IMG/VR virus record: IMGVR_UViG_3300009176_000003
Coordinates: 4,834 to 68,833 of that record
Source: a virus
Length of the DNA stretch: 64,000 nt
Strand: one strand, 5' to 3'
Position numbers and translations under genes: made by a program. Positions 1 to 64,000 of this stretch are shown here, in pieces (position 1 is the first letter of the stretch; every line of letters begins with the position of its first letter). The notes beneath the pieces are model-generated. The model ran no database searches and was not told the DNA's origin. It worked only from the letters and a program-made list of their open reading frames with translations.

Positions 1-911
1 TTGACGAACAGCGAGTCATTCGACTTGGGCAGGTGCTCGACGGCCTCCGCGCAGGCCAGCGCCGCCGGCTGCATGAACGGCTGCTCGCGGTACCAGTTCG
101 CCAGCGTCCACATGGATTCGGCACGGGTCGGCCGGTAGCTGTAGGCGTCGAGCAGCGTGGCGACGAACCCGTTGGTGTCGCCGGTGGCCTTGAGCGCGTG
201 CGCCAGGTCTACCTTGGCCTGCCAGACTTCCTCGGCCCAGCCTCCGGCGGCGATGCGTTTCTTGAACCAGTCAACAGCAAGGACAGGCTCCCCAGCGTCG
301 CGATAAGACGCAGCAAGATAGTACAGATAACGAGCATTATCCGGCTCATCCTGAAGTGCCTTTTCCAGGAGCTTGATGTCGCGTTTGAATTTGTCGGGGC
401 GGTTCGACCCATCAGCGTGGTCGATAAAATAAGCCACGTCCTCGGGGATTCGTCCAGCGGTCTGGACATCAAGGTATTCGTGCGTTGGGGATTTATAGTT
501 GCCCTTGGCCTTGACGTTGAGCAGCCGCGCATTGGTGTAGTGCAGCGCGCCGGCATGCTGGTACATCTCGTAGGCGAGGCCGTCGCGCGGTGCCAGGAAC
601 TGGTCGCGGTCCTTGACCACCAGCTCCATGTCGGCGTCCATCAACAGGAAGAACGACGGCTGGTAATCCGGAACATGCTTGCGCGCATAGGCTAGCGCGT
701 CATTGCGCGCCTGACCGAAGTCCTCGAACACCCCGTCATAGATCACGCCGGGCACACCGAACTCGCTGCACACCCGCCCAATGATCTCCTTGGTACGGTC
801 GGTGCTCCCGGTGTCCAGGATCACGAAGGACGTCAGATACGGCAGGGCCGACTTTAGCGCGCGTTCGATCCGCTCGCCCTCGTTGCGAACAATCATACTG
901 AGACAGAGCAT
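1..911 (-). CDS. GT2-family glycosyltransferase with TPR-like repeats (3' end truncated by window edge)
   Basis: Absent from the ORF track because there is no stop in the window. Manual translation from ATG 911: MLCLSMIVRNEGERIERALKS...VILDTGSTDRTKE...FEDFGQARNDAL...LLMDADMEL (DxD)...THEYL...YLYYLAASYRDAG. Confidence 0.9.
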   Translation of the reverse strand, partial: MLCLSMIVRNEGERIERALKSALPYLTSFVILDTGSTDRTKEIIGRVCSEFGVPGVIYDGVFEDFGQARNDALAYARKHVPDYQPSFFLLMDADMELVVKDRDQFLAPRDGLAYEMYQHAGALHYTNARLLNVKAKGNYKSPTHEYLDVQTAGRIPEDVAYFIDHADGSNRPDKFKRDIKLLEKALQDEPDNARYLYYLAASYRDAGEPVLAVDWFKKRIAAGGWAEEVWQAKVDLAHALKATGDTNGFVATLLDAYSYRPTRAESMWTLANWYREQPFMQPAALACAEAVEHLPKSNDSLFV

Positions 912-923
912 GCAGGGAGGCTC

Positions 924-952
924 AAAAAAGAAGGGGCTCTGTTGGGAGCCCC
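924..952 (-). terminator. Rho-independent terminator after the collagen gene trio
   Basis: Minus strand reads GGGGCTC-CCAACA-GAGCCCC-TTCTTTTTT. Confidence 0.75.
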
Positions 953-980
953 CTCAAGTTCACTGCGTGGTAGACGAAAG

Positions 981-1526
981 TCAACCTCCAGAGAACGTTA
1001 TCACACCGTTGCGCGCCCACATAGCCCCCTTCACGAAGGGGTCCGTGGTCGGAATGGTGAAAACCGTATTGCGTGCCGGACCCGGAGGTCCGCCAGGACC
1101 GGTACGTCCGGTCGGTCCAGCCGAACCAGTCGGGCCAATGGCACCGGCCGGGCCGTTCGCACCGGTCAGTCCGGCAGGTCCGGTGGGGCCGGTCGAGGTG
1201 TTTGCGCCAGTCGGCCCTGTCGGTCCGGTGAGCGCAGAACTCCCCAGACCACCGGTCGCCCCGGTCGCACCGGTTGCTCCGGTCGCCGGACGAGGTCCGG
1301 CGGGCCCCGCCACACCTGCCGAGCCAGTGTAGCCGGTCGGTCCAGTCGGACCGGCAGTCCCGCCAGCAGGGCCGGTCGGAGACAGCCCCGTCGCCCCGGT
1401 CGGGCCGGTCGAGGTCGCAGCACCGAGCGGTCCGCGCGGGCCGGTCGGCCCCAAACCAGAGTTCTCGTTGACCGCCTGGGCGGCGTCGCGGAGTCTGCCG
1501 TCGATTGAATTGTCGTCGATAGGCAT
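981..1526 (-). CDS. Collagen-like (Gly-X-Thr) virion fibre protein 3
   Basis: GPT/GAT triplet repeats; C-terminus [23 protein letters not shown]. Confidence 0.85.
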
Positions 1527-1532
1527 GAGGCT

Positions 1533-2111
1533 TTACCCCGCTGAAATCGTCAGGACGCCGCCGTTGCTCCACACCTGGCCCGCGACGTGCGGGTCGGATG
1601 CGGGCGGCACGAAGATGCTACGGCTGGAGCCGGTCGGACCGGTACCCCCGGCGACAGAGGCTGCGCCTACCGCGCCGCGCGGACCTTGAGCCCCGGCACG
1701 CCCGGTCGCGCCAGTCATGTTGGTCCCGGTCGGGCCGGTGGCTGCGCGGATCGGTCCTGCGGGCCCGGGTGGCCCGGTGTTCGCACCGGTCGCCGCGATG
1801 GGTCCGGTCGGGCCGGTTGGTCCTGCCAGACCGCCGAAGCCCGCCGTCCCTTGCGCCCCCGTCGGTCCAGTCGGGCCAGCCGACCCGGTCGGACCATAGG
1901 CACCACGAATGGTGCCGCCAGGCAATCCCGTCGGGCCAGTCGCCGCGATAGGTCCGGTCGGGCCGGTGGCCGAGCCGTAGGCCCCGGCCGGGCCGGTCGG
2001 GCCGGTGACGCCTGTTACCGTGGCGGCATTGACCGCATCGGCGAGTTCTTTCAGCGTCGGAGTGACCGCGTTGGGGTCGTAGTTCTGGGAAACGAGAGCC
2101 GTGCGCGCCAT
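1533..2111 (-). CDS. Collagen-like (Gly-X-Thr) virion fibre protein 2
   Basis: GPT repeats; C-terminus [23 protein letters not shown]; paralog of both neighbours. Confidence 0.85.
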
Positions 2112-2117
2112 GATGAA

Positions 2118-2675
2118 TTACCCCGCAGAGATGGTCGGCACGCCGTTATTGTTCCACACACGTCCCGAGACGTGGGGGTCCGACGTCGGCGCAATGAAAA
2201 GACTGACCACGGTGCCGGTCGGGCCCGTGGGCCCGGTCGCGCCCAGCGCTGCCGGCGGCCCCTGCAGACCGGTGATGCCAGCCGGACCCGTGGGTCCGGT
2301 CGGGCTCGCGCCCAGAGGCCCAGTCGCGCCGGTTGCCGCCCCGGTCGGTCCGGTGGGCCCGAGAATGCCCTGGGCGGTACCGGCCGGGCCGGCCGGACCG
2401 GCAGAGCCTGCCTGACCGGCAAGACCCGTGGGTCCGGTGGGTCCTGTCACGCCTGCAGCGCCCTGCGGTCCGAACCCGCCCATCGGGCCGGTGTTCAGGC
2501 CCGTGGCTCCAGTTGGACCAGTCATGCTCGCGCCGCGCGGTCCAGGCGCACCGGTCGCGCCGCCGGCTGGACCGGTCGGGCCGGTGACGCCTGCCGCAGC
2601 GATCCCCGCGGTGACTTCCTCCAGCACCGGGCCGACTTTGTTCGCGTCGTAATTGGTCGAAGACAGAATGGGCAT
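2118..2675 (-). CDS. Collagen-like (Gly-X-Thr) virion fibre protein 1
   Basis: GPT repeats; C-terminus [23 protein letters not shown]. Confidence 0.85.
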
Positions 2676-2724
2676 GGCGTAACCCTTGTGACGGCGCGCG
2701 TGTTACGTGCTTACACTGCGAGTG

Positions 2725-2740
2725 GTTGATCTTTCCTTAA
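2725..2740 (-). promoter_or_regulatory. CtrA-box-like site upstream of the collagen operon
   Basis: Minus strand TTAA-GGAAAGA-TCAAC, one mismatch to TTAA-N7-TTAAC; intergenic. Confidence 0.5.
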
Positions 2741-2744
2741 GTGG

Positions 2745-5129
2745 TCATCCGACCCCGGGAGAAAGTCGCGGCGTCGCGCCCGGACCGGGGCCGCGCGGCT
2801 GGTTTCCTACCAAGTGCGTCTGCGGTCCCATTCCCCCTGTGGGGGGTCCCCTGCGGGTGCCCTGGCCGTAGGCGGCCATCTGCGCCACATTGCCCTGCCC
2901 GCCCGGCTTGCCGCCCTGCGGTTGTGCCCCAAACGGGCCTTTTCCCGGCCCCGGCACCACCCCGCCGTCGCGGTCGTTGCGCATCGGGCCGCCGCCCGGA
3001 GGGGGGCCCTCTCCGGGCGCACCATCCGGGCCGACGTCCTGTTGCTGATCCAACCCGACCTGCGGACCGATTCCCAGTGCGGTAAGTTCCGAAGTGATCT
3101 TCTGCACGCCCTGGCCGACGCCCTTCTGGACGCCCTGCTCGATCTGCTCCAGCACCGGGCCGTGCTCGCGTTGCTTGGCTTCCTGCTTCTCCATCGCGTC
3201 GAGCTTCTCCTCGCTCGGCACGACTTCCTCGCCGTTCAGGCCAATCGTGGTGGCGATGGATCGCAACACCGCGCCACGCCCGGTGATCCCCATGATCTTC
3301 ATGTCAGTCGGGTTGAGCGTGGTTTGCAAAAACTCGAGTTGCCGCTGTCTTATTGTCTCGCGCTGGATCGCGACGTTCACGCCCAGCACCGTGATGTCCT
3401 CGGCACCAGTTAACAGGCCAGTCGTGTCGGTGAGCAGGATCAGGTCGGACAACTGTAAAAGCGCGGGCTCGATGACCTCGCGGTCGATGTTGGAAGAGAC
3501 CGTTTGAAGTATCTTGCTGGCGTTGCCCATCAGCATCGCGAGACCACTCGCGGTGCGTCCCGCGCCGCCGCTCGCGCCCTGCCCGCCGACGTATTTGGGT
3601 ATGGCGCTGACGTCGTCGGAGATGTCCACGAACTCCTTGTAGACCTTCATCAGGGCCTCGGAGTTCGAGGTCGGCATGAAGAATGAAATGGGAGGCTGCG
3701 CGTTCACCCCCACCGGGTCGTTGCGCGAGTGCCAGCGCTTCCACGGGTAAAGCTGATTGTCGTCGTCCGGTGTGATCCGGTCGTCGTTGATCATGACCTG
3801 GGGGCCGGACGAGATGGAGAGGTTGTTGACGAGACTGCGCAGCGTCGCATTGGCGGCCTGCTGGATGTCCTGCAACAAGTCGATCAAGGAGTTTCCTACC
3901 GGGGTGCCGGGGACTTTCTCGAACGAGGTGATAAAATAAGGATGCCGTTTGCGCGGAGACGGACTCAGATGGCATTTGATGACATGAGTGCCGATACACC
4001 AAACCTGTACGGCATAGTCCCGCAACTCGTCCGGTACCGCCAGTCCGTATTCCTGCAACATCCGCCCCTGGATGTTGCCGTTGTACTCCATCATCGCGAT
4101 CATGCCGGACCGGTTCCAGGCGGGGTTCTCCCGGCTTTCCAGAACTGCACGTTCGGCGTCGGTGGTGTCCCAATTATCGTAAAGTCCGCCTCGGCCATAT
4201 TCGTCGAGCACTGCCCGTATCTCGTCCTGATTGTAGCCGGGCAAATCGAGAAGATCGTTAAGTTCACCACGAGTGACCGAGAGTTTTTCGATCACCTCGG
4301 CATTCTCGATGTCGGCGACGCCGGGAGTGAACCAGATGTCGAACGGCGAGACCCGGTTCCAGGTCAGCTTGGGGGTCATCTTGATGTCGGGCTTGCCCCC
4401 GCCGGCGGGCCAGTCCACCTCGGGGACGACCTTGACCACCGGCCCCTTCATCACCGCAAATGGGAATATTGGGAGATCGACTAGGAACTCGGCCATGGCG
4501 TGATAGAACCCGCCGTCCCGGAGCAGCTCCTCAATGCGGTCCTCGCTGATGCGCGCCTGCTTGGTGGCCTTGCGCTTGGCCGCATCGGAGGCGCTCTCGA
4601 TCAGCGCGTCCTTGCGGTCCTGGATATCTTGCGTCTGCGGCGGCCGGCCCAGGGTCTGCGCCACCTGCTGTTGTTCCGCCTGCAAGAGTTGCTCAATCGA
4701 CTGGATGATCTCGTCCGGCACGTCCGGGTCGGCCGGGGGACGCACCGCATAGGGGCGGTCCTGCGAGAGATAGATATCGCGTAAGAGAGAAGACGCCGCG
4801 CGGCATTTCTGGGCCGCGATCCTGGCGTAGATGTTCGACCCGCCAAACTTCTGGATCTCCTGGATCTGCGTGGCGTCGTACTGGCCGTTGAAAGTACGCA
4901 TCGCCTGCAGGAGCCGCTCGCTCCAGCCGTTCACCGTGTTGCGGTGGTTACGAAAGATCTCAAAACGGGTCTTGATGAAACCAGCCAGCTGGCTCGGGTC
5001 CTGGTCGGCTTGCGGCATGTTGGAATTGGCGGCCTCGCTCTCGCGTGCCGCGATCTGCCGCTCCAGCTCGGCCGGCGGCACGACCTGGAGAACGCCCTGC
5101 TGGCCCAGACTTCCCGCCGTATCGACCAT
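2745..5129 (-). CDS. Portal (head-tail connector) protein
   Basis: 794 aa next to terminase; podoviral portal-like segments RVSPFDIWFTP, LLQDIQQAANATLRSLVNNLSISSGPQV and GAGRTASGLAMLMGNASK. Confidence 0.88.
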   Translation of the reverse strand: MVDTAGSLGQQGVLQVVPPAELERQIAARESEAANSNMPQADQDPSQLAGFIKTRFEIFRNHRNTVNGWSERLLQAMRTFNGQYDATQIQEIQKFGGSNIYARIAAQKCRAASSLLRDIYLSQDRPYAVRPPADPDVPDEIIQSIEQLLQAEQQQVAQTLGRPPQTQDIQDRKDALIESASDAAKRKATKQARISEDRIEELLRDGGFYHAMAEFLVDLPIFPFAVMKGPVVKVVPEVDWPAGGGKPDIKMTPKLTWNRVSPFDIWFTPGVADIENAEVIEKLSVTRGELNDLLDLPGYNQDEIRAVLDEYGRGGLYDNWDTTDAERAVLESRENPAWNRSGMIAMMEYNGNIQGRMLQEYGLAVPDELRDYAVQVWCIGTHVIKCHLSPSPRKRHPYFITSFEKVPGTPVGNSLIDLLQDIQQAANATLRSLVNNLSISSGPQVMINDDRITPDDDNQLYPWKRWHSRNDPVGVNAQPPISFFMPTSNSEALMKVYKEFVDISDDVSAIPKYVGGQGASGGAGRTASGLAMLMGNASKILQTVSSNIDREVIEPALLQLSDLILLTDTTGLLTGAEDITVLGVNVAIQRETIRQRQLEFLQTTLNPTDMKIMGITGRGAVLRSIATTIGLNGEEVVPSEEKLDAMEKQEAKQREHGPVLEQIEQGVQKGVGQGVQKITSELTALGIGPQVGLDQQQDVGPDGAPGEGPPPGGGPMRNDRDGGVVPGPGKGPFGAQPQGGKPGGQGNVAQMAAYGQGTRRGPPTGGMGPQTHLVGNQPRGPGPGATPRLSPGVG

Positions 5130-5152
5130 GCCGGCACGATGGCATGCGACCC

Positions 5153-5168
5153 GTTAACGGACCGTTAG
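5153..5168. promoter_or_regulatory. CtrA-box-like site centred between the divergent portal and terS genes
   Basis: GTTAA-CGGACCG-TTAG, about 25 bp from each start codon. Confidence 0.55.
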
Positions 5169-5192
5169 CGGGTTTCGTGAAACATTCCCGGC

Positions 5193-5807
5193 ATGAACGA
5201 CGATTATGTCGAGACCGGCCTGGTCCCCCGGACCGTTACCGCCACGGCAACACCCATTGCAGCGGATCATCGCTCGACCCAGCCCGCTGTGATCGCGCCC
5301 GCGCCGCCAGCAACTCCCCCCACGGCGCGGGCGATGCCTATGCCGGACGGCTGGACCCTGCACAAGGTCGCCGCGCTGGTCGGCGACGTGGCGCAGAACA
5401 TGTACGAGATGCCGTACATCCTGAAGAAGCACGAGCTGACCAAGGAGCAATACGCCACGCTGGAGAACAACGAGTTCTTCCAGAAGGCGCTGGAAGCCGA
5501 GATCATTACCTGGCAGGGCGCGAATTCCATTCAAAAGCGCCTGATGCTGGAGGCCGCCATCGGGGCCGAGGCGGCGATGCCGACGCTGGCGGCGCGGATG
5601 CAGAGCAAGACCGAGCCTTTGGGCGACATTGTTGCCCTGATGAAGTTGTTCAGCGAGATGGCCGGGGTCACCGGCGTGAAGGCCGCCGGCGGGCCGAGTT
5701 CGTTCGGCGAGCGCTTCAAGATCGTCATCAACCTGGGCAGCGACTCCCTGCAGAAAGAGGCTTCTCCCAGCGTCGACCCCAAGATCATCGAGCACAGTCC
5801 CGCATGA
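5193..5807 (+). CDS. terS: Putative terminase small subunit
   Basis: ATGA overlap with terL; helical 204-aa protein with C-terminal FKIVINL strand. Confidence 0.65.
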   Translation: MNDDYVETGLVPRTVTATATPIAADHRSTQPAVIAPAPPATPPTARAMPMPDGWTLHKVAALVGDVAQNMYEMPYILKKHELTKEQYATLENNEFFQKALEAEIITWQGANSIQKRLMLEAAIGAEAAMPTLAARMQSKTEPLGDIVALMKLFSEMAGVTGVKAAGGPSSFGERFKIVINLGSDSLQKEASPSVDPKIIEHSPA

Positions 5808-7273
5808 GCGCCGACGACCTGGTTTATACCCCGCCGAGCACGCTCGCGCGGTTCATGCGCTCCAATGCCTACGGGAGAATATCCGCAGGACCGGTCGGAT
5901 CGGGCAAGACCACCGCCTGCATGATGGAATTATTGCGCCGGGCCTGCGAGCAGAAGACCGCACCCGACGGCTACCGCCACACGAGATTTGCGGTAGTCAG
6001 ACAGACCTTGAAGTCGCTGAAAGACACGGTGCTCAAGGACTGCGAGACCTGGCTGGCGGCACGCGGCATCGGCGTGTGGAAAGTCAGCGAATCTACATTT
6101 CATGTCGCGTTCAACGACGTACGGTCAGAGTGGGTGTTCCTCCCCCTGGAGGACGCGCAGGACCAGGCGAGATTGCTCTCGATGCAGCTGACCGGGGCGT
6201 GGCTCTCGGAGTGCGTCGAGATGAATTTAGATATTCTTGGACCCGTCTCGGGCCGCCTGGGCCGCTACCCCTCTGGCGCACACGGCCAGCCGACGTGGCA
6301 CGGCATCATCGCCGACACCAACATGCCCACGGAAATGTCCCCGTGGTACACCTTCATGGAGAACCTGCCCAGCGACTGGGACAAGTTCATCCAACCCTCC
6401 GGCATGAGCGAGACGGCGGAGAATCTCGAATGGCTGGTGCAAACCGACGAGACGATCAGTTTGCCGCTGCGCCATCCGGTACGGGTACGGCAGGGGCGCA
6501 AGTACTACGAGCGCCTGGTCGAGATGTACGGCGCGGATTCGGACTGGGTGAAAAGATACGTTTACGCCGAGTACGGCGACGATCCGTCCGGCGCGGCAGT
6601 GTTCAAGAACACCTTCAAGCTCATGTTCCACACCGTCGACGACACCCTGCTGATCCCGGGCTACCCCTTGATCATCGGGCAGGACTTCGGGCGTAATCCA
6701 TGGTCACTGATTTGCCAGCCGGACCACTTGGGGAGACTGCTCGTCCATGAAGAAGTCGCGGGCACGAACGTCGGCCTCGAAAAGCACGTCAACGAAAAGC
6801 TCAAGCCGCTGCTCTACTCCAACAAGTACCTCGGCTGGCGCGTGGCGACAGTTGGCGACCCCAGCGGCGTTGCAAAGGGTAGCATTGCAGAAGAGAGCTG
6901 TTTCGATGCTCTCAAGAGACTTGGTTTACCTGCTTTCCCAGCGCCAACCAATGATATCGAGCCGCGCCTACGAGCTGTCGAAACTTTACTTGGACGCCAA
7001 GTTGGGGGTGGCCCTGCGCTCGTTATCAGTCGCAGAGGCTGCCCTAAGCTCTGCCGAGCAATGTCTGGAGGCTATCGTTTCATCAAGACCAAGCAGGGCG
7101 CGCTCAAAACCGTCCCCGACAAAAACGACCCGGAAGGCTACTCGCACGTCGCGGACTGTCTCCAGTACGCCGCTTTAATTGTGCACGGCAACATGGTGGG
7201 GTGGATCACCACCAGGTTAAACCCGCCCAAGCGCGCCACCCCGCAGCAGATTTCAGCTGCGGGATGGACTTAA
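5804..7273 (+). CDS. terL: Terminase large subunit
   Basis: Walker A GPVGSGKT, RFAVVRQT, Walker B LTGAWLSE, coupling motif ADTN, nuclease GQDFGRNP and SHVADCLQY; start reassigned to ATG 5804. Confidence 0.93.
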   Translation: MSADDLVYTPPSTLARFMRSNAYGRISAGPVGSGKTTACMMELLRRACEQKTAPDGYRHTRFAVVRQTLKSLKDTVLKDCETWLAARGIGVWKVSESTFHVAFNDVRSEWVFLPLEDAQDQARLLSMQLTGAWLSECVEMNLDILGPVSGRLGRYPSGAHGQPTWHGIIADTNMPTEMSPWYTFMENLPSDWDKFIQPSGMSETAENLEWLVQTDETISLPLRHPVRVRQGRKYYERLVEMYGADSDWVKRYVYAEYGDDPSGAAVFKNTFKLMFHTVDDTLLIPGYPLIIGQDFGRNPWSLICQPDHLGRLLVHEEVAGTNVGLEKHVNEKLKPLLYSNKYLGWRVATVGDPSGVAKGSIAEESCFDALKRLGLPAFPAPTNDIEPRLRAVETLLGRQVGGGPALVISRRGCPKLCRAMSGGYRFIKTKQGALKTVPDKNDPEGYSHVADCLQYAALIVHGNMVGWITTRLNPPKRATPQQISAAGWT

Positions 7274-7275
7274 CC

Positions 7276-7743
7276 TTATTTCTTCTTTTTCTTCTTGGTC
7301 TTCGGCTTGTCGGGCTCGTCCGACTCGTCCTCGTCGCTGTCGTCGTACTCGTACTCGTCCTCGTTCTCCTCGGCTTCCGCCATAGCCGGCGCATGCTCCG
7401 GCGTTACCGCGGCGGCAACAGGCTTTGCGGCGGGCTCCTGCTCAAGCAGCTCGGCATCGCCCGGTTCGAGCGCAGCCCCGGCACGCGCGCGTGCCTGCGC
7501 CGCAGCCCTGGGCTCGTCCTCCGGCGCAACAGGAATTTTCGAGCCGCGCAGGGTATCGCGCGGGTCCGGCGGCGGCATGTTGCTGTCGTCGTGGTGCTGC
7601 ACCGGGATGAAGCTGTCGACATGCGCGAAGGCGGGCTGGTTTTGCGGCTGCACTCCCGGGTCGGCCGCCTGGGTCGGGAAGGGCTCGTCGGGCCGGTTCG
7701 AGCCGGAGCCGGGCAGCGGCTCTGGAGTCGGGTGCTTGGTCAT
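7276..7743 (-). CDS. Hypothetical Pro-rich/acidic protein with poly-Lys tail
   Basis: RBS AAGGAGG before ATG; 155 aa. Confidence 0.7.
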   Translation of the reverse strand: MTKHPTPEPLPGSGSNRPDEPFPTQAADPGVQPQNQPAFAHVDSFIPVQHHDDSNMPPPDPRDTLRGSKIPVAPEDEPRAAAQARARAGAALEPGDAELLEQEPAAKPVAAAVTPEHAPAMAEAEENEDEYEYDDSDEDESDEPDKPKTKKKKKK

Positions 7744-7771
7744 GGTGCGCCTCCTTGGTTAAGACAGGATA

Positions 7772-10700
7772 TCACAGCCCCCACTTGTTCTTGAGATAGG
7801 TGTCGAGCGCGGCGACGGTGGTGGCATCGCTGTAGCCGGTGGCGATGCCACACTCAGCAATTGGCCCAGCAAACTGACTTGCCAATCCCGGGTCGTTACC
7901 GATCCGCAGAGTGCCTGCGTCGGACCAATTGCCACCGGATGCAGCAGTCCCCGCCGAGACGCCATCAACATAAACCGTAAAAGTCCCGTCAGACTTGATC
8001 GTTGCAATCAGCCGGTGCGGCGCAGGATAGGCCGTCGTCGTTGCCACAGCTGTCGTGCTGTTACGATAAAGAACACATTGTGTTGACGACGTGCCATTCT
8101 GGGCAAATAGCCAACTGGTCGGACTGCCGTAGTCAACACCCCCGCTGCCACCAAGATAGGAAAAATAGCGGCCATAATTTTGTGTCCCCGTTGCACCCAT
8201 TGTGGTGACCAGCCACAAGGTCAAGGTGTTGCCACTGCTCATTGGAAAGCTTGTCGCTTTCAACACATTGACCCCAGCAGAAGAAAACACCAGGGCAGGC
8301 TTGGTCGAATTAAACCCGGTTGCATTGTAAGTTGGTTTGGCGCTCTCCCAGTTCATGGTGTTGCCAAGGCCGCTCTGATCGGCCACGCTATTGATGCTCG
8401 ATCCGGTCAAATTCAGGCTTGCCGTCACGCTCGCATCCCACCAACCAACCAATCCGGTAAGGGCCGTGGGGGACCACACATACGCCGCAACCGTCACCTT
8501 GGGATCGACATAGTACGTGGCACTCGCCTTCCCGACCCGCACCCGCGCGTGGATATAGCCGGGGAGCTGCGGCGTGATGGTGCTGGCGAGCTTGAAGGGG
8601 AGCCAACCGGCACTCGGACTACTGGTTTTATACGGATGACCGCCCGGCAGACTTGCGACCAGACCCCACTTCCACGCAAGGTAGCCCTCTAGCTTCTGCC
8701 GGTTGAGGGTCGTCGGCTTGTTCTGTAGGATAATCACCTCACCGAACTCACCCCCGTGAAACCAAGTGGAGACAGCATCGCTAGCGAAGTAACTAGTGGT
8801 GGCACGACCAGCCACAGTATTTGAGCCAGTCGTAAACTTGTCAGTACCATCCATGGCGTGACCCCAATCACTAGGGGCCGACCAAAGCATTACCTGATGC
8901 CAAATATTGACAGCAACCGCGCCCGCCGTTTTACGGCTATTAGACAAAAAATCAGAATATACCGTGCCGCCAAAAGTGTAATGGTTGTTCTGTGTGTCGC
9001 TACCCATGTCGCAGATGCCGCCAGTATCGCCACTCACACCCTTGTTGACCGCAAAGAACGATCCAGACGTGAGCGCAGACGCCGAGGCGAAGGTCGCGTA
9101 TTTGACACCGCCTGCAAAATCCAACGCCTTCAGACTATTCTGTGCATTGGTCTTGGCTGTCGGCGAGTTAGCTGTTGTCAGCGTGCGGCTGTTGCCTGAG
9201 CTGTCGGTCACCGTCGCCACCGCAACGCCGTTGGCTTCCGACATGGCATCGAACTTCCACCACGCCCATAAATCCGCGCCAAGATCGGCCGGTGACCATG
9301 GTGCTGGCGTAGCCCACACCGAACTGTCGCTCGCCACCGCCGCATTGCTCGCAAGCACGTTCGACTTGGTCGTGGTGACGATGGTGCCCTTGGGGTCGGT
9401 CGATGTCCCGAGGTACTCCGTCTCCAGCCAGATGTCGTCGTTGTTGGGCAGCGCGCCCGCGTTGACCGTGCCACATACCGTGGCGGTAACCGCGCTCCCC
9501 ACGGTCGAATTCCATATCGCCATCGGCTCCGACTTGAAGGGGCGCAGCCACTCGGCGTTGGCGCTGGTGACGATCTTGCGCGCCTGCGCCTGCCCGTTCG
9601 GGTCGACGGCACCGCCGGTGCGGACGATGGAGGTTTCCGTCGTCTCGGTCCCCTCGTAGGCGACCCGCGTCGACTTGTAGGCGGTTGCGGCCGAGTCGGA
9701 GCGGATCAACTGCACGTTCATGCCGGAGTTGATCGGGGTCGTGATGGTCATGGCGGCGTTGAGCTTGCAGTCCTGCACGATCAGCGAGCCGATGGAAGAG
9801 TTGCTGGCGTTGGTGAACAGCGAACCGGTGAGCTGCGAGAGGTCGAGGTTGCGCAACACGAACTCGTTGAACCGACCAGAAGAATTAGACTGCTGCAACA
9901 GGGTCGTGGGAACAGATGATCCAGACGCAAGTATTTGTCCGGTATTTTGCCAAATGAAGCGACAAAAATAGGGGAGAATGTATCCGGTAGTACCCCCAAA
10001 TTTAACCGTCGTGTTGTTAAAAGTTACAATACCCCAAGCCGTGCTGGTTGCTCCCATGATAAGCTGCCCAATCCCAGCCAACCAGAAAGAGCAGTTGTCG
10101 AAGCAATACCAGTTCTGGACTTGACCTACTGCAGAAGCCCCGATGAACACCCCGGCCGAAGTCGTGCTGAAAGTAATACCGTAAAAATAAAACGACCCTT
10201 GCGAGGAAAACGTGATCGAGCTGCCGGGCGTAATTGACGCTCCGGTCATGATGTTGCTGTCTGTGGGCGGATAACTGCCTGAATGATTGTGACAGAGCAC
10301 CTTGGCCAGAAGCGCACTGGCAAGGCTGATGTTGATCGTCCCGGAACCGGTTTCTGCGTGGTTGTCCCCAACGTACACTGTGTTGCCGGACGTAAACCAG
10401 GTCGAGGTGAACACACTTTGCAGCCGCGCGTGGGGGGCCTGTCCTCCGGTGAAATTACCCACCACCCCCAGCGAACGCCACGTTGCCGTCCCGCCGCTCT
10501 CGGCCGTCGATGTCCCAGCCGTATCACTGAACGCGGGTTCTGCGGCTCCCAGTGTCCCCGCCGTCGTGCAACACTGATAACTCGATCCGCTGTTGGTCTT
10601 GATGATCACACCCAATGACGGCGTCCCCACTGCCTTCATTTGTGCCCAACTGAACGTATTGGCAGCATCGCCATTGACCGACGACATGCCGGTGCATTCC

Positions 10701-10951
10701 GACCACGTCGCGGTGCCATCAGTAACTTGCGCCCCGCGCGTGATGGTCCAGGTCGCATCAGTGGTGTTGGCGGTGGTCCCGGCGGTCCGGCAGACAAACA
10801 CCCGCTCGTTGCCCACACTCGGCGCAGTGAATTGCCTGCACAATTGCCCGGCCGCAACCGCCGCGTTCTGCGGACGCTTGGCCACCGCGTAATACCCGGT
10901 GGTGCTCCCGTCGCCGAAGTTGCAGTACCAAACGACATCGAAGAAGGCCAT
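7772..10951 (-). CDS. Tail fibre / receptor-binding protein with two LamG/ConA-like domains
   Basis: 1059 aa; WSPADLGADLWAWW...GEFGEVII...RQKLEGYLAWKWGL and WSPTALTGLVGWWDAS...LDTYLKNKWGL; paralog of 10953-13337. Confidence 0.75.
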   Translation of the reverse strand: MAFFDVVWYCNFGDGSTTGYYAVAKRPQNAAVAAGQLCRQFTAPSVGNERVFVCRTAGTTANTTDATWTITRGAQVTDGTATWSECTGMSSVNGDAANTFSWAQMKAVGTPSLGVIIKTNSGSSYQCCTTAGTLGAAEPAFSDTAGTSTAESGGTATWRSLGVVGNFTGGQAPHARLQSVFTSTWFTSGNTVYVGDNHAETGSGTINISLASALLAKVLCHNHSGSYPPTDSNIMTGASITPGSSITFSSQGSFYFYGITFSTTSAGVFIGASAVGQVQNWYCFDNCSFWLAGIGQLIMGATSTAWGIVTFNNTTVKFGGTTGYILPYFCRFIWQNTGQILASGSSVPTTLLQQSNSSGRFNEFVLRNLDLSQLTGSLFTNASNSSIGSLIVQDCKLNAAMTITTPINSGMNVQLIRSDSAATAYKSTRVAYEGTETTETSIVRTGGAVDPNGQAQARKIVTSANAEWLRPFKSEPMAIWNSTVGSAVTATVCGTVNAGALPNNDDIWLETEYLGTSTDPKGTIVTTTKSNVLASNAAVASDSSVWATPAPWSPADLGADLWAWWKFDAMSEANGVAVATVTDSSGNSRTLTTANSPTAKTNAQNSLKALDFAGGVKYATFASASALTSGSFFAVNKGVSGDTGGICDMGSDTQNNHYTFGGTVYSDFLSNSRKTAGAVAVNIWHQVMLWSAPSDWGHAMDGTDKFTTGSNTVAGRATTSYFASDAVSTWFHGGEFGEVIILQNKPTTLNRQKLEGYLAWKWGLVASLPGGHPYKTSSPSAGWLPFKLASTITPQLPGYIHARVRVGKASATYYVDPKVTVAAYVWSPTALTGLVGWWDASVTASLNLTGSSINSVADQSGLGNTMNWESAKPTYNATGFNSTKPALVFSSAGVNVLKATSFPMSSGNTLTLWLVTTMGATGTQNYGRYFSYLGGSGGVDYGSPTSWLFAQNGTSSTQCVLYRNSTTAVATTTAYPAPHRLIATIKSDGTFTVYVDGVSAGTAASGGNWSDAGTLRIGNDPGLASQFAGPIAECGIATGYSDATTVAALDTYLKNKWGL

Positions 10952-10952
10952 G

Positions 10953-13337
10953 TCAGCTCACCACGGCCAGAGGATCGATGTAAAATGTCGAACTCGCCCT
11001 GGCGACCTTGACCTGCGGGATCAGGTAGCCGGGCAGTTGCGGGGTGAGGGTGGCGGTGAGTTTGAAGGGTAACCAAAGGTTATTGCCCCAATCGGCAAAC
11101 CCACTAGGAACAGCATTCGTAAAAACCGATGCCCCGAAATTTGCGGTGAAAATCTGCCCCGCAGCACCGCTGGTGCCACCGAAGGTTATAAACGGAACAA
11201 TCGTGCCGGCCGGAATCGTGAAACCGCCCACGTTGGTTACCGGACTGGCTGAACCACTGTTGTTCCACAGCCCACCGTTCTTGCGGAACCATACCCGGCG
11301 ATTATCAAGGTCGGCCGCAAGACAGCCCACGTCGCCCGTGACCAGACCAACCGCAAGAGTCCCCACGTTGCTGCCGGCAGCCCAGACGTTTCCTCCCGAC
11401 GTAAAACAAATTACGCCCCCCGTCCCGTTGTTACCCATGGCAGTATAAGTCGCCGCTGTCGTCGCAACCCCGAACCCCTTGTTGGTCCCGCCTGCCGTGC
11501 TGGCACTGACATTCGTCATGACAAACTCGAAATACCATTTACCGGACGTTCGACCGCCCGCAGCCATAACGTGGGCACCGCAATCCCCCGAACTGGTCGC
11601 GGTGCTGGTAACGGTGAGATTGCCGTTCGACAGCGTGACGTTGGTCGCAGTCGCGCTCTCGAACGTGTCGTTGGTCGGAGCAAGTCCGCTCCACACCGAA
11701 CTGTCCGACGCCACCGCCACCCCGGCATCCAGCACCTTGGCCTTGGTGCTGGTCGCGACCGAGCCGAGGGGGAATGTGCCCGAGCCGAGATAACTCACGT
11801 CGAGCCAGATCTCGTCGTTCAACGGCAGCGACCCCGCATTGACCGTGCCGTAGACCGTCACGGTCCTGGGCGACCCGGTGGTGGCGTTCCAGATCGAGAG
11901 TGGCTGCGCCGCGTAGGGCCGCAGCCACTGCGGGTTCGCTGTTGTAATAATCTTCCGGCTCTGTGCCTGGCTTGCAGGGTCGACGTAGCCACCCGTCCGC
12001 ACGATGGATGTCTCGGTCGTCTCGGTGGCTTCGTAGGTGATGCGCGAGGACTTGTACGACGTGGCACTGCTGTCGGAAGCGGCGAGCTGCACCGTCATCC
12101 CGGTGTTGATCGGGGTGGTGAGGGTGGTCGTGGCGTTGAGCTTGCAGTCCTTGATAGTCAGGGAGCCAATAGATGCCCCAGCCGTATTGGCGAACAAACT
12201 GCCAGTCAACTGGGACAAATCAAGAGCTTCCAACAGCACGGAGTCGATCCACCCGGAAGAGGAAATACCGCCGCTCAACAATGTTGTCGGAACACTCGAC
12301 CCACTAGCCAGCACCTGCCCGGTGTTTTTCCAAGTGAACTGGGCGAATGCGTAAAGAATATAATGGGAAACCGCCGCGAACCGGACAGTGGTGTTATTGA
12401 ACACGACGACGTTCCAAGCAGAAGCCGTCGCACTCCCCAACTGGATATAAGCCGTAGACGCAGATGTAAGCCTGAGAGCACAATTATCCAGATAGTACTC
12501 ACCCTGAACCGACGACCCCCCGAACACGACCCCGCCCGAGATCGCATCCGCAACAAAACTCAATCCATAAAAATAGAACGGTCCCGATGGGCGAATGGTT
12601 AAGTTGCCGCCCGCCGTAACGGTGATCGACGCACCCGTCGTCAACGTGCTAGGCGGGTAACTGCCAGCCGCGCTATGACAAAGCACTCTCCCCATCAAGG
12701 CATAAGTACCGGCAATGGTAATACTGGTCGCCTGCGTCTCCGCGTGGTTGTCGCCGACGTAGACGGTGTTGCCCGAGGCAAACCAGTTGGTCGCAAGCGC
12801 GTTGGCGAGACGGGCGTGGGGGGCTTGGCCTCCGGTGAAATTCCCCACAGGACCGAGACAGGTCCAGACATTGAATCCGTCATTGGTTGTTACTCCCGCC
12901 GTATCACTGAAAGCAGGTTCAGTTGCCGGCATAGTCGTCGCCGAAAACGTACACATCTGGTAACTGGCACCATTATTACGTTTCACCACAGCACCCTGTG
13001 AAGGCACCGAATTAACAAGTCGTGCAGCCGCATAAGTCAGGGTGTTGATGGCGTCCCCATTCACGGCACTCATACCAGAGCATTCGGCCCATTTTGCCGT
13101 ACCGTCGGTTATTCCCACGCCGCGCGTAGTCGACCAAGTCGCATCAGTCGTGTTGGCAGTTGTACCAGCAATAATGCAAATCCAGCAGCGTTCACCGCCG
13201 ACCGCAGGCGCGGTAAAATTACGCACAATCTGACCCGCCACCACGGCGGTGTTTTGCGGCCGCACCGGCACAGCGTAATACCCGGTCGACGTGCCGTTGC
13301 CGAAGTTGACGTACCAGGTGGTGTCGAAATACGCCAT
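10953..13337 (-). CDS. Tail fibre / receptor-binding protein with SPRY-like domain
   Basis: 794 aa; NVTLSNGNLT...SGKWYFEF...GDVGCLAADLDNRRVWFRKNG...TANFGAS. Confidence 0.75.
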   Translation of the reverse strand: MAYFDTTWYVNFGNGTSTGYYAVPVRPQNTAVVAGQIVRNFTAPAVGGERCWICIIAGTTANTTDATWSTTRGVGITDGTAKWAECSGMSAVNGDAINTLTYAAARLVNSVPSQGAVVKRNNGASYQMCTFSATTMPATEPAFSDTAGVTTNDGFNVWTCLGPVGNFTGGQAPHARLANALATNWFASGNTVYVGDNHAETQATSITIAGTYALMGRVLCHSAAGSYPPSTLTTGASITVTAGGNLTIRPSGPFYFYGLSFVADAISGGVVFGGSSVQGEYYLDNCALRLTSASTAYIQLGSATASAWNVVVFNNTTVRFAAVSHYILYAFAQFTWKNTGQVLASGSSVPTTLLSGGISSSGWIDSVLLEALDLSQLTGSLFANTAGASIGSLTIKDCKLNATTTLTTPINTGMTVQLAASDSSATSYKSSRITYEATETTETSIVRTGGYVDPASQAQSRKIITTANPQWLRPYAAQPLSIWNATTGSPRTVTVYGTVNAGSLPLNDEIWLDVSYLGSGTFPLGSVATSTKAKVLDAGVAVASDSSVWSGLAPTNDTFESATATNVTLSNGNLTVTSTATSSGDCGAHVMAAGGRTSGKWYFEFVMTNVSASTAGGTNKGFGVATTAATYTAMGNNGTGGVICFTSGGNVWAAGSNVGTLAVGLVTGDVGCLAADLDNRRVWFRKNGGLWNNSGSASPVTNVGGFTIPAGTIVPFITFGGTSGAAGQIFTANFGASVFTNAVPSGFADWGNNLWLPFKLTATLTPQLPGYLIPQVKVARASSTFYIDPLAVVS

Positions 13338-13604
13338 TTAGTAGTTCTCATGCGGCAGCAGCAGCGTGTAAGTCGAGGCGACCGAGCCGGTCACCAGCAG
13401 GTTGATCGCGTGCGCGGTCTCGCCGATCACCGGCGCGGGCGGCCCGGTGACCGCCGGCGCAGACAGGTAATTCACGTAGATCAGCTGGTGCGATACCGCG
13501 GCGGTAACGGCACCGCCAAGTTCTTTACCGACGTCGTCGGCCCACCAGGTGACGCCGTTCTCGTCGAAGAAACTGGTTCGCGCGAGGTCGTCCTCCAGGG
13601 CCAT
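13338..13604 (-). CDS. Hypothetical protein (tail module)
   Basis: 88 aa; tiles exactly between tail genes. Confidence 0.65.
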   Translation of the reverse strand: MALEDDLARTSFFDENGVTWWADDVGKELGGAVTAAVSHQLIYVNYLSAPAVTGPPAPVIGETAHAINLLVTGSVASTYTLLLPHENY

Positions 13605-13610
13605 GGGGTA

Positions 13611-15224
13611 TTACACCGCCGTGTCGCCGGAGAGTGTCCACAAGTCGGAGCCGTCGCAAGTAAGCGTGGCGCAGGAGTATTGCGCGCGCAGTTTCAACCC
13701 ATTGGCGGAACGCACGGTGACGCCGGACGCGCCGGCAAAAACAGTCTGGCCGGTGTTGACCTGCTGCACCTCGATCTTGCTGCCGGCGACCAGCCGGATG
13801 GTGTTGTCGCTGGTCTTCGGCACCGTCACGGTCTGGCCGGTGGCGCGGTCGAACAGGATCTTGGAGCTGCAGTCGTAGCCCTGCACCGAGTAAGTCGCCG
13901 CCGTCTGCGTGGTGACGCGCTGCGGCGTGACCTGCAGGTGGGTGAAATTATCCGCCCCGGCAGTGAGGTAGTCGGAGCGCTGGAAATCGCAGTAGGTGAT
14001 GGCCAGGCGCGGGTTGCCCTCGACGTAGCCGTTGATCGAGCTGCAGCTGTCCAGCGTCACATATCCCGAGCCGGACCAGAAATATCCCGAGGTCCCGAGC
14101 GTCTGGTTGCAGCCGGAAATGTGCACCGGCTGCGCCGCGCCCTGCTTGAAAAAATTCGCGCTCTCGGAGCGGCAGCCGGCCACCGAATAACTATCCTGCG
14201 CGCCGTTGATCACGTAGATGTCGCAGTCGGTCTGCGCCTGGAAGCTCACACCGTTGATGGTGTTGAACGACCCCGAGGTAACGAGAATGCCGATGGCGCA
14301 TGACGCGATGTTGCCGCCGACAATCGTGTTGTCGCAGGCGTTGTAGTTCCACGTCGAAATCCCCGCGACACTGCAGCCGCCGGTGTAGCAGTTCAGCACC
14401 ATGGTCTCCGAGCCCATGTCCTGCCCGGCCCCAATCATCAGGCCGTATTTCGGCGCGGTGTGCCCGCCGATCCCGCCGAACGTGACGTTGTGGAACGTGT
14501 TCGACTGCAGCGCACAGGTCCCAGTGTCGGAATTCGCCCAGTCGAGCTGGAACGCGATGCCGTTGGCATCGGCGGCGAACGTCAGGTTCTCGAAGCGCGA
14601 GTAGGCGCAGCCGTTGGTGCAGACCACCGCGGCGTTGGGCGAGGCGCTCTCGATGAACGTCCCCATCCGCCCGCCGCCGGTGATCAGTGCGCCCTGGGTG
14701 CTCTTGAGCCGCAGGCACGGCGTGGTGATGGTGCCGCCGCTGACGTAGGCATTGGCGAACGCACTCATCTGCAGGTCGAGATGGGTGGCGTCGATGACTG
14801 TTACAAACCAGGGAAAATTTGCCTCGGTGGTGCCAGTCACACCCACGACGTGGACGTTGTCGCCGGTGGTCAACCCCGTGGTGGAGACGGTCAGGCGTAT
14901 CAGCCCGCTGCCGTTGTTGGCGGCACCGGAGATCGCGCGCGAGGCGATGGCCGAGGAGACCTTGTAGTGCCCAACCGGGAAAAATACCGGCCGGTTGGTG
15001 TATATCAGGCTGCCGACGTCGTTGAGCCCGCCGTGCGGCGCTGCATAGGTGCCGTAGGCGAGATCGAACGCGGCTTGGATGGCGGCAGTGTCGTCGGTGG
15101 TGCCGTTGCCTGCCGCCCCCATGCTCTTGACGTTGATGACGTCGCCGAGATGGTCGCGCAGCTCGCGCGCGGCGGTCGCGTCGCGCACTTTAAATAATGC
15201 AGTATTATACGGGTCGGCGGTCAT
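13611..15224 (-). CDS. Tailspike-like beta-helix protein (pectate lyase 3-like N-terminus)
   Basis: DVINVKSMGAAGNGTTDDTAAIQAA motif followed by Asn/Cys-ladder repeats. Confidence 0.8.
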   Translation of the reverse strand: MTADPYNTALFKVRDATAARELRDHLGDVINVKSMGAAGNGTTDDTAAIQAAFDLAYGTYAAPHGGLNDVGSLIYTNRPVFFPVGHYKVSSAIASRAISGAANNGSGLIRLTVSTTGLTTGDNVHVVGVTGTTEANFPWFVTVIDATHLDLQMSAFANAYVSGGTITTPCLRLKSTQGALITGGGRMGTFIESASPNAAVVCTNGCAYSRFENLTFAADANGIAFQLDWANSDTGTCALQSNTFHNVTFGGIGGHTAPKYGLMIGAGQDMGSETMVLNCYTGGCSVAGISTWNYNACDNTIVGGNIASCAIGILVTSGSFNTINGVSFQAQTDCDIYVINGAQDSYSVAGCRSESANFFKQGAAQPVHISGCNQTLGTSGYFWSGSGYVTLDSCSSINGYVEGNPRLAITYCDFQRSDYLTAGADNFTHLQVTPQRVTTQTAATYSVQGYDCSSKILFDRATGQTVTVPKTSDNTIRLVAGSKIEVQQVNTGQTVFAGASGVTVRSANGLKLRAQYSCATLTCDGSDLWTLSGDTAV

Positions 15225-16378
15225 GCGGTCACCTCGACGGGAAACCCGCCAAACCCCTGCGCCGGCACGCCGTTGCGGTCCTGCAGCGGGATGCTACCGG
15301 GGGTGTAGCTGACCGTGCCGGGCCCGCCGGTGTAGGCCGTGCCGAACTGCAGGATGACCCGTGCGCCGTTGACCGTGACGCCGGTGGGCACGCCCGACCC
15401 GAAGTCGCCGGTCCCGATGAAGTCCCCCGGGCCGGGGCGCGAATTGTAGTCCAGCTGCACGTCGAAGAAGATGGTGATCTGCTTGTCGTTGCCGGACGTG
15501 CTGGCGGAGACGGGTTTCGGCCCCATGCCGGTGTCGGGGCGCTCGATCTCGTCGGGCAGGTTGATCGGCAGCACGGGCAGGGTCTGCATGCCCTGCGGCA
15601 GCGAGGTGAGCTGCATGCGGGTGACCGTGAGCGGCCCCGCCACACGCCCGACCACCTGCATCGGCTCGGGCGCGGCCTTGGTGTGGATCAGCTCGGTCCA
15701 CTCGTTGCGGTCGGTGCGAATCCGCCCGGTGACCGTCGTCATGGTCAGGTCGAACCGGTGCGACCCGGTACTGGTGGCAGGGGTCCGGTGCACCACGATA
15801 TTTCCGGCCGGACCGGTATACTTGCAGGAATTGGTCTTGGTGTCGGACCCGTCGGCCACCGAGAACACGCGAAACTCGTCGTCGGCAAAGCAGATATTCA
15901 AGTCGCCCAGCCCGGTGACGGTGTAGTTGATCTTCGCGTCCATCCCCAGATAGACCAGGATGTGCGCCAGCGTCGGCGTGAACGCGAAGTTGCACTGCCC
16001 GCCGGGCGAATACAGCCCGACGCCCGGCACCAGCGCCGCCGGGTCGACCTTGCCCCATTTTGAATTCGGGTCGAAGATCTGGTCGAGCGTGTAGGGCGTG
16101 CCGCTCACCGTGTACACGCCACCGACGAAGTCGAGCACGATGTCCACCGGCAGGGTCCAGCCGCCCGGCACATACCCCTCGATGAATGCCTCGGGCAGGC
16201 CCGGCAGCCAGCCCCCCGAGTCGATCACCGTCTCGACGGTGCGCGAGTCCTCGGATGTGAGCAGCCAGCTGCGGGTATGCGGCCAGGACTTGCCGCGGAT
16301 ATTGACCTTGCGCCACAGCGGATTGACCGTGCCGGGGGGCATGACGCGCACGCGCTTGCGCAGGGGGTTGTCCGGCAT
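15221..16378 (-). CDS. Hypothetical structural protein with C-terminal Ig/SwmB-like domain
   Basis: 385 aa; ITIFFDVQLD...VTVNGARVILQF...TVSYTPG..LQDRNG; ATGA-type coupling to next gene. Confidence 0.55.
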   Translation of the reverse strand: MPDNPLRKRVRVMPPGTVNPLWRKVNIRGKSWPHTRSWLLTSEDSRTVETVIDSGGWLPGLPEAFIEGYVPGGWTLPVDIVLDFVGGVYTVSGTPYTLDQIFDPNSKWGKVDPAALVPGVGLYSPGGQCNFAFTPTLAHILVYLGMDAKINYTVTGLGDLNICFADDEFRVFSVADGSDTKTNSCKYTGPAGNIVVHRTPATSTGSHRFDLTMTTVTGRIRTDRNEWTELIHTKAAPEPMQVVGRVAGPLTVTRMQLTSLPQGMQTLPVLPINLPDEIERPDTGMGPKPVSASTSGNDKQITIFFDVQLDYNSRPGPGDFIGTGDFGSGVPTGVTVNGARVILQFGTAYTGGPGTVSYTPGSIPLQDRNGVPAQGFGGFPVEVTA

Positions 16379-16381
16379 GGG

Positions 16382-16840
16382 TCAACTCACCGGGTCGTCG
16401 AGGTCGGGGCACTGCATCAGCAGCTCTACCAGGTCCGCGAGCGCCAGGCGCTTGGTGGTGAACACCGCGTGGTGGTCGTGGAAACGGGCGTACAGGAGGT
16501 CGGGCAGGCGCTGTTTGGCGGGAGCATCGGGATTATCGGGCCCGGGCGCGGTGTCGGCGAGCTGCTGGCGCTTGTCGAGCACGGTGACGGCACGGCCGAG
16601 CGTCACCGCGCGGTCCATGGCGGCGGTCTCCCCGGCCAGGTCGTTGCACAGCTCCAGCACGTCAGTGAAGAAGTCACGCTCGACCTGGCGGTCGTAGCAG
16701 GCCAGCACGACGAGAGAAGTCAGCAGCTGCAGCGTGTGTGGCGTGCAGGGGCGCTCGACGTCACGCAGGCGCGCGAGCAGCCGCCGCTCGTCCACCGGAG
16801 GGTACGACTGGTAGGGCAGGGCGGGCTGGTCGTGCACCAT
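16382..16840 (-). CDS. Hypothetical protein
   Basis: ORF tiles within the - strand block; start uncertain (16840 or 16864). Confidence 0.55.
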   Translation of the reverse strand: MVHDQPALPYQSYPPVDERRLLARLRDVERPCTPHTLQLLTSLVVLACYDRQVERDFFTDVLELCNDLAGETAAMDRAVTLGRAVTVLDKRQQLADTAPGPDNPDAPAKQRLPDLLYARFHDHHAVFTTKRLALADLVELLMQCPDLDDPVS

Positions 16841-17498
16841 GAGCCGAGCTTCCCATGCCGGCATCTAACATTTGGTAAACCATGTCCTTGACGCCGGGGT
16901 CGAGGAAATACCCCTTGCCCCACGACGTGCGGATCTGCACCGGCACCGCCAGCTCGTTGCTGTGGGCGTGCAGGGTCATCTTCTTGCGCAGCTTACATAT
17001 CATCACGTCGACCATCTTGACGTCTGTCACCTCCTCCTGGGCAGGGCGTATTGCGCGGGTGGCACGCTGCGACTCGATCACGGCGTGCAGCTTCTCCTTG
17101 TCGGCAAAGAGGCATTTCAGCAAGACAGCGAGAAACCCGGCCTCCAGGTTGGTCAGCCGGAACGTATGCCGGCAGAGAAACTCGACGTCCTGCGACGGCA
17201 AGGTCGACGCGACGGTTACCGTCGCGGTATTGCGCGGGCGCGGCAGCGGCAGCGCGGGCGCGGGACTGCGGTCGGCGGGGGACTGGGCGGGGGGCCAGTC
17301 GGGGCGCGGCACCTCGGTGATCGCGCCGAGCCGCTTGGCGCGGGTGAGATAGTGCAGCACCCTGTCATAAGGCAGCCGCAAAGTGCGGGCGATGGCGGCG
17401 ACCGGCACGCCCTCGGCGGCGGCACGCACCGCTATTGCAATAAACTCGGTCGGGGGCGGGGCATCGGGATCGGGCAGCGCGGCAGCGTACGTCGCCAT
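16761..17498 (-). CDS. Transcription regulator: N-terminal HTH-like region plus CtrA-like OmpR/PhoB winged-helix domain, no receiver domain
   Basis: FRLTNLEAGFLAVLL...DVKMVDVMICKLRKKM...IRTSWGKGYFLDP resembles recalled CtrA ELKIIDVFICKLRKKL...IETVWGRGYVLRDP. Confidence 0.8.
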   Translation of the reverse strand: MATYAAALPDPDAPPPTEFIAIAVRAAAEGVPVAAIARTLRLPYDRVLHYLTRAKRLGAITEVPRPDWPPAQSPADRSPAPALPLPRPRNTATVTVASTLPSQDVEFLCRHTFRLTNLEAGFLAVLLKCLFADKEKLHAVIESQRATRAIRPAQEEVTDVKMVDVMICKLRKKMTLHAHSNELAVPVQIRTSWGKGYFLDPGVKDMVYQMLDAGMGSSAHGARPARPALPVVPSGGRAAAARAPA

Positions 17499-17634
17499 GG
17501 GGGACCAACTCTTCCGGGAGCGCTGGCACCTATGGCGGCGGCACGGGGGCGAATTGCGGCCGGCAGGCGCGGGTGATTCGTGCCTCTTGTACCGATATGA
17601 CGTTAGGGCTGCAACTGCCTGTCGTATAGGCGAC

Positions 17635-17883
17635 TTATCCTTCTCGCTGCGCCTGGCCGGACGGCATCGGGTTTGGAGTGTCCTTGAGCAGCCGCACCGC
17701 GCGGGTCCACAGCCCGATCAGGTTCTGCAGGTTGTCGCCGGACGGGTCGCAGAAGAACTTCTCGGTATAATCATCGAGATTCTGCCGCACGGTGACGAAG
17801 AGATACCTGGTGGTGCCGTCCTGCGAGAGCGTGGCGGCAGCACTGAGCTGGTCGACGAGGGGCTGGCTCTGGTCGTACTGCAT
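17635..17883 (-). CDS. Hypothetical protein
   Basis: 82 aa; GGGGA upstream of ATG. Confidence 0.55.
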   Translation of the reverse strand: MQYDQSQPLVDQLSAAATLSQDGTTRYLFVTVRQNLDDYTEKFFCDPSGDNLQNLIGLWTRAVRLLKDTPNPMPSGQAQREG

Positions 17884-18009
17884 GGGGAGTCCCCACAAGG
17901 GTCGGGTCGGGTCCCTGAACCGGCAGGGAGGCCGCGAGTTCCCGTAACATGATACTTGGGGAACTCCTAGACCGTATGACCTACAGCGTCATACCCCTAC
18001 AGCGTGTCG

Positions 18010-18357
18010 TCATGCAGGGGCGGCTAGTTTCTTGAGATACCGCTGCCGGGTGTACTCGCGTGTGCACGCCCGGCAATAGGGTGCGTGTTGCCGTTCTTTT
18101 TGGTTGCCGCATTTGGGGCAAGGGTAACTCCCGTGAACGGGAGGGTGGTAGCGTATTTGCTTGTTGTGTTTTGGGGCCTTCTCCATGATCTGGCGTGCCC
18201 AGAAGGCGTCTGCAGCGGGGCGGGCGTCAAACCATTTCACCTTGGTGGCGGCGATCTCCGCGGTCCACGGCGCGGCAGGCATGTTGGTCGAGCGGCCAAT
18301 AAAAAGCAGGGACATGGTGCGGTCGTAATACCATACGACGGGACGAGGAGATGACAC
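18010..18357 (-). CDS. Hypothetical protein with CxxC...CxxC zinc finger
   Basis: CPKCG...YCRAC; start uncertain. Confidence 0.5.
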   Translation of the reverse strand: MSSPRPVVWYYDRTMSLLFIGRSTNMPAAPWTAEIAATKVKWFDARPAADAFWARQIMEKAPKHNKQIRYHPPVHGSYPCPKCGNQKERQHAPYCRACTREYTRQRYLKKLAAPA

Positions 18358-18386
18358 GGCAGGGGGTCTCTGTATTTAATATACTG

Positions 18387-18416
18387 AATAAAACTCATGT
18401 TTTATTAGAATGTCAA
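18387..18416 (-). promoter_or_regulatory. Sigma70-like promoter with palindromic operator
   Basis: TTGACA at 18416-18411 (-) followed by inverted repeat AATAAAAC-N4-GTTTTATT (18387-18406). Confidence 0.5.
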
Positions 18417-18541
18417 CCCCATAATTACGGCACACGCTTGCCGCGCACGCAGGAGCCCCGGCGGGCCACCGTGGGGGAGGGGTCGCCTCCCCCGCGCCAG
18501 CCCGACGGGGTGCCGGGGTGTCACCCCCGGCGCGCTGCGCC

Positions 18542-18640
18542 CTAGCTCACGGTGTCACGTGACAGGGTGCAGATGATGTCGATGAGTCTAGCGTCGTCGT
18601 AACCAAACAACGCCAAACCGTCCAGCATGTCGTAGGGCAT
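18542..18640 (-). CDS. Small hypothetical protein (32 aa)
   Basis: RBS CGAAAGGA; MPYDMLDGLALFGYDDARLIDIICTLSRDTVS. Confidence 0.45.
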   Translation of the reverse strand: MPYDMLDGLALFGYDDARLIDIICTLSRDTVS

Positions 18641-18709
18641 AGGGAACGTCCTTTCGGGTTAGGGGAGCGCCGGGCGGTCGCCCGGCGCTCCCGCCGCGCT
18701 GCGCCCGGC

Positions 18710-18898
18710 CTAGGCCTTGGCCAGGGGGATAGTCGCGTTCAGGCTGATGCCCACGTCGCCGAACCGGGTGAAGCCGCCGGTGGTGGCGAGGAGGAGGGTC
18801 TTGCCCGACTTGGAGGGCTGGGCACCCTTACGGGCAGTCTCGGACACGTCGATGGTGAGGACCAGCTTGTCGCCCTTGATCTCGCCTTGGATGGACAT
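18710..18898 (-). CDS. Small hypothetical phage protein (62 aa)
   Basis: RBS AGAAAGG; MSIQGEIKGDKLVLTIDVS...PSKSGKTLLLATTGG; GC-rich codon usage. Confidence 0.8.
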   Translation of the reverse strand: MSIQGEIKGDKLVLTIDVSETARKGAQPSKSGKTLLLATTGGFTRFGDVGISLNATIPLAKA

Positions 18899-19013
18899 TG
18901 CGTAAGCCTTTCTGTGGTGAGGCACCGTTGGCGGAGCGCCGCCGGTTGCCGCTCCCGCCGCGCTGCGCCCTCCAACCACAACGCGCGCGTTGTGGCGTGG
19001 CGCGACCGCCAGT

Positions 19014-19084
19014 GGAAGCATTCACTCTGGCGCGGTGTCACCCTGTGGGACCCGCACGGGCGAGGCGGGAAGCATTCACTCTGG
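19014..19084. repeat. 17-bp direct repeat GGAAGCATTCACTCTGG x2
   Basis: 19014-19030 and 19068-19084. Confidence 0.85.
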
Positions 19085-19156
19085 TTCAATCATACCACAA
19101 GGGACCTCGCTCTGCAGGACCATACTCCTAAATGTGGTGTAATGACACCTGTATAG

Positions 19157-19195
19157 TGTGTCATCATTATACCTACATGTGTCATCATTATACCT
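19157..19195. repeat. 18-bp tandem repeat TGTGTCATCATTATACCT x2, 21-bp period
   Basis: 19157-19174 and 19178-19195. Confidence 0.85.
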
Positions 19196-19598
19196 GCAGC
19201 AGGTTGTAAAGAGGGTCAAAAAACATCAGTTCACATGCCTAGCGACAACACCGTCGACTTGTACAGTTCTTTCCATAACAACATCAATGGTTTGCCGAGA
19301 ACTGTCCGTTGGGCAGTGTTTGGGCATGCGGATTATGGAGGGAGCGTGCGTCTCTCACGTATACTTGGTTGTATGCACGCAGACCATTTTTTTTACTTTT
19401 ATATATACTCTTGGAACAAAACATAAACATAATCTAAATTATATAATGAAATCAATAGGGGTAGATTATATTCCCACGGAAGCGGGATGCCGACACGACA
19501 AGGGCCAGGTCGCTTTTTAAGTGATTACAACCAAGCCCACGTGCCACGCGCACGGCTACTCCGAACCTCTGCTGGAGAGCCGTTTTATTATGCTCAAC

Positions 19599-19627
19599 TT
19601 GCGTAATCGATACACACCAAATACAAC
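19599..19627 (+). promoter_or_regulatory. Candidate sigma70 early promoter
   Basis: TTGCGT-N17-TACAAC upstream of the first + strand gene. Confidence 0.4.
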
Positions 19628-19753
19628 AGCCCCTACTAATGTACCACACACCATAAGTGCTCAATTCGCCCTGCCAATCCTCCCCACGCCAAGGGCGCAG
19701 CGCGCCGGAAAAACCGCCGCAAATTTTCGCTCCACCACGAAAGGACGCTCCCG

Positions 19754-20068
19754 ATGCCCACACCCACAGCCCGCTCGCTGCACAACGCAGTCATGTGCCG
19801 CTACCACAACTCCATCCATACCAATGCGGCCCCCAGGCACTCCTATTCGCTCGTGCCGAATCTCAGCTACGCCTACGTCGTCGGCACTTACCGCGGCGGT
19901 AAGCGCACCGCGGAAGGGTTTGACTCATTGACGCTGGCAAAACGTCACGCCGACCTGAACGCACCCGCGTTCGTCTACCGCTCAGCCCAAGTCAAACGCG
20001 TTGCCCAGGGCACCTGCTACCTCGATGCCGCCAACAAAGACCCGATCTACGTCGGCCAGAAAGGCTGA
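19754..20068 (+). CDS. Hypothetical early protein
   Basis: RBS GAAAGGA; 104 aa. Confidence 0.65.
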   Translation: MPTPTARSLHNAVMCRYHNSIHTNAAPRHSYSLVPNLSYAYVVGTYRGGKRTAEGFDSLTLAKRHADLNAPAFVYRSAQVKRVAQGTCYLDAANKDPIYVGQKG

Positions 20069-20075
20069 TGCAGAC

Positions 20076-20171
20076 ATGTCAGGCACGGAAATAATCATCA
20101 TCGCCATTGCAGTCGTCTGGGCGCAGCTGTTCGTGCTCGCCTGGGCCATGTTCACGCCCGACCAGGACTAA
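20076..20171 (+). CDS. Small membrane peptide (31 aa)
   Basis: MSGTEIIIIAIAVVWAQLFVLAWAMFTPDQD. Confidence 0.45.
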   Translation: MSGTEIIIIAIAVVWAQLFVLAWAMFTPDQD

Positions 20172-20277
20172 CCCTCACGCACGCTGGCAGGGTGGCACGC
20201 TGTCACCCTGCCATTCACACGTCCCAACAGCAAAACGCATCCACAGGGCTCCCTGCCCCAACCAGAAAGGCCACCCA

Positions 20278-20502
20278 ATGCAGACCTCCCATGTCGACAA
20301 GACCATGACCCACGTGGACTGGCAGCTGCTCGCCGAGCAGAAACTGGCGCTGCTGGAAGTCCTCAGTGCCTGCCGATACAGCGCAGACCCGCAACCGCTG
20401 GCTGGCCTGCTGCACTTTATCGACGCCCTGCAGGATGCCGCCGAGAAAGACGGCCACAGGGTCGTCTGGCTGACCGACGACAACAACGAGGAGACACGCT
20501 GA
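20278..20502 (+). CDS. Hypothetical early protein
   Basis: CCAACCAGAAAGG leader; VDWQLLAEQKLALL. Confidence 0.7.
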   Translation: MQTSHVDKTMTHVDWQLLAEQKLALLEVLSACRYSADPQPLAGLLHFIDALQDAAEKDGHRVVWLTDDNNEETR

Positions 20503-20855
20503 TGCACACACTTATCATCAAAGGCGACAAATACGCCGCCTATGCCGCCTGCAACGCCCACGACATCGATATCCTGTCGATCACGCGTCATCCCCAATTC
20601 GACGAGTGCATTATCTCCACCGACGGCCATGCCGACACCACCGCGATACTCAGTGCGTGGTTCTGCGAGCACAGCGGCGCGCCCCCGGCCCCTGCAGGCA
20701 CGCTGATGTGGTACGGGCCGGCGAACAGCGCGCCGCTGCCCGACAACGCCACCGCAGACGGCCACATGGCCCCTGTGCCCCATGCACCGCTACAGGGTGA
20801 CACCGCTGCGGTCACGCACGACGACACCGCGACGGTCATGCAGGAGGGCGTCTGA
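20502..20855 (+). CDS. Hypothetical early protein
   Basis: GAGGAG RBS; TGATG coupling. Confidence 0.7.
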   Translation: MHTLIIKGDKYAAYAACNAHDIDILSITRHPQFDECIISTDGHADTTAILSAWFCEHSGAPPAPAGTLMWYGPANSAPLPDNATADGHMAPVPHAPLQGDTAAVTHDDTATVMQEGV

Positions 20856-21085
20856 TGCAGCTCTATTACCTGCAGGCCGACGCTTACACAGGCGACGCCG
20901 ACGGCCCGATCAGCATGGACCTGTTCGTCCATGCCGAGTCGCCCGAGCAGGCCCAGGAGTTCTGGAAGCGCTATTACGACGACTGGGACGACGCCGAGAC
21001 ATTACGCGTGTGGGCAGTCCCCACACCGGCATTGCCCGGCGCGGTCCCCTGGGATAGCGTGACCTGTACCGAGTTCAAGGTGTGA
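20855..21085 (+). CDS. Hypothetical early protein
   Basis: AGGAGG RBS; TGATG coupling. Confidence 0.7.
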   Translation: MQLYYLQADAYTGDADGPISMDLFVHAESPEQAQEFWKRYYDDWDDAETLRVWAVPTPALPGAVPWDSVTCTEFKV

Positions 21086-21086
21086 C

Positions 21087-21485
21087 ATGCTCACTGACGA
21101 CGAGACCAAGCTCGCCATGCACCACTGCGACGTGGTGCGCCGCACTCATCCCGTGCCGTTCCTGCAAGTGCGGCCCGATCCGGTCAGCGCCTATAACGTG
21201 CAGCTGCGTTACCGGCGCAGTGCGTGGAGAACCATGCACTGGACCGATGCGGTGGCGTTCACCCGCAACGCCCGGCGCACCCGCATCAACCAGCGCAAGC
21301 AGCCCCCCGGCTCCCGCAAAGCCTATCAGGCCGCTTACGCCGTCAAGCGCCGCCAGCAGATCAGGCAGCAGCGCCAGGACAGGATCAGGGAGCTGCTTGA
21401 GCTGAAGGGCCGCATCCTGGACTACGAGGTCAAGGAGCTGCTGCACACCCATGCAACCCCGCCAGCCAAGGGCGACCAGACATGA
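21087..21485 (+). CDS. Hypothetical basic protein
   Basis: 132 aa, Arg-rich; tiles with neighbours. Confidence 0.65.
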   Translation: MLTDDETKLAMHHCDVVRRTHPVPFLQVRPDPVSAYNVQLRYRRSAWRTMHWTDAVAFTRNARRTRINQRKQPPGSRKAYQAAYAVKRRQQIRQQRQDRIRELLELKGRILDYEVKELLHTHATPPAKGDQT

Positions 21486-21586
21486 CCGACCGGCAGGATA
21501 TGATCCTAGGCATCCTGATATTCGTGGTGTTGTTCTGGTCAGTCATGTCCTCGACGCCAAGGTTCTGCGTTGCCGCCGGCTGCTAG
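21482..21586 (+). CDS. Small membrane peptide (34 aa)
   Basis: MTDRQDMILGILIFVVLFWSVMSSTPRFCVAAGC; ATGA overlap. Confidence 0.45.
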   Translation: MTDRQDMILGILIFVVLFWSVMSSTPRFCVAAGC

Positions 21587-21705
21587 ACCACCTGCCCTGC
21601 CCGGGGGCGCAGCGCGGCGGCAACGCCGCGCCGCGTTACCGCTGCGGCAACGCAAAAATTTCGCTCCAACCACCACCCCACTGCAAAACGAAAGGTACTC
21701 CCCAC

Positions 21706-22428
21706 ATGCACACGCAAATCCCGCTGCCGGCCGATGGCCCGGCAACCCAGTCTCCCGGACTTGCCAAGTCCAACGCGCCCTCGTTCGACGACCTGCTCGC
21801 CATGGCCAAGGAACTCGGCGTGCAGTGCGGCCAGGGCAAGGACACCCAGATCAAGTTCGACTTGAAATTGATCGAGGCGGCGTATCTGGGATCACTCTCG
21901 CTCGACCCTGACCGGCACGGCAAGGGCCGTGACGACTCGACATTGATGGCCGAGGCCTACGTCAGGGCAACACAGGGTGCGGTCGTATTTGATGCAAAAG
22001 CCGACAAGACGCGCAAGCAGGTGTCCAACGTGCGCAAGTGCATCAAGCTCGGCACCATGACCAAGCTGGGCCGCGGCCAGCCGCTGCAGTTCGTGCAGGA
22101 GTTCGTCGAGTATCGCCAGAAGGTCCGCGCCAAGGACCCGATTGCCCTCAAGAAGGCACCGCACGGCAAGACCGAGAAGGACCTCGACGACGCCCACAAC
22201 GGCCTGATGCGCCTCGCCACCGTGCAGATCAAGGCAACGTCGCTCTTGAGCGAGGACGAGCGCAACCGGTTTGCGTTCAAGACCGACACGGCCGAGAAGA
22301 CCGAGACCGAGAAGCTGGAGCAGGCCCGCAAGATGCTGCGCAAGTCCGGCGACAACTCCACCGAGGTGCAGGCCGCCATCACCTCGATCACCAACCGCCT
22401 GATCAACCTCGCCAAGGGCGCAAAATGA
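21706..22428 (+). CDS. Hypothetical protein (240 aa)
   Basis: RBS GAAAGGT; strongly biased codon usage. Confidence 0.75.
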   Translation: MHTQIPLPADGPATQSPGLAKSNAPSFDDLLAMAKELGVQCGQGKDTQIKFDLKLIEAAYLGSLSLDPDRHGKGRDDSTLMAEAYVRATQGAVVFDAKADKTRKQVSNVRKCIKLGTMTKLGRGQPLQFVQEFVEYRQKVRAKDPIALKKAPHGKTEKDLDDAHNGLMRLATVQIKATSLLSEDERNRFAFKTDTAEKTETEKLEQARKMLRKSGDNSTEVQAAITSITNRLINLAKGAK

Positions 22429-22607
22429 AGCCCGCCAAGGTTGATTGGGTCTGCGAGCACTGCGGCAGCAACGACGTGCTGGTAGACGCCTATGCCGAAT
22501 GGAACGTAGACACCCAGCAATGGGAGATCCACAGCACGTTCAACAAGGGCTCGTACTGCCGGGAATGCGATGGCGAGTGCCGTCTCACCGAGAAGGTGCT
22601 GCCATAA
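22425..22607 (+). CDS. Small zinc-ribbon protein
   Basis: CEHCGSNDV...AEWNVDTQQWE...YCRECD. Confidence 0.7.
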   Translation: MKPAKVDWVCEHCGSNDVLVDAYAEWNVDTQQWEIHSTFNKGSYCRECDGECRLTEKVLP

Positions 22608-22794
22608 CCGATACCGTCACGCTGTGGTGGCGTGACGGGTGCGCCGGACCTCCTGTTTCAACCGGCGCACGGCGGCCGGACGCTGCTTAAGCCTTTCAAG
22701 CGTCCGGCCGCTCCCTCTGCCCTCTGAAAGGCTGACACGATGCACCGCTGCGGTCACACCTCTGGCCGCCTATACAACCAGAAAGGCTATTCTT

Positions 22795-23982
22795 ATGAAC
22801 TTGCGTACTGCCAAGAAGCACCTGCAGGCCAACATCCTGGCCGGCAATGCCACGATACTCATATCCGACCCGGGTGTCGGCAAGACCGACATGATGGACG
22901 GCGTCTGCCGCTGGTTCCTCGACTACACCCGTGCCGGCAACCCGAAGGCACGCGTGGGAAAATCCCTGTTCTTCATGGCCACTCAGTCCCCGATTGGCTT
23001 CACCGGGCTGCCGTGGAAAGGGGCGCGCAGCTACATCGACGAGCGCACCGGCCTGCAGCACGACTACACCGTCACCGACCCGGCGATTCCGCAGTGGTAC
23101 ATGGCGCAGGACCTCGTCACCGGCGAGGTGCTGCCTGCGAACATGTTCGACAAGGTGGTGCTGGTGATCGAGGAGTGGGGACAGGGCTCGGCCGAGACCA
23201 AAAGGGCGGGTGCCGAGGTATTGCGTGCCGGGGGGACTCCCCCCTGGTATCTGCCGGAAGGCTCGCCGCGCATTGCGCTCAGCAACCACGACACGCGTGA
23301 CGGCGTCACCAAGGAGATGGGCTTCCTGATCAACCGCGCCAACCGCGTGCATATCGTCGGCGATGCCAAGATCTGGCACGACGACTTTGCCGACCACCCC
23401 TACCAGTGGCAGGGACGCACCTGGCAGATGCTCGGCGTGAGCAAGATGTGGGGGCTGCGCAACCCCGCGATACTGTTCGAGCCGCGCCCCGACAAGGAAG
23501 GCCCGTGGTGCACCGCCCGCTCGTTCACCGCACAGGACCGCTACGTGCAGACGGTCACCGAGCTGAACGACGGCGAGATCCCGCTCAACGACCCCGGGTT
23601 CCGCGAGACCTGCGCGGGCTACACCGGCATGAGCGCAGCGCAGAGCTTCCTCTCGATGCTGCAGTTCGCGCTGGAGCTGCCGTCCTACGAGAGCATCGTG
23701 AAGGACCCGATGGGCACGCCGGTGCCTACAAAAGCCGACCTGCAGATGCTCTTGTCATACGAGCTGGCCGGCCGCTGCGAGCGCAACGACCTGGCCAACG
23801 TCCTCAAGTTCATGGATAAGCGCGACGCCGACGGCAAGGGCATGCCGAAGGACGTGAACATCACGTTCGTCAGCACGTTGCTGCGCAGGGACTATGACCT
23901 GCTCAACGAGCCGGCCATGGAGGCGTGGGTCTCTCGTAATGCTAATCTTGTGGGTGTTATTGGTAAGTTAGCCCGTAATTAA
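22795..23982 (+). CDS. MoxR-like AAA+ ATPase
   Basis: Walker A SDPGVGKT, Walker B VLVIEEW, IALSN, LINR; vWA partner downstream. Confidence 0.8.
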   Translation: MNLRTAKKHLQANILAGNATILISDPGVGKTDMMDGVCRWFLDYTRAGNPKARVGKSLFFMATQSPIGFTGLPWKGARSYIDERTGLQHDYTVTDPAIPQWYMAQDLVTGEVLPANMFDKVVLVIEEWGQGSAETKRAGAEVLRAGGTPPWYLPEGSPRIALSNHDTRDGVTKEMGFLINRANRVHIVGDAKIWHDDFADHPYQWQGRTWQMLGVSKMWGLRNPAILFEPRPDKEGPWCTARSFTAQDRYVQTVTELNDGEIPLNDPGFRETCAGYTGMSAAQSFLSMLQFALELPSYESIVKDPMGTPVPTKADLQMLLSYELAGRCERNDLANVLKFMDKRDADGKGMPKDVNITFVSTLLRRDYDLLNEPAMEAWVSRNANLVGVIGKLARN

Positions 23983-24050
23983 CCGCGACGGGGTGTTACC
24001 GCGACGGTGACACCCCCACTCCCCACAACACCAACACAAGGACTCCCCAC

Positions 24051-24350
24051 ATGAATCGCAAATGGGTGATCGAGGTCGTCGCCGACATGCGCGACAAGGG
24101 CAAGATCGACACCATCACCAAGCTGGTATGCCGGCAGGCCGCGCATCTGCAGGCTGCCGTGTATCTCATTGCCGACGAGCAGAAGCCGCAGGTCGCCGCT
24201 TATTCCGACGACTTCTTTGCCGGGCGCAGCGAGCTGGCGCTGATGATCGAGAATGACAGCTATCCGGAGGCTGCGGTCACTGCCGAGCCCCCTGCCGATA
24301 GCGACGACGAGATAAGCGACGAGCTGATGGACGCATTCACAAAAAAGTAG
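24051..24350 (+). CDS. Hypothetical protein
   Basis: RBS AAGGA; 99 aa. Confidence 0.7.
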   Translation: MNRKWVIEVVADMRDKGKIDTITKLVCRQAAHLQAAVYLIADEQKPQVAAYSDDFFAGRSELALMIENDSYPEAAVTAEPPADSDDEISDELMDAFTKK

Positions 24351-24376
24351 CCGGGGACAGTGACTGCACCAGGCGC

Positions 24377-24616
24377 ATGCACTGTCCCCCCGGCAAATGC
24401 CTGGCCGAGATCGTCTACCTCACTGCCGCCAGCGAGCGTGCCGAGGTCGTGCTCTGGCAGGGCCCCGGCACGCTCTGCAGCAAGGTCAACAGCGTGCAGT
24501 GGAAGCAATTCTACAACTGGAAAAAGGACTGGTTCGATGCAGTTAGCAAGCACTTCCCCCAGTACTGCTGCAAACGATGGAAGCAGCGGGCTTTCGACCG
24601 CCGCCATAACCGCTGA
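24377..24616 (+). CDS. Hypothetical Cys/Trp-rich protein
   Basis: 79 aa; overlaps the next gene start. Confidence 0.35.
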   Translation: MHCPPGKCLAEIVYLTAASERAEVVLWQGPGTLCSKVNSVQWKQFYNWKKDWFDAVSKHFPQYCCKRWKQRAFDRRHNR

Positions 24617-25925
24617 GCACGACCGTAAATGGCAGGACACCGCTGCGATGATGCAGTGGACTGCCCCCGGGTTCGTGCATCTCCTGTACAAGCTACTCAA
24701 TGCCCAGAACAATCTGGACGAGAAGGGCTATGTCGCGGTGCACTCGCGCGACGTGCCCATCGCGGCAACCGACGGCAAGAACGTGATTATTAACCCGGAC
24801 ACTTATTACAAGCTCGCCCTGCCGCAGCGCGTGTATGTCTTGGGCCACGAGATCGTGCACAACATGTTCGGCGACGTTGAGTTGCTGCACGCGTGCCACG
24901 AGAGCGGCACCGTCACCATGCCGGACGGGCGCAAGATCCCGTTCGACGAGGAGGAGATGCAGCTGGCGATGGACGCCAGGATCAACGCGTTGCTCGACGA
25001 GAGCCACATCGGGTCGCGGCCCGACATCGGCTGGTTCGACAAGGAGGTCAAGGCCGCGGACAGCGTCTACCCGATCTACGAGCGCTACGTGAAAGCCAAG
25101 GCGAAAAAGCCGCCGGGCGACCAGCCCGGTAACCGTCCCGGTAACAAGCCCGGCACGTCGCCCCAGCCCAACGGCAACCCGGGTGGCGGCTTCGATAAAT
25201 TGCTCAAGCCCGGCGCAGCCACGGGCCAGGCCCCGCAGGACGCAGTCTCCGAGCGTGACCCGCAGCAGTGGGCGGTCGAGATCCAGACCGCCAAGACGCT
25301 GGAGAGCCTGCGCCAGCAGGGCGACCTGCCGGCCGGCCTGGAGAAGCTGTTCAAGCAATTACTGGAGCCGGAGATCTCGTGGCTCGACCACATCGAGACG
25401 CTGGTCATGCGCCAGGTCGGCGACGGGTCCATCGACTGGACCCAGCCGCACCCGTACTGGGGCGCATATGACTTCTATGTGCCGAACGAGTCCGGCACCG
25501 GTGCCGGGTGGATCGTGGTGTGGGGGGACACTTCCGGCAGCGTGTTCAGCGACGGCGTGCAGGCGCGCAACATCGCCGAGCTGGCTGGACTGATGGAGCA
25601 GGTCAACCCCGCACGACTGACGCTGATCTGGTGCGATGCCGGGATACAAAAAGGCAGCGTGATCGAGCTGCAGGACCCCAGCGAGTTGCGCGACGCCAAG
25701 CCGGTGGGCGGCGGCGGCACCAGCTACAAGCCGGTGCTCGACTGGATCGCCAAGAACAATCGTGGGGAGTCCCCCGATCTGTTCCTGGCCTTCACCGACG
25801 GCTACGTGACGTTCGCCAAGGAGCACCCGTTCCCCACCATCTGGTGCAGCAGCACCAAGAAGGGCGAGGTGAAGTACCCGTTTGGCCAAGTCGTCTACAT
25901 CAACGACCTCAAGAAGGGCGCATAA
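24537..25925 (+). CDS. Metallopeptidase-like plus vWA domain protein (DUF2201-type)
   Basis: AATDGK, HEIVH (HExxH), MIDAS DTSGS, GGGGTSY, FTDGY. Confidence 0.85.
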   Translation: MQLASTSPSTAANDGSSGLSTAAITAEHDRKWQDTAAMMQWTAPGFVHLLYKLLNAQNNLDEKGYVAVHSRDVPIAATDGKNVIINPDTYYKLALPQRVYVLGHEIVHNMFGDVELLHACHESGTVTMPDGRKIPFDEEEMQLAMDARINALLDESHIGSRPDIGWFDKEVKAADSVYPIYERYVKAKAKKPPGDQPGNRPGNKPGTSPQPNGNPGGGFDKLLKPGAATGQAPQDAVSERDPQQWAVEIQTAKTLESLRQQGDLPAGLEKLFKQLLEPEISWLDHIETLVMRQVGDGSIDWTQPHPYWGAYDFYVPNESGTGAGWIVVWGDTSGSVFSDGVQARNIAELAGLMEQVNPARLTLIWCDAGIQKGSVIELQDPSELRDAKPVGGGGTSYKPVLDWIAKNNRGESPDLFLAFTDGYVTFAKEHPFPTIWCSSTKKGEVKYPFGQVVYINDLKKGA

Positions 25926-25952
25926 GCGCCCCCAACCAGAAAGGACAACTGC

Positions 25953-26162
25953 GTGAACAATCTTACCAAGCGACAACACCAGCTCATGCTTGAGTTGGTG
26001 AAGGGACTCCCCGACAAGGAAATCGGTAAACGACTCGACATCACCACCGGCACCGTGCGTCAAATGCTACATAACCTCTATCAACGCACCGGCAATGCCA
26101 ACCGCACCGAGCTGGCAGTACAGTACATCGACCATGCACGACGTAACCGCGACGGTAACTAG
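25953..26162 (+). CDS. LuxR-type HTH regulator (stand-alone)
   Basis: LTKRQHQLMLELVKGLPDKEIGKRLDITTGTVRQMLHNLYQR...NRTELA. Confidence 0.85.
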   Translation: MNNLTKRQHQLMLELVKGLPDKEIGKRLDITTGTVRQMLHNLYQRTGNANRTELAVQYIDHARRNRDGN

Positions 26163-26208
26163 CGCCGTAAGACAATTGATCAACCAGACAACAATAGGAA
26201 TCACTGCA

Positions 26209-26901
26209 ATGGGTAGACAGAGACAGCACACCATCAACACCCAGACCTGGGAGCCGGCCCTCACCTGCATCAACCGCATGGAGAAGGCGATGGTCCGGGT
26301 CATGGTCAAGACCGGCGACCTCACCTATCACGACATGATCGACTGGCTGCTGCCGCCCGAACCGCTGCAGGCGATGCGGGTGGCTGCACCTTATGCCGAC
26401 CTCTCGCGCGGCAGCGATGTCTCCAAGGACTTCGACTTCGGCAACAAGGCCTCGTTCGCACTCGACTTCGCCAACATGGGGTACATCACGCCCAAGCGCA
26501 GCCTGTTCGCCATCCAGCACGACAACAAGAACCACATGCAGTTCGCCGGGATAATCTCCAAGGTGATCGGCATCGTGATCCAGCACAACAAGCTGCGCAC
26601 GATTCTCGCCCACTTCCGCAACAAGAACGTCACCCCTGGCGCGGCCAAGCACTACTGGCCGACGCTGCAGAGCCTGCTGCCCAGCGACCACGCGTTCTTC
26701 CAGGTCAAGGGCGACCGGTTCAAGGACGTGTTCTTCGAGCAGAACGTCATGGAGCACCTGCGCGAGGCCCCCGAGATCGTCGCCAAGGGGTTGCTCTGTG
26801 ACCCGAACGTCAACGGCCTGTACCGCAGCAACGAGCGTGTGTTGATCCGGATGAGCGTGGACCAGAGCCAGTATTTCCCGCTGTTCGTGCAGCCCACATG
26901 A
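26209..26901 (+). CDS. Hypothetical protein
   Basis: 230 aa; RBS AGGA. Confidence 0.7.
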   Translation: MGRQRQHTINTQTWEPALTCINRMEKAMVRVMVKTGDLTYHDMIDWLLPPEPLQAMRVAAPYADLSRGSDVSKDFDFGNKASFALDFANMGYITPKRSLFAIQHDNKNHMQFAGIISKVIGIVIQHNKLRTILAHFRNKNVTPGAAKHYWPTLQSLLPSDHAFFQVKGDRFKDVFFEQNVMEHLREAPEIVAKGLLCDPNVNGLYRSNERVLIRMSVDQSQYFPLFVQPT

Positions 26902-27305
26902 CGCCGCCCGTCCATGCGTCGGTATTGCTGGCAATGCTGCCGCTGGCGATGTTCGGCACGGCGTGGGGTGTCCGCCCCGCGCCGCTGCCGCCCGCGCCGC
27001 CGCAGCAACAGGTTGTTGCCGCCACGGTAATTTCCGAGGGCGTGCGCAAGATCGACCTCGACACGCGCACGTTCGCGGCACGCTGGCTGCCGGTGTGGGG
27101 TCTCCCCACACCGGTCACCTATTTACAACAGCAACAGCAGCAACAGGAGGCAGCCGTCGAGGAGCCAGCCTTGCCAAGGGCCCGCCCGATGCCTAATGTG
27201 GTTGTCAGGGAGTCCCCACTGATTAGAAGACCGCGCGATATTTGTCAGCGGCACGGCCAGCACAAGGTGATGGTCGGCCGCTATAAATGGAGATGCCGTC
27301 GATGA
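26898..27305 (+). CDS. Hypothetical exported protein
   Basis: Signal-like N-terminus, poly-Q, C-terminal DICQRHGQHKV...WRCRR. Confidence 0.6.
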   Translation: MTPPVHASVLLAMLPLAMFGTAWGVRPAPLPPAPPQQQVVAATVISEGVRKIDLDTRTFAARWLPVWGLPTPVTYLQQQQQQQEAAVEEPALPRARPMPNVVVRESPLIRRPRDICQRHGQHKVMVGRYKWRCRR

Positions 27306-27496
27306 AGGACGACCCCGAGAAGATTGCCGACATTAGCCTGCACCAGCGCGCCGCCATGCAGGATGAGATCGAGCGGCTGCAGTTCGAGATCGAGCGGCTG
27401 CAGTTCGAGATCGAGACGCTGAATGCCAAGATCACCGGACTGCAAGACGAGATCGTGCGCTGGCGCGCACTGGTCAGATCGCGAAAGGGCCAGTGA
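27302..27496 (+). CDS. Small coiled-coil protein
   Basis: EIERLQF heptad duplicated as a 21-bp tandem repeat. Confidence 0.65.
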   Translation: MKDDPEKIADISLHQRAAMQDEIERLQFEIERLQFEIETLNAKITGLQDEIVRWRALVRSRKGQ

Positions 27497-27699
27497 TGCC
27501 GAGCACCCAGAAGATCAAGCGGATACTCAGGCAAGAGTACCCCGGCACTGAGATCACCCACACCGACGGCGGGCACCTTCGACTGGTGCTGCCCAACGGT
27601 GCCAAGCTGTTCATCTCGGCGACGCCGTCGGACGAGCACTTCTTCTGGCGCAACGTGCGGGCCGACATCAGGCGCAAGCTCAAGGAGAGCACGACATGA
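27493..27699 (+). CDS. HicA-like small protein
   Basis: GGHLRLVLPNG...SATPSD...NVRADIRR. Confidence 0.5.
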   Translation: MMPSTQKIKRILRQEYPGTEITHTDGGHLRLVLPNGAKLFISATPSDEHFFWRNVRADIRRKLKESTT

Positions 27700-28037
27700 G
27701 CAACCACCAGCTCTACAACGAGTGGCGGGTCTATCACGAGAACAACCCGCGCATTTACCAGCTGATCTGCGCCTATGCCGAAGCTGCGATCCGGCGCGGG
27801 CACAACAAGTATGCCATCGCGACGATCTGGGAGAGAATTCGCTGGGAGATCACGGTCGACACCAACGACATCGACTTCAAGATGCCGAACAACCACCGCG
27901 CCTACTACGCAAGACTGTGGCTCAAGGACCATCCGCAGCACCCGGGTTTTTTTCGGCTCGCTGAGCTGCGCAGCGAGCGTGGCCTGATCGACAGGTTTGG
28001 GCGCAGCATGGAGAGCGTGGTCTCCAATGAGCAGTAG
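27696..28037 (+). CDS. Hypothetical phage protein
   Basis: YHENNPRIY...ERIRWE...FKMPNNHRAYYAR. Confidence 0.75.
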   Translation: MSNHQLYNEWRVYHENNPRIYQLICAYAEAAIRRGHNKYAIATIWERIRWEITVDTNDIDFKMPNNHRAYYARLWLKDHPQHPGFFRLAELRSERGLIDRFGRSMESVVSNEQ

Positions 28038-29970
28038 CAAACAGATTTTGTATTTCGACCTGGAAACTTATTACGACAGTGAGTACTCGCTCAAGAATAT
28101 GGCCCCGCCCAACTACATCCTCGATCCGCGCTTCGAGGTCATCGGATGTGCTGTACGTCTTGAAGGCGAGGCTGGCAGCCAGTTCATTGATGGCCCGGAC
28201 CTGCCTGCGTATCTTGACCGGCTCGATCCGGCCACCACTACCACGGTCGCGTTCAACGCCCTGTTTGATAACTGTATTCTTGCGTACCGGTATAACTTCG
28301 TTCCGGCCCGCATACTGTGCACGATGCGGATGGCTGTGGCCCTGCGCGGCCACCTGCTGCCGAATTTTTCCCTGGCCAAAGTCGGAAGTCTGCTTGGCGT
28401 GGGCGACAAGGGCACAGTGCTGCACCAGTACCAGGGCAAGCACCGCGCCGACATCGTCGGAAACTATTTGCTGTGGGAAGCCTACAAAGCCTACGCCAAC
28501 AACGACAACGACATGAACCAGCGGATTTATCACACGCTGCTGCCGGAGTTTCCCACGTCGGAGCAGCGCATCATGAACCTGGTCATGCGCTGCGCGGTGG
28601 TGCCGCGGCTTGTCGTGGACACGGCCCTGCTGCAGGGGCACATGGGCGACATCAAGGAGCTGCAGGCGCAGCTTCTCATCGACGCGGGTGCGCCCACCGA
28701 GATGGACGCGCCTGATCGCGCCGACAAGCTGGAGGAGTTCGCCAAAGAATTAAGGAGCAACCCCAAGTTCGAGCAGGTCCTGCTCAGCCGCGGCGTCGAT
28801 GTCGAGTACAAGGCGAGCGCCACCGACCCGGAGCGCAAGATTCCCGCGTTTGCCAAGACCGACAGTTTCATGGGCAAGCTGCAGGAGCACGACGATGTCG
28901 AGGTGCAGGCACTGGCTGCGGCGCGACTGGGCTGCAGGTCGACCATCGAGGAGACGCGCGGCAAGAGAATTTTATCCATCGCAAGTCTGCCGTGGCCGAG
29001 TTACTGCGCCGGTAACATGCCGGTGCCGCTGCGCTACGCCGGCGCGCACACGCACAGACTGAGCGGCGACTGGAGCATCAACATGCAAAACCTGCCGTCG
29101 GGACGCGGCGGCAGGCTCTCCAAGCTGCGCAAATCCATCTGCGCTCCCGCCGGCCACAAGATCGTGGTCGCGGATAAATCGCAGATCGAGTGCCGCATCG
29201 CGGCGTACATCTGCGGGCAGCAGAGCTTGCTCGACGCGTTCGCCAGCAACCGCGACCCCTATGCGCAGATGGCGACGGCAATCTTCGGCTACGAGGTGAG
29301 CAAGCACTATCACCCGGTGCAGCGCTTCATTGGAAAAACAGCAGTCCTGGGCTGCGGCTACGGCTGCGGGCACCAGCGGTTCTTCGGCATGGTGGTGGCG
29401 AGTGCACGCAACCTTGGCATGGACATGGACGCGCTGCGCGAGATTTGGGACATCAATGCCGCCGACAAGGCGGTGAAGACCTATCGCGCCATGAACCGGC
29501 AGATCGCCAACGCATGGACCGCGCTGGACATGGTCTTGCGCACCACCTGGACCATGGGAATACCCACGGTGTCGCGCTTTGGCCCGGTCGAGATCGGCAA
29601 GGGCTACGTGGAGGGTCCCGGCTATTTGTTCATGCGCTACGAGAACCCGCGCTTCGACACCGGCAGCAACACGTTCTTGTACGACTACGCCGGCAAGACC
29701 CACGTCATGTACGGCGCGAAATTCCTGGAGAACATCGTGCAGTTCCTGGCGCGGACCAACGTGATGCACGACGCGCTGCGTATCGCAGATCGCGGGTTTC
29801 CGTTTGTTCTGCAGGCGCATGATGAATTAGCGTGGGTGGTGCCTGACGATCAGGTGAGACTCTGCATGGCGGTGGCGCTGCGCGAGATGCGCAGACCCCC
29901 CTCGTGGGCGGCGAACATCCCGCTGGCTGCCGAAGCCAGCTACGGGCAATCATACGGAGACGCAAAATGA
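28027..29970 (+). CDS. polA: Family A DNA polymerase with 3'-5' exonuclease
   Basis: Exo I YFDLETY, Exo II FNALFD; motif A ADKSQIECR; motif B RFIGKTAVLGCGYG; motif C QAHDEL. Confidence 0.95.
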   Translation: MSSSKQILYFDLETYYDSEYSLKNMAPPNYILDPRFEVIGCAVRLEGEAGSQFIDGPDLPAYLDRLDPATTTTVAFNALFDNCILAYRYNFVPARILCTMRMAVALRGHLLPNFSLAKVGSLLGVGDKGTVLHQYQGKHRADIVGNYLLWEAYKAYANNDNDMNQRIYHTLLPEFPTSEQRIMNLVMRCAVVPRLVVDTALLQGHMGDIKELQAQLLIDAGAPTEMDAPDRADKLEEFAKELRSNPKFEQVLLSRGVDVEYKASATDPERKIPAFAKTDSFMGKLQEHDDVEVQALAAARLGCRSTIEETRGKRILSIASLPWPSYCAGNMPVPLRYAGAHTHRLSGDWSINMQNLPSGRGGRLSKLRKSICAPAGHKIVVADKSQIECRIAAYICGQQSLLDAFASNRDPYAQMATAIFGYEVSKHYHPVQRFIGKTAVLGCGYGCGHQRFFGMVVASARNLGMDMDALREIWDINAADKAVKTYRAMNRQIANAWTALDMVLRTTWTMGIPTVSRFGPVEIGKGYVEGPGYLFMRYENPRFDTGSNTFLYDYAGKTHVMYGAKFLENIVQFLARTNVMHDALRIADRGFPFVLQAHDELAWVVPDDQVRLCMAVALREMRRPPSWAANIPLAAEASYGQSYGDAK

Positions 29971-30146
29971 AAGAGCCAGAAAACTTGCTGGAGCAAATCT
30001 GCATGCAGAACAGCATTCGAGGCAATGGCTCGACCCGCAAGTATCGGAAGAAACCCATATTCAGTGCCACCACCAAGCTAACTAAAATTCTGGTGCATGC
30101 TGGCAAGTCAAAAAAGAAAATAACTCTCGCAGGAGGCACGAAATGA
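29967..30146 (+). CDS. Hypothetical basic protein
   Basis: ATGA overlaps at both ends. Confidence 0.5.
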   Translation: MKEPENLLEQICMQNSIRGNGSTRKYRKKPIFSATTKLTKILVHAGKSKKKITLAGGTK

Positions 30147-30478
30147 AAATCTACCTTGCCGGTCCCATGACGGGACATCCGAATCTGAATTACCCAGCTT
30201 TCCTGGAAGCCGCCATGTACCTGCGCGAACAGGGGCACGAGGTGTTCTCGCCGGCCGAGGCTGATGTCGAGCGGCACGGGCCGGAGATCATGCACCCGTT
30301 CGGGGATGCCGACGCGCATCCGGATTTCTCGCTGCGCGAGGCGCTCAAGATCGACCTCACCTGGATTTGCGAGCACGCCGAGGGCATCGCGCTGCTGCCC
30401 GGGTGGGAGCGCTCCAAGGGCGCACGAACCGAGAAGGCGCTGGCCGACGCGCTGGATTTAGCGGTGATTCACCTGTGA
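30143..30478 (+). CDS. DUF4406 / nucleoside deoxyribosyltransferase-like protein
   Basis: KIYLAGPMTG...NYPAF...VFSPAE...LLPGWERSKGARTE. Confidence 0.85.
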   Translation: MKIYLAGPMTGHPNLNYPAFLEAAMYLREQGHEVFSPAEADVERHGPEIMHPFGDADAHPDFSLREALKIDLTWICEHAEGIALLPGWERSKGARTEKALADALDLAVIHL

Positions 30479-30894
30479 CCGACATCGTGCAGCGGCTTCG
30501 TGCCTACAGCAATCTCACGATGGACGGCATCCCGCTTTACGACGAGGCCGCCAACGAGATCGAGAAGTTGCGAGCACTCAAGACACCGGCATCGCGCCAT
30601 CTGTTGAACATAACGAAGGCGTGCCTTGACGATGCAGAGGCCGAAGTCACGCGGCTACAATCCTCGCTGGACGCGGCCACAAAATACTGGCCGAAGGATG
30701 CCAACGAGATCAAGCAATTGCGCGGGCTGCTCAAGGGCTGTGCCGACGGGTTGGCCGATCAGATCGAGGGCCACTACGCCCAGACCAAGGACCACCCGGC
30801 GATGAAGCGCCGGTATGACCGTGACATGCAGCCAGTGCTGGCCGCGCGCGAGGCGCTAGCCGGCCGTAAAGGAGACACCGATGAGCTACCCTGA
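30475..30894 (+). CDS. Hypothetical protein
   Basis: GTG start; TDIVQRLR...EAANEIEKLR motif common in phages. Confidence 0.65.
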   Translation: MTDIVQRLRAYSNLTMDGIPLYDEAANEIEKLRALKTPASRHLLNITKACLDDAEAEVTRLQSSLDAATKYWPKDANEIKQLRGLLKGCADGLADQIEGHYAQTKDHPAMKRRYDRDMQPVLAAREALAGRKGDTDELP

Positions 30895-31165
30895 GTTTCC
30901 CGCGTTTCTCAAGCGCAACCCCGACAACACGTTCGTCGACAAGAAGCCGTGGGGCAAGCTCACGCCGCTGAAAACAGCCGTGCTCGTGCCGCCCGAGGAT
31001 ATCGCGGGCTGGAGCGATGCGCGCCTCGCCGCCGAAATGGATACCGCGACGGTAACCGAGCGCCAGCCGATGATCCGCGAGCGCAGACGGCGCGATGACA
31101 AAGAACGCGCGCGTGTGAGGATAGCCGAGATGAAGGCAAGACTGGCCGAGCGTGGTATAGAGTGA
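30881..31165 (+). CDS. Hypothetical protein
   Basis: RBS AAGGAG; EFPAFLKR. Confidence 0.65.
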   Translation: MSYPEFPAFLKRNPDNTFVDKKPWGKLTPLKTAVLVPPEDIAGWSDARLAAEMDTATVTERQPMIRERRRRDDKERARVRIAEMKARLAERGIE

Positions 31166-31200
31166 CCACACTGGTCACACACAGAGAAGAAGGGGGCCGC

Positions 31201-31932
31201 ATGGCCAAGGCATTTGCATGGTCGTATTCTAGGTACAAAGCGTATGACACCTGTCCCAAACGCTACTACGAGTGCGACGTCGCCAAGAACTACACCGACT
31301 CCAGCGAGCAGCTGGTCTGGGGCAGCGAGGTGCACGAGGCGCTGCAGGACGCCACCACCGGCAAGCGGCCTTTGCCGGAGAGCATGCAGGACTACCAGCA
31401 CTGGGTGGACGAGATTACCGCCGGCAAGTTCACGCGCGAGGCCGAGATGCCGCCGTGGACGAGACACTTGGCGGGACCGAACTGCACCGTGGTGGTGGAG
31501 CAGCAGTACGCCATTACCAAGGACTTCCGCCCGACCGAGTGGTTCGCACCCAACGTCTGGTTCCGCGGCATCTGCGACGTGGCACGGTTCGACCCGACCA
31601 CGACGGTAGGCTTGGCGCGTGACTACAAGACAGGTCAGGTCAAGCACGACTCAAGGCAGCTGATGCTGATGGCGCAGTGCATGTTCGTGCACCACCCGAC
31701 CCTGAAAAGGTTACGCACCGAGTTCATCTGGCTCAAGGACGACTGCATCACCGCCGAGACGTTCGACAAGAGCACCATCGCGCGGGAGTGGCCGCCGTTG
31801 CTGCCGCTGGTCCGGCAAATGGAGGAGGCATCGAAGACAATGGACTACCCACCCAAGCCGTGCGGGTTGTGTGCGCGGTACTGCCCGGTAATTTCGTGCG
31901 CCTTCCACGGGAAGCGCTACAGAGCCGCGTAA
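31201..31932 (+). CDS. Cas4-like PD-(D/E)xK exonuclease
   Basis: WSYSRYKAYDTCPKRYY, GSEVH, GICD...DYKTG, C-terminal CARYCPVISC. Confidence 0.88.
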   Translation: MAKAFAWSYSRYKAYDTCPKRYYECDVAKNYTDSSEQLVWGSEVHEALQDATTGKRPLPESMQDYQHWVDEITAGKFTREAEMPPWTRHLAGPNCTVVVEQQYAITKDFRPTEWFAPNVWFRGICDVARFDPTTTVGLARDYKTGQVKHDSRQLMLMAQCMFVHHPTLKRLRTEFIWLKDDCITAETFDKSTIAREWPPLLPLVRQMEEASKTMDYPPKPCGLCARYCPVISCAFHGKRYRAA

Positions 31933-31949
31933 TAAAGGAGTACAATATA

Positions 31950-32201
31950 ATGAGCATCGAACGACACATCTCGAAATCGCTGGCTGTTGTCAGAAAACAA
32001 CCCAGCATCAAGCGTGCGATCACCTACATATCGCCGAATGTGACCGTGAAGGTAACGCGACAAAAACGCTACCGCGCCAACGCCAAGCAGCGTACATATC
32101 TGGTCAGCGAAGGAAGCCCGAATTTCCTCGAACGCCGCGCACTAAAGGCGGGCAAGATTAAGAAATACCCGCTGCACGTTTATGAGGAATTTACCGCTTG
32201 A
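31950..32201 (+). CDS. Hypothetical basic protein
   Basis: RBS AAGGAG; lower GC. Confidence 0.6.
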   Translation: MSIERHISKSLAVVRKQPSIKRAITYISPNVTVKVTRQKRYRANAKQRTYLVSEGSPNFLERRALKAGKIKKYPLHVYEEFTA

Positions 32202-32382
32202 CAGACTGATTTGTGGGGAGTACCCACAAAAGGCGGCGGCCGATGCCCTCCGCTTCCCCTGCGGTCGCCGTGTTGAGTGCCGCATCGAAGTAAGCGTTGC
32301 GTAATCAAGTAACCAGCGTGCTCGATATTCATATCGGGCACGCTTGGCGCGTCTGGACCACGCTGCAGAACAGGATGATCCA

Positions 32383-32631
32383 ATGTCGGACGACAACCTC
32401 AAGCGCAACCCCTATCCCGAGTTCGATATCGTCACCGGCAAGACCGTGTGGCGCTGGCGCGACGAGCTGGGACGGCCGCACTACAAGCTTTATTCCGATC
32501 AGATGGCCGCGCTGCACGACCTGCTCAAGTACATAAAATATCTGAACGAGGGTGCCACCATCTGGCAGCAGCTGTGGTGGCCGATCCGCCACGGGCTGTG
32601 GCCGCACCTGCAGAGGCTGTGGCGCGCATGA
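32383..32631 (+). CDS. Hypothetical protein
   Basis: RBS AGGA; couples to VRR-NUC gene. Confidence 0.6.
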   Translation: MSDDNLKRNPYPEFDIVTGKTVWRWRDELGRPHYKLYSDQMAALHDLLKYIKYLNEGATIWQQLWWPIRHGLWPHLQRLWRA

Positions 32632-32966
32632 CCACGCCCGAGGGCCTTGTGAAGATCAAGGTGAAGAAGGCGCTCGACGCGCTGGGCGTCTACTACTTCA
32701 TGCCGGTGCCGATGGGGCTGAGTGCGACGACGCTGGATTACCTGTGCTGCTATCACGGGATGTTCTTCGGCATCGAGACCAAGGTGCCGAAGAAAAAACT
32801 CACGCCCCGGCAGCACGTGGTGGCCAGCGCCATCGTCAAGGCCGGCGGGTTTGTGCTGGTGATCCGCGATGCCGACGACGTCTGGCATATGGATCGGCTG
32901 CTGAAAAACCGCATGGAAGTGTCTGCGATCTACGACACGCTGGAAGGACGGCAATGGCCACTGTGA
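32628..32966 (+). CDS. VRR-NUC nuclease (resolvase-like)
   Basis: TPEGLVK...LDYLCC..GMFFGIETK...LTPRQ...AGG. Confidence 0.88.
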   Translation: MTTPEGLVKIKVKKALDALGVYYFMPVPMGLSATTLDYLCCYHGMFFGIETKVPKKKLTPRQHVVASAIVKAGGFVLVIRDADDVWHMDRLLKNRMEVSAIYDTLEGRQWPL

Positions 32967-34498
32967 CCGTCTCGCGCAAGCACAAGGTTCTTCTCGTTCC
33001 CTCAACACCTGGAGTCGACGCAATGTTCAACGGCGTGCCGGTTACCGCCAGCGGTAACAAGATCATCCCGCACGGGATGCGCGAGACGCTGATGCTGCGG
33101 CACCTCGGGTACACTGTCCCCAGCCCGCTCGACACGCACTACGACTGGTGCGGCGGCAAGCCATTCGCGGTGCAGCGCGCCACCTGCCGCATGCTGACCG
33201 AGAACCCGCGCGCCTATTGCCTGAACCACATGGGCACCGGCAAGACCAAGGCGGCGCTGTGGTCGTGGGACATGCTCAACAAGCAGAAACTGGCGAAGAA
33301 GCTGCTCGTGGTCGCGCCGTTGAGCACGCTCAATTTCGTCTGGGCCAGGGAGATCTTCGACACGCTGCCGGGCCGCAAGGTGACGGTCTTGTACGGCAGC
33401 AGGCAGCAGCGGCTGGAGCGGCTGAAGGAGCCTGCTGATATCTACGTGATAAATCACGACGGGCTGAAGGTCATCGAGAACGAGCTGCACGCCCGCACCG
33501 ACATCGACACCCTGGTGCTGGACGAGCTGGCGGTTTACCGCAACAACTCTGATCGCAGCAAGCGCATGCGCAAGTTCGCGCAGCGGTTCCATATCGTGTG
33601 GGGACTGACCGGCGCGCCAATGCCCAACGAGCCCACCGACGTGTGGGCGCAGTGCCAGATCATCACCCCCAACCGGGTGCCGCGATTCAAATCTCACGCC
33701 CGCGACATGCTGATGCTGAATATCGGGCCGTACCTGTGGATACCGAAGAACAACGCCATCGAGACTGCCTTCTCCTGGATGCAGCCGAGCTGCCGCTACC
33801 AGCTCGAAGACGTGACCGAGCTGCCGCCGGTTATCTCGCGCACCGTCAACGTGGCGATGAGCGACGAGCAGCAGAGTACCTACAAGAAGGTCGCTACCGT
33901 GATGGCAACAATGGTGAAGAACAAGCAGATCACGGCTTTGAACGCCGGCGCGGCGATGAGCAAGCTTTTACAAATCGCCGGTGGGTGGGTCTACACCCAG
34001 CGCCCCGAGTTCGTGCGTGTCGACCCCACGCCCCGTGTCGTGGCGATGGCCGACATGATCAAGTCTTGCGACGAGAAAGTGCTGGTCGCGATACCCTTTC
34101 GCCACATGATAGAGGGGATATCCAAGATCCTATCGATGAAGGGCGTCGACATCGAGCACTGCTGCGTGCACGGGGACACTCCACACCGCGAGCAGTTCTT
34201 CAACCTGTTCCAGAACACCGACAAGTACAAGGTCATGCTGGTGCACCCGCAGTGCGTGTCACACGGGCTGACGCTGACCGCCGCCTCGATGGTGATCTGG
34301 TATCTGCCGGTGACCTCTTTGGAAACCTACGACCAGCTCAATGCGCGGGTCACGCGCATCGGCCAGAAGCACAAGCAGCAAATCCTGCACCTGCAGTCCT
34401 CGCCCGTGGAGAAGAAGCTCTACCGGATGCTGCAGGAGCACCAGAAGATGCAGAACATGTTCCTTGAGCTGGTCGAGGGTGCCACCGATGACGCGTAA
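32954..34498 (+). CDS. SNF2-family helicase
   Basis: MGTGKT, VVAPLS, LVLDE, GLTGAP, HGLTLT, QLNARVTRIGQ. Confidence 0.92.
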   Translation: MATVTVSRKHKVLLVPSTPGVDAMFNGVPVTASGNKIIPHGMRETLMLRHLGYTVPSPLDTHYDWCGGKPFAVQRATCRMLTENPRAYCLNHMGTGKTKAALWSWDMLNKQKLAKKLLVVAPLSTLNFVWAREIFDTLPGRKVTVLYGSRQQRLERLKEPADIYVINHDGLKVIENELHARTDIDTLVLDELAVYRNNSDRSKRMRKFAQRFHIVWGLTGAPMPNEPTDVWAQCQIITPNRVPRFKSHARDMLMLNIGPYLWIPKNNAIETAFSWMQPSCRYQLEDVTELPPVISRTVNVAMSDEQQSTYKKVATVMATMVKNKQITALNAGAAMSKLLQIAGGWVYTQRPEFVRVDPTPRVVAMADMIKSCDEKVLVAIPFRHMIEGISKILSMKGVDIEHCCVHGDTPHREQFFNLFQNTDKYKVMLVHPQCVSHGLTLTAASMVIWYLPVTSLETYDQLNARVTRIGQKHKQQILHLQSSPVEKKLYRMLQEHQKMQNMFLELVEGATDDA

Positions 34499-34706
34499 AT
34501 ACGCCGAGGGCGAGGAGCGCCGCCGCCTGCTGCAGGAGATGGGCTACGACCCCGACGACCCGACCTTCAGCGTCGAGCTGTTCGACACCGAGTACACTCC
34601 CGTTACCGAAATGGAAACAAAGCGCGACCCAGAAGTAAATGAACTCACGACCGCGCTGCAGGAAGCCATAACGGCCATGCAGCGCGTACTTAAACTACTC
34701 ACATAA
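34488..34706 (+). CDS. Hypothetical protein
   Basis: 72 aa; tiles within the operon. Confidence 0.55.
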   Translation: MTRKYAEGEERRRLLQEMGYDPDDPTFSVELFDTEYTPVTEMETKRDPEVNELTTALQEAITAMQRVLKLLT

Positions 34707-34726
34707 AAACAGGAGCACACTGCGAA

Positions 34727-35128
34727 ATGAGCGAAGACATCGAAAACCGCGTAAAACAATATGTCGCAGTCCGCGACATAATCCGTGACCTGGAGCTAAA
34801 ACACGAGGAGGAATTAAAGAAGCCACGAGAGATGCTGGAGAAACTCGCCGGCATCATCCACAAGTTCCTAGACCAGCATAAGCTGGAAAACTTGAAGACC
34901 TCTGCCGGCACGTGTTACATCTCGACTCGCTGGACTGCGTCGGTGCAGGACCCCGACGCATTCATCAATTACGTCATCGAAAACAAAGAGTTCGATCTGC
35001 TGGAACGCCGGGCGTCTGCCACGGCGGTAAAGGCATACGTGCAGGACCACAACCACCTGCCGAGCGGCGTCAGCCTCAATGCGCTGGCGTCCGTGGGTGT
35101 CCGGCGACCCGCAGGCACAAAGTCTTAA
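34727..35128 (+). CDS. Phage replication-module protein
   Basis: RBS AGGAG; LKTSAGT...SVQD...FDLLERR...LPSGV. Confidence 0.75.
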   Translation: MSEDIENRVKQYVAVRDIIRDLELKHEEELKKPREMLEKLAGIIHKFLDQHKLENLKTSAGTCYISTRWTASVQDPDAFINYVIENKEFDLLERRASATAVKAYVQDHNHLPSGVSLNALASVGVRRPAGTKS

Positions 35129-35169
35129 CCAAGAAGTCCCACACTGCGTCCCATTCAAAGGAGTAAAAA

Positions 35170-36252
35170 ATGGGTCAAGAACTACAGGTTCCCGACGCCT
35201 TCAAAGCCAAGGGAATGGCCAAGGTATTCCAGGGCCGCGTCAATCTCGACGACAACCTGGCGGACGGCATCGGGCAGAGCTACCCGATCATCCGCATCAA
35301 GGGCAAAATCTGGTCGATCCAGCACCGGGGCGAGCGCAAGATCGTCTCGCGCCCCGACGACGGCTCGCCCTCCGGGCATCTCGATGTGGTGATTCTCGAA
35401 CAGGCCAAGGGCAAGTCGAAGAGCTACTACAAGAAGTACGACGCCGGAACTTCGGACGGCGACCGTCCGATATGCGCGTCCATCGATGGCATCGTGCCGG
35501 ACGACGACGTGCAAGCCAAGCAAAACGACACCTGTGCGTTGTGCCAGCGCAACGTCTGGAAGACCGACCCCGAGACGGGCCGCCGGGGCCGCGAGTGCAC
35601 CGACTACAAGCGCCTCGCAGTCTTAGTCATGCCCAACCAGACCACGCCGTTGTTCGGGCAGGCTTTGCTGGAGCCGATGTTCCTGCGCGTGCCGCCGGAC
35701 TCGTTGCAGTCGCTGGCGATCATGGGCGAAACCATGACCAACCAGGGCTACCACTATAAGACTTACCTGACGCGGATCAGCTTCGACCCGCAGAAGGCGC
35801 ACCCCAGCATGCTGTTCCGTCCGGTGCGACCGTTAGACGAGAACGAGGGTGCGGTGGTGCTGGAGGTTTCCGATAACCCCTCGATTGGGCGCATCGTCGG
35901 GACCGACGTGGCGACCGGCGGCATGAAGACGGTGTCGACAGCCGCAGAGCCCACCGGGCTGAACACGGTTACCGCCACGGTCACCAAGCCGCGCCCGGTG
36001 GCGGTTGCTAAGCCGAAACCTGCGCCCGAGCCAGAGCCGGAACCGGAAGAAGAGCAACTCAGCCTGCTCACGCCTCCGCCGGCGGCGGTCCCGGTCAAGA
36101 AGCCGCCGCGTGCCGCGCGTGTGGTGCCGGCAGCGCCTCCTGCGGCGGCAGCGCCGCAGAACAACGGCCATGCCGAGGAAGACGTCGATCTGGCCGTCGC
36201 CAGCGACGATGACCTGGATGCCGAGATCGCCAAGCTGATCGCCACCAAATAA
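35170..36252 (+). CDS. Putative single-stranded DNA-binding protein
   Basis: IRIKGK, LDVVIL, PICASIDG..P, CALC; Pro-rich linker and acidic tail; lies between helicase and primase. Confidence 0.6.
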   Translation: MGQELQVPDAFKAKGMAKVFQGRVNLDDNLADGIGQSYPIIRIKGKIWSIQHRGERKIVSRPDDGSPSGHLDVVILEQAKGKSKSYYKKYDAGTSDGDRPICASIDGIVPDDDVQAKQNDTCALCQRNVWKTDPETGRRGRECTDYKRLAVLVMPNQTTPLFGQALLEPMFLRVPPDSLQSLAIMGETMTNQGYHYKTYLTRISFDPQKAHPSMLFRPVRPLDENEGAVVLEVSDNPSIGRIVGTDVATGGMKTVSTAAEPTGLNTVTATVTKPRPVAVAKPKPAPEPEPEPEEEQLSLLTPPPAAVPVKKPPRAARVVPAAPPAAAAPQNNGHAEEDVDLAVASDDDLDAEIAKLIATK

Positions 36253-36263
36253 GGGCGATCAGC

Positions 36264-39200
36264 GTGATGTTGCCCGCCGACTTCATGTCGCGTGTGGTTG
36301 ACTGGCCGGGGGACGACAACGCCCCCGGCTGGGTCAACGTGCACTGGCTGAGCCCCAAGGGCCCCGGCATGCGCGGGCGTCCGTTCAAGCACCTGCACGA
36401 CTTCATGAGCTTCGTGCAGTACGCCGCCAACAAGCCGGGAATATTCAAGGATATTTTCTTCTGTACCTCGACCCAGAAAGACCACGGCAAGGAGTTCCGC
36501 GGTAGATACACGGCGCACCGCCACCACTCCAAGGCGCTGTGGCACAAGGCGTTATTCCTCGACGTGGACATCAAGCCCGAGGGCTACGCCACGCTGAAAG
36601 AGGCGCTGCAGGCGGTGCACGCGTTCCGCCTGAAAGCCGGCCTGCCACCCCCGTCCGCCATCGTGCTGACCGGGGGAGGAATTCATGTATACTGGATCAG
36701 TCTCAAGCCGCTCACCACCGAGCAGTGGCGTCCCTACGCCGAGGGCCTGAAAGCCGAAGTGCTATCATTTGGCTTGAAGTGCGACGTCGGCGTGATCGCC
36801 GATGCCGCGCGTATCCTGCGCGTGCCGGGGACCGTCAACAACAAGCAGGACAAGCCGCGACCGGTGCGCCTGGCGCATCTGGGCGCGAGTTATGATTTTA
36901 GTGATGTCGCGTTTGCCGGCCTGGCCGCAAAGGCCCCTGTCGCCCCGGTGCAAAAAGTTCCGGTTACCGCGGCGGCAACATTTGCAATTCCGCCAGAGTT
37001 CGCCGCCGGGCCGGCAAAAATCCTCGCGCATCTCGATCCCCTGGCGGGCGGGTTCTCCGGGATTGGCGCACGCGATAACGACTTGCCCTTGGACGCCACC
37101 GAGATCTTCAAGGGCTGCAACCATTTTCGCGACAGCGTCAAGACCGGCGGAAAATCCCAGTCGCAGAGCCTGTGGCACCTCAACGCGCTGGCCTGCACGT
37201 GGCTGGACAATGGGAGAACGATCTTTCACGGGATGGCCAGGGGCTACCGGACCTACACCTACGACGAGTCGGACAAGATGTTCGACCGCAAGGTCAAGGA
37301 CCGTGCCCAGTACCCCGACCTGGGCTGGCCGCTGTGCGAGACGCTGGAGAGCGAGGGGGCCAAGTGTGCAGGGTGTCCCTACTACGGCAAACTAAAATCC
37401 CCGCTCAGTCTGGCGGAACGGGTGTATGTCCCGCCCCCGCCGATGCCGCCACCGCCGCCCGAGCTGGAGCTGCCGGAGGAGTACACCGTCAACGAAAAAG
37501 GTTTCATCTGCGAGATCGTCGAGAAGGAAGACCGTCACGGTAACAGCCGGACCGAGTACGTGCCGCTGTTCTGGAGCAAATTGCGCGCGTTCAACGCGCA
37601 GGGCGGCAACCGGCAGCTCCAGTTTCAGACTTCTCTCGATCTCGACAAATGGGGTACAGTCGAGATCAACGAAGCGACCGACCTGATCAACGAAACCACC
37701 ATCGTGAAAGCGCTGCGTCAGCATGGCGTCAAACCCAACACCAGCATCTCGGCCAAGAGGATTATCACGTTTGTGACCAGCTACATGGCCAAGCTGGACG
37801 CCTCCAAGGCACGCCAAAACACCGTGCCGTTCGGCTGGCTGCGCGAAACCGGCGAGATGCCGGTGGGCTTTGCCTACGGTGGAAGGGTCATTCTCCAGAA
37901 CAACACCGAGCGCCAGGCCGGCTACTCCGACAAGCAGCTGGAGAAATTCTATACCCCGACAGGCGATCCCGAGCCGTGGTGGAAACTGCTGCGCATTATT
38001 ACCGCGCGGCACCACCCGGCCCTGGAGTGCATCGTGGCATCCAGCTTTGCCGCCCCCCTGAGTTATGCGACCGGGCTGTACAACGGGATTATCTGTTCCT
38101 GGTCGCCGGGAGGGGGTGCCCACAAGAGCACCTCCATGCAGGTCGGTGCCGCGGTGTGGGGCTGTCCCAAGCTCACCAAGGAACACCCGGGTGCCTCGCA
38201 CAAGGGCATCATCCACAAGATGGGGATGATAAAAAACCTCCCGGTGTACTGGGACGAGATTAACTCCCCGGAACTCATGAAGGGCGTGGCCAGTATCCTC
38301 GGCAACAGCACGCAGGGGTCCGGCGGGAGCAAACTGACCAGCGGGCGCGATTTTCACGTTTACGACGAGTGGCAGACGCTGATGCAGGTGGGCGCGAACT
38401 TGTCGCTGGTCGAGCACATCATCAACAACAGGACCGGCACCGACGCGCAGCTGCAGCGCGTGTTCGAGTTCCAGGTAGAGAAACGCATCGATACCCAGAA
38501 GCACTACAATACCGACAGGCTGTCCAACGCGCTCGACCACAACTACGGCCACGTCGGGGTACGCTACAGCCAGCTGCTCGGCACCAACGTCGAGCGCATC
38601 CACAAGCAGATGACTGGCGTGTTAGAGCGGTTCTCCAACGAGGTGAGCATCCGCTCGGAGGAGCGCTTCCGCTGCGCCGTCGCCGCGACGGTCTACATGG
38701 GTGCGGTGCTGGCCAACGAGATCGGCTGCGACTTCAACGTCAACGAGATGTGGAGCTTTCTCAAGGACGAGTTCCTCAAGCAGCGCCACAAGATCGACAC
38801 CGCCAACGTGGTCGCCGGCACTGGCGAGAACTCGGCCAACTGGACCAGCCATTTCCTCAAGACCAACGCCGACAACGCGGTGTGGATCGACACCATGCCG
38901 TCGCGCCGTCCGGGCCAGCCGCCCGGTATCGTGTGGGTCGCGGGCGTAAACCATCTGCGGCCACGGCCGATCCATGTGCGGCTGTCGATATCCGACCGTG
39001 TCATTGATATTTCCCGCACCAAGTTCTTTGAATGGCTTGTGCTGAAAGAGGTCATACCGTCATCGGTGCTCACTGGCCTCGTGCGGCACTTCGGCGCGAC
39101 CGAGCCTGGTCGTCTCAACCTAGCGGCTGGGGCAGGGGTGCTGGGTGGCGGACGGGAGCCCGTCATTCGCATCCCTGTGCCGGACGATTCGCCGTTCCTG

Positions 39201-39311
39201 AGCGACCTCTATGCCCATACGCCGCCGGACCAGCGTCCCATGACGACGCCGACAACATCGCTAAGCGGCGCTACCGCGACGGTAATTTCCATCGACAAGG
39301 CACGACCCTGA
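36264..39311 (+). CDS. Primase-helicase (AEP/RepB-like primase plus DUF927-type domain)
   Basis: LFLDVD, TGGGIHVYW, ARILRVPGTVN; C..CPYYGKLKSP; Walker-like GGGAHKST and YWDE. Confidence 0.88.
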   Translation: MMLPADFMSRVVDWPGDDNAPGWVNVHWLSPKGPGMRGRPFKHLHDFMSFVQYAANKPGIFKDIFFCTSTQKDHGKEFRGRYTAHRHHSKALWHKALFLDVDIKPEGYATLKEALQAVHAFRLKAGLPPPSAIVLTGGGIHVYWISLKPLTTEQWRPYAEGLKAEVLSFGLKCDVGVIADAARILRVPGTVNNKQDKPRPVRLAHLGASYDFSDVAFAGLAAKAPVAPVQKVPVTAAATFAIPPEFAAGPAKILAHLDPLAGGFSGIGARDNDLPLDATEIFKGCNHFRDSVKTGGKSQSQSLWHLNALACTWLDNGRTIFHGMARGYRTYTYDESDKMFDRKVKDRAQYPDLGWPLCETLESEGAKCAGCPYYGKLKSPLSLAERVYVPPPPMPPPPPELELPEEYTVNEKGFICEIVEKEDRHGNSRTEYVPLFWSKLRAFNAQGGNRQLQFQTSLDLDKWGTVEINEATDLINETTIVKALRQHGVKPNTSISAKRIITFVTSYMAKLDASKARQNTVPFGWLRETGEMPVGFAYGGRVILQNNTERQAGYSDKQLEKFYTPTGDPEPWWKLLRIITARHHPALECIVASSFAAPLSYATGLYNGIICSWSPGGGAHKSTSMQVGAAVWGCPKLTKEHPGASHKGIIHKMGMIKNLPVYWDEINSPELMKGVASILGNSTQGSGGSKLTSGRDFHVYDEWQTLMQVGANLSLVEHIINNRTGTDAQLQRVFEFQVEKRIDTQKHYNTDRLSNALDHNYGHVGVRYSQLLGTNVERIHKQMTGVLERFSNEVSIRSEERFRCAVAATVYMGAVLANEIGCDFNVNEMWSFLKDEFLKQRHKIDTANVVAGTGENSANWTSHFLKTNADNAVWIDTMPSRRPGQPPGIVWVAGVNHLRPRPIHVRLSISDRVIDISRTKFFEWLVLKEVIPSSVLTGLVRHFGATEPGRLNLAAGAGVLGGGREPVIRIPVPDDSPFLSDLYAHTPPDQRPMTTPTTSLSGATATVISIDKARP

Positions 39312-39325
39312 AGGAGGGTTTAACA

Positions 39326-40060
39326 ATGAAGAAGCTACTTGCGACAGTTGCCGTGCTCGCCGCACTTGCGACTCCCGCCTACGCCGATGTCATTCTTGGC
39401 GGCCAGACCTGGACCGGCAACGGCACCGTCCTCGACATCGCCGCTGTCGTCCCGGGCGGCAACCAGCCGCGCAACATCCCGTGTCTCATTTGCGGCGAGA
39501 ACCAGCCGCAACAGATAGCCGGGTTTGGCTACAACGACTTCGGCAACTCCGGCAACCAGACCACCATCAACGCCTTCTCGTCCGGCATTGTGCGCGACCG
39601 TCTGGCCGACGACACCATCGGCACCGGCTACACCCTTGGTGCCGGGAGCGTTTTCCTCGCGGCACTCGCCGGTCGTACCGACTTTGCGGTCGGCGTCGAC
39701 GTCAACGATACCGGCGTGGCGCAGACGCTGGAGAGCTTCTGGTTCCTCAACCTGACGCAGCACACGGTCCTCGCCGTGCTCTCGCCCGGTCCGGGCGGAA
39801 TAGCGATCCCCTCGCTCAACAACGGCACCGGCTTTCCCGACTACACCATCAGCGGTTTCGACCTGAACCGGGGCGACATCCGTCCGGGCGACCAGATTAT
39901 TTTCTTTGCGCGCATCACGGGTGCGAACGACGGTCCCGACTCGTTCTTCTTAGTGCCGCAGGCCGTCCCCGGCCCGGTCCTCGGTGCTGGACTACCCGGT
40001 CTGGCGTTCGTGCTTGGCTGCCTCGCCTACTGGCGTCAACGCCGGCGCAACACCATATAA
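39326..40060 (+). CDS. Secreted protein with PEP-CTERM-like (VPGP) sorting signal
   Basis: Signal peptide MKKLLATVAVLAALATPAYA; C-terminus VPGPVLGAGLPGL + hydrophobic segment + WRQRRR. Confidence 0.85.
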   Translation: MKKLLATVAVLAALATPAYADVILGGQTWTGNGTVLDIAAVVPGGNQPRNIPCLICGENQPQQIAGFGYNDFGNSGNQTTINAFSSGIVRDRLADDTIGTGYTLGAGSVFLAALAGRTDFAVGVDVNDTGVAQTLESFWFLNLTQHTVLAVLSPGPGGIAIPSLNNGTGFPDYTISGFDLNRGDIRPGDQIIFFARITGANDGPDSFFLVPQAVPGPVLGAGLPGLAFVLGCLAYWRQRRRNTI

Positions 40061-40087
40061 GGTAGACATTCCAACAGGATAGATACA

Positions 40088-40351
40088 ATGCAACGCGAGA
40101 CGATCCTACAGTATTTCGAGTACAAGCACCTGAAGCCAGAGCTGCAGAACCACAGCAAGTCGTTCTGGGCCCTGGCGCATCACGTCTGCAACACCATCCC
40201 CGAGAGCCCGGAGCGCACCATTGCGCTGCGAAAACTCTTGGAGGCCAAGGACGCGGCAGTGCGTGCCGCGCTCTACGACATCACCAAGGGCGATGTGCAG
40301 GAAGTGCTGACCGAGCAGGACCAGCGGCCTGCCGTGCGCGGCGTAGCCTAG
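40088..40351 (+). CDS. Small helical-hairpin phage protein (possibly Acb2/Tad1-like)
   Basis: ILQYFEYKHL...PESPERTIALRKLLEAKDAAVRA. Confidence 0.6.
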   Translation: MQRETILQYFEYKHLKPELQNHSKSFWALAHHVCNTIPESPERTIALRKLLEAKDAAVRAALYDITKGDVQEVLTEQDQRPAVRGVA

Positions 40352-40516
40352 GTTTCTTCATTCTCAATGAAATAACGGCACCAGCCGTCTGGACTGATCG
40401 GGTCAACCACCGCAACACAGTGCGGTGGTTGACCCTTTTGGTACATGGTGCAGAGCGAGCACTTCTCGTATTTGTCGCCCGGGCCGTACTGCGCCACCGC
40501 ATGAGAAGACTTCTTC

Positions 40517-40699
40517 TCAGCCACGCGGCTTCACCGCCGGGAGCGATTTGGTCTTGGGCGCGGCAGGTGCCGGCACCTCGATCTTCGACCTGAATTGGGC
40601 GTCGCGAAATCTGTCCGGGGTTTTGAGAAACTTGCTGTCGGTAGTCGTGACAGGTCCGCCTTTGGCGTAGCTCGCTGTTTTCGCGCCTGAACTCTTCAT
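40517..40699 (-). CDS. Small basic virion protein with YAKGGPV motif
   Basis: RBS AGGAG; 60 aa. Confidence 0.65.
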
Positions 40700-40851
40700 C
40701 TGGTTTTCTCCTGGGGTTTGCGTTTCGGCAGCTTGCCGCCTTTGTCGGATTTAACAAATTCAGCACCAACAGACTTTGGGATTCCCAAAGTGCTCTTGCC
40801 AGCCTTAGCGGCGTACATCGCCTTGCGTTGCTGTTGCGACACCATTGGCAT
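40696..40851 (-). CDS. Small basic phage protein (51 aa)
   Basis: [42 protein letters not shown]...; RBS GGAG; below the ORF-track cut-off. Confidence 0.7.
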
Positions 40852-40887
40852 ATTGACTCTCCGTTCTAGGTGGCATATTCACGCTGC

Positions 40888-41460
40888 ATGAGGAAACGAA
40901 ATCCTTGTGCTTGTGGCTGCGGTAAGTTGGCCCCGGTCATTTTTCGGGAGAGCGGACCACGAAAGGGTCATGTTAAGCGCTACGCCCAGTTCATTCCTGG
41001 TCATGGGAATAGAGATTGGGGTCGCCGTATGAAGGCAATGCTTCCCGGCACACTGGATTTGCTGCCGATTGGTGCCACCAGACTTCATCATTCCAATCCC
41101 ACACTTGTCTACAGACAGATCAAAGCTGGTCCCGGTAGAGCCGGCTGGCGTTTCGAACATCGTGTAGTAGTTGAACAACACATAGGTCGTCGGCTTGATC
41201 GAAATGAACACGTCCATCACAGGAACGGAAACACGCTCGATAATCGAATCGAAAATCTCGTGTGTATGTCTCACTCAGATCACAGCAAGCATCATCATAA
41301 TTTGCAGCGCTGGGCCAAGAAATTTGACCATTGCCGATGGTGTGGAACAGACAAGAAAGAGCATGTAGGTCATGGTCTCTGTACAACATGCTATCAACGC
41401 TCACTCATCGGAATCACACCGCGTGTTGCCGTCGCGGTAACCAGCCCGCCATGCTCGTAG
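40888..41460 (+). CDS. HNH homing endonuclease
   Basis: CACGCG N-terminus; EHRVVVEQHIGR...EHVHHRNGNTLDNRIENL; lower GC; antisense to neighbours. Confidence 0.9.
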   Translation: MRKRNPCACGCGKLAPVIFRESGPRKGHVKRYAQFIPGHGNRDWGRRMKAMLPGTLDLLPIGATRLHHSNPTLVYRQIKAGPGRAGWRFEHRVVVEQHIGRRLDRNEHVHHRNGNTLDNRIENLVCMSHSDHSKHHHNLQRWAKKFDHCRWCGTDKKEHVGHGLCTTCYQRSLIGITPRVAVAVTSPPCS

Positions 41461-44400
41461 CCCTTGATCGCCTTATTGACTCCGCTCTCAATCAAGCCGC
41501 GCGGACGCTTGTCGCGAGCGCGCTCGCTCTGCATCTGCAGCTTGACGCGCATGATCTCGCGCCTGACCTGTCCCGGTGAGGGCGTATTGATGCCGCCGAT
41601 GATCAGTTGCTCGATCACCTTCTGGGCGATCAGGCTGGCATCGGCGTCTGGACGCATCGCCACGTTGGACGCCACCTTGTAGGGTGGCACCGCTTGCCCA
41701 ACTAGGTATTCGGTCAGCTGACCAACAGCCTTAGCGGCGTTCTCTGGGTCGAGCAGGTTTTGCGTCTCGACAATCGGCTTGCCGCGCCAATCTTTATTAC
41801 CAAGCAATTCCCACGCTGCGTTAGTTGGTACTGAAGGCGTATAGACAATCTGGGTCAAACTCTGCGGGTCCTTTTCGCCTTTTGCCACGTCCCGGACCAG
41901 GCCGGCGATGCGCGTCATGCCGCGCTCGTCGAACTTGGATTTCGGGTTGCCGGTGAGAGAAGCGTACCCTTCCGAGAGCGCCGGATAGACCAACGTCATC
42001 AGGGCAATCATGGCGGCGGCCTGCCCTGCCGCCACGCCGCGCTCTTTGTAGGAGGCGTCGGGACGGGTCAGGTTGCGCAAAATCGTGGCGAACCCGCGCA
42101 GCAGGCCATAATGGTACGGGTTGAACATGCTCAGAAACGGCGTGCTGAGCACCTTCTTGGCGAGGCGGCTGCCCAGCACGGTCGGCGGCACCTGATAGCT
42201 GTCCACGAAGTCGTGCACGCTCTTGGCGGCCTTCTCGGGAGATAACCCCGCCTCGCGTTCCTCCAGGTAGCGCTGGGTGTAGAGAATGTCCGACAGCCAC
42301 CACATCGGCGCGCTCGCCGCATCGTAGGCCCGGGATGCCGCCTCTGCGGTGGACACCCCAAACACGCGGGCTATCGGGTCGAGCTTGCTGAGTTTCTTCG
42401 GCACCTCGGTGCCGGATGCCTTGGCGATCTGCTCCATGACGCCGTGGGTCAGCGTATGCATAAGCATCGGGTTGCCGCCCGCCTCGATGATCTCGCGCTG
42501 TAAATCATCCTGCTCGCGCACCGACTTCACCGCACGCGCGAACGTCTTGACGAGTATCTTGGTGTCCTTCGGGCTGAGCCATTTTGCACCCCGGCCGATA
42601 AAAAATTTATCCGCCTCGTTGAACGCCTGCACCAAGGGTGCCCACACCACGATGTTCTTGGTGAAGAAGCTGGAGAACGCGTCCAGCTTCTTGATCGCCC
42701 ATTTGCCGTCGTGCTCGTTCCAGCTCTGCGAGATGCTCGGGTTCATGAAGTCGTTCATGACCCAGGCCCAGCGCTGCGGCATCCACATGTTCTTGAACTG
42801 CGGCAGGTTGGTCTGCGCGTACTTGAGTTCCTTGACCTCCTTCTTGGACAAGCCGCGCTTGAGGTGGGACTGGAAGTCGTTGCTGGAGATAATCTCGTCG
42901 TAGAGCTTGAGGTTCTCCAACGCTGATTGCAGTCCCATCAGGGCGTTCGAGTAGGTCAGCAGCGGGTTGTCGTGATACTCAACGCGCCACTCACCAGTGG
43001 CCGGGTCCTTGCCCATGGCGTGCTTGATCTCGTCGATCCCGGAATGATCGACCTGAAAGAGTGTTTCCTTGCCTTTCTTCTTCAGCCGGACCGTGGAGCC
43101 CACCTGGTTCGGGTTGAAATTCCCCATGTCGCGAGTGAGCTTAAGCTTGCTCGGCGCGCCGTTGCGCATGAACGTAATGGAGTCGGCACCCGGGATGTAG
43201 ACCACGCGGTGCCCGCTGACAGTGTCGACCAGGGTGAAGTAGCCGCGCTTCTGCGCGGTGCCGGCGAACTGGTGCAGCGACGCCTCGCCCTCGCCGCCCC
43301 ACGGATCGAGCGTGCGCTCCTTGGTCGGGTCGGCATAGGGGTCGTACTCGTCGACGTGGTCCCACTTCTGCGAGCCCTTCTGGATGCGCGGCACGAACTC
43401 GTAGAACCCGTTGCCGTTGCTGGTGCGCTCCGGCAGGTCTTCCCAGCCGGTGACCTTGTAGTTTTCCGCTTTGGCTTTGTATTCGTCGTAGAACTTCGCG
43501 TAGTCGTCCTCCATCCACTTGATGTGCGTGTCGTAATAGTCCTTCAGCTTCGCCGGCAGCGCGCGGGCCTGGCCGAGTTCCAGTGCCTGGCGCAGCTGCG
43601 TGTGCTCCAGCGGCGAGAGTTGTGACTTCTTGGTCTTGGGGTCGCGCGCCTTTAATGCGTTCTTGCGCAGCTTGCCGCGGTACTCGGTCTTGCGGTTGGT
43701 GAGCCTGACGAATTTCGCACCGAGCTGGTCGGCATACTGCCGGGTCGGCTCGTTGTAGCCGGGCCACCAGAAGCTCTTGACCGTGTGCTTGACCGTCTTG
43801 ACCGGGTTGAGCATCCACTCCGGGATCTCGACCGCGCCGCGCTCGTCGGTGACAATCTCGTCAAAGAAGTCGCTCACCCGCTCGAACGTGCCTTTCTCGG
43901 CACGCACCTGCTCGGCTTCGGCCAGCTTCTGGTCGGCTGCCGCACGGGCTTCCTTGCCGACCACCACCGGCTTGGCCTGCAGCGCCGCCAGGGTCGCGGC
44001 AGCAATCGCCTTAAACTCGGGGGAGTTTCTATCCAGCACCGTGCCGGTGGAGAGTTTCTCGGCGGTTGCCGGCGCGGTAACGATCCGCTCGCGCTTCGGG
44101 ATATCCGCCGCGGTCTTGACCGACGTGGTCTTGACTACCGGCGCGTCCTCGGCCGGCACCGCCTCGAACGTCGCCTCCAGCTGGTTGAACAAGATCCTGC
44201 GTAATTTATCCGGGTCCTGCGTGGTCGCGACATTGGTCTCCAGGTCGGGATGAAGCGTAAACAACAAATTATGCGCGTCGTCGGGTAGCCCGTTGATCCA
44301 GTTGACCAGCGTGTCGTGCTGCAGGACGTAAGTCTGGCTCTCACCGCCGTCGGAGTTGTCGATTTGCCTTAGCTCGGGACGGCCACGGCTCTCGCCCTCG

Positions 44401-47240
44401 CGCGCCTTGGACAGGAGAACTTCCGCGGCGGCATCGGGGAGCGACCGGCGGTTCTTCTCGATGTCGGCCTCGATGCGCTTGGTCTCTTGCTCCAGCCGCG
44501 CGCCTTCTTCCGGGGTGTACTTGGCTGGCGACAACACTTCGCGCGTGGCTTCCTGCTGCGCCTTCCACTCGCCCGCGATGGCTTCCCGCTCGGCCTGCTT
44601 ATGCTGCGGCGACAACGTCGATGTCTTGAGCAGCTCCTCGCGCTCCAACAGGCGCTTGCGCCATGCCTCGACGTCCGGTTTTTCAGACTCGGTTGCCGTG
44701 GCGGTAGCGCCCTTGCCGTCGCCGTAGATATTGAACTCGGTCTGGCGGAACGCCGCCGCGCCCTTCACGCCGGGAGACTTCTTGAAGCGCCTTGCCGCAG
44801 CAACAATCTGCATGCCCGGGGTCTTCACCCGTGGCTTGTAGGTCTGGCCCTTGGCGAGTTCAGTCGCGCGGTCGAGTATGCGCATCGCGCGCCGGAACAG
44901 ATCCTGGTCGGTCTCTTTGCCAGCGGGCTTGGCGTTCTCTTTGTAGGCGGTCTCGTGCGCGGCGATCACCGCGTCGTTGCGCTCCGCCAGCGCCTTGCTG
45001 CCGGGGGTCACGCCCGTCACGGTCTTGGCCCGTGCGGTCGGCATGCGTAATTTGTCTTTCGCGCCGCCCGCCGCTGTCGCCGTGCCGCTGGCGCTGCGCA
45101 ACGCCGTGATCGTCTTGGTGGCGAGAAGTGCGCGCTCGCGCGGTGTCGCGTTCACCCACTCCGGGGCACTGGTCAGTTTCGCCGGGTCGAGGCCCTTGGC
45201 CTGCATCTCGGCAATCGCCGTGTCGATCAGGCGCTGTTCTTGATGTTGCGTTGCAGCACCGGGCTGGCTGCGACCGATATCGCGCGGGCCTCCCTCGGCA
45301 CCGGCTTTGGACTGGGCAATGGCGTGCGCCGCCTGCATCGCCGGGTCCTTGCTGTCCCTGGCGTCCTCCGCGATGTCCTTCAGCGCCTGTGCATAGGTGC
45401 CGTCTCCCCCTGCACGGTAGTCCTCGACGATCTGTTCCGGCGTCATACGGGCGTTGGCGGCCTGCATCTCGGCCACCGTCGATTGCCTGCCAAGCTCGGC
45501 CGCCTCCTCCGGGGCCCCGACATCCTGGACGGGAGCAGCACGCTGCCGCGCCATAGCCTGCTCGACCAGCTGTTTCTTGAAGTTGCCGGTCCCGCTCGGA
45601 CGTGCCGCTGCCGGAGCAGGTGCTACCGGAGCTGGCTGCGCCGTTGGCGCAGGCGCGCGTGCCGCAATCGCCGCAGCGGCAGCAGGGGGTTGTCGTGTCG
45701 GACTAAGTTGCCCCTTTGACGCCATGCTATCCATCTGTACCGGTGGAACCGGCGGCGCGGCCTCGCGGGTGGCGACTTGTGGTGCGGCTGGTGCGGCAGC
45801 CTGCGGGGGCCGTCCCGCTATCGCGTCCTGTGCGGCCGGCGGACGTGCCGGTTTGGTCCCGGCCATCGCTGCCGCCACGTCGTCGGAAATAGGTGCGCGT
45901 GATATCTTGGTGCTGGGCTGCGTCACCACGCCCGGCGCGGGGGTCACCGTGTCCTTGGCGAGGTTGCGCGCTGGATCGTTCGGCCGCGCCGCGATGCGCG
46001 CCGCCATCGGTGCGCCATAGGGGTTGCCCGCCCCTTCGACGGTGACCGGCCGGTTCTCGTGCGCCACGCCCGAGGACGTCGTTGTCACGTCGTTGGCGGC
46101 GTTACCGTCGCGGTAAGTGAACGGATTTTCTTCCGAGCGAGGCCCCATCGAGGCATCGACGTCGACCCAACCCTTGTTCTCGTCGCGCCCCTGCAACTCG
46201 GTGGCGTAGTCGTTCCACGCCTTCCACATCATGCTGTCTTGCGGATGCTGGTCGCGCTGCTCCTGCGCGTTCTTGATCGCGCGGGCGTGATAACCGGTGT
46301 TCTCGTAGGGGAGCGCGCCCGGCTCCGGCGAAATTACTTCTCCCTCCAACGGGCCACCGCCACCACGAGGGCCCCGGCCAGGCGCAGGTCCACCGCCACC
46401 GCCACCACCGCCGGGTCCGCCACCCAGCGGGTTCCAGTTGCCGTTCTCGTCCGGGAACATCGGGCTGCGCCCGGCACCCGGCATGCGCGAGGTGACCGGC
46501 TGGGTGAAGCCGCGCGGCTGGGCGAACGCCGCACCGGCCGCACCGGCCATGCCGATCTTGGCCGGGTCGAACCCCTCGCCCTGATACGCCTGGTGCGCGC
46601 CCTCCATGCCAGCCTGCAAGCCAGCCCCGAATACGCGCTGGCCGACCATGGGACCGGCACCGACACCGAATGTCGGGGCGGCACCGCCAACCAGCTGACC
46701 GCCGAAACTCGAATACGGGTGCTGGGTTACGTCGGCGAGCTGCTGCGCCTCGGAGAAAAACCCCGCGCCTTGCTTGTAACCGGCTTTCTCCAGCAGCCAG
46801 TCCTGCACCGCGCGTGCGCCGTAGTTCGCCGCCATGCCTGCAGGGATACCCGTTGCCAGACCGCCCGCGACCGAGCCGACACCGGGCCCTGCCGCCACCG
46901 TGCCGAGTGCCGCACCGGGAACGGCAGCCGCCAATCCCGCAACGCCACCGGCAACGCCGGGAACGACCGCCTGCACGCCCTGCCGGAACGCCGCGCCGAT
47001 TGCGCCAGACGTGACCTCGGTCGGGATGCCCCAGTCGAGAACGTCGTCGGGATGGTATGCTTTACGTTCTTCCGGTGCGCCCCAGTCCTTCACGTCCTCG
47101 GCGGAATATCTGGTCGGCTCGGCCGACGTCGGCGTAGAAGTCGACGGCAGGACGTCGCCATCCCCCTCGTCGCCATAGGCTGCCATCGGCGGAGGTGCAG
47201 CATCCTCCGGCGGCTCGTAGTACTCCATGGTGTCCGGCAT
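41394..47240 (-). CDS. Large internal virion (ejection) protein
   Basis: 1948 aa, Ala/Gly-rich and helical; last large gene of the structural block. Confidence 0.7.
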   Translation of the reverse strand: MPDTMEYYEPPEDAAPPPMAAYGDEGDGDVLPSTSTPTSAEPTRYSAEDVKDWGAPEERKAYHPDDVLDWGIPTEVTSGAIGAAFRQGVQAVVPGVAGGVAGLAAAVPGAALGTVAAGPGVGSVAGGLATGIPAGMAANYGARAVQDWLLEKAGYKQGAGFFSEAQQLADVTQHPYSSFGGQLVGGAAPTFGVGAGPMVGQRVFGAGLQAGMEGAHQAYQGEGFDPAKIGMAGAAGAAFAQPRGFTQPVTSRMPGAGRSPMFPDENGNWNPLGGGPGGGGGGGGPAPGRGPRGGGGPLEGEVISPEPGALPYENTGYHARAIKNAQEQRDQHPQDSMMWKAWNDYATELQGRDENKGWVDVDASMGPRSEENPFTYRDGNAANDVTTTSSGVAHENRPVTVEGAGNPYGAPMAARIAARPNDPARNLAKDTVTPAPGVVTQPSTKISRAPISDDVAAAMAGTKPARPPAAQDAIAGRPPQAAAPAAPQVATREAAPPVPPVQMDSMASKGQLSPTRQPPAAAAAIAARAPAPTAQPAPVAPAPAAARPSGTGNFKKQLVEQAMARQRAAPVQDVGAPEEAAELGRQSTVAEMQAANARMTPEQIVEDYRAGGDGTYAQALKDIAEDARDSKDPAMQAAHAIAQSKAGAEGGPRDIGRSQPGAATQHQEQRLIDTAIAEMQAKGLDPAKLTSAPEWVNATPRERALLATKTITALRSASGTATAAGGAKDKLRMPTARAKTVTGVTPGSKALAERNDAVIAAHETAYKENAKPAGKETDQDLFRRAMRILDRATELAKGQTYKPRVKTPGMQIVAAARRFKKSPGVKGAAAFRQTEFNIYGDGKGATATATESEKPDVEAWRKRLLEREELLKTSTLSPQHKQAEREAIAGEWKAQQEATREVLSPAKYTPEEGARLEQETKRIEADIEKNRRSLPDAAAEVLLSKAREGESRGRPELRQIDNSDGGESQTYVLQHDTLVNWINGLPDDAHNLLFTLHPDLETNVATTQDPDKLRRILFNQLEATFEAVPAEDAPVVKTTSVKTAADIPKRERIVTAPATAEKLSTGTVLDRNSPEFKAIAAATLAALQAKPVVVGKEARAAADQKLAEAEQVRAEKGTFERVSDFFDEIVTDERGAVEIPEWMLNPVKTVKHTVKSFWWPGYNEPTRQYADQLGAKFVRLTNRKTEYRGKLRKNALKARDPKTKKSQLSPLEHTQLRQALELGQARALPAKLKDYYDTHIKWMEDDYAKFYDEYKAKAENYKVTGWEDLPERTSNGNGFYEFVPRIQKGSQKWDHVDEYDPYADPTKERTLDPWGGEGEASLHQFAGTAQKRGYFTLVDTVSGHRVVYIPGADSITFMRNGAPSKLKLTRDMGNFNPNQVGSTVRLKKKGKETLFQVDHSGIDEIKHAMGKDPATGEWRVEYHDNPLLTYSNALMGLQSALENLKLYDEIISSNDFQSHLKRGLSKKEVKELKYAQTNLPQFKNMWMPQRWAWVMNDFMNPSISQSWNEHDGKWAIKKLDAFSSFFTKNIVVWAPLVQAFNEADKFFIGRGAKWLSPKDTKILVKTFARAVKSVREQDDLQREIIEAGGNPMLMHTLTHGVMEQIAKASGTEVPKKLSKLDPIARVFGVSTAEAASRAYDAASAPMWWLSDILYTQRYLEEREAGLSPEKAAKSVHDFVDSYQVPPTVLGSRLAKKVLSTPFLSMFNPYHYGLLRGFATILRNLTRPDASYKERGVAAGQAAAMIALMTLVYPALSEGYASLTGNPKSKFDERGMTRIAGLVRDVAKGEKDPQSLTQIVYTPSVPTNAAWELLGNKDWRGKPIVETQNLLDPENAAKAVGQLTEYLVGQAVPPYKVASNVAMRPDADASLIAQKVIEQLIIGGINTPSPGQVRREIMRVKLQMQSERARDKRPRGLIESGVNKAIKGYEHGGLVTATATRGVIPMSER

Positions 47241-47246
47241 GTGGGG

Positions 47247-50105
47247 TTACCTTGCCGGGACGTAGGACCCGTCCGGCTGCTGGATCATCGGCTTGCCGGC
47301 GTAGGGCCCGCGCGGGAACACCACGATCTTGGGGGCACTGCCGGACGCACCATCGCCGCCTCCTCCGCTGGACGGCGCAGGGGCACCGCCGCCTGCTCCG
47401 CCAGGCGCAAACGGCGTGCCGCCGTTGAGCCACAAGTCGTGCATCGCCTGCGGGTTGATGCGCTGCTGGCGCGCCATCTGGGTGATGGTCTGGGAGGCTT
47501 TGTCCGGGTCGGCAAACAAGTCCGGTCGCGCGGTCGCCAGGGTGCGCGCCATGCTCATGACGTTGTTGACCTGGGCGCGATAAGTCGTGGCGAGCTGGTT
47601 TTGCTGCGCGATGCGCTCCTTGCTGCTGGCTGCCTCGCGATAGCGCCCCTCGCGCTCACGCTTGAACTCCAGATCGCCCGCGTCCTTCTTCTCCTTGCGT
47701 TCGCGTTCCAGCCGGGCGCGCTCGTCCTTGCCCTCCTCGCTGGCGATGGCCTTGTTGCCTTTGATCGTCTCGACGCTTTCTTTGGTGGCACGGTCGGCCA
47801 GCTGCCCCAGGCCGCGGTTGATGAAGTCCTGGCGCTGTGCCGCCTGCGAGGCAGCCGGGAACAAGCGACTCGCCTGGTTCTCCAGCTGCTGTTCCGGGGA
47901 TTGGCTTCCGCCGCTGGGACCGGGCGCGCTGGCACTGCCACGGATGCCTCCTCCGCCGCCTCCGCTGTAGCCTTTGTCCAGCCGCGAGACCGGCACGCCC
48001 GAGCCATACCGGTCGCCGGGTGCCGCGCCGTAGTCCGGCGTGTTCTTGCGCGCCTGGGCTGCCTCCCGGCCGGAAATCGTGCGCCCGTCGGCGGTTGTCG
48101 TGGGGTAGACCGGCTGCGGGCCCTGGTACCTGAACTTGGGGTCCATGAACGACGGGTCGCCGGTTTGTTCGCGCAACCCGGGGCCATAACCCGGCACCCG
48201 GCGCGAGCTGTAGGCCGGCGCACCGCTTGGATCGAAGCCGGACGGGTGCGCGGCAATCTGGCCGCGCCGCTGCCACTCGCTGCCCGGTGCGTTGCGGATG
48301 ACGCCGGCACCCCGGAGTTCGGCCTCGGTTGGCTCTTGGGCTTTGCCGGTCGGGATCACGCCGTTGCCGCCTTGTGCTGGTGCACCACCCCCGCCCCTGC
48401 GGGCTTCGCGCCGGCCGTAGTAGTCCGCCGCACTGGTGTCCCCGCCAGCCTGCCGGTTCCACCCCGGCACGCTGCGTTGGGCACTCGGCGACAGTGCCTG
48501 TCCCTGGGATGCGCGTTCCCAGCCCTCCATCATCGACACCGGCGACATGCCGGAGGCCATAGGGCGGTTTGCCAATGGGTTAGCGGCTGGGCGCAGCGCG
48601 CCGGGAGCGGGCGTAGCTGCTGCAGCCGGCGCAGCAGCCGACGCTGCGGGTGGTGTTACCGGGGCGGCAGCAGGCGCAGCTGCAGCCGGTGCCGCGGTCG
48701 GCACCACGCCGTCGCCCCCTGCAGGAGCCGGTTTTGCCTCGACTCCGCCCCCGCCCAGCGGAGTGACCATCCAGTTTCCAGCGGCTTGCGCGCCTTCCTG
48801 GACTTTTCTCATCCAGTCCGGCTGCGACCACAACGGCCCGACCGGCTGCTCCGCGCCTGCCGGAGCGGGTGGAGCTGCTGCGGCTTGCGCCGGGGCTGCG
48901 CCACCCTCCTGGTCCTTGCCGCTGACCAGGTTGTCAAACCCTTTGTCGAGCAGGCGCACAACGTCCTGCGCCTGCAGCACCTGCGGCCGGTCGACGTTGG
49001 GCTGCATCGGCGGCGGTGCCGGGGGCGTATAGCGCTCGCCGGTCTGCACCACCGGCTCCGGGCGCAAGCCTGCGGTCTCAACCTGTTCGCGCGGCTGTGG
49101 CCGGTCCATGACCGTGTCCGACTGCTGCGGCATGGTGGCCTGGGCGTCGTCTGTCAGCGGCTGCTGCTCGGGAACTGATACGTCCGGGGCGTCGGTAACG
49201 GCCTGCGCGACGTCTTCCTCGACCTCGCCGCCCTCCGCGTAGGACTGCTCCTCGTCGTCGCCCTCCGGCTCCTGTTTCTCCCGGTATGCCCTGGCACGCG
49301 GGTCCTCCGGCATCTCGCGGGCTTCGCGGTCCATGGACTGCTGGTAGAACGGCCCCCGGTTCGCCGGAGACGTCTTCTGGGGCAAATCCGGAACCGGCGA
49401 GTTTGGGTCTTTCGGCCGGTTAAACCAGTCGTACACCGTCTTGACGAATCCGCCGTCGTCAAAGCTCTGCTGCTGGGGACGCCCACCGCCGCGCGCGAAC
49501 GCGGGCTTGCTCATCATCGCGAGGCCGCCCTGCATTGGCGCAAATTGCGTGCGCTGCCCGTTCGGCACCGCGTCCATCGCCATGGTGGCGCTTCTTGCCG
49601 CCTCGCCCAGGTCGCCGCGGTTGAGCGCGGCCTTGGTCGCGCCCGCGTAGGCGTTGAACTTGCTGCGGTAGTGCTGCAACAAACCAAATTTGGCCTCGTC
49701 GTTGGGGGCGACGCCTATCGCTGCCGTCGCGCGCTGGGTCGGGTTCATCTGCCCCTGCGGGTCGATGCGCTGTTCGAGCGCCTGTGCGACCTCGGCTGAC
49801 ACCGCGCCGTCGCCGCTCAGATACGCCATCGCCTGGCGCGGGTCGGGGCCCGCCGCCGGGTTACCGCCGCCGGTAACTTGCTCGTCCGGCTGGGTCGGCA
49901 CCACCCCGCCGTCGTTGAAGCCCATCTGGTCGTCGTCGGTGGGAATGCCGTATTTCTTCTTGCCGTAGTTCAATGCAGCAGTGACGTACTGCATCGGGTC
50001 GATGGTGGCGTCGTCGGAGCCCTGGCCCGCCACGCTGTCGTAGTCGTCGTCCTCGGCGTAGCCGCCGTCGGCGAACGCGGGCTGAATCACGCCCAGATTA
50101 GGCAT
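47247..50105 (-). CDS. Internal virion protein
   Basis: 952 aa; low-complexity; five [YF]xxGG motifs. Confidence 0.65.
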   Translation of the reverse strand: MPNLGVIQPAFADGGYAEDDDYDSVAGQGSDDATIDPMQYVTAALNYGKKKYGIPTDDDQMGFNDGGVVPTQPDEQVTGGGNPAAGPDPRQAMAYLSGDGAVSAEVAQALEQRIDPQGQMNPTQRATAAIGVAPNDEAKFGLLQHYRSKFNAYAGATKAALNRGDLGEAARSATMAMDAVPNGQRTQFAPMQGGLAMMSKPAFARGGGRPQQQSFDDGGFVKTVYDWFNRPKDPNSPVPDLPQKTSPANRGPFYQQSMDREAREMPEDPRARAYREKQEPEGDDEEQSYAEGGEVEEDVAQAVTDAPDVSVPEQQPLTDDAQATMPQQSDTVMDRPQPREQVETAGLRPEPVVQTGERYTPPAPPPMQPNVDRPQVLQAQDVVRLLDKGFDNLVSGKDQEGGAAPAQAAAAPPAPAGAEQPVGPLWSQPDWMRKVQEGAQAAGNWMVTPLGGGGVEAKPAPAGGDGVVPTAAPAAAAPAAAPVTPPAASAAAPAAAATPAPGALRPAANPLANRPMASGMSPVSMMEGWERASQGQALSPSAQRSVPGWNRQAGGDTSAADYYGRREARRGGGGAPAQGGNGVIPTGKAQEPTEAELRGAGVIRNAPGSEWQRRGQIAAHPSGFDPSGAPAYSSRRVPGYGPGLREQTGDPSFMDPKFRYQGPQPVYPTTTADGRTISGREAAQARKNTPDYGAAPGDRYGSGVPVSRLDKGYSGGGGGGIRGSASAPGPSGGSQSPEQQLENQASRLFPAASQAAQRQDFINRGLGQLADRATKESVETIKGNKAIASEEGKDERARLERERKEKKDAGDLEFKREREGRYREAASSKERIAQQNQLATTYRAQVNNVMSMARTLATARPDLFADPDKASQTITQMARQQRINPQAMHDLWLNGGTPFAPGGAGGGAPAPSSGGGGDGASGSAPKIVVFPRGPYAGKPMIQQPDGSYVPAR

Positions 50106-50832
50106 CGGTCTTCTCCGTGACGGTGATCACCGCGTCGGCGGGCGCGGTGATGGTGATGGTGACGGTCTTGGTGGCGGTGGGGGGCGGCAGCGGAATAATG
50201 ATTTCGTCCTCGATGTACGAGGACACCAGCGCGGCCAGGAAGCTGGCGTGGTAGTCGGCGATCAGGCGTCCAATCGGCACCCCGTTCGACCACTTCGGGA
50301 TCGTATTCTTGTCGCCATTAATGATTTCCCGCGCGCCGAAAGGGTCGTCCACGTCGGCGTTGAAGTAGCGCATCAGGGTCTGCCGTCCGCCCTTGTCGCC
50401 CCGGAACCACCCTTCGGCCATGCCGAGAAACATGATGTCGGCTGCGATGTCCGGGTCGAGTGCCTTCTCGGCGTGCCATTCAAGGTCATTCTCGCCTTCA
50501 AGCTCCAACTCGTTGGCTGCCTTGCGGTAGTTGTCGCGCCACGTAAGCTGGACGTAGCCCCTCCCATAGTAAGTCTGTCCGGTGGTGGCGTCCTTCTGGC
50601 CGTAAGGGTGTCCCTTGCCCTTGCCGTACTCTTCGATGGGCAGCATCGTGCTGGCGGTCTCGTGTTTGGTGGTGGCCAGGGCGTAGGCGAGCCAGCGCAA
50701 ATCAGTCGTGGTGGGGTCGCGAACCCACGAGGCCAGGATGAATTTCTGCCCGTTGACCTGCTGCTGGGTAAGCGAGCCGCCGAACGGAGTTATTCTGACC
50801 ATGTCGAAGTAGATCTTCTCGTCGAAGCTCAT
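50098..50832 (-). CDS. Endolysin, glycoside hydrolase 19-like
   Basis: LAYALATTKHET...PIEEYG...YYGRGYVQLTWRDNY...AREIING. Confidence 0.9.
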   Translation of the reverse strand: MSFDEKIYFDMVRITPFGGSLTQQQVNGQKFILASWVRDPTTTDLRWLAYALATTKHETASTMLPIEEYGKGKGHPYGQKDATTGQTYYGRGYVQLTWRDNYRKAANELELEGENDLEWHAEKALDPDIAADIMFLGMAEGWFRGDKGGRQTLMRYFNADVDDPFGAREIINGDKNTIPKWSNGVPIGRLIADYHASFLAALVSSYIEDEIIIPLPPPTATKTVTITITAPADAVITVTEKTDA

Positions 50833-51116
50833 GGCGGGTTGCTCCCGCCGATGGGGACGGGCGCGAAAAGATCGAGCACCTGCCCGCGCTGCTGGCGCTG
50901 CGGGACTATGCATTCACTCAGGAGTTTCTGGACTTCACGTTGGACATCGGTGAAGAGCCTCACGTTGTCGGAGCGCTGCGAATTGAACTGCGAGGACTGG
51001 AAGTACATGAACACGATCAGGCTGAAGTTCATGACACAGAGCGCAAGCGACAGCGGCTCGTTCTGCATCACCTTGGCGAAGCCGGTGGCTGCCTTGACTA
51101 CCTGTTCGGTCGGCAC
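50829..51116 (-). CDS. Single-TM membrane protein (holin candidate)
   Basis: PLSLALCVMNFSLIVFMYF; directly upstream of endolysin. Confidence 0.55.
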   Translation of the reverse strand: MPTEQVVKAATGFAKVMQNEPLSLALCVMNFSLIVFMYFQSSQFNSQRSDNVRLFTDVQREVQKLLSECIVPQRQQRGQVLDLFAPVPIGGSNPP

Positions 51117-51205
51117 GTTGTCCCCGTAGTTACCAGCATCAGCATCCCGTGCAGATGTCCGGCGGTCTGGGCGGGTAGGGCTTCATCGGTTCGACCTGGC
51201 TCTCT

Positions 51206-51421
51206 TTAGTGGAATCGAAAGTTGCCGATGCTTCCGGTCATCACGACCGTCAGCAGGGCAATCAGCGCCAGCAGCAAGACCACCACCCAGACGCCCTTCT
51301 TGATCTGCTCGGGGATCGGCATGACGAACTGCTCGATCACGTAGATCGCCAGCCAGATGACCCCGCACAGGATGATCAGCCCGATCAGGAACCACAAAAC
51401 GCCGATTGCCATCGAGAGCAT
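51206..51421 (-). CDS. Two-TM small membrane protein (holin candidate)
   Basis: RBS AAGGAGG; two hydrophobic helices. Confidence 0.65.
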   Translation of the reverse strand: MLSMAIGVLWFLIGLIILCGVIWLAIYVIEQFVMPIPEQIKKGVWVVVLLLALIALLTVVMTGSIGNFRFH

Positions 51422-51434
51422 GGGGGCCTCCTTG

Positions 51435-53591
51435 TTACCGCGGCGGTAGCGGGCGCGACTGGAATGCTGGCCGCGCCCCTGCATTGGGCAGTGCCGGACG
51501 CATGGTCGGGCCGGGCTTCGCGCCGGCCATGCCGGTGCGGAGTTTTCGCGATTTCGCGATCAAGTCGGTGAAGAACTTGGTGCCCTGGTGTTTGACGACG
51601 TCGCGCGGGATCACGTACTCGCCGGCGTTTAACCTGGCAGCGATATCGTCGGTCTGCCGGCCCTGGCTAGGGCTCGCTGACCGGGGAACAGGCCCGCCGG
51701 TGGTCGGCACCACGCCCTGCTGTTGAGCACCGGGACGCGGGCGGCGCAGCATCGGGCGCTGTGACAGTGCGCCGTTCGGCTTCGGCATCGGGCGTTGTGG
51801 ACGCCGGGGTGGGCCTCCCGGCCGCATGCCCGGCGGACGCCGCACCGGTCCACCTTGTGCATAATAATCCGCGCTGTCGCCACTGAATGACTCGCCACCG
51901 TAGTCGCCGCTATAGCCCCCGCTGTCGTCGTAACCGCTGTAGTCGTCGTAGCCGCTGTCATAATAGTCGTCGTAGTAGCTGTTGTCCTCGTAGTCGCCAG
52001 ACGCGTCATAGCCGGAGTCGTCGTAACCGCTGCTGTCGTAGTCGTCGTAGTAGCTGTTGTCCTCGTAGTCGCTCTGATCGTAATAACTGTCGTCGTTCTG
52101 GTCCTGCGCGCTGTAATAATCGTCGGAATAACTGTTGTCCTGGTAGTCGTCGACCCCGCTCGGGTTCTCGTAGTCGGCAAAATCCTGCCCGCCCCACGGG
52201 TCGTTAGTCGTGCTTCCCTGGCCGATGTCGCTCCAGGTGTCGCCGTCGCCGCCACCCGGCTGCTGGTAGCTCGCCTGCTGATAGTTGTTGCTCTGGTCCT
52301 GCCAGCTCTGCAGCGGCGACTCGTTGTTTTGTTGTGCCGGCGTCGCGTCAGGCCAGGTCGCGTCTAGGTTCCATTTGCTTCCTTCATAGGGATTGGCAGT
52401 GGGGTCGACGTTGAACCCGCCCGGGCCGACGTTGTTGGAGTATTCCGGCGGCAAGTTCCAGTTCGACACCCCCGGCTCGTTCCACTGCGGAGTATCAGCC
52501 CCGTATTCCTTGCCGACATCAAACGTGTCCGGCTGCCACTGCGGCATCAGCCCGCCGGTGGACGGGTCAAAATACGGGATCGTCCCGTAGTAGCCCTCCT
52601 CGCCGCCGGTGCCGGCCCCAGGATCTTCGTCTTCCGCGTCGGTCTTGTAGACGCCGCTGCCGGCGCTTCCCTTGGGGGCGACCGCCATCCCCGGACCGCT
52701 GCCACCGCCTCCGCTGCCATCGCCCTTGCCGGCACCGCCGCCCTTCTCCTTGGGCTGCTGCTGTTGCTTCTGGCCGCCTTCGCCTTTTTCCGGGTCGCGC
52801 TGCTGGCTCTGCGAACTCTGCTGCGAGCCGCCCTGCGAGGTCGACTGCTGCTTATTGGCGACCGGCGGCAGCTTGTTGGCGGCGACTGCGGCGTTGAAAA
52901 ACGGCGCAGCCGACTGGGCCAGGTTCGCGCCGGTGTTGAGCAGGCCCAAGATCGCGTTCTCGGCCCCGGTCAGTCCCGCATAAGACGACTGGATCGCGTT
53001 GATCGCCTGGCCGGGCATGTTCTGCCCCCAGTTGATCCCCTGCGCGGTCATCTGGCGGCCGACGTCCTCGGTATGCTGCGCCGCCGCGGTGCCAGCACCG
53101 GCGCGGGCCGCCGCGTCCTGGGTGCGCGCCGACAGCAGCATGTCCTGGTAGCGGCCGGAGTTCACGTTGACGCCAAAGGAGCCGAGCTTCTGCTCCATCG
53201 CGCTCATCGCGGCCTGGTCCGCCTGCCCCACGGTGGACATCGCCTTGCCGGCCTCGAACGCCTGGCGGCCCTCCGACGCGTAAGAGCCCGCGTCGCGCAG
53301 CCACTGATCCATCAGTGGTTTGATCTGGTCGGTGTACTGGTGCAAAATCGTGTCGGCGAGGCCCTTGCCCTTGCCGGACATCTCCAGGAAGTTTGCAATA
53401 GTCTGGTCGGTGACGCCCTCGCCCTTGGCGTACTGGTCCATCGCCCAGTTGTACTGGCGGTCGCCCAGTGCGTTGAGCAGCGTCGACTGCATCAGCCCCC
53501 AGTTCGACTGGGCGCTGTCCATAATCTGGGGAGTCGAGGTGCTCTGTGACTCGCTAAAGGACGTGCCCTGGGAAGAGCTTTCGCCAGCCAT
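51435..53591 (-). CDS. Internal virion / pilot-like protein with acidic Asp-Tyr-Ser tract
   Basis: Gln/Ala-rich helical N-terminus; C-terminal TDDIAARLNAGEYVIPRDVV. Confidence 0.7.
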   Translation of the reverse strand: MAGESSSQGTSFSESQSTSTPQIMDSAQSNWGLMQSTLLNALGDRQYNWAMDQYAKGEGVTDQTIANFLEMSGKGKGLADTILHQYTDQIKPLMDQWLRDAGSYASEGRQAFEAGKAMSTVGQADQAAMSAMEQKLGSFGVNVNSGRYQDMLLSARTQDAAARAGAGTAAAQHTEDVGRQMTAQGINWGQNMPGQAINAIQSSYAGLTGAENAILGLLNTGANLAQSAAPFFNAAVAANKLPPVANKQQSTSQGGSQQSSQSQQRDPEKGEGGQKQQQQPKEKGGGAGKGDGSGGGGSGPGMAVAPKGSAGSGVYKTDAEDEDPGAGTGGEEGYYGTIPYFDPSTGGLMPQWQPDTFDVGKEYGADTPQWNEPGVSNWNLPPEYSNNVGPGGFNVDPTANPYEGSKWNLDATWPDATPAQQNNESPLQSWQDQSNNYQQASYQQPGGGDGDTWSDIGQGSTTNDPWGGQDFADYENPSGVDDYQDNSYSDDYYSAQDQNDDSYYDQSDYEDNSYYDDYDSSGYDDSGYDASGDYEDNSYYDDYYDSGYDDYSGYDDSGGYSGDYGGESFSGDSADYYAQGGPVRRPPGMRPGGPPRRPQRPMPKPNGALSQRPMLRRPRPGAQQQGVVPTTGGPVPRSASPSQGRQTDDIAARLNAGEYVIPRDVVKHQGTKFFTDLIAKSRKLRTGMAGAKPGPTMRPALPNAGARPAFQSRPLPPR

Positions 53592-53646
53592 GAAAAATCC
53601 GCCTCAGCAGTCTATGTGACCGTGGCGGTAACATGCCCCCAATCCG

Positions 53647-53663
53647 GTTAAGTAAGTCTGAAC
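53647..53663. promoter_or_regulatory. CtrA-box-like site upstream of the internal-protein/lysis operon
   Basis: GTTAA-GTAAGTC-TGAAC; intergenic. Confidence 0.5.
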
Positions 53664-53665
53664 CC

Positions 53666-53980
53666 CTAGGTGCCGTCGCCCTGGACAATCGGCACGGTCA
53701 GCGTCTCGCCGGTGAGCGTGTTGACATAGGTCACCGAGACCAGAGTCACGCGCCGGGCTTTGGAATTCTCCTCCGGGATCTCGGACCGCTCATCAAGCGC
53801 GTTAACCGAGTGTAGCACCCAGTCCGGCGACAGCCCGCCGGTTGACGATGGTGGCAGCGGCAAAGACAACAGAGGCGGCGGGGGCGGGACCGCACGGGAC
53901 ATGATGTTTGCTTCGAGCATGTGGCGCTCGATCATGTCTTTGACCTGGGCCTGGATGTTGATTTCGGGCGGATCGTCCAT
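53666..53980 (-). CDS. Hypothetical protein
   Basis: RBS GGAG; 104 aa. Confidence 0.6.
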   Translation of the reverse strand: MDDPPEINIQAQVKDMIERHMLEANIMSRAVPPPPPLLSLPLPPSSTGGLSPDWVLHSVNALDERSEIPEENSKARRVTLVSVTYVNTLTGETLTVPIVQGDGT

Positions 53981-53985
53981 GCCGG

Positions 53986-55098
53986 CTACTCCGCGTCAGG
54001 TTCGGGCAAGGCATCAGGCTCGGGCTTGACCCCCGGAGGCAGCGGCAGGCGGATCGGCGGCTGGTCGGGCTCGAACTCGTAATACACGTCGGTCGGCGGA
54101 ATCGGCGACAGGCTGATCCGATAAGGATGAAATTTTTTGCCGTAGTTGTCGGTCTGCCGGTAGTCCGGGTCCTCGTGTTTTTTCACGCTGATCAGAAAAT
54201 TTCCCTGGCTCTCGCTCGTCAGGTTCATGACATATTCGTGGTCGGGGTCGAGTTTCTGGTCCTCGTAGTCGATTCCAAAGCCTTGTTCACCGAGATTAGC
54301 GACTTGTTCTACTTTTGTCAGGGGTTTGCGTGCGGTCGAGAACACCGCCAAATCAATACCAGCATATCCTTCCTGGTAAGGCGGCGTGTCAGTTTGTCGT
54401 TTTAATATATTGCCGACGTTCAAGGAAATAATCTCGTCGCCTGGCTTGATCGCGAAAAGATACTCGATAAACCTGACTTGCTTTGAAAAATAATTTACCG
54501 GTATTATGGCAAGCTGCACATAATATGTTGCTGATCGGCTAGCGTGATCGTTCCACGAGTCCATACTGGCAACAGGGTACTGCCCCGGATAGACCGGATC
54601 GAAATAGAGCGGGCATGACGTCCCCTCGATGGATGGACGGAAGGCGTAGGGAAAAGACAGCCCTCCAGGCCTACCGAAGCCAATCCTAATACCGTCATAG
54701 GCTGCCTGCGCGCTGTGACCCACCGGCCCCATGATCGGGTCGGCCCACCCCAACGGACCCTCCGGCGGCGGAATGACATAAAATGGTCCCCAATCGACGA
54801 ACGCGGTCTGCTCCGGCACGTACTGCATGCACGTAGAAAACCCATCCTCGCTTTGCTCATTGAAATCAAGGTCAGTAACTTTATCTATCTCAGTTACTCC
54901 CTCGTGCGGCCGAAGGGTGTAATCCGGCGGGCTAACATTGGCAACCGGGGTAGGTCCTTGGCCGTACCGAAAATTCCCCAACCGAAGCCGCACATACAGA
55001 AATAACTTCCCGCCCCAGTGCACGTCGACGATCTTGGTCATCCACGGTTCGCGCACCGGGCGATAGCCGGGGAACGCCTGGGACTTCCAGTCGAACAT
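53986..55098 (-). CDS. Hypothetical tail-module protein
   Basis: 370 aa; lower-GC core. Confidence 0.65.
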   Translation of the reverse strand: MFDWKSQAFPGYRPVREPWMTKIVDVHWGGKLFLYVRLRLGNFRYGQGPTPVANVSPPDYTLRPHEGVTEIDKVTDLDFNEQSEDGFSTCMQYVPEQTAFVDWGPFYVIPPPEGPLGWADPIMGPVGHSAQAAYDGIRIGFGRPGGLSFPYAFRPSIEGTSCPLYFDPVYPGQYPVASMDSWNDHASRSATYYVQLAIIPVNYFSKQVRFIEYLFAIKPGDEIISLNVGNILKRQTDTPPYQEGYAGIDLAVFSTARKPLTKVEQVANLGEQGFGIDYEDQKLDPDHEYVMNLTSESQGNFLISVKKHEDPDYRQTDNYGKKFHPYRISLSPIPPTDVYYEFEPDQPPIRLPLPPGVKPEPDALPEPDAE

Positions 55099-55542
55099 CT
55101 AGCCGTTCTCTTCCGAGCCCGCCTGCACGCCGCGTCCCGCGTTGGCGTCCTGCCAGACCCAGTTCGCGCCGGTCTTCTGGTCGTGCATGGTCAGCGCCTT
55201 GACCCGGTCGTCGATCACCCACTGCTCTTTGTCTTTGGGATTCTCCACTTTGATCTTCTGGCGCACGATGCTCATTTGCGTGAAGCGCAGCCTGCCGACC
55301 TCCTTGCTGGCGGCAACCCGGACCTGGCTGGGCTTCACGCCGCTCGACGGCCGCAAGATATCGTTGCGTAAATTCCGGTCGAACTCCTGCTGCTGGCGCG
55401 TCGGCGAGAGGTTCTCGTTGGTAATGCGAATAACATCGGCCAGCGTGGCGTTAGGTGGAATGGGTCGCAACCCCACCGGCGACTGCGGGCCGGGCGGCGG
55501 CGCGAAGACCGTCACATTGCAGAAAGGCGCTGATGCCGCCAC
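55099..55542 (-). CDS. Hypothetical tail-module protein
   Basis: RBS AGGAGG, GTG start. Confidence 0.7.
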   Translation of the reverse strand: MAASAPFCNVTVFAPPPGPQSPVGLRPIPPNATLADVIRITNENLSPTRQQQEFDRNLRNDILRPSSGVKPSQVRVAASKEVGRLRFTQMSIVRQKIKVENPKDKEQWVIDDRVKALTMHDQKTGANWVWQDANAGRGVQAGSEENG

Positions 55543-55554
55543 GGTAACCTCCTG

Positions 55555-58366
55555 TTAAATCTGTCCGAGGTCTTTCACCGACGTGCCAATTTGCACGTCG
55601 CTGATCTGCACCCGCGCCTCGATCTGCCAGATCCAGTTGTCCGCCTTGAAGCCATCGACGATACGCAGCACTTCGCCCGGCTTGCGGATCTCGCGGCAGT
55701 CCATCAGCCGGTAGGTGCCGTTACCGTTGGTGTCGGCGTAGGTCTTGATGTAGCCGTAACGGTCCTCCGGCAACTCGTCCCACGCGGGATCGTCGGCGTC
55801 TTCCTCCAGGCGCTCTTCGTTCTGCACAGGTGTGTTCGGCGGCACCGAGAAGAACACTTTCATCGCCGAGTAATTCCGCTTGGCGTTCTGCTGGTACTCT
55901 TTTGACCGCCAGACGTAGGACTTCAGTGCCGGCGCGGGATCGCTGAAGTCGAAATAATACACACCCCCATTGGCCACGACGATGCCGATGCCGGTCCACG
56001 GGTCGGTCTGCACGTTCTGGATGTTGATATCCAGCGGGCTGTCGAGGATCTGCAAACCCAGCCTGTGCCCGCCGGGGTGTGGCCAGATCGAGAACCCAAG
56101 ATTGTCCTGGTCGAGTTCAATCGTGAACCCCTGCTGCGCCACGCTGGTGTCGAGTCCGTCGCGCGAGGTGGTCCCCAGGCAGTAGTAGCAGGACTCCAGA
56201 AGGATCGCGCGGGTGTGCTTCTGCGGCACGAGTTGCTGCCAGCGCTCGCGCGTGATCCACTTGTCGCTGGTGTTGCTGGCGCTGCCGTTGCCCGAGACAA
56301 AAATCAGCCCGTTCGGGCTCATGTAGGCGACGTGATTGTCGCCGCCGAGAATGCTGGCGCGCGAGATGCACGGCTGCACCGCCGCGCACTTCACCTGGGT
56401 CATCTGGCTGGGAACAACACCGTTGATCACGTAGGGTGCGGCAGCGGTGCACACGACCAGCGAGCCACCGGTCAGTCCCAACCCGACCACCGGGAAGTCC
56501 ACGGTCAGCACATAGCCGGGCGGCCACGCATGAGGCCGGTACGGCTCGCAGAACCAGACTTCATTTCCGATGAAAGAAGCCAGCATGCCGTTCTGCATCA
56601 CGGTCAGGCCCTGCAGGTTCGCCGGCGGGGGAAACCAGTTGGTGCTGGCCATCACGTCGTTGAGCGCCACGGTGTCGTTGGGGATCTCGTCGACAAAACT
56701 CGCGGTGCCGATGACGAACTCCTCGACGAAGAAGAACGCCGCGCCGCCGCCGACGTCCGGCACGGTGCGATAAAGCCTTAGTTTTTTCAGGTTGCGGTGC
56801 ACCCCCATGTCGTTGGGTGGCGGCTGCCACAGCCCCACCGTCCAGACGCCGTTCGACCACCCGGTGAGCAACACCGGCGGAGAAGGCGGTCCCTCCTCGT
56901 TGTACTCGGTCACCCAGGTGTAGACGTAGGAGCGCGACTCCAAGACGTCAGACGTAATCAAGTCCGCCCACATGTTCAGTGCCGCGCCGGTCGAGCCCAT
57001 GCCGAAGGCGTTGGCCGGGGGACCGTTGGTAAACGTCGTATGAAACGCGACGTGCACGCCTTGTCCCGCGTCCCAGTCGGCCGGGCCGCCCATCACGCCG
57101 ACACTGGTGTCGAACATGATGCCGACCCAGTAATCCGTGTCGCTGCTGAGATTTGTCGGGTTCACAAACGAGCTGACGTTGGCGATGTCGGTGACCACGC
57201 CCGCGGTGATACTCCCGGTGTTGAGCAAGGTGCCGGGCTGGCCGGCTTCGTCGGCGTAGAGCACGGCGGCAAAATACGACGCCGGGTAACCATTCGCCGG
57301 GTCGTTCGGCATGGTGTTGAACTTGACGTCCTGGATTTGCGTCGTGCCGGGAGAAGTTATTTTGGTCAAGTAGACGTGGTTGGCCAGGACATCGACCTTG
57401 ACGCCGTCTTGGGTGAGGTTGCCAAGTTTCAGGCTGTTACCGCCACCGGTAACATCGGCCGTAGGAGCGCACCCGGGAGGCGGCACACCGAGTAAGTATG
57501 GCGGCATCCCGCCCACGATACGATTGTACGTATTGTACGACGGCATCTGGCTGGGACTGGCAAAGTAATAGCGGTCGTACATATCGTCGACCACGGGCGA
57601 CTTGACGACATTCGTGTCCGGGTCGTTGAACTCCAGCCATGCGGCAGCCCCCGTAATGGTGTTGTCGAACGTCGGGTTGGTGCCGCCCAAAAACGTGCTG
57701 GTTACGTGCGAGAAGTCCACCGTGTCGTAGAGCCACTTCATGCGCTCGGTGTTGGTGCTCTCCTGCACGACGATCAGGTTGAACGACGCACCGAAGTCTT
57801 CTGCACCGACTTCGAGGAACGTGCCCACCAGGTCTTGTCCGGTGTCGGGGGCGTGCAGACCTAAAATAGGCTCGGTGTCGGGCAGGAAGAACTTCACCGC
57901 GCCGTTGAACGGCGTGGAAGTGCCGTATTGAATTCCTGCGTTGGTGTTCTCGCCGCTGTCGGCGGTGAGCGCGTGGCCGAGATTCGTGGCCGACGCCATC
58001 ACGTCTGCGCCAATGAGAACCTCGAACGGCTGGCCCACGATGGCATCGTCGGGGTTGGCCGTCAGCACCAAGGTGGTGCGGAACGTGTAGACGTGATCGC
58101 CGACGGTGACCGTGTCGCCGTCACGCGGCAGGTCGAGAAACACCAGATAGGCGCGGGCCTGGGTCTTGGAGACCACAGGCACGCGGTAGACCATGCGCGC
58201 CGCCGAGTTGGTCAGCGCGCGGAGTAATTTCGGCTTGCGCCAGCCGATCAGCTCGCCGGAAAACAGGAAGCCGTTTTCAGCGTAAGATGCTTGACCGGTT
58301 GGCAGAAGTGCCGGACTCCAAGCTGGCAACATCCCGCCGAAACTGTTCGAGTTGCAGGCTAGGCAC
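55555..58366 (-). CDS. Tail tubular/stabilisation-like protein (5' end frameshifted, or start at 58332)
   Basis: FGGMLP...SRSYVYTWVTEYNEEGPPSP...NEVWFCEPYRPHAWP...YMSPNGL...YVWRSKEY. Confidence 0.75.
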
Positions 58367-58883
58367 AACTCACCCCCTTCTCTTCCACATACTTGGCAAG
58401 ACGCCGCAGACGATGTGGATCGTCTTCGCACATACCCAATGCCGTGTTGCAGTACTGACAAAGAATCCCACGCAAAGCGCCTGTGTCGTGACAATGGTCA
58501 ACAGCCCACCCATTCTTAGATCTTGGGTCAGTGGAGCTGCACCCCGCACAACACAAACCTTGGGCAGCAAACATCGCTTCCCATTCCTGTCTAGTTAGTC
58601 CGTATGCGCATTTGATTTTAGACCATTTGTTATGCGCTTTTTGTTTGTCCGGATTAGCAAGCCGCCACGCTTGATGGTACGCGTTACGTTTTTCTTTTTG
58701 CTCTGGCGATAAACTTTTATAGTAGCTAGCAGCCGCTGCTCTCCCCTCCACCGTCTGGTATCTCCTCCGTTTGTATTCAGTCTCTTTCATTCTGTTTTCA
58801 GGATTAAGTCGCCAGCGCTTCCGTGCCGCATGCTGGTTCGCACGTCCACGCTCTGTTAGATGATACGTGCGAACCGCTGGCAT
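58359..58883 (-). CDS. Endonuclease VII-type homing endonuclease
   Basis: YGLT...QGLCCAGC...AVDHCHDTGALRGILCQYCNTALG; lower GC. Confidence 0.9.
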   Translation of the reverse strand: MPAVRTYHLTERGRANQHAARKRWRLNPENRMKETEYKRRRYQTVEGRAAAASYYKSLSPEQKEKRNAYHQAWRLANPDKQKAHNKWSKIKCAYGLTRQEWEAMFAAQGLCCAGCSSTDPRSKNGWAVDHCHDTGALRGILCQYCNTALGMCEDDPHRLRRLAKYVEEKGVSCA

Positions 58884-58891
58884 ATCTCACT

Positions 58892-59350
58892 CTACTCCTT
58901 CAGCGGGGCACTCGTCGCCTTGATGTTGCCCTGGCCCTTGGCCTGGTCAGGCACGTAATCCGGCGGGCGGAACACCTCGACCGAGCCCTTGTCGGCCCAC
59001 TTGTCGCGCTTGTGGCGCTCGTGCGCCTCCTGCCGCTCGATCTCCTGGGAGGCGAACTCCATCACGCGTCTCGCGCCAACCTCCATCTCCAGCTTGGTCT
59101 GCTCGACCATTGCCGGCGGCAGTGACGGAGGGGGTGGCGTTACCGCCACGGCAGCCGGCGCACGCGCCTCCACGATGGCCTGCACGAAGTCGTGCTCGCG
59201 ATTGAGATCCTGCGCCTCGTCATAGATCTTCGCCTCCTCCCTGGAACGGGTCGGATCGAAGGCTTTTTCGTCGGAATCGTCGGTCGTCGGGCTTGTCGTA
59301 TCCGAGTGCGCCTTGCTGCTGTGCCGGGACGACTGCGGGGTCTTGCTCAT
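58892..59350 (-). CDS. Hypothetical protein
   Basis: RBS AAGGAG; 152 aa. Confidence 0.65.
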   Translation of the reverse strand: MSKTPQSSRHSSKAHSDTTSPTTDDSDEKAFDPTRSREEAKIYDEAQDLNREHDFVQAIVEARAPAAVAVTPPPPSLPPAMVEQTKLEMEVGARRVMEFASQEIERQEAHERHKRDKWADKGSVEVFRPPDYVPDQAKGQGNIKATSAPLKE

Positions 59351-59518
59351 AGGCATCTCCTTGTGCGGTACCGGTGAAGTGCGTGCGCGAGGTGGCAATC
59401 GCCGCCTGCCGGGCCCCCTTCGACTCGCGGGTGGCGCGGCCGAAGGTAATGCTCCACGGCGGCTTGCGGGCACTGTCCTCCATGGAACGCTCTAAAGAAG
59501 GAAACGGCACGGCGGTTC

Positions 59519-61210
59519 TCATGCGGTCATCACCAGGTATACCTTCAGCCCCTTGGCGGTGCCGTCGCCAACCTGGTCAATGTCGACCGACATCTCGGCA
59601 TCGAGCGCCAGGGACGTGTCCGAGATCACCGGCGCGGTCGCCGCCGTCGTCGAAGTCTTCTCGGTGTTGTCGATGGTGATCTTGGTCGAGAGCACGCTGG
59701 TGCCGGCCTCGTTGATGTCGACCGTGAAAATGCTCCCCGAGGTCTGCGCGGTAGTGAGCGAGGCGCGCACGCCGGTCAGCGTCATGGCGAACGGCATGCG
59801 GAAAGTGGTTTTACCGGTGCCGGCGGTCAGCGCGGTGGTCTCGTCCGAGCAGGCCACGATCAGCGTCGAGTCGGTGAACGCCGCACCGGTTGGCCCGATG
59901 CGCCCGGTCGGGCCGGTCACCGTGGAGGGCGTGCCCGGCACGCCCGGCGGACCCGCGCCGCCGGTCGGGCCTGTTACCGTGGAGGCAGCGCCGGTCGCGC
60001 CTAAACCAGTCGGGCCGGTAGTCCCGGCAGGCCCGGTCGGACCGGTGCCGCCGGTCCCCGCCAAGCCCGTCGGGCCTGTGGCTCCAGTGCTCACCGCCGT
60101 GCCGGGGATACCCGTCGGGCCGATCACGCCGGTCGGGCCGGTGCGGCCCGTCGCGCCGGTCGCGCCTAACCCAGTCGGGCCTGTGGCTCCGGTACGGGTG
60201 TTGGTGCCGTCTGCGCCCGGCCGCCCGGTCGGTCCGGTCAAGCCGGCAGGCCCAAGCGGTCCGGTTGGCCCGGTGCGCCCGGTTGCGCCAGTGGTCGAGG
60301 CGGTACCCGCCGGACCGGTAAAGCCAGTCGGGCCGATGGGTCCGGTACGGCCTGTGGCACCGGTCACGCCGGTGCCCGCCGGCCCGGTGTTGCCCGTCAC
60401 GCCGGTGATCCCGGTCGGGCCGGTTATGCCCTGCGCACCGGTCGGACCTTGTATCCCCTGCGCCCCGGTGACCCCCGGAGGGCCGGTCGCGCCAGTGGCG
60501 GCAGCCGCACCCGGCGTGCCGCCGGGACCCTGCAGACCTATCGGCCCAGTCGGGCCGGTGCTGCCAGTCGATCCGGTTCCGGCCGCGGTCCCGGCCGCAC
60601 CAGTCGAGCCGGTCATACCAGTCGGGCCGGTCAGGCCCTGGGAACCCGTTGCGCCCGTGCTGGCGAGCCCGGTCGGACCCGTGGCACCGGTCATGCCGGT
60701 GTTGCCGACCCCAACAGGTCCCGTATCGCCGGTGAACCCGGTCGGGCCGATTAGCCCTTGCAGCCCGGCCGGACCCAGGGGACCGGTTGCGCCGGTTGCG
60801 CCGGTCGTCGAGGCAAAACCGGGCGGGCCGGTCATGCCGGTCGGGCCAGGCGGACCAATAATGAGCGGATTACTGGGGGGCTCGGTGACCATCACCGGAG
60901 CGTCGACCTGGAACACGATTGTGTAATTCCAGCGCTGCTGGTCGTTGGTCAGAACGAGAAGTGCGAGGGTGAACGTCTCGCCAAGCGACCCCGACGTGAC
61001 CAGCAGGTAGCAACCGGTCTGGTCGTTGACCAGGTCGCACGGGTCGACCACCGTGCTGACGTTGCTGGTCACCGAGGCACGCGCCTCGATAAGATTAACC
61101 CCCGGCTCCAGCAAGCTATCGAACGACACCAGGAAGCGCTCGGTGTCGCCGGCCGAAAGATGCTGCTCGCCCAGATAGCTCGCGGTCGAAGCGACTTCGA
61201 TCTCGATCAT
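59519..61210 (-). CDS. Collagen-like tail fibre with N-terminal adaptor domain
   Basis: About 330 aa of GXT repeats; C-terminal [13 protein letters not shown]...FRMPFAMTL...[15 protein letters not shown]. Confidence 0.85.
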
Positions 61211-61530
61211 TCACGCGCCCCCACGACGTAGTGGACGGTGTAGTTCAGCTCCTGGCCGTCATTGGTGGTGACCGCGAAGTTCACGTCGAACGTGGTGGGG
61301 TCGTCGGTCGACTCGACGTACCAAAAGACTGATCTACGGTCGTTGGCGAGCTGCAGCCGGTTGACGATGGCGTCGTCGTCGATGACTTCGGTGTCGATGC
61401 TCATCCCGGTAAGCAGCACTCCCGGTTCGAGAAAATAACCAAAGTCCGCCTGGTAGCGCTCGACGTTGCTCGCAGTGAGACGGACCGCACCCAGGTCCCC
61501 GTCGCTGTCGGCAATCTCGAACACGTGCAC
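61207..61530 (-). CDS. Fibre-adaptor-like protein, paralog of the N-terminus of 59519-61210
   Basis: GTG start; [15 protein letters not shown]...[11 protein letters not shown] vs [15 protein letters not shown]...[11 protein letters not shown]. Confidence 0.65.
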
Positions 61531-61538
61531 CCGTACAC

Positions 61539-62129
61539 CTATGCCTTGGTCCCGACCGCCATCCACATCACGTCGACCGGCCCGGTGTTGACGGAGAGGT
61601 TGAACCCGATGGTCGAGCGCGAGATCACCAGCGGGAAAGTCCCGGTCGGGCCGCTGTGCCCGACGGTCACCACCGGCGGGATCAGGAACGTGGCCGGAAA
61701 ACCCACGCCTCCGCCCGGCGGCAGCGACGAAGTGAGCCCCCACGCCAGCATGATGTTGTTGAGCGCGAAGTAACCGGTCGGCCCGACACCGGTCGCGCCG
61801 GTGAACGTCATGGGGACAGACCCGGTCGGACCGCTGGCCCCGGTCATGCCGGTCGGCCCGGTCACCCCGGTCGCACCGGTGTTGCCGGTCATGGCGAACC
61901 CAGCCGCGCCGGTGTACCCGGTCGGGCCAATGGGTCCAGTCGATCCCGGCACGCTCGATGCCAAGCCCGCCTCACCCGTTTGACCACGCATCCCGGTCGG
62001 GCCGGTCACACCGGTCGGACCAAACGGGCCCGTCGAACCAGACGGACCGCCAAACGGCCCAGTCGGGCCGCCCACCACCACGACAGGACGGGCAAAAACC
62101 TGTGCCGGACCGAGAATGTCTATCGGCAT
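61539..62129 (-). CDS. Short collagen-like fibre protein
   Basis: GXT repeats; C-terminal IMLAWG...FPATF..PPVVT...MWMAVG fibre-tip motif. Confidence 0.8.
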
Positions 62130-62132
62130 GGA

Positions 62133-62510
62133 TTACCCCTCGGTCACGGCGTCGGCATAACGAAACTCGCCGTGCATCAACTGCGTCCGCACTGCGGTAT
62201 TGGTGTCGGTCATGATCAGGTCGTAGAAATAACAGCCCGGCACCAGCGCGTTCTCCATGGTGACCGGCGGCACGTTGAACCCGAGAATGCGCAAGGCCGC
62301 GTCGTAGACCACGATCTCGGCAGCAGCCGAAGTGAACGCGAGCGTCTCGTTGTCCTGCTCGTAGTTGCCTTTGAGACCCATGCGGAAGGTCTTGTTGTTG
62401 AGATCCCAAGAGGTGTCGTTGGGGTCGTCGAACATCACGGCATCAGAGAACGTGGTGTTCTTGGCCACCGTGATATTGGCGGGCACGCTGGTCGGCGAGG
62501 CCGTGTGCAT
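62133..62510 (-). CDS. Hypothetical structural protein
   Basis: NITV...WDL...YFYDLIMTD...LMHGEF, typical of fibre-attachment domains. Confidence 0.65.
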   Translation of the reverse strand: MHTASPTSVPANITVAKNTTFSDAVMFDDPNDTSWDLNNKTFRMGLKGNYEQDNETLAFTSAAAEIVVYDAALRILGFNVPPVTMENALVPGCYFYDLIMTDTNTAVRTQLMHGEFRYADAVTEG

Positions 62511-62515
62511 GGCGC

Positions 62516-63160
62516 TCAGAACCTCGTCGGGTAGGCGGTGCTGACCCCGCCGCGCTGGGAGTTGTTGCGCCAGCCGCGCGGGTAGGACCAGTTCTGCGCG
62601 CCCTTGAGGTTGGCGCGCTCGGCCGCGACTTTCGCCAGCTGGATGCCCGTGCGAAACCGCTTCAGGTGATAGGCCGCCATGGTGTTGTTGGAGTAGGTTT
62701 TCTGCTGTTGCCCCATCATCTTGCCGACCAGGCCGTCGAGAATGTGGATGCTGTAGACGCGCAGCGTCCAGTCCGGCGCGACCGGAAGAGCATCCCTGGT
62801 GATCGGCAGCGTTACTGTCTTGGTAACACGAGCAAAGAAGTTCGCCGGAGAGTCACTCTGCGGCGGCCAGCGCAGGATCAAGGTGGCGAAATCCGGCATG
62901 TAGGACTCCACCGGAGAGAGGTTGCCGTCCCACACGCCGTTGAGGCGTATGATCTGGCCGTCCTGCGCGGGCGCAAGCAGGTACTCGGTCTGGTTGGCCA
63001 CCGGCAGGAAGGGAATGTCTTCTTGCCAGCAAGAACTATCCTCGAAGAACTCCTTGAGAACGTCATACAGCTCGGCCTTGATGCCGGCTTCACTCGCGCC
63101 GGTCAGCTTGATCTGCGCTTGGGCGAGAAGCTGCTGGGTCTCGCGCGGGTCGAGCGCCAT
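62516..63160 (-). CDS. Head-tail adaptor / tail tubular A-like protein
   Basis: 214 aa; EFFEDSSCWQE; two genes downstream of capsid. Confidence 0.6.
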   Translation of the reverse strand: MALDPRETQQLLAQAQIKLTGASEAGIKAELYDVLKEFFEDSSCWQEDIPFLPVANQTEYLLAPAQDGQIIRLNGVWDGNLSPVESYMPDFATLILRWPPQSDSPANFFARVTKTVTLPITRDALPVAPDWTLRVYSIHILDGLVGKMMGQQQKTYSNNTMAAYHLKRFRTGIQLAKVAAERANLKGAQNWSYPRGWRNNSQRGGVSTAYPTRF

Positions 63161-63595
63161 TTATTCGCCTCCCGCCGGCGGACCCGACCCGCGTGGCTTG
63201 CTGCGCGGTGCCGGCGTGCCGCCTTCGACGGGAACGGAAGGCCGCTGCCCGGTCAGCATGTTGATGTAGTTCAGGATGAACGTGTTGGCGCGTGAGTCCT
63301 GCACGTCCTCCTCGTCCCTGAGTAAAGCGTGCCCGGCAATGCCGTACTCGATAGGTAGCCGGAAAGACGGCTCAACCGGGATAACCGCGCCGCTGATCTC
63401 TTCGTACTGCGGCACTTCGATGCCGTAACGACTGATGAACAGGTCCGGACGTAACCGCCTGGCGTCGTTGAGCGTGATGTTAAGCGCTGCGATGAGGGAA
63501 GTATCGCCGTAGCGGTAGGGGCGAATCTTGTCGAGCAGGAGGTTGCGCACCCCTTTGATCATCTGCTCGACAGTCATCAGGTTGGGTGGCGGCAT
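63161..63595 (-). CDS. Head-tail adaptor protein
   Basis: VRNLLLD..PYRY...RRLRPDLF; first gene after capsid. Confidence 0.6.
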   Translation of the reverse strand: MPPPNLMTVEQMIKGVRNLLLDKIRPYRYGDTSLIAALNITLNDARRLRPDLFISRYGIEVPQYEEISGAVIPVEPSFRLPIEYGIAGHALLRDEEDVQDSRANTFILNYINMLTGQRPSVPVEGGTPAPRSKPRGSGPPAGGE

Positions 63596-63633
63596 AATGC
63601 TCCCTCGCTGCCGCGCAGAGTAGCGGGGAGGGC

Positions 63634-63650
63634 GTTAAGAGACCGCTAAC
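63634..63650. promoter_or_regulatory. CtrA-box-like site upstream of the adaptor/tail operon
   Basis: GTTAA-GAGACCG-CTAAC; on the - strand followed by GCTACTCT (-10-like). Confidence 0.5.
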
Positions 63651-63655
63651 GGCGC

Positions 63656-63690
63656 AGAAGGAAGCCGCCGCGGTGGGTGACCGCGGCGGT
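63656..63690 (-). terminator. Terminator-like hairpin after the major capsid gene
   Basis: Minus strand ACCGCCGCGGT-CACCC-ACCGCGGCGGC-TTCCTTCT. Confidence 0.55.
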
Positions 63691-63708
63691 AACGCGTTGG
63701 TTATGCGA

Positions 63709-64000
63709 CTACCCCGCTGGCGCAACCTGGGCTTGAACCATCGCTTTTCCGTCTGCGATTGTGTAGCCGTATACTTGGAGGCCCCTCAAGATTTGAGAGA
63801 AAGTCATCTCGGATCTTAGTGTCTCAACCTTACTAATTTGCGACGCGAACGTAAGTGAATGCGCATGGCCAGCGTATATCGGCCATTCTCCACTTGCGAA
63901 GTTGGTCGAATCACTTGAGTTGTTCGGCAGCAAGTTAGAGATGTAAATGGTGAAACGGTCGATCATGCCCAGCCGCCCGTTGCGCAGCATCGAGACGCTG
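63709..64000 (-). CDS. Major capsid protein, C-terminal part
   Basis: LRNGRLGMIDRFTIYISN...AGH..LTFASQI...ETLRSE.TF..ILRGLQVYG; followed by terminator and adaptor genes. Confidence 0.85.
   Translation of the reverse strand, partial: SVSMLRNGRLGMIDRFTIYISNLLPNNSSDSTNFASGEWPIYAGHAHSLTFASQISKVETLRSEMTFSQILRGLQVYGYTIADGKAMVQAQVAPAG

Follow-up and report, generated by a model that had tools for sequence, protein, structure and literature searches.

The genome of an uncultured soil phage related to the cultured Rhizobium phage RHph_TM27A raises the question of what is served by about 35 copies of one 17-letter palindrome, GTTACCG-N3-CGGTAAC, dispersed through its genes. The phage record has a length of 68,833 bp (68.8 kb) with a terminal repeat of 123 bp, and the window, the whole stretch of 64,000 nt analysed here, corresponds to its bases 4834–68833. 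An earlier note on this DNA had concluded that selection acts on the DNA itself and that the copies are evenly spread, both of which held, whereas the explanations it offered (a parS site for ParB, hairpins read by the primase, stoperators, and a LuxR-type or wHTH protein as reader) were weakened or rejected.

Abundance and placement of the palindrome

The repeat described in the earlier note is real, and the nine example coordinates given there were all correct. Exact matching of GTTACCGNNNCGGTAAC over the window gave no hit; at up to 2 mismatches there were 29 matches (mean 0.19 and maximum 2 in 100 dinucleotide-preserving shuffles), besides which the window holds 4 copies with an N4 spacer. 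In the whole record, 19, 12 and 8 N3 sites were found at 1, 2 and 3 mismatches, respectively, and the N4 sites comprised three perfect ones, one with 2 mismatches and four with 3. Spacers of seven other lengths (0–2 and 5–8) gave a single site in all at up to 2 mismatches and 2–6 sites apiece at 3, which puts roughly half of the 3-mismatch copies down to noise. GTTACCG-N3 was also the top family in a de novo scan for near-palindromes, with 31 sites in 31 separate 1-kb bins.

The copies were placed using heuristic gene calls (gene strands in brackets). N3 copies with one mismatch lie in frame 0 at 5235..5251 (gene 5193-5807(+)), 7403..7419 (7276-7743(-)), 13492..13508 (13338-13604(-)), 31040..31056 (30881-31165(+)), 35968..35984 (35170-36252(+)), 36963..36979 (the DUF927 primase-helicase gene), and 41425..41441 and 44065..44081 (both in the 1948-aa gene 41394-47240(-)). 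Those with two mismatches in frame 0 are at 9474..9490 (7772-10951(-)), 17215..17231 (within the wHTH ORF 16761-17498(-)), 27015..27031 (26934-27305(+)), 32040..32056 (31950-32201(+)), 34602..34618 (a weak core, in 34488-34706(+)), 39270..39286 (near the end of the primase-helicase gene), 44692..44708 (the 1948-aa gene), 48655..48671 (47247-50105(-)), 59139..59155 (58892-59350(-)) and 62811..62827 (62516-63160(-)). Frame 1 is used by single-mismatch copies at 25129..25145 (DUF2201 gene), 29000..29016 (DNA polymerase gene) and 46101..46117 (the 1948-aa gene), and by the copy at 19887..19903 (gene 19754-20068(+)), in which the two mismatches are mirrored and complementary (C...G at the tips). 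All N4 copies are in frame 0: one with two mismatches at 12603..12620 (10953-13337(-)), and three with both arms perfect at 33041..33058 (SNF2 helicase gene), 49860..49877 (47247-50105(-)) and 57436..57453 (55555-58368(-)). The remaining N3 copies, each with one mismatch unless stated, sit at or between gene ends: 21635..21651, just upstream of a cassette gene for a helical 240-aa protein or in its N-terminal extension; 23995..24011, between the ATPase and acidic-protein genes; 26143..26159, ending immediately ahead of the stop codon in the LuxR-type gene 25953-26162(+); 51434..51450, overlapping the end of gene 51435-53591(-) at its stop and lying within 51206-51484(-); 53616..53632 and 63677..63693, both intergenic; and 55532..55548 (two mismatches), spanning the start of gene 55099-55542(-). 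The boundary or intergenic position that had previously been assigned to 23995, 51434, 53616, 55532 and 63677 was thereby upheld by independent, heuristic gene calls.

The even spread was borne out for the source genome, where the gaps between 35 sites (minimum 627 bp, maximum 5,691 bp) had a coefficient of variation of 0.507, compared to 0.961 ± 0.149 at random placement, and none of 100,000 random placements was equally even. As a general trait regular spacing did not hold, being significant in only 3 of the 7 motif-bearing genomes. In all seven, the sites were enriched 2–2.7 fold at gene boundaries and in non-coding DNA (26–46% observed, 45% in TM27A, against 13–18% expected). This enrichment would suit a role in transcription or at the RNA level, with the copies acting as promoters, stoperator-like roadblocks, terminators or mRNA hairpins, as would copy 23995..24011, in which complementarity runs about 5 bp further on each side to give a longer hairpin just past the ATPase stop codon. 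We nevertheless consider such a role improbable, as 54–74% of the copies in the motif-bearing genomes are intragenic in either gene orientation, the palindrome is directionless, and no T-tract was noticed after copies in the flanks inspected. The stoperators proposed earlier are weakened on the same ground of symmetry: mycobacteriophage stoperators are, in the part of the literature consulted (PMC4351075), asymmetric and oriented with transcription, in contrast to the symmetric sites of the source phage, and the authors of that work are, in the same part, equally negative on a transcriptional role for the repeat of their Cluster O phages.

Selection on the DNA and symmetry of the arms

Synonymous shuffling within called genes (n = 300), the control that the earlier note had called for, left a mean of 7.6 sites (maximum 12) compared to the 31 observed, a mean that includes about 6 sites lying partly or wholly outside genes and hence unchanged by shuffling; of the 25 wholly intragenic sites among the 31, about 1–2 survived. 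The rare valine codons noted previously were likewise confirmed: among the 19 frame-0 N3 sites, Val at codon 1 was GTT in 12 of 13 cases and Val at codon 5 was GTA in 12 of 13, as against genome-wide shares of 10% and 5% of Val codons, respectively. Moreover, the peptide YTFTATV is spelled TTT..GTA in motif-bearing relatives and TTC..GTC in a motif-free relative. Taken together, the codon shuffles, the rare codons and the spelling in relatives establish that the sites are under selection at the level of the DNA and not of the peptide.

It is consequently very hard to see the copies as a functionless by-product of a peptide repeat, mutation bias or a spreading mobile element. Collagen-like genes in this genome do generate a spurious palindrome, ACCGG-N5-CCGGT, so coding repeats are able to mimic such signals. 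The copies studied here, however, are spread over both strands and over genes unrelated to one another, use rare codons, are lost on codon shuffling and are in some cases kept at orthologous positions; the YTFTATV spelling contradicts this origin too, and with a length of 17 bp a copy cannot be inserted in frame.

A pool of 345 sites, drawn from 25 genomes or loci, showed how the arms vary. Arm position 5 (C) departed from the consensus only twice in 690 arms, and positions 2–4 (TTA) departed 20–32 times each. Outside this pooled count, positions 8 and 10 displayed a symmetric preference for Y and R, with pairing not required. In the source genome 25 of the 62 N3 arms were perfect, yet at least one arm mismatch was present in every N3 copy and both arms were perfect in 0 of 31 (P = 1.5e-4 under random pairing); among the N4 off-spacing sites both arms were perfect in three of four. 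This mismatch pattern is affinity-like in its tuning, and we infer symmetric recognition of half-sites, putatively by a protein.

The arms could instead form ssDNA hairpins or extruded cruciforms (7-bp stem, 3–4 nt loop) that are read in replication or recombination by a primase, a helicase loader or a structure-specific nuclease. A loop varying between N3 and N4 would be natural for such structures, the spacing of about 2 kb is comparable to the length of Okazaki fragments, the cassette described below belongs to the replication module, where the polymerase, primase-helicase and nucleases are its neighbours, and the three perfect N4 copies fold as ssDNA at -5.9 to -7.4 kcal/mol (z -2.3 to -5.5). 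Compensatory arm pairs, on the other hand, were not in excess (18 observed, 23.7 upon permutation), from which it follows that the arms deviate independently, and all N3 copies carry the mismatches noted above. In addition, 5 of 9 N3 sites had a predicted fold with z above -1.3, scarcely beating shuffles, the expected hairpin was not even the best fold in 3 of those 5, and G-T wobble variants had no strand bias by gene direction, in small numbers. The earlier idea of a hairpin read by the primase is thereby weakened, and hairpins in general appear unlikely.

Sites in relatives and the replication-module cassette

Palindromes with a TTAC core were found in RHph_TM27A, which has about 60 copies (20 N3 and 42 N4), and also in five of the 14 uncultured relatives with complete genomes. 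The N3 arms are spelled GTTACCG, TTTACCG, CTTACCG, GTTACAG, TTTACTG or CTTACGG among the phages, and the N4 arms GTTACCT, GTTACCC, ATTACCT or GTTACTT. Conservation at orthologous positions, raised as a check in the earlier note, was confirmed for some copies, which occupy identical alignment columns between genomes of 40–60% protein identity and sometimes differ there in frame or spacer: the copy at 29000..29016 shares its column with an N4 frame-0 copy of RHph_TM27A, and that at 57436..57453 is orthologous to an N4 copy of the relative G002. The sites thus make up a co-evolving family.

The motif co-occurs with a cassette of five genes at 21.4–26.9 kb of the window. The first (21706..22428 (+), with an ORF that may start at 21451) encodes an all-helical, Lys/Arg-rich protein of 240 aa without a match in Pfam, PHROG or PDB and with an AF2 model of moderate quality (pLDDT 71). 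It is followed by a MoxR/NorQ/McrB/MCM-type AAA+ ATPase (22639..23982 (+), phrog_1297), a small acidic protein (24051..24350 (+), 99 aa, 137–193 aa in relatives), a DUF2201_N zincin-like peptidase with a DUF2201 VWA-like domain (24360..25925 (+), phrog_1314), and a protein of 268 aa without a known family (26095..26901 (+)), which is present in 35 of 53 ATPase-anchored loci. No recognisable DNA-binding domain was found in the five proteins. The gene order is conserved and adjoins the DNA polymerase, with genes for a primase-helicase, nucleases including PD-(D/E)XK, and SNF2 nearby. The ATPase is the counterpart of that annotated next to phage N4 gp25-like genes, and together with the gp25-like zincin-VWA protein it constitutes a pair of the phage N4 gp24/gp25 type.

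Across 16 genomes, the presence or absence of the cassette matched that of the motif. The ATPase and DUF2201 protein were encoded by all 7 motif-bearing complete genomes and none of the 9 motif-free ones, and the helical and acidic proteins, by tblastn, both by 6 of the 7 motif-bearing genomes and by none of the 9 motif-free ones, blastp clustering finding both in TM27A too. Among 51 IMG/VR loci fetched by the cassette ATPase alone, 45 had TTAC-type sites at a density of at least 0.25/kb, compared to 0.02–0.08/kb in motif-free genomes, and 6 lacked the motif. The spacer type follows ATPase divergence, with N3 at identities of at least 39% and N4 at 27–33%. Part of this link may be shared ancestry, and the portal tree, with a poorly resolved backbone, did not give the number of independent gains or losses. 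The MoxR/zincin-VWA pair is not sufficient for the motif, since the genome-wide palindrome was absent from both of two N4-like phages carrying the pair, which has been proposed, in the portion of the source considered, to be a virion-assembly chaperone (PMC7824862).

The distribution also bears on the proposed readers. The LuxR-type protein was rejected, being exclusive to the source phage when the motif is common to relatives, and so was the wHTH protein, which also occurs in motif-free relatives. The parS/ParB candidate was weakened, as a search of the genome for a ParB_N domain gave nothing at E<=1. With no phage-encoded reader emerging from the search, a transcription factor or nucleoid-associated protein of a Rhizobiales-like host might be recruited to the sites, differences in spelling then reflecting different hosts. 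The TTAC/GTAA half-sites are, as we take it, reminiscent of those of OmpR/CtrA-type winged-helix proteins, and the phage itself has a Trans_reg_C-like wHTH gene. That gene is, however, found in both motif-bearing and motif-free groups, the motif tracks the phage cassette exactly in the 16 genomes, and the site is wholly absent from motif-free sister phages of similar samples, which together leave a host protein with little probability.

A further possibility is that the word marks the phage's own DNA, protecting it from, or directing, a DNA-tracking AAA+ machine or nuclease encoded by the phage, with unmarked DNA of the host or a rival phage handled differently. A dense, even spread would suit a mark to be reached shortly from any point, PD-(D/E)XK nuclease and SNF2 genes are close by, and the predicted ATPase model resembles McrB (Foldseek E 4.9e-5). 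NorQ, MoxR and MCM match that model equally well, though, PADLOC gave no match, there is no cassette-specific nuclease, and the N4-like phages have the ATPase/zincin-VWA pair without any such mark, making this a quite improbable role.

A putative reader and the closest known repeat

The reading we favour, if tentatively, is that the copies are sites in duplex DNA at which a two-fold symmetric (dimeric) protein or complex, putatively encoded by the phage, docks. Each half-site would read nTTACCGY and be bound on double-stranded phage DNA, and selection would maintain a site roughly every 2 kb in each module, placed where coding tolerates it, in gene ends, intergenic gaps or a V-T-x-x-V-T frame. 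The reader would most likely be encoded in, or dependent on, the cassette, with the family-less 240-aa helical and 268-aa proteins as candidates, and the MoxR-type AAA+ ATPase and zincin-VWA protein may assemble or remodel the reader complex. That both spacers, N3 and N4, occur freely (20 and 42 copies in TM27A) would be unusual for a rigid dimer. As to purpose, our guess is that the sites mark the genome throughout or serve as points of loading, with a part in replication, condensation or packaging rather than promoter control. Of the cases known, the nearest parallel is a 17-bp dyad repeat in Cluster O mycobacteriophages, left unexplained in the part of its description considered here (PMC4351075), which the source phage matches in its 7-N3-7 architecture with about 34 copies.

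The palindrome in this genome

The palindrome GTTACCG-N3-CGGTAAC, which an earlier note had seen repeated across the genome and had attributed to selection on the DNA, is a real, strongly selected and clade-conserved DNA signal. At no more than two mismatches, 29 copies were found in the window against 0.19 expected, and the whole genome holds 31 copies with an N3 spacer and four with an N4 spacer, with essentially no sites at this threshold for any other spacer. The N3 form makes up 31 of the 35 confident copies, which are spread over all modules of the 68.7 kb, both between and within genes, and GTTACCG-N3 was the top family in an unbiased de novo scan of all near-palindromes. The reality of the excess is settled decisively by the codon-shuffle control proposed earlier: 300 synonymous shuffles of the genes left a mean of 7.6 sites, about 6 of them non-coding and out of the shuffle's reach, compared with 31 real sites, 25 of which are wholly intragenic. 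An origin as REP- or MITE-like mobile palindromes was rejected, since those 25 of 31 copies are in frame and have no conserved flanks, and a 17-bp unit is not divisible by three. A second apparent family, ACCGG-N5-CCGGT, proved to be a coding artefact, with 11 of 11 copies in collagen-like Gly-X-Y genes; the same artefact, as GACCGGT-N3, heads naive palindrome counts in several relatives (L012, L020, L022 and L040).

According to our own gene calls, the intragenic copies are distributed over frame 0 (18 N3 and four N4 copies), frame 1 (seven) and frame 2 (one). The palindrome reads V-T-x-x-V-T in frame 0, and a frame 2 reading would make a TAA stop. The suspected use of rare valine codons was borne out by the 19 frame-0 N3 copies, in which Val is encoded at the two wobble positions by GTT in 12 of 13 and by GTA in 12 of 13 cases, codons that account for 10% and 5% of Val genome-wide, respectively. 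The finding shows how strongly essential phage genes can be restricted in their coding sequence by a signal at the DNA level, and annotators should not confuse such words with peptide motifs or terminators.

The copies are also evenly spaced in this genome, with a coefficient of variation of the gaps of 0.51 compared to 0.96 ± 0.15 for random placement (0 of 100,000 random placements were as even) and a smallest gap between sites of 627 bp. Although 25 of the 62 N3 arms are perfect, none of the 31 N3 sites is perfect in both arms (P = 1.5e-4), whereas three of the four N4 sites are (window 33041, 49860 and 57436). Perfect N3 copies exist in two complete relatives (G003 and G011), so the avoidance is specific to this genome.

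The site family in related phages

The 68,833-bp IMG/VR virus record, of which the window covers bases 4834–68833, has a 123-bp direct terminal repeat, is rated complete and has a GC content of 63%. Since the 78 genes were called with a home-made codon-usage caller, gene starts are approximate; their identities were taken from Pfam and PHROG matches. These revealed an SU10-type portal on the minus strand (window 2745–5129), a family A DNA polymerase (27997–29970), a PD-(D/E)XK nuclease (31162–31932), an SNF2 helicase (32552–34498) and a DUF927 primase-helicase (36264–39311), as well as collagen-like fibre genes (Gly-X-Y genes at 981–2675 and 59519–62129). The closest cultured relatives are the Rhizobium phages RHph_TM27A, TM27B, TM29 and TM3_14A, which are near-identical to each other and have 57.5% portal identity to this phage, the HMO-2011-type phages of Roseobacter, Pelagibacter and Puniceispirillum being far more remote (22–26%). 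A portal-alignment scan of IMG/VR yielded 185 relatives; a DNA polymerase peptide scan of the same database recovered none, and megablast of 24 kb against cultured phages gave a 255-bp SNF2 stretch as its sole match.

DNA of the phage was present in three runs, all as Logan contigs from rhizosphere/soil metagenomes and with no RNA run among them. For window 20000–39999, near-identical fragments occur in contigs of two rhizosphere/soil runs (X2 and X3) from other studies, so the phage is not confined to one sample. The metagenome contigs differ from this phage at about 40 places in 20 kb, with none inside 13 sites against 0.4 expected, differences that are too few for a conservation test; no molecule ends were seen in them. 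The RHph_TM27A record (L005) labels 42248–45331 'putative integrase' and carries 14-bp attL/attR misc_features. As this product is a full-length homolog (28% identity) of the DUF927 primase-helicase of this phage, the integrase label looks doubtful on sequence grounds.

In the 60.9 kb of RHph_TM27A, GTTACCT-N4-AGGTAAC and its N3 form together occur about 60 times. Among 14 complete relatives fetched from the IMG/VR portal set, five have a genome-wide TTAC-type palindrome, with 16–22 copies each at no more than two mismatches and arms spelled GTTACCG, TTTACCG or GTTACAG; the other nine gave background only (1–5 loose matches in each), and no second palindrome family stood out convincingly in any of them. 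When 345 sites from 25 genomes or loci were pooled, TTAC emerged as the invariant core, departures from the consensus numbering two at arm position 5, 20–32 at each of positions 2–4 and 260 at position 1.

Comparison of orthologous positions, recommended in the earlier note, strengthened the case for selection on the DNA. Several copies share a protein-alignment column in genomes at 40–60% identity: in a small head-module protein and in a 937-aa protein (copies in four genomes each), as an N4 copy common to this phage and the relative G002, and in DNA polymerase, where the site is N3 in frame 1 in this phage and N4 in frame 0 in RHph_TM27A. Furthermore, the peptide YTFTATV is spelled TTT...GTA in motif-bearing genomes and TTC...GTC in the motif-free relative G006, a purely synonymous difference. 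Judged from these alignments, the shared-column sites are old and kept by DNA-level selection. At gene boundaries and in non-coding DNA, copies are enriched 2–2.7-fold in 7 of 7 motif-bearing genomes, the majority still being intragenic. The even spread holds for this phage, RHph_TM27A and G013 but was not significant in G002, G003, G005 and G011; with three of seven motif-bearing genomes showing it, regular spacing is not universal in the site family.

The closest described case is the 17-bp dyad repeat 5'-TGTTCGG-N3-CCGAACA of the Cluster O mycobacteriophages, Corndog and its relatives (Cresawn et al. 2015, PMC4351075). Corndog is described there as having 34 copies throughout its 69.8-kb genome, between and inside genes; the repeat is not tied to promoters, has no orientation and is assigned no function, the authors predicting a dimeric DNA-binding protein (PMC4351075). 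Our scanner recovered 39 copies at no more than two mismatches. The repeats of the two systems share 7-bp inverted arms with a 3-bp spacer and number more than 30 in a genome of about 70 kb, in inter- and intragenic positions. They differ in the word itself (TGTTCGG in Corndog, GTTACCG here), in the arms, which are invariant in Corndog whereas 0 of 31 N3 copies are perfect in this phage, and in the spacer, which is N3 or N4 here. Corndog copies are mostly intergenic or near gene starts, in contrast to the 25 of 31 wholly intragenic N3 copies here, and the Cluster O repeat has no reported gene association. Common descent with the Cluster O phages was rejected, as none of the proteins of this phage had a tblastn match below E 0.01 in Corndog and the word is different.

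In the open-access literature we found no repeats of this type in this clade, nothing on such repeats for HMO-2011 phages by title and abstract, and no papers under the TM27 phage names. Dispersed phage dyad repeats have been in print since 2015 for Cluster O, with neither a function nor a candidate reader, and the same repeat architecture is now found in an unrelated and large clade (the 185 portal relatives in IMG/VR). The palindrome is of a kind already known but unexplained; new here are the specific gene cassette inherited together with it and a cultured model in which it can be tested.

The co-inherited gene cassette

When every protein of this phage was searched by tblastn against 15 other genomes, a block of four genes stood out. 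The first (window 21706–22428) encodes a basic, entirely helical protein of 240 aa that belongs to no known family, the second (22639–23982) a P-loop ATPase of the MoxR/NorQ/McrB/MCM-type AAA+ class, the third (24051–24350) a small acidic protein, and the fourth (24360–25925) a protein with DUF2201_N zincin (1.1e-14) and DUF2201 VWA-like (4.9e-17) domains; next to the block comes a gene for a 268-aa protein, likewise without a family. The AF2 model of the ATPase (pLDDT 90.5) matches 2r44, NorQ-NorD, McrB and MCM at E about 1e-5. By tblastn, genes 2 and 4 were found in all six motif-bearing relatives and genes 1 and 3 in five of the six, and the helical and acidic proteins of RHph_TM27A were recovered by blastp clustering. 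In RHph_TM27A, the homologs of the five cassette proteins are EVB29_028 (helical), EVB29_051 (ATPase), EVB29_054 (acidic), EVB29_055 (zincin-VWA) and EVB29_056. All four genes of the block are absent from the nine motif-free relatives, six of which nonetheless have polymerase, SNF2, nuclease and primase genes in common with this phage.

In a second test, IMG/VR loci were fetched by the ATPase alone (n = 51, about 43 of them new and non-duplicate). TTAC-type sites were present at 0.25–1.6 per kb in 45 of these loci, compared to 0.02–0.08 per kb in motif-free genomes, and a TTAC-type arm was the top de novo family in most. The spacer varies with ATPase identity, being N3 at 39% or above and N4 at 27–33%. 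The TTAC word is absent in the loci with the most distant ATPases (L188–L191 and L195; 25–31% identical), in which other candidate arms were observed, for example CCCACTA-N4 (six copies in 14.9 kb) and TTACTAC, which may represent an additional, more diverged family of sites. The ATPase and zincin-VWA genes lie side by side in 50 of 53 loci, and the N3 group has the fixed order helical – ATPase – acidic – zincin-VWA – 268 aa – polymerase. The link between cassette and motif may in part reflect shared ancestry; the trees built were a portal tree, whose backbone lacked resolution, and a quick-version TerL tree.

The ATPase and the zincin-VWA protein are the gp24/gp25 pair of phage N4 (phrog_1297 and phrog_1314, with tblastn matches annotated 'N4 gp25-like'). 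This pair has been proposed as a virion-assembly chaperone (jumbo phages; Iyer et al. 2021, PMC7824862), and the accessible part of that article links no DNA site to it (PMC7824862). The two central genes of the cassette belong to this pair, and LUZ7 too has a small gene between the two; in this phage, two further genes of no family flank the pair and the palindrome accompanies it, whereas N4-like phages have neither those genes nor the palindrome. The scanner that picks up the Corndog repeat, used as a positive control, detected no palindrome lattice in two N4-like phages that have the pair but lack the two family-less genes; the pair alone is therefore insufficient for the palindrome. If the link between cassette and palindrome is causal, specificity would reside in cassette parts other than the pair. 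Just upstream of the ATPase gene lies a 60-aa gene (window 22425–22607, plus strand), for which tblastn gave a match (8e-7) in the N4-like Rhizobium phage RHph_X2_28B, at the equivalent place before the ATPase gene; it is possibly another small, conserved partner of gp24/gp25.

Candidate readers and proposed mode of action

The 240-aa protein had no PDB match at E ≤ 0.001 with Foldseek and no meaningful match in a PDB profile search; the best hit of the VIA wide structure search (Z 6.3) was confined to the last helical hairpin, and Atlas returned viral hypotheticals only, plus a weak DUF3102 lead at 0.86. The 268-aa protein (Atlas model pLDDT 0.32) gave leads only, to a T4 gp59-like protein at 0.95 and to RAG1 zinc motifs. 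PADLOC gave 0 matches for any cassette protein, and Pfam detected no DNA-binding domain in 20 further small proteins of this phage.

Two proteins previously named as possible binding partners did not hold up as readers, that is, as the protein supposed to bind the sites. A 69-aa stand-alone LuxR/GerE-type HTH gene (window 25953–26162, plus strand; Pfam GerE 8.7e-11) lies within the cassette in this phage only, a palindrome copy ending directly at its stop codon, and jackhmmer found no homolog in 15 related genomes and 51 ATPase-anchored loci. A 245-aa ORF (window 16761–17498, minus strand), missed by the gene caller and containing a palindrome copy, matches an OmpR/CtrA-type winged helix weakly (Trans_reg_C, 1e-4, under the Pfam cut-off) and is conserved among motif-free as well as motif-bearing relatives.

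From the sites themselves we infer what kind of protein would read them and what purpose they would serve. We favour binding of the sites as duplex DNA by a two-fold symmetric protein. The arms deviate independently within a site, with 18 mirrored complementary double changes against 23.7 expected from re-paired arms and hence no enrichment, and positions 8 and 10 prefer Y/R on both halves, which is not a base-pairing rule. Duplex binding is also favoured by the lack of doubly perfect N3 sites alongside mostly perfect off-spacing N4 sites, which looks like a tuning of all sites to middling affinity. The single-stranded hairpin that had been put forward fares worse: internal mismatches in every N3 site would cripple it, and the predicted ssDNA folds of five of nine N3 sites are little better than shuffles (z above −1.3). 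N4-type hairpin promoters have a 5–7 bp stem and a 3-nt loop, occur in few copies upstream of early genes and are used by the virion RNA polymerase. The stem and loop size fit the sites of this phage, as opposed to their number (about 35), mostly intragenic location and weak predicted ssDNA folds; a 1948-aa virion-module protein of this phage has no Pfam match. That N3 and N4 spacers are both used freely speaks against a rigid dimer; a reader with some flexibility, or cooperative binding of half-sites, may account for it.

The OB operators of the IncP plasmid RK2, bound by KorB, and the parS sites of ParB likewise combine a short palindrome, a replicon of about 60 kb and a dimeric genome-wide reader. 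Compared to these systems, this phage has about three times more sites, most of them intragenic, and no partition genes were seen. The ParB N-terminal domain PF02195 gave 0 matches at E ≤ 1 in its genome (controls matched in 11 of 14 genomes), and the parS/ParB or KorB-OB candidate was dropped on this basis, although a very divergent or split ParB would escape the search. The stoperators of Cluster A mycobacteriophages are copies of a single repressor-type site, dispersed by the dozen through a phage genome and in many cases away from promoters, in or between genes (PMC4351075). They occur in temperate phages, lack symmetry and follow the direction of transcription. In this phage neither repressor nor integrase was found, the sites are symmetric and unoriented, and the perfect arm falls on either side irrespective of gene strand, which speaks against the proposed stoperator identity.

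The dense, mostly intragenic spread over all modules makes promoter control unlikely, and fits loading, marking or anchoring points that a duplex-binding reader would use over the whole genome; the sole hint to a process is that the cassette adjoins replication genes. One specific reading, to which we give a small chance of being right, is that the palindromes are the DNA address of the widespread, as yet unexplained MoxR-AAA+/zincin-VWA module of phages (N4 gp24/gp25 type). In this clade, the 240-aa and 268-aa proteins would act as adaptors that anchor the motor to a lattice with one site every 1–2 kb, each tuned to be deliberately sub-optimal, in a genome-wide DNA-organising or self-marking machine rather than a virion chaperone. 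If this were true, the module would gain its first functional handle and the palindrome lattices of other phages would be explained. The system is open to experiment, as RHph_TM27A, with its many copies, and Rhizobium phaseoli N831 form a cultured pair, sister genomes provide a natural presence/absence contrast, and the motif-tracking five-gene cassette narrows the search for the reader to few proteins.

Together with its flanks GGGGT...ACCCC, the intergenic copy after the ATPase gene (window 23987–24019) forms a longer palindrome of about 27 bp. Its predicted DNA hairpin has a 10-bp stem (−7.4 kcal/mol), and by this model the copy may double as a terminator.
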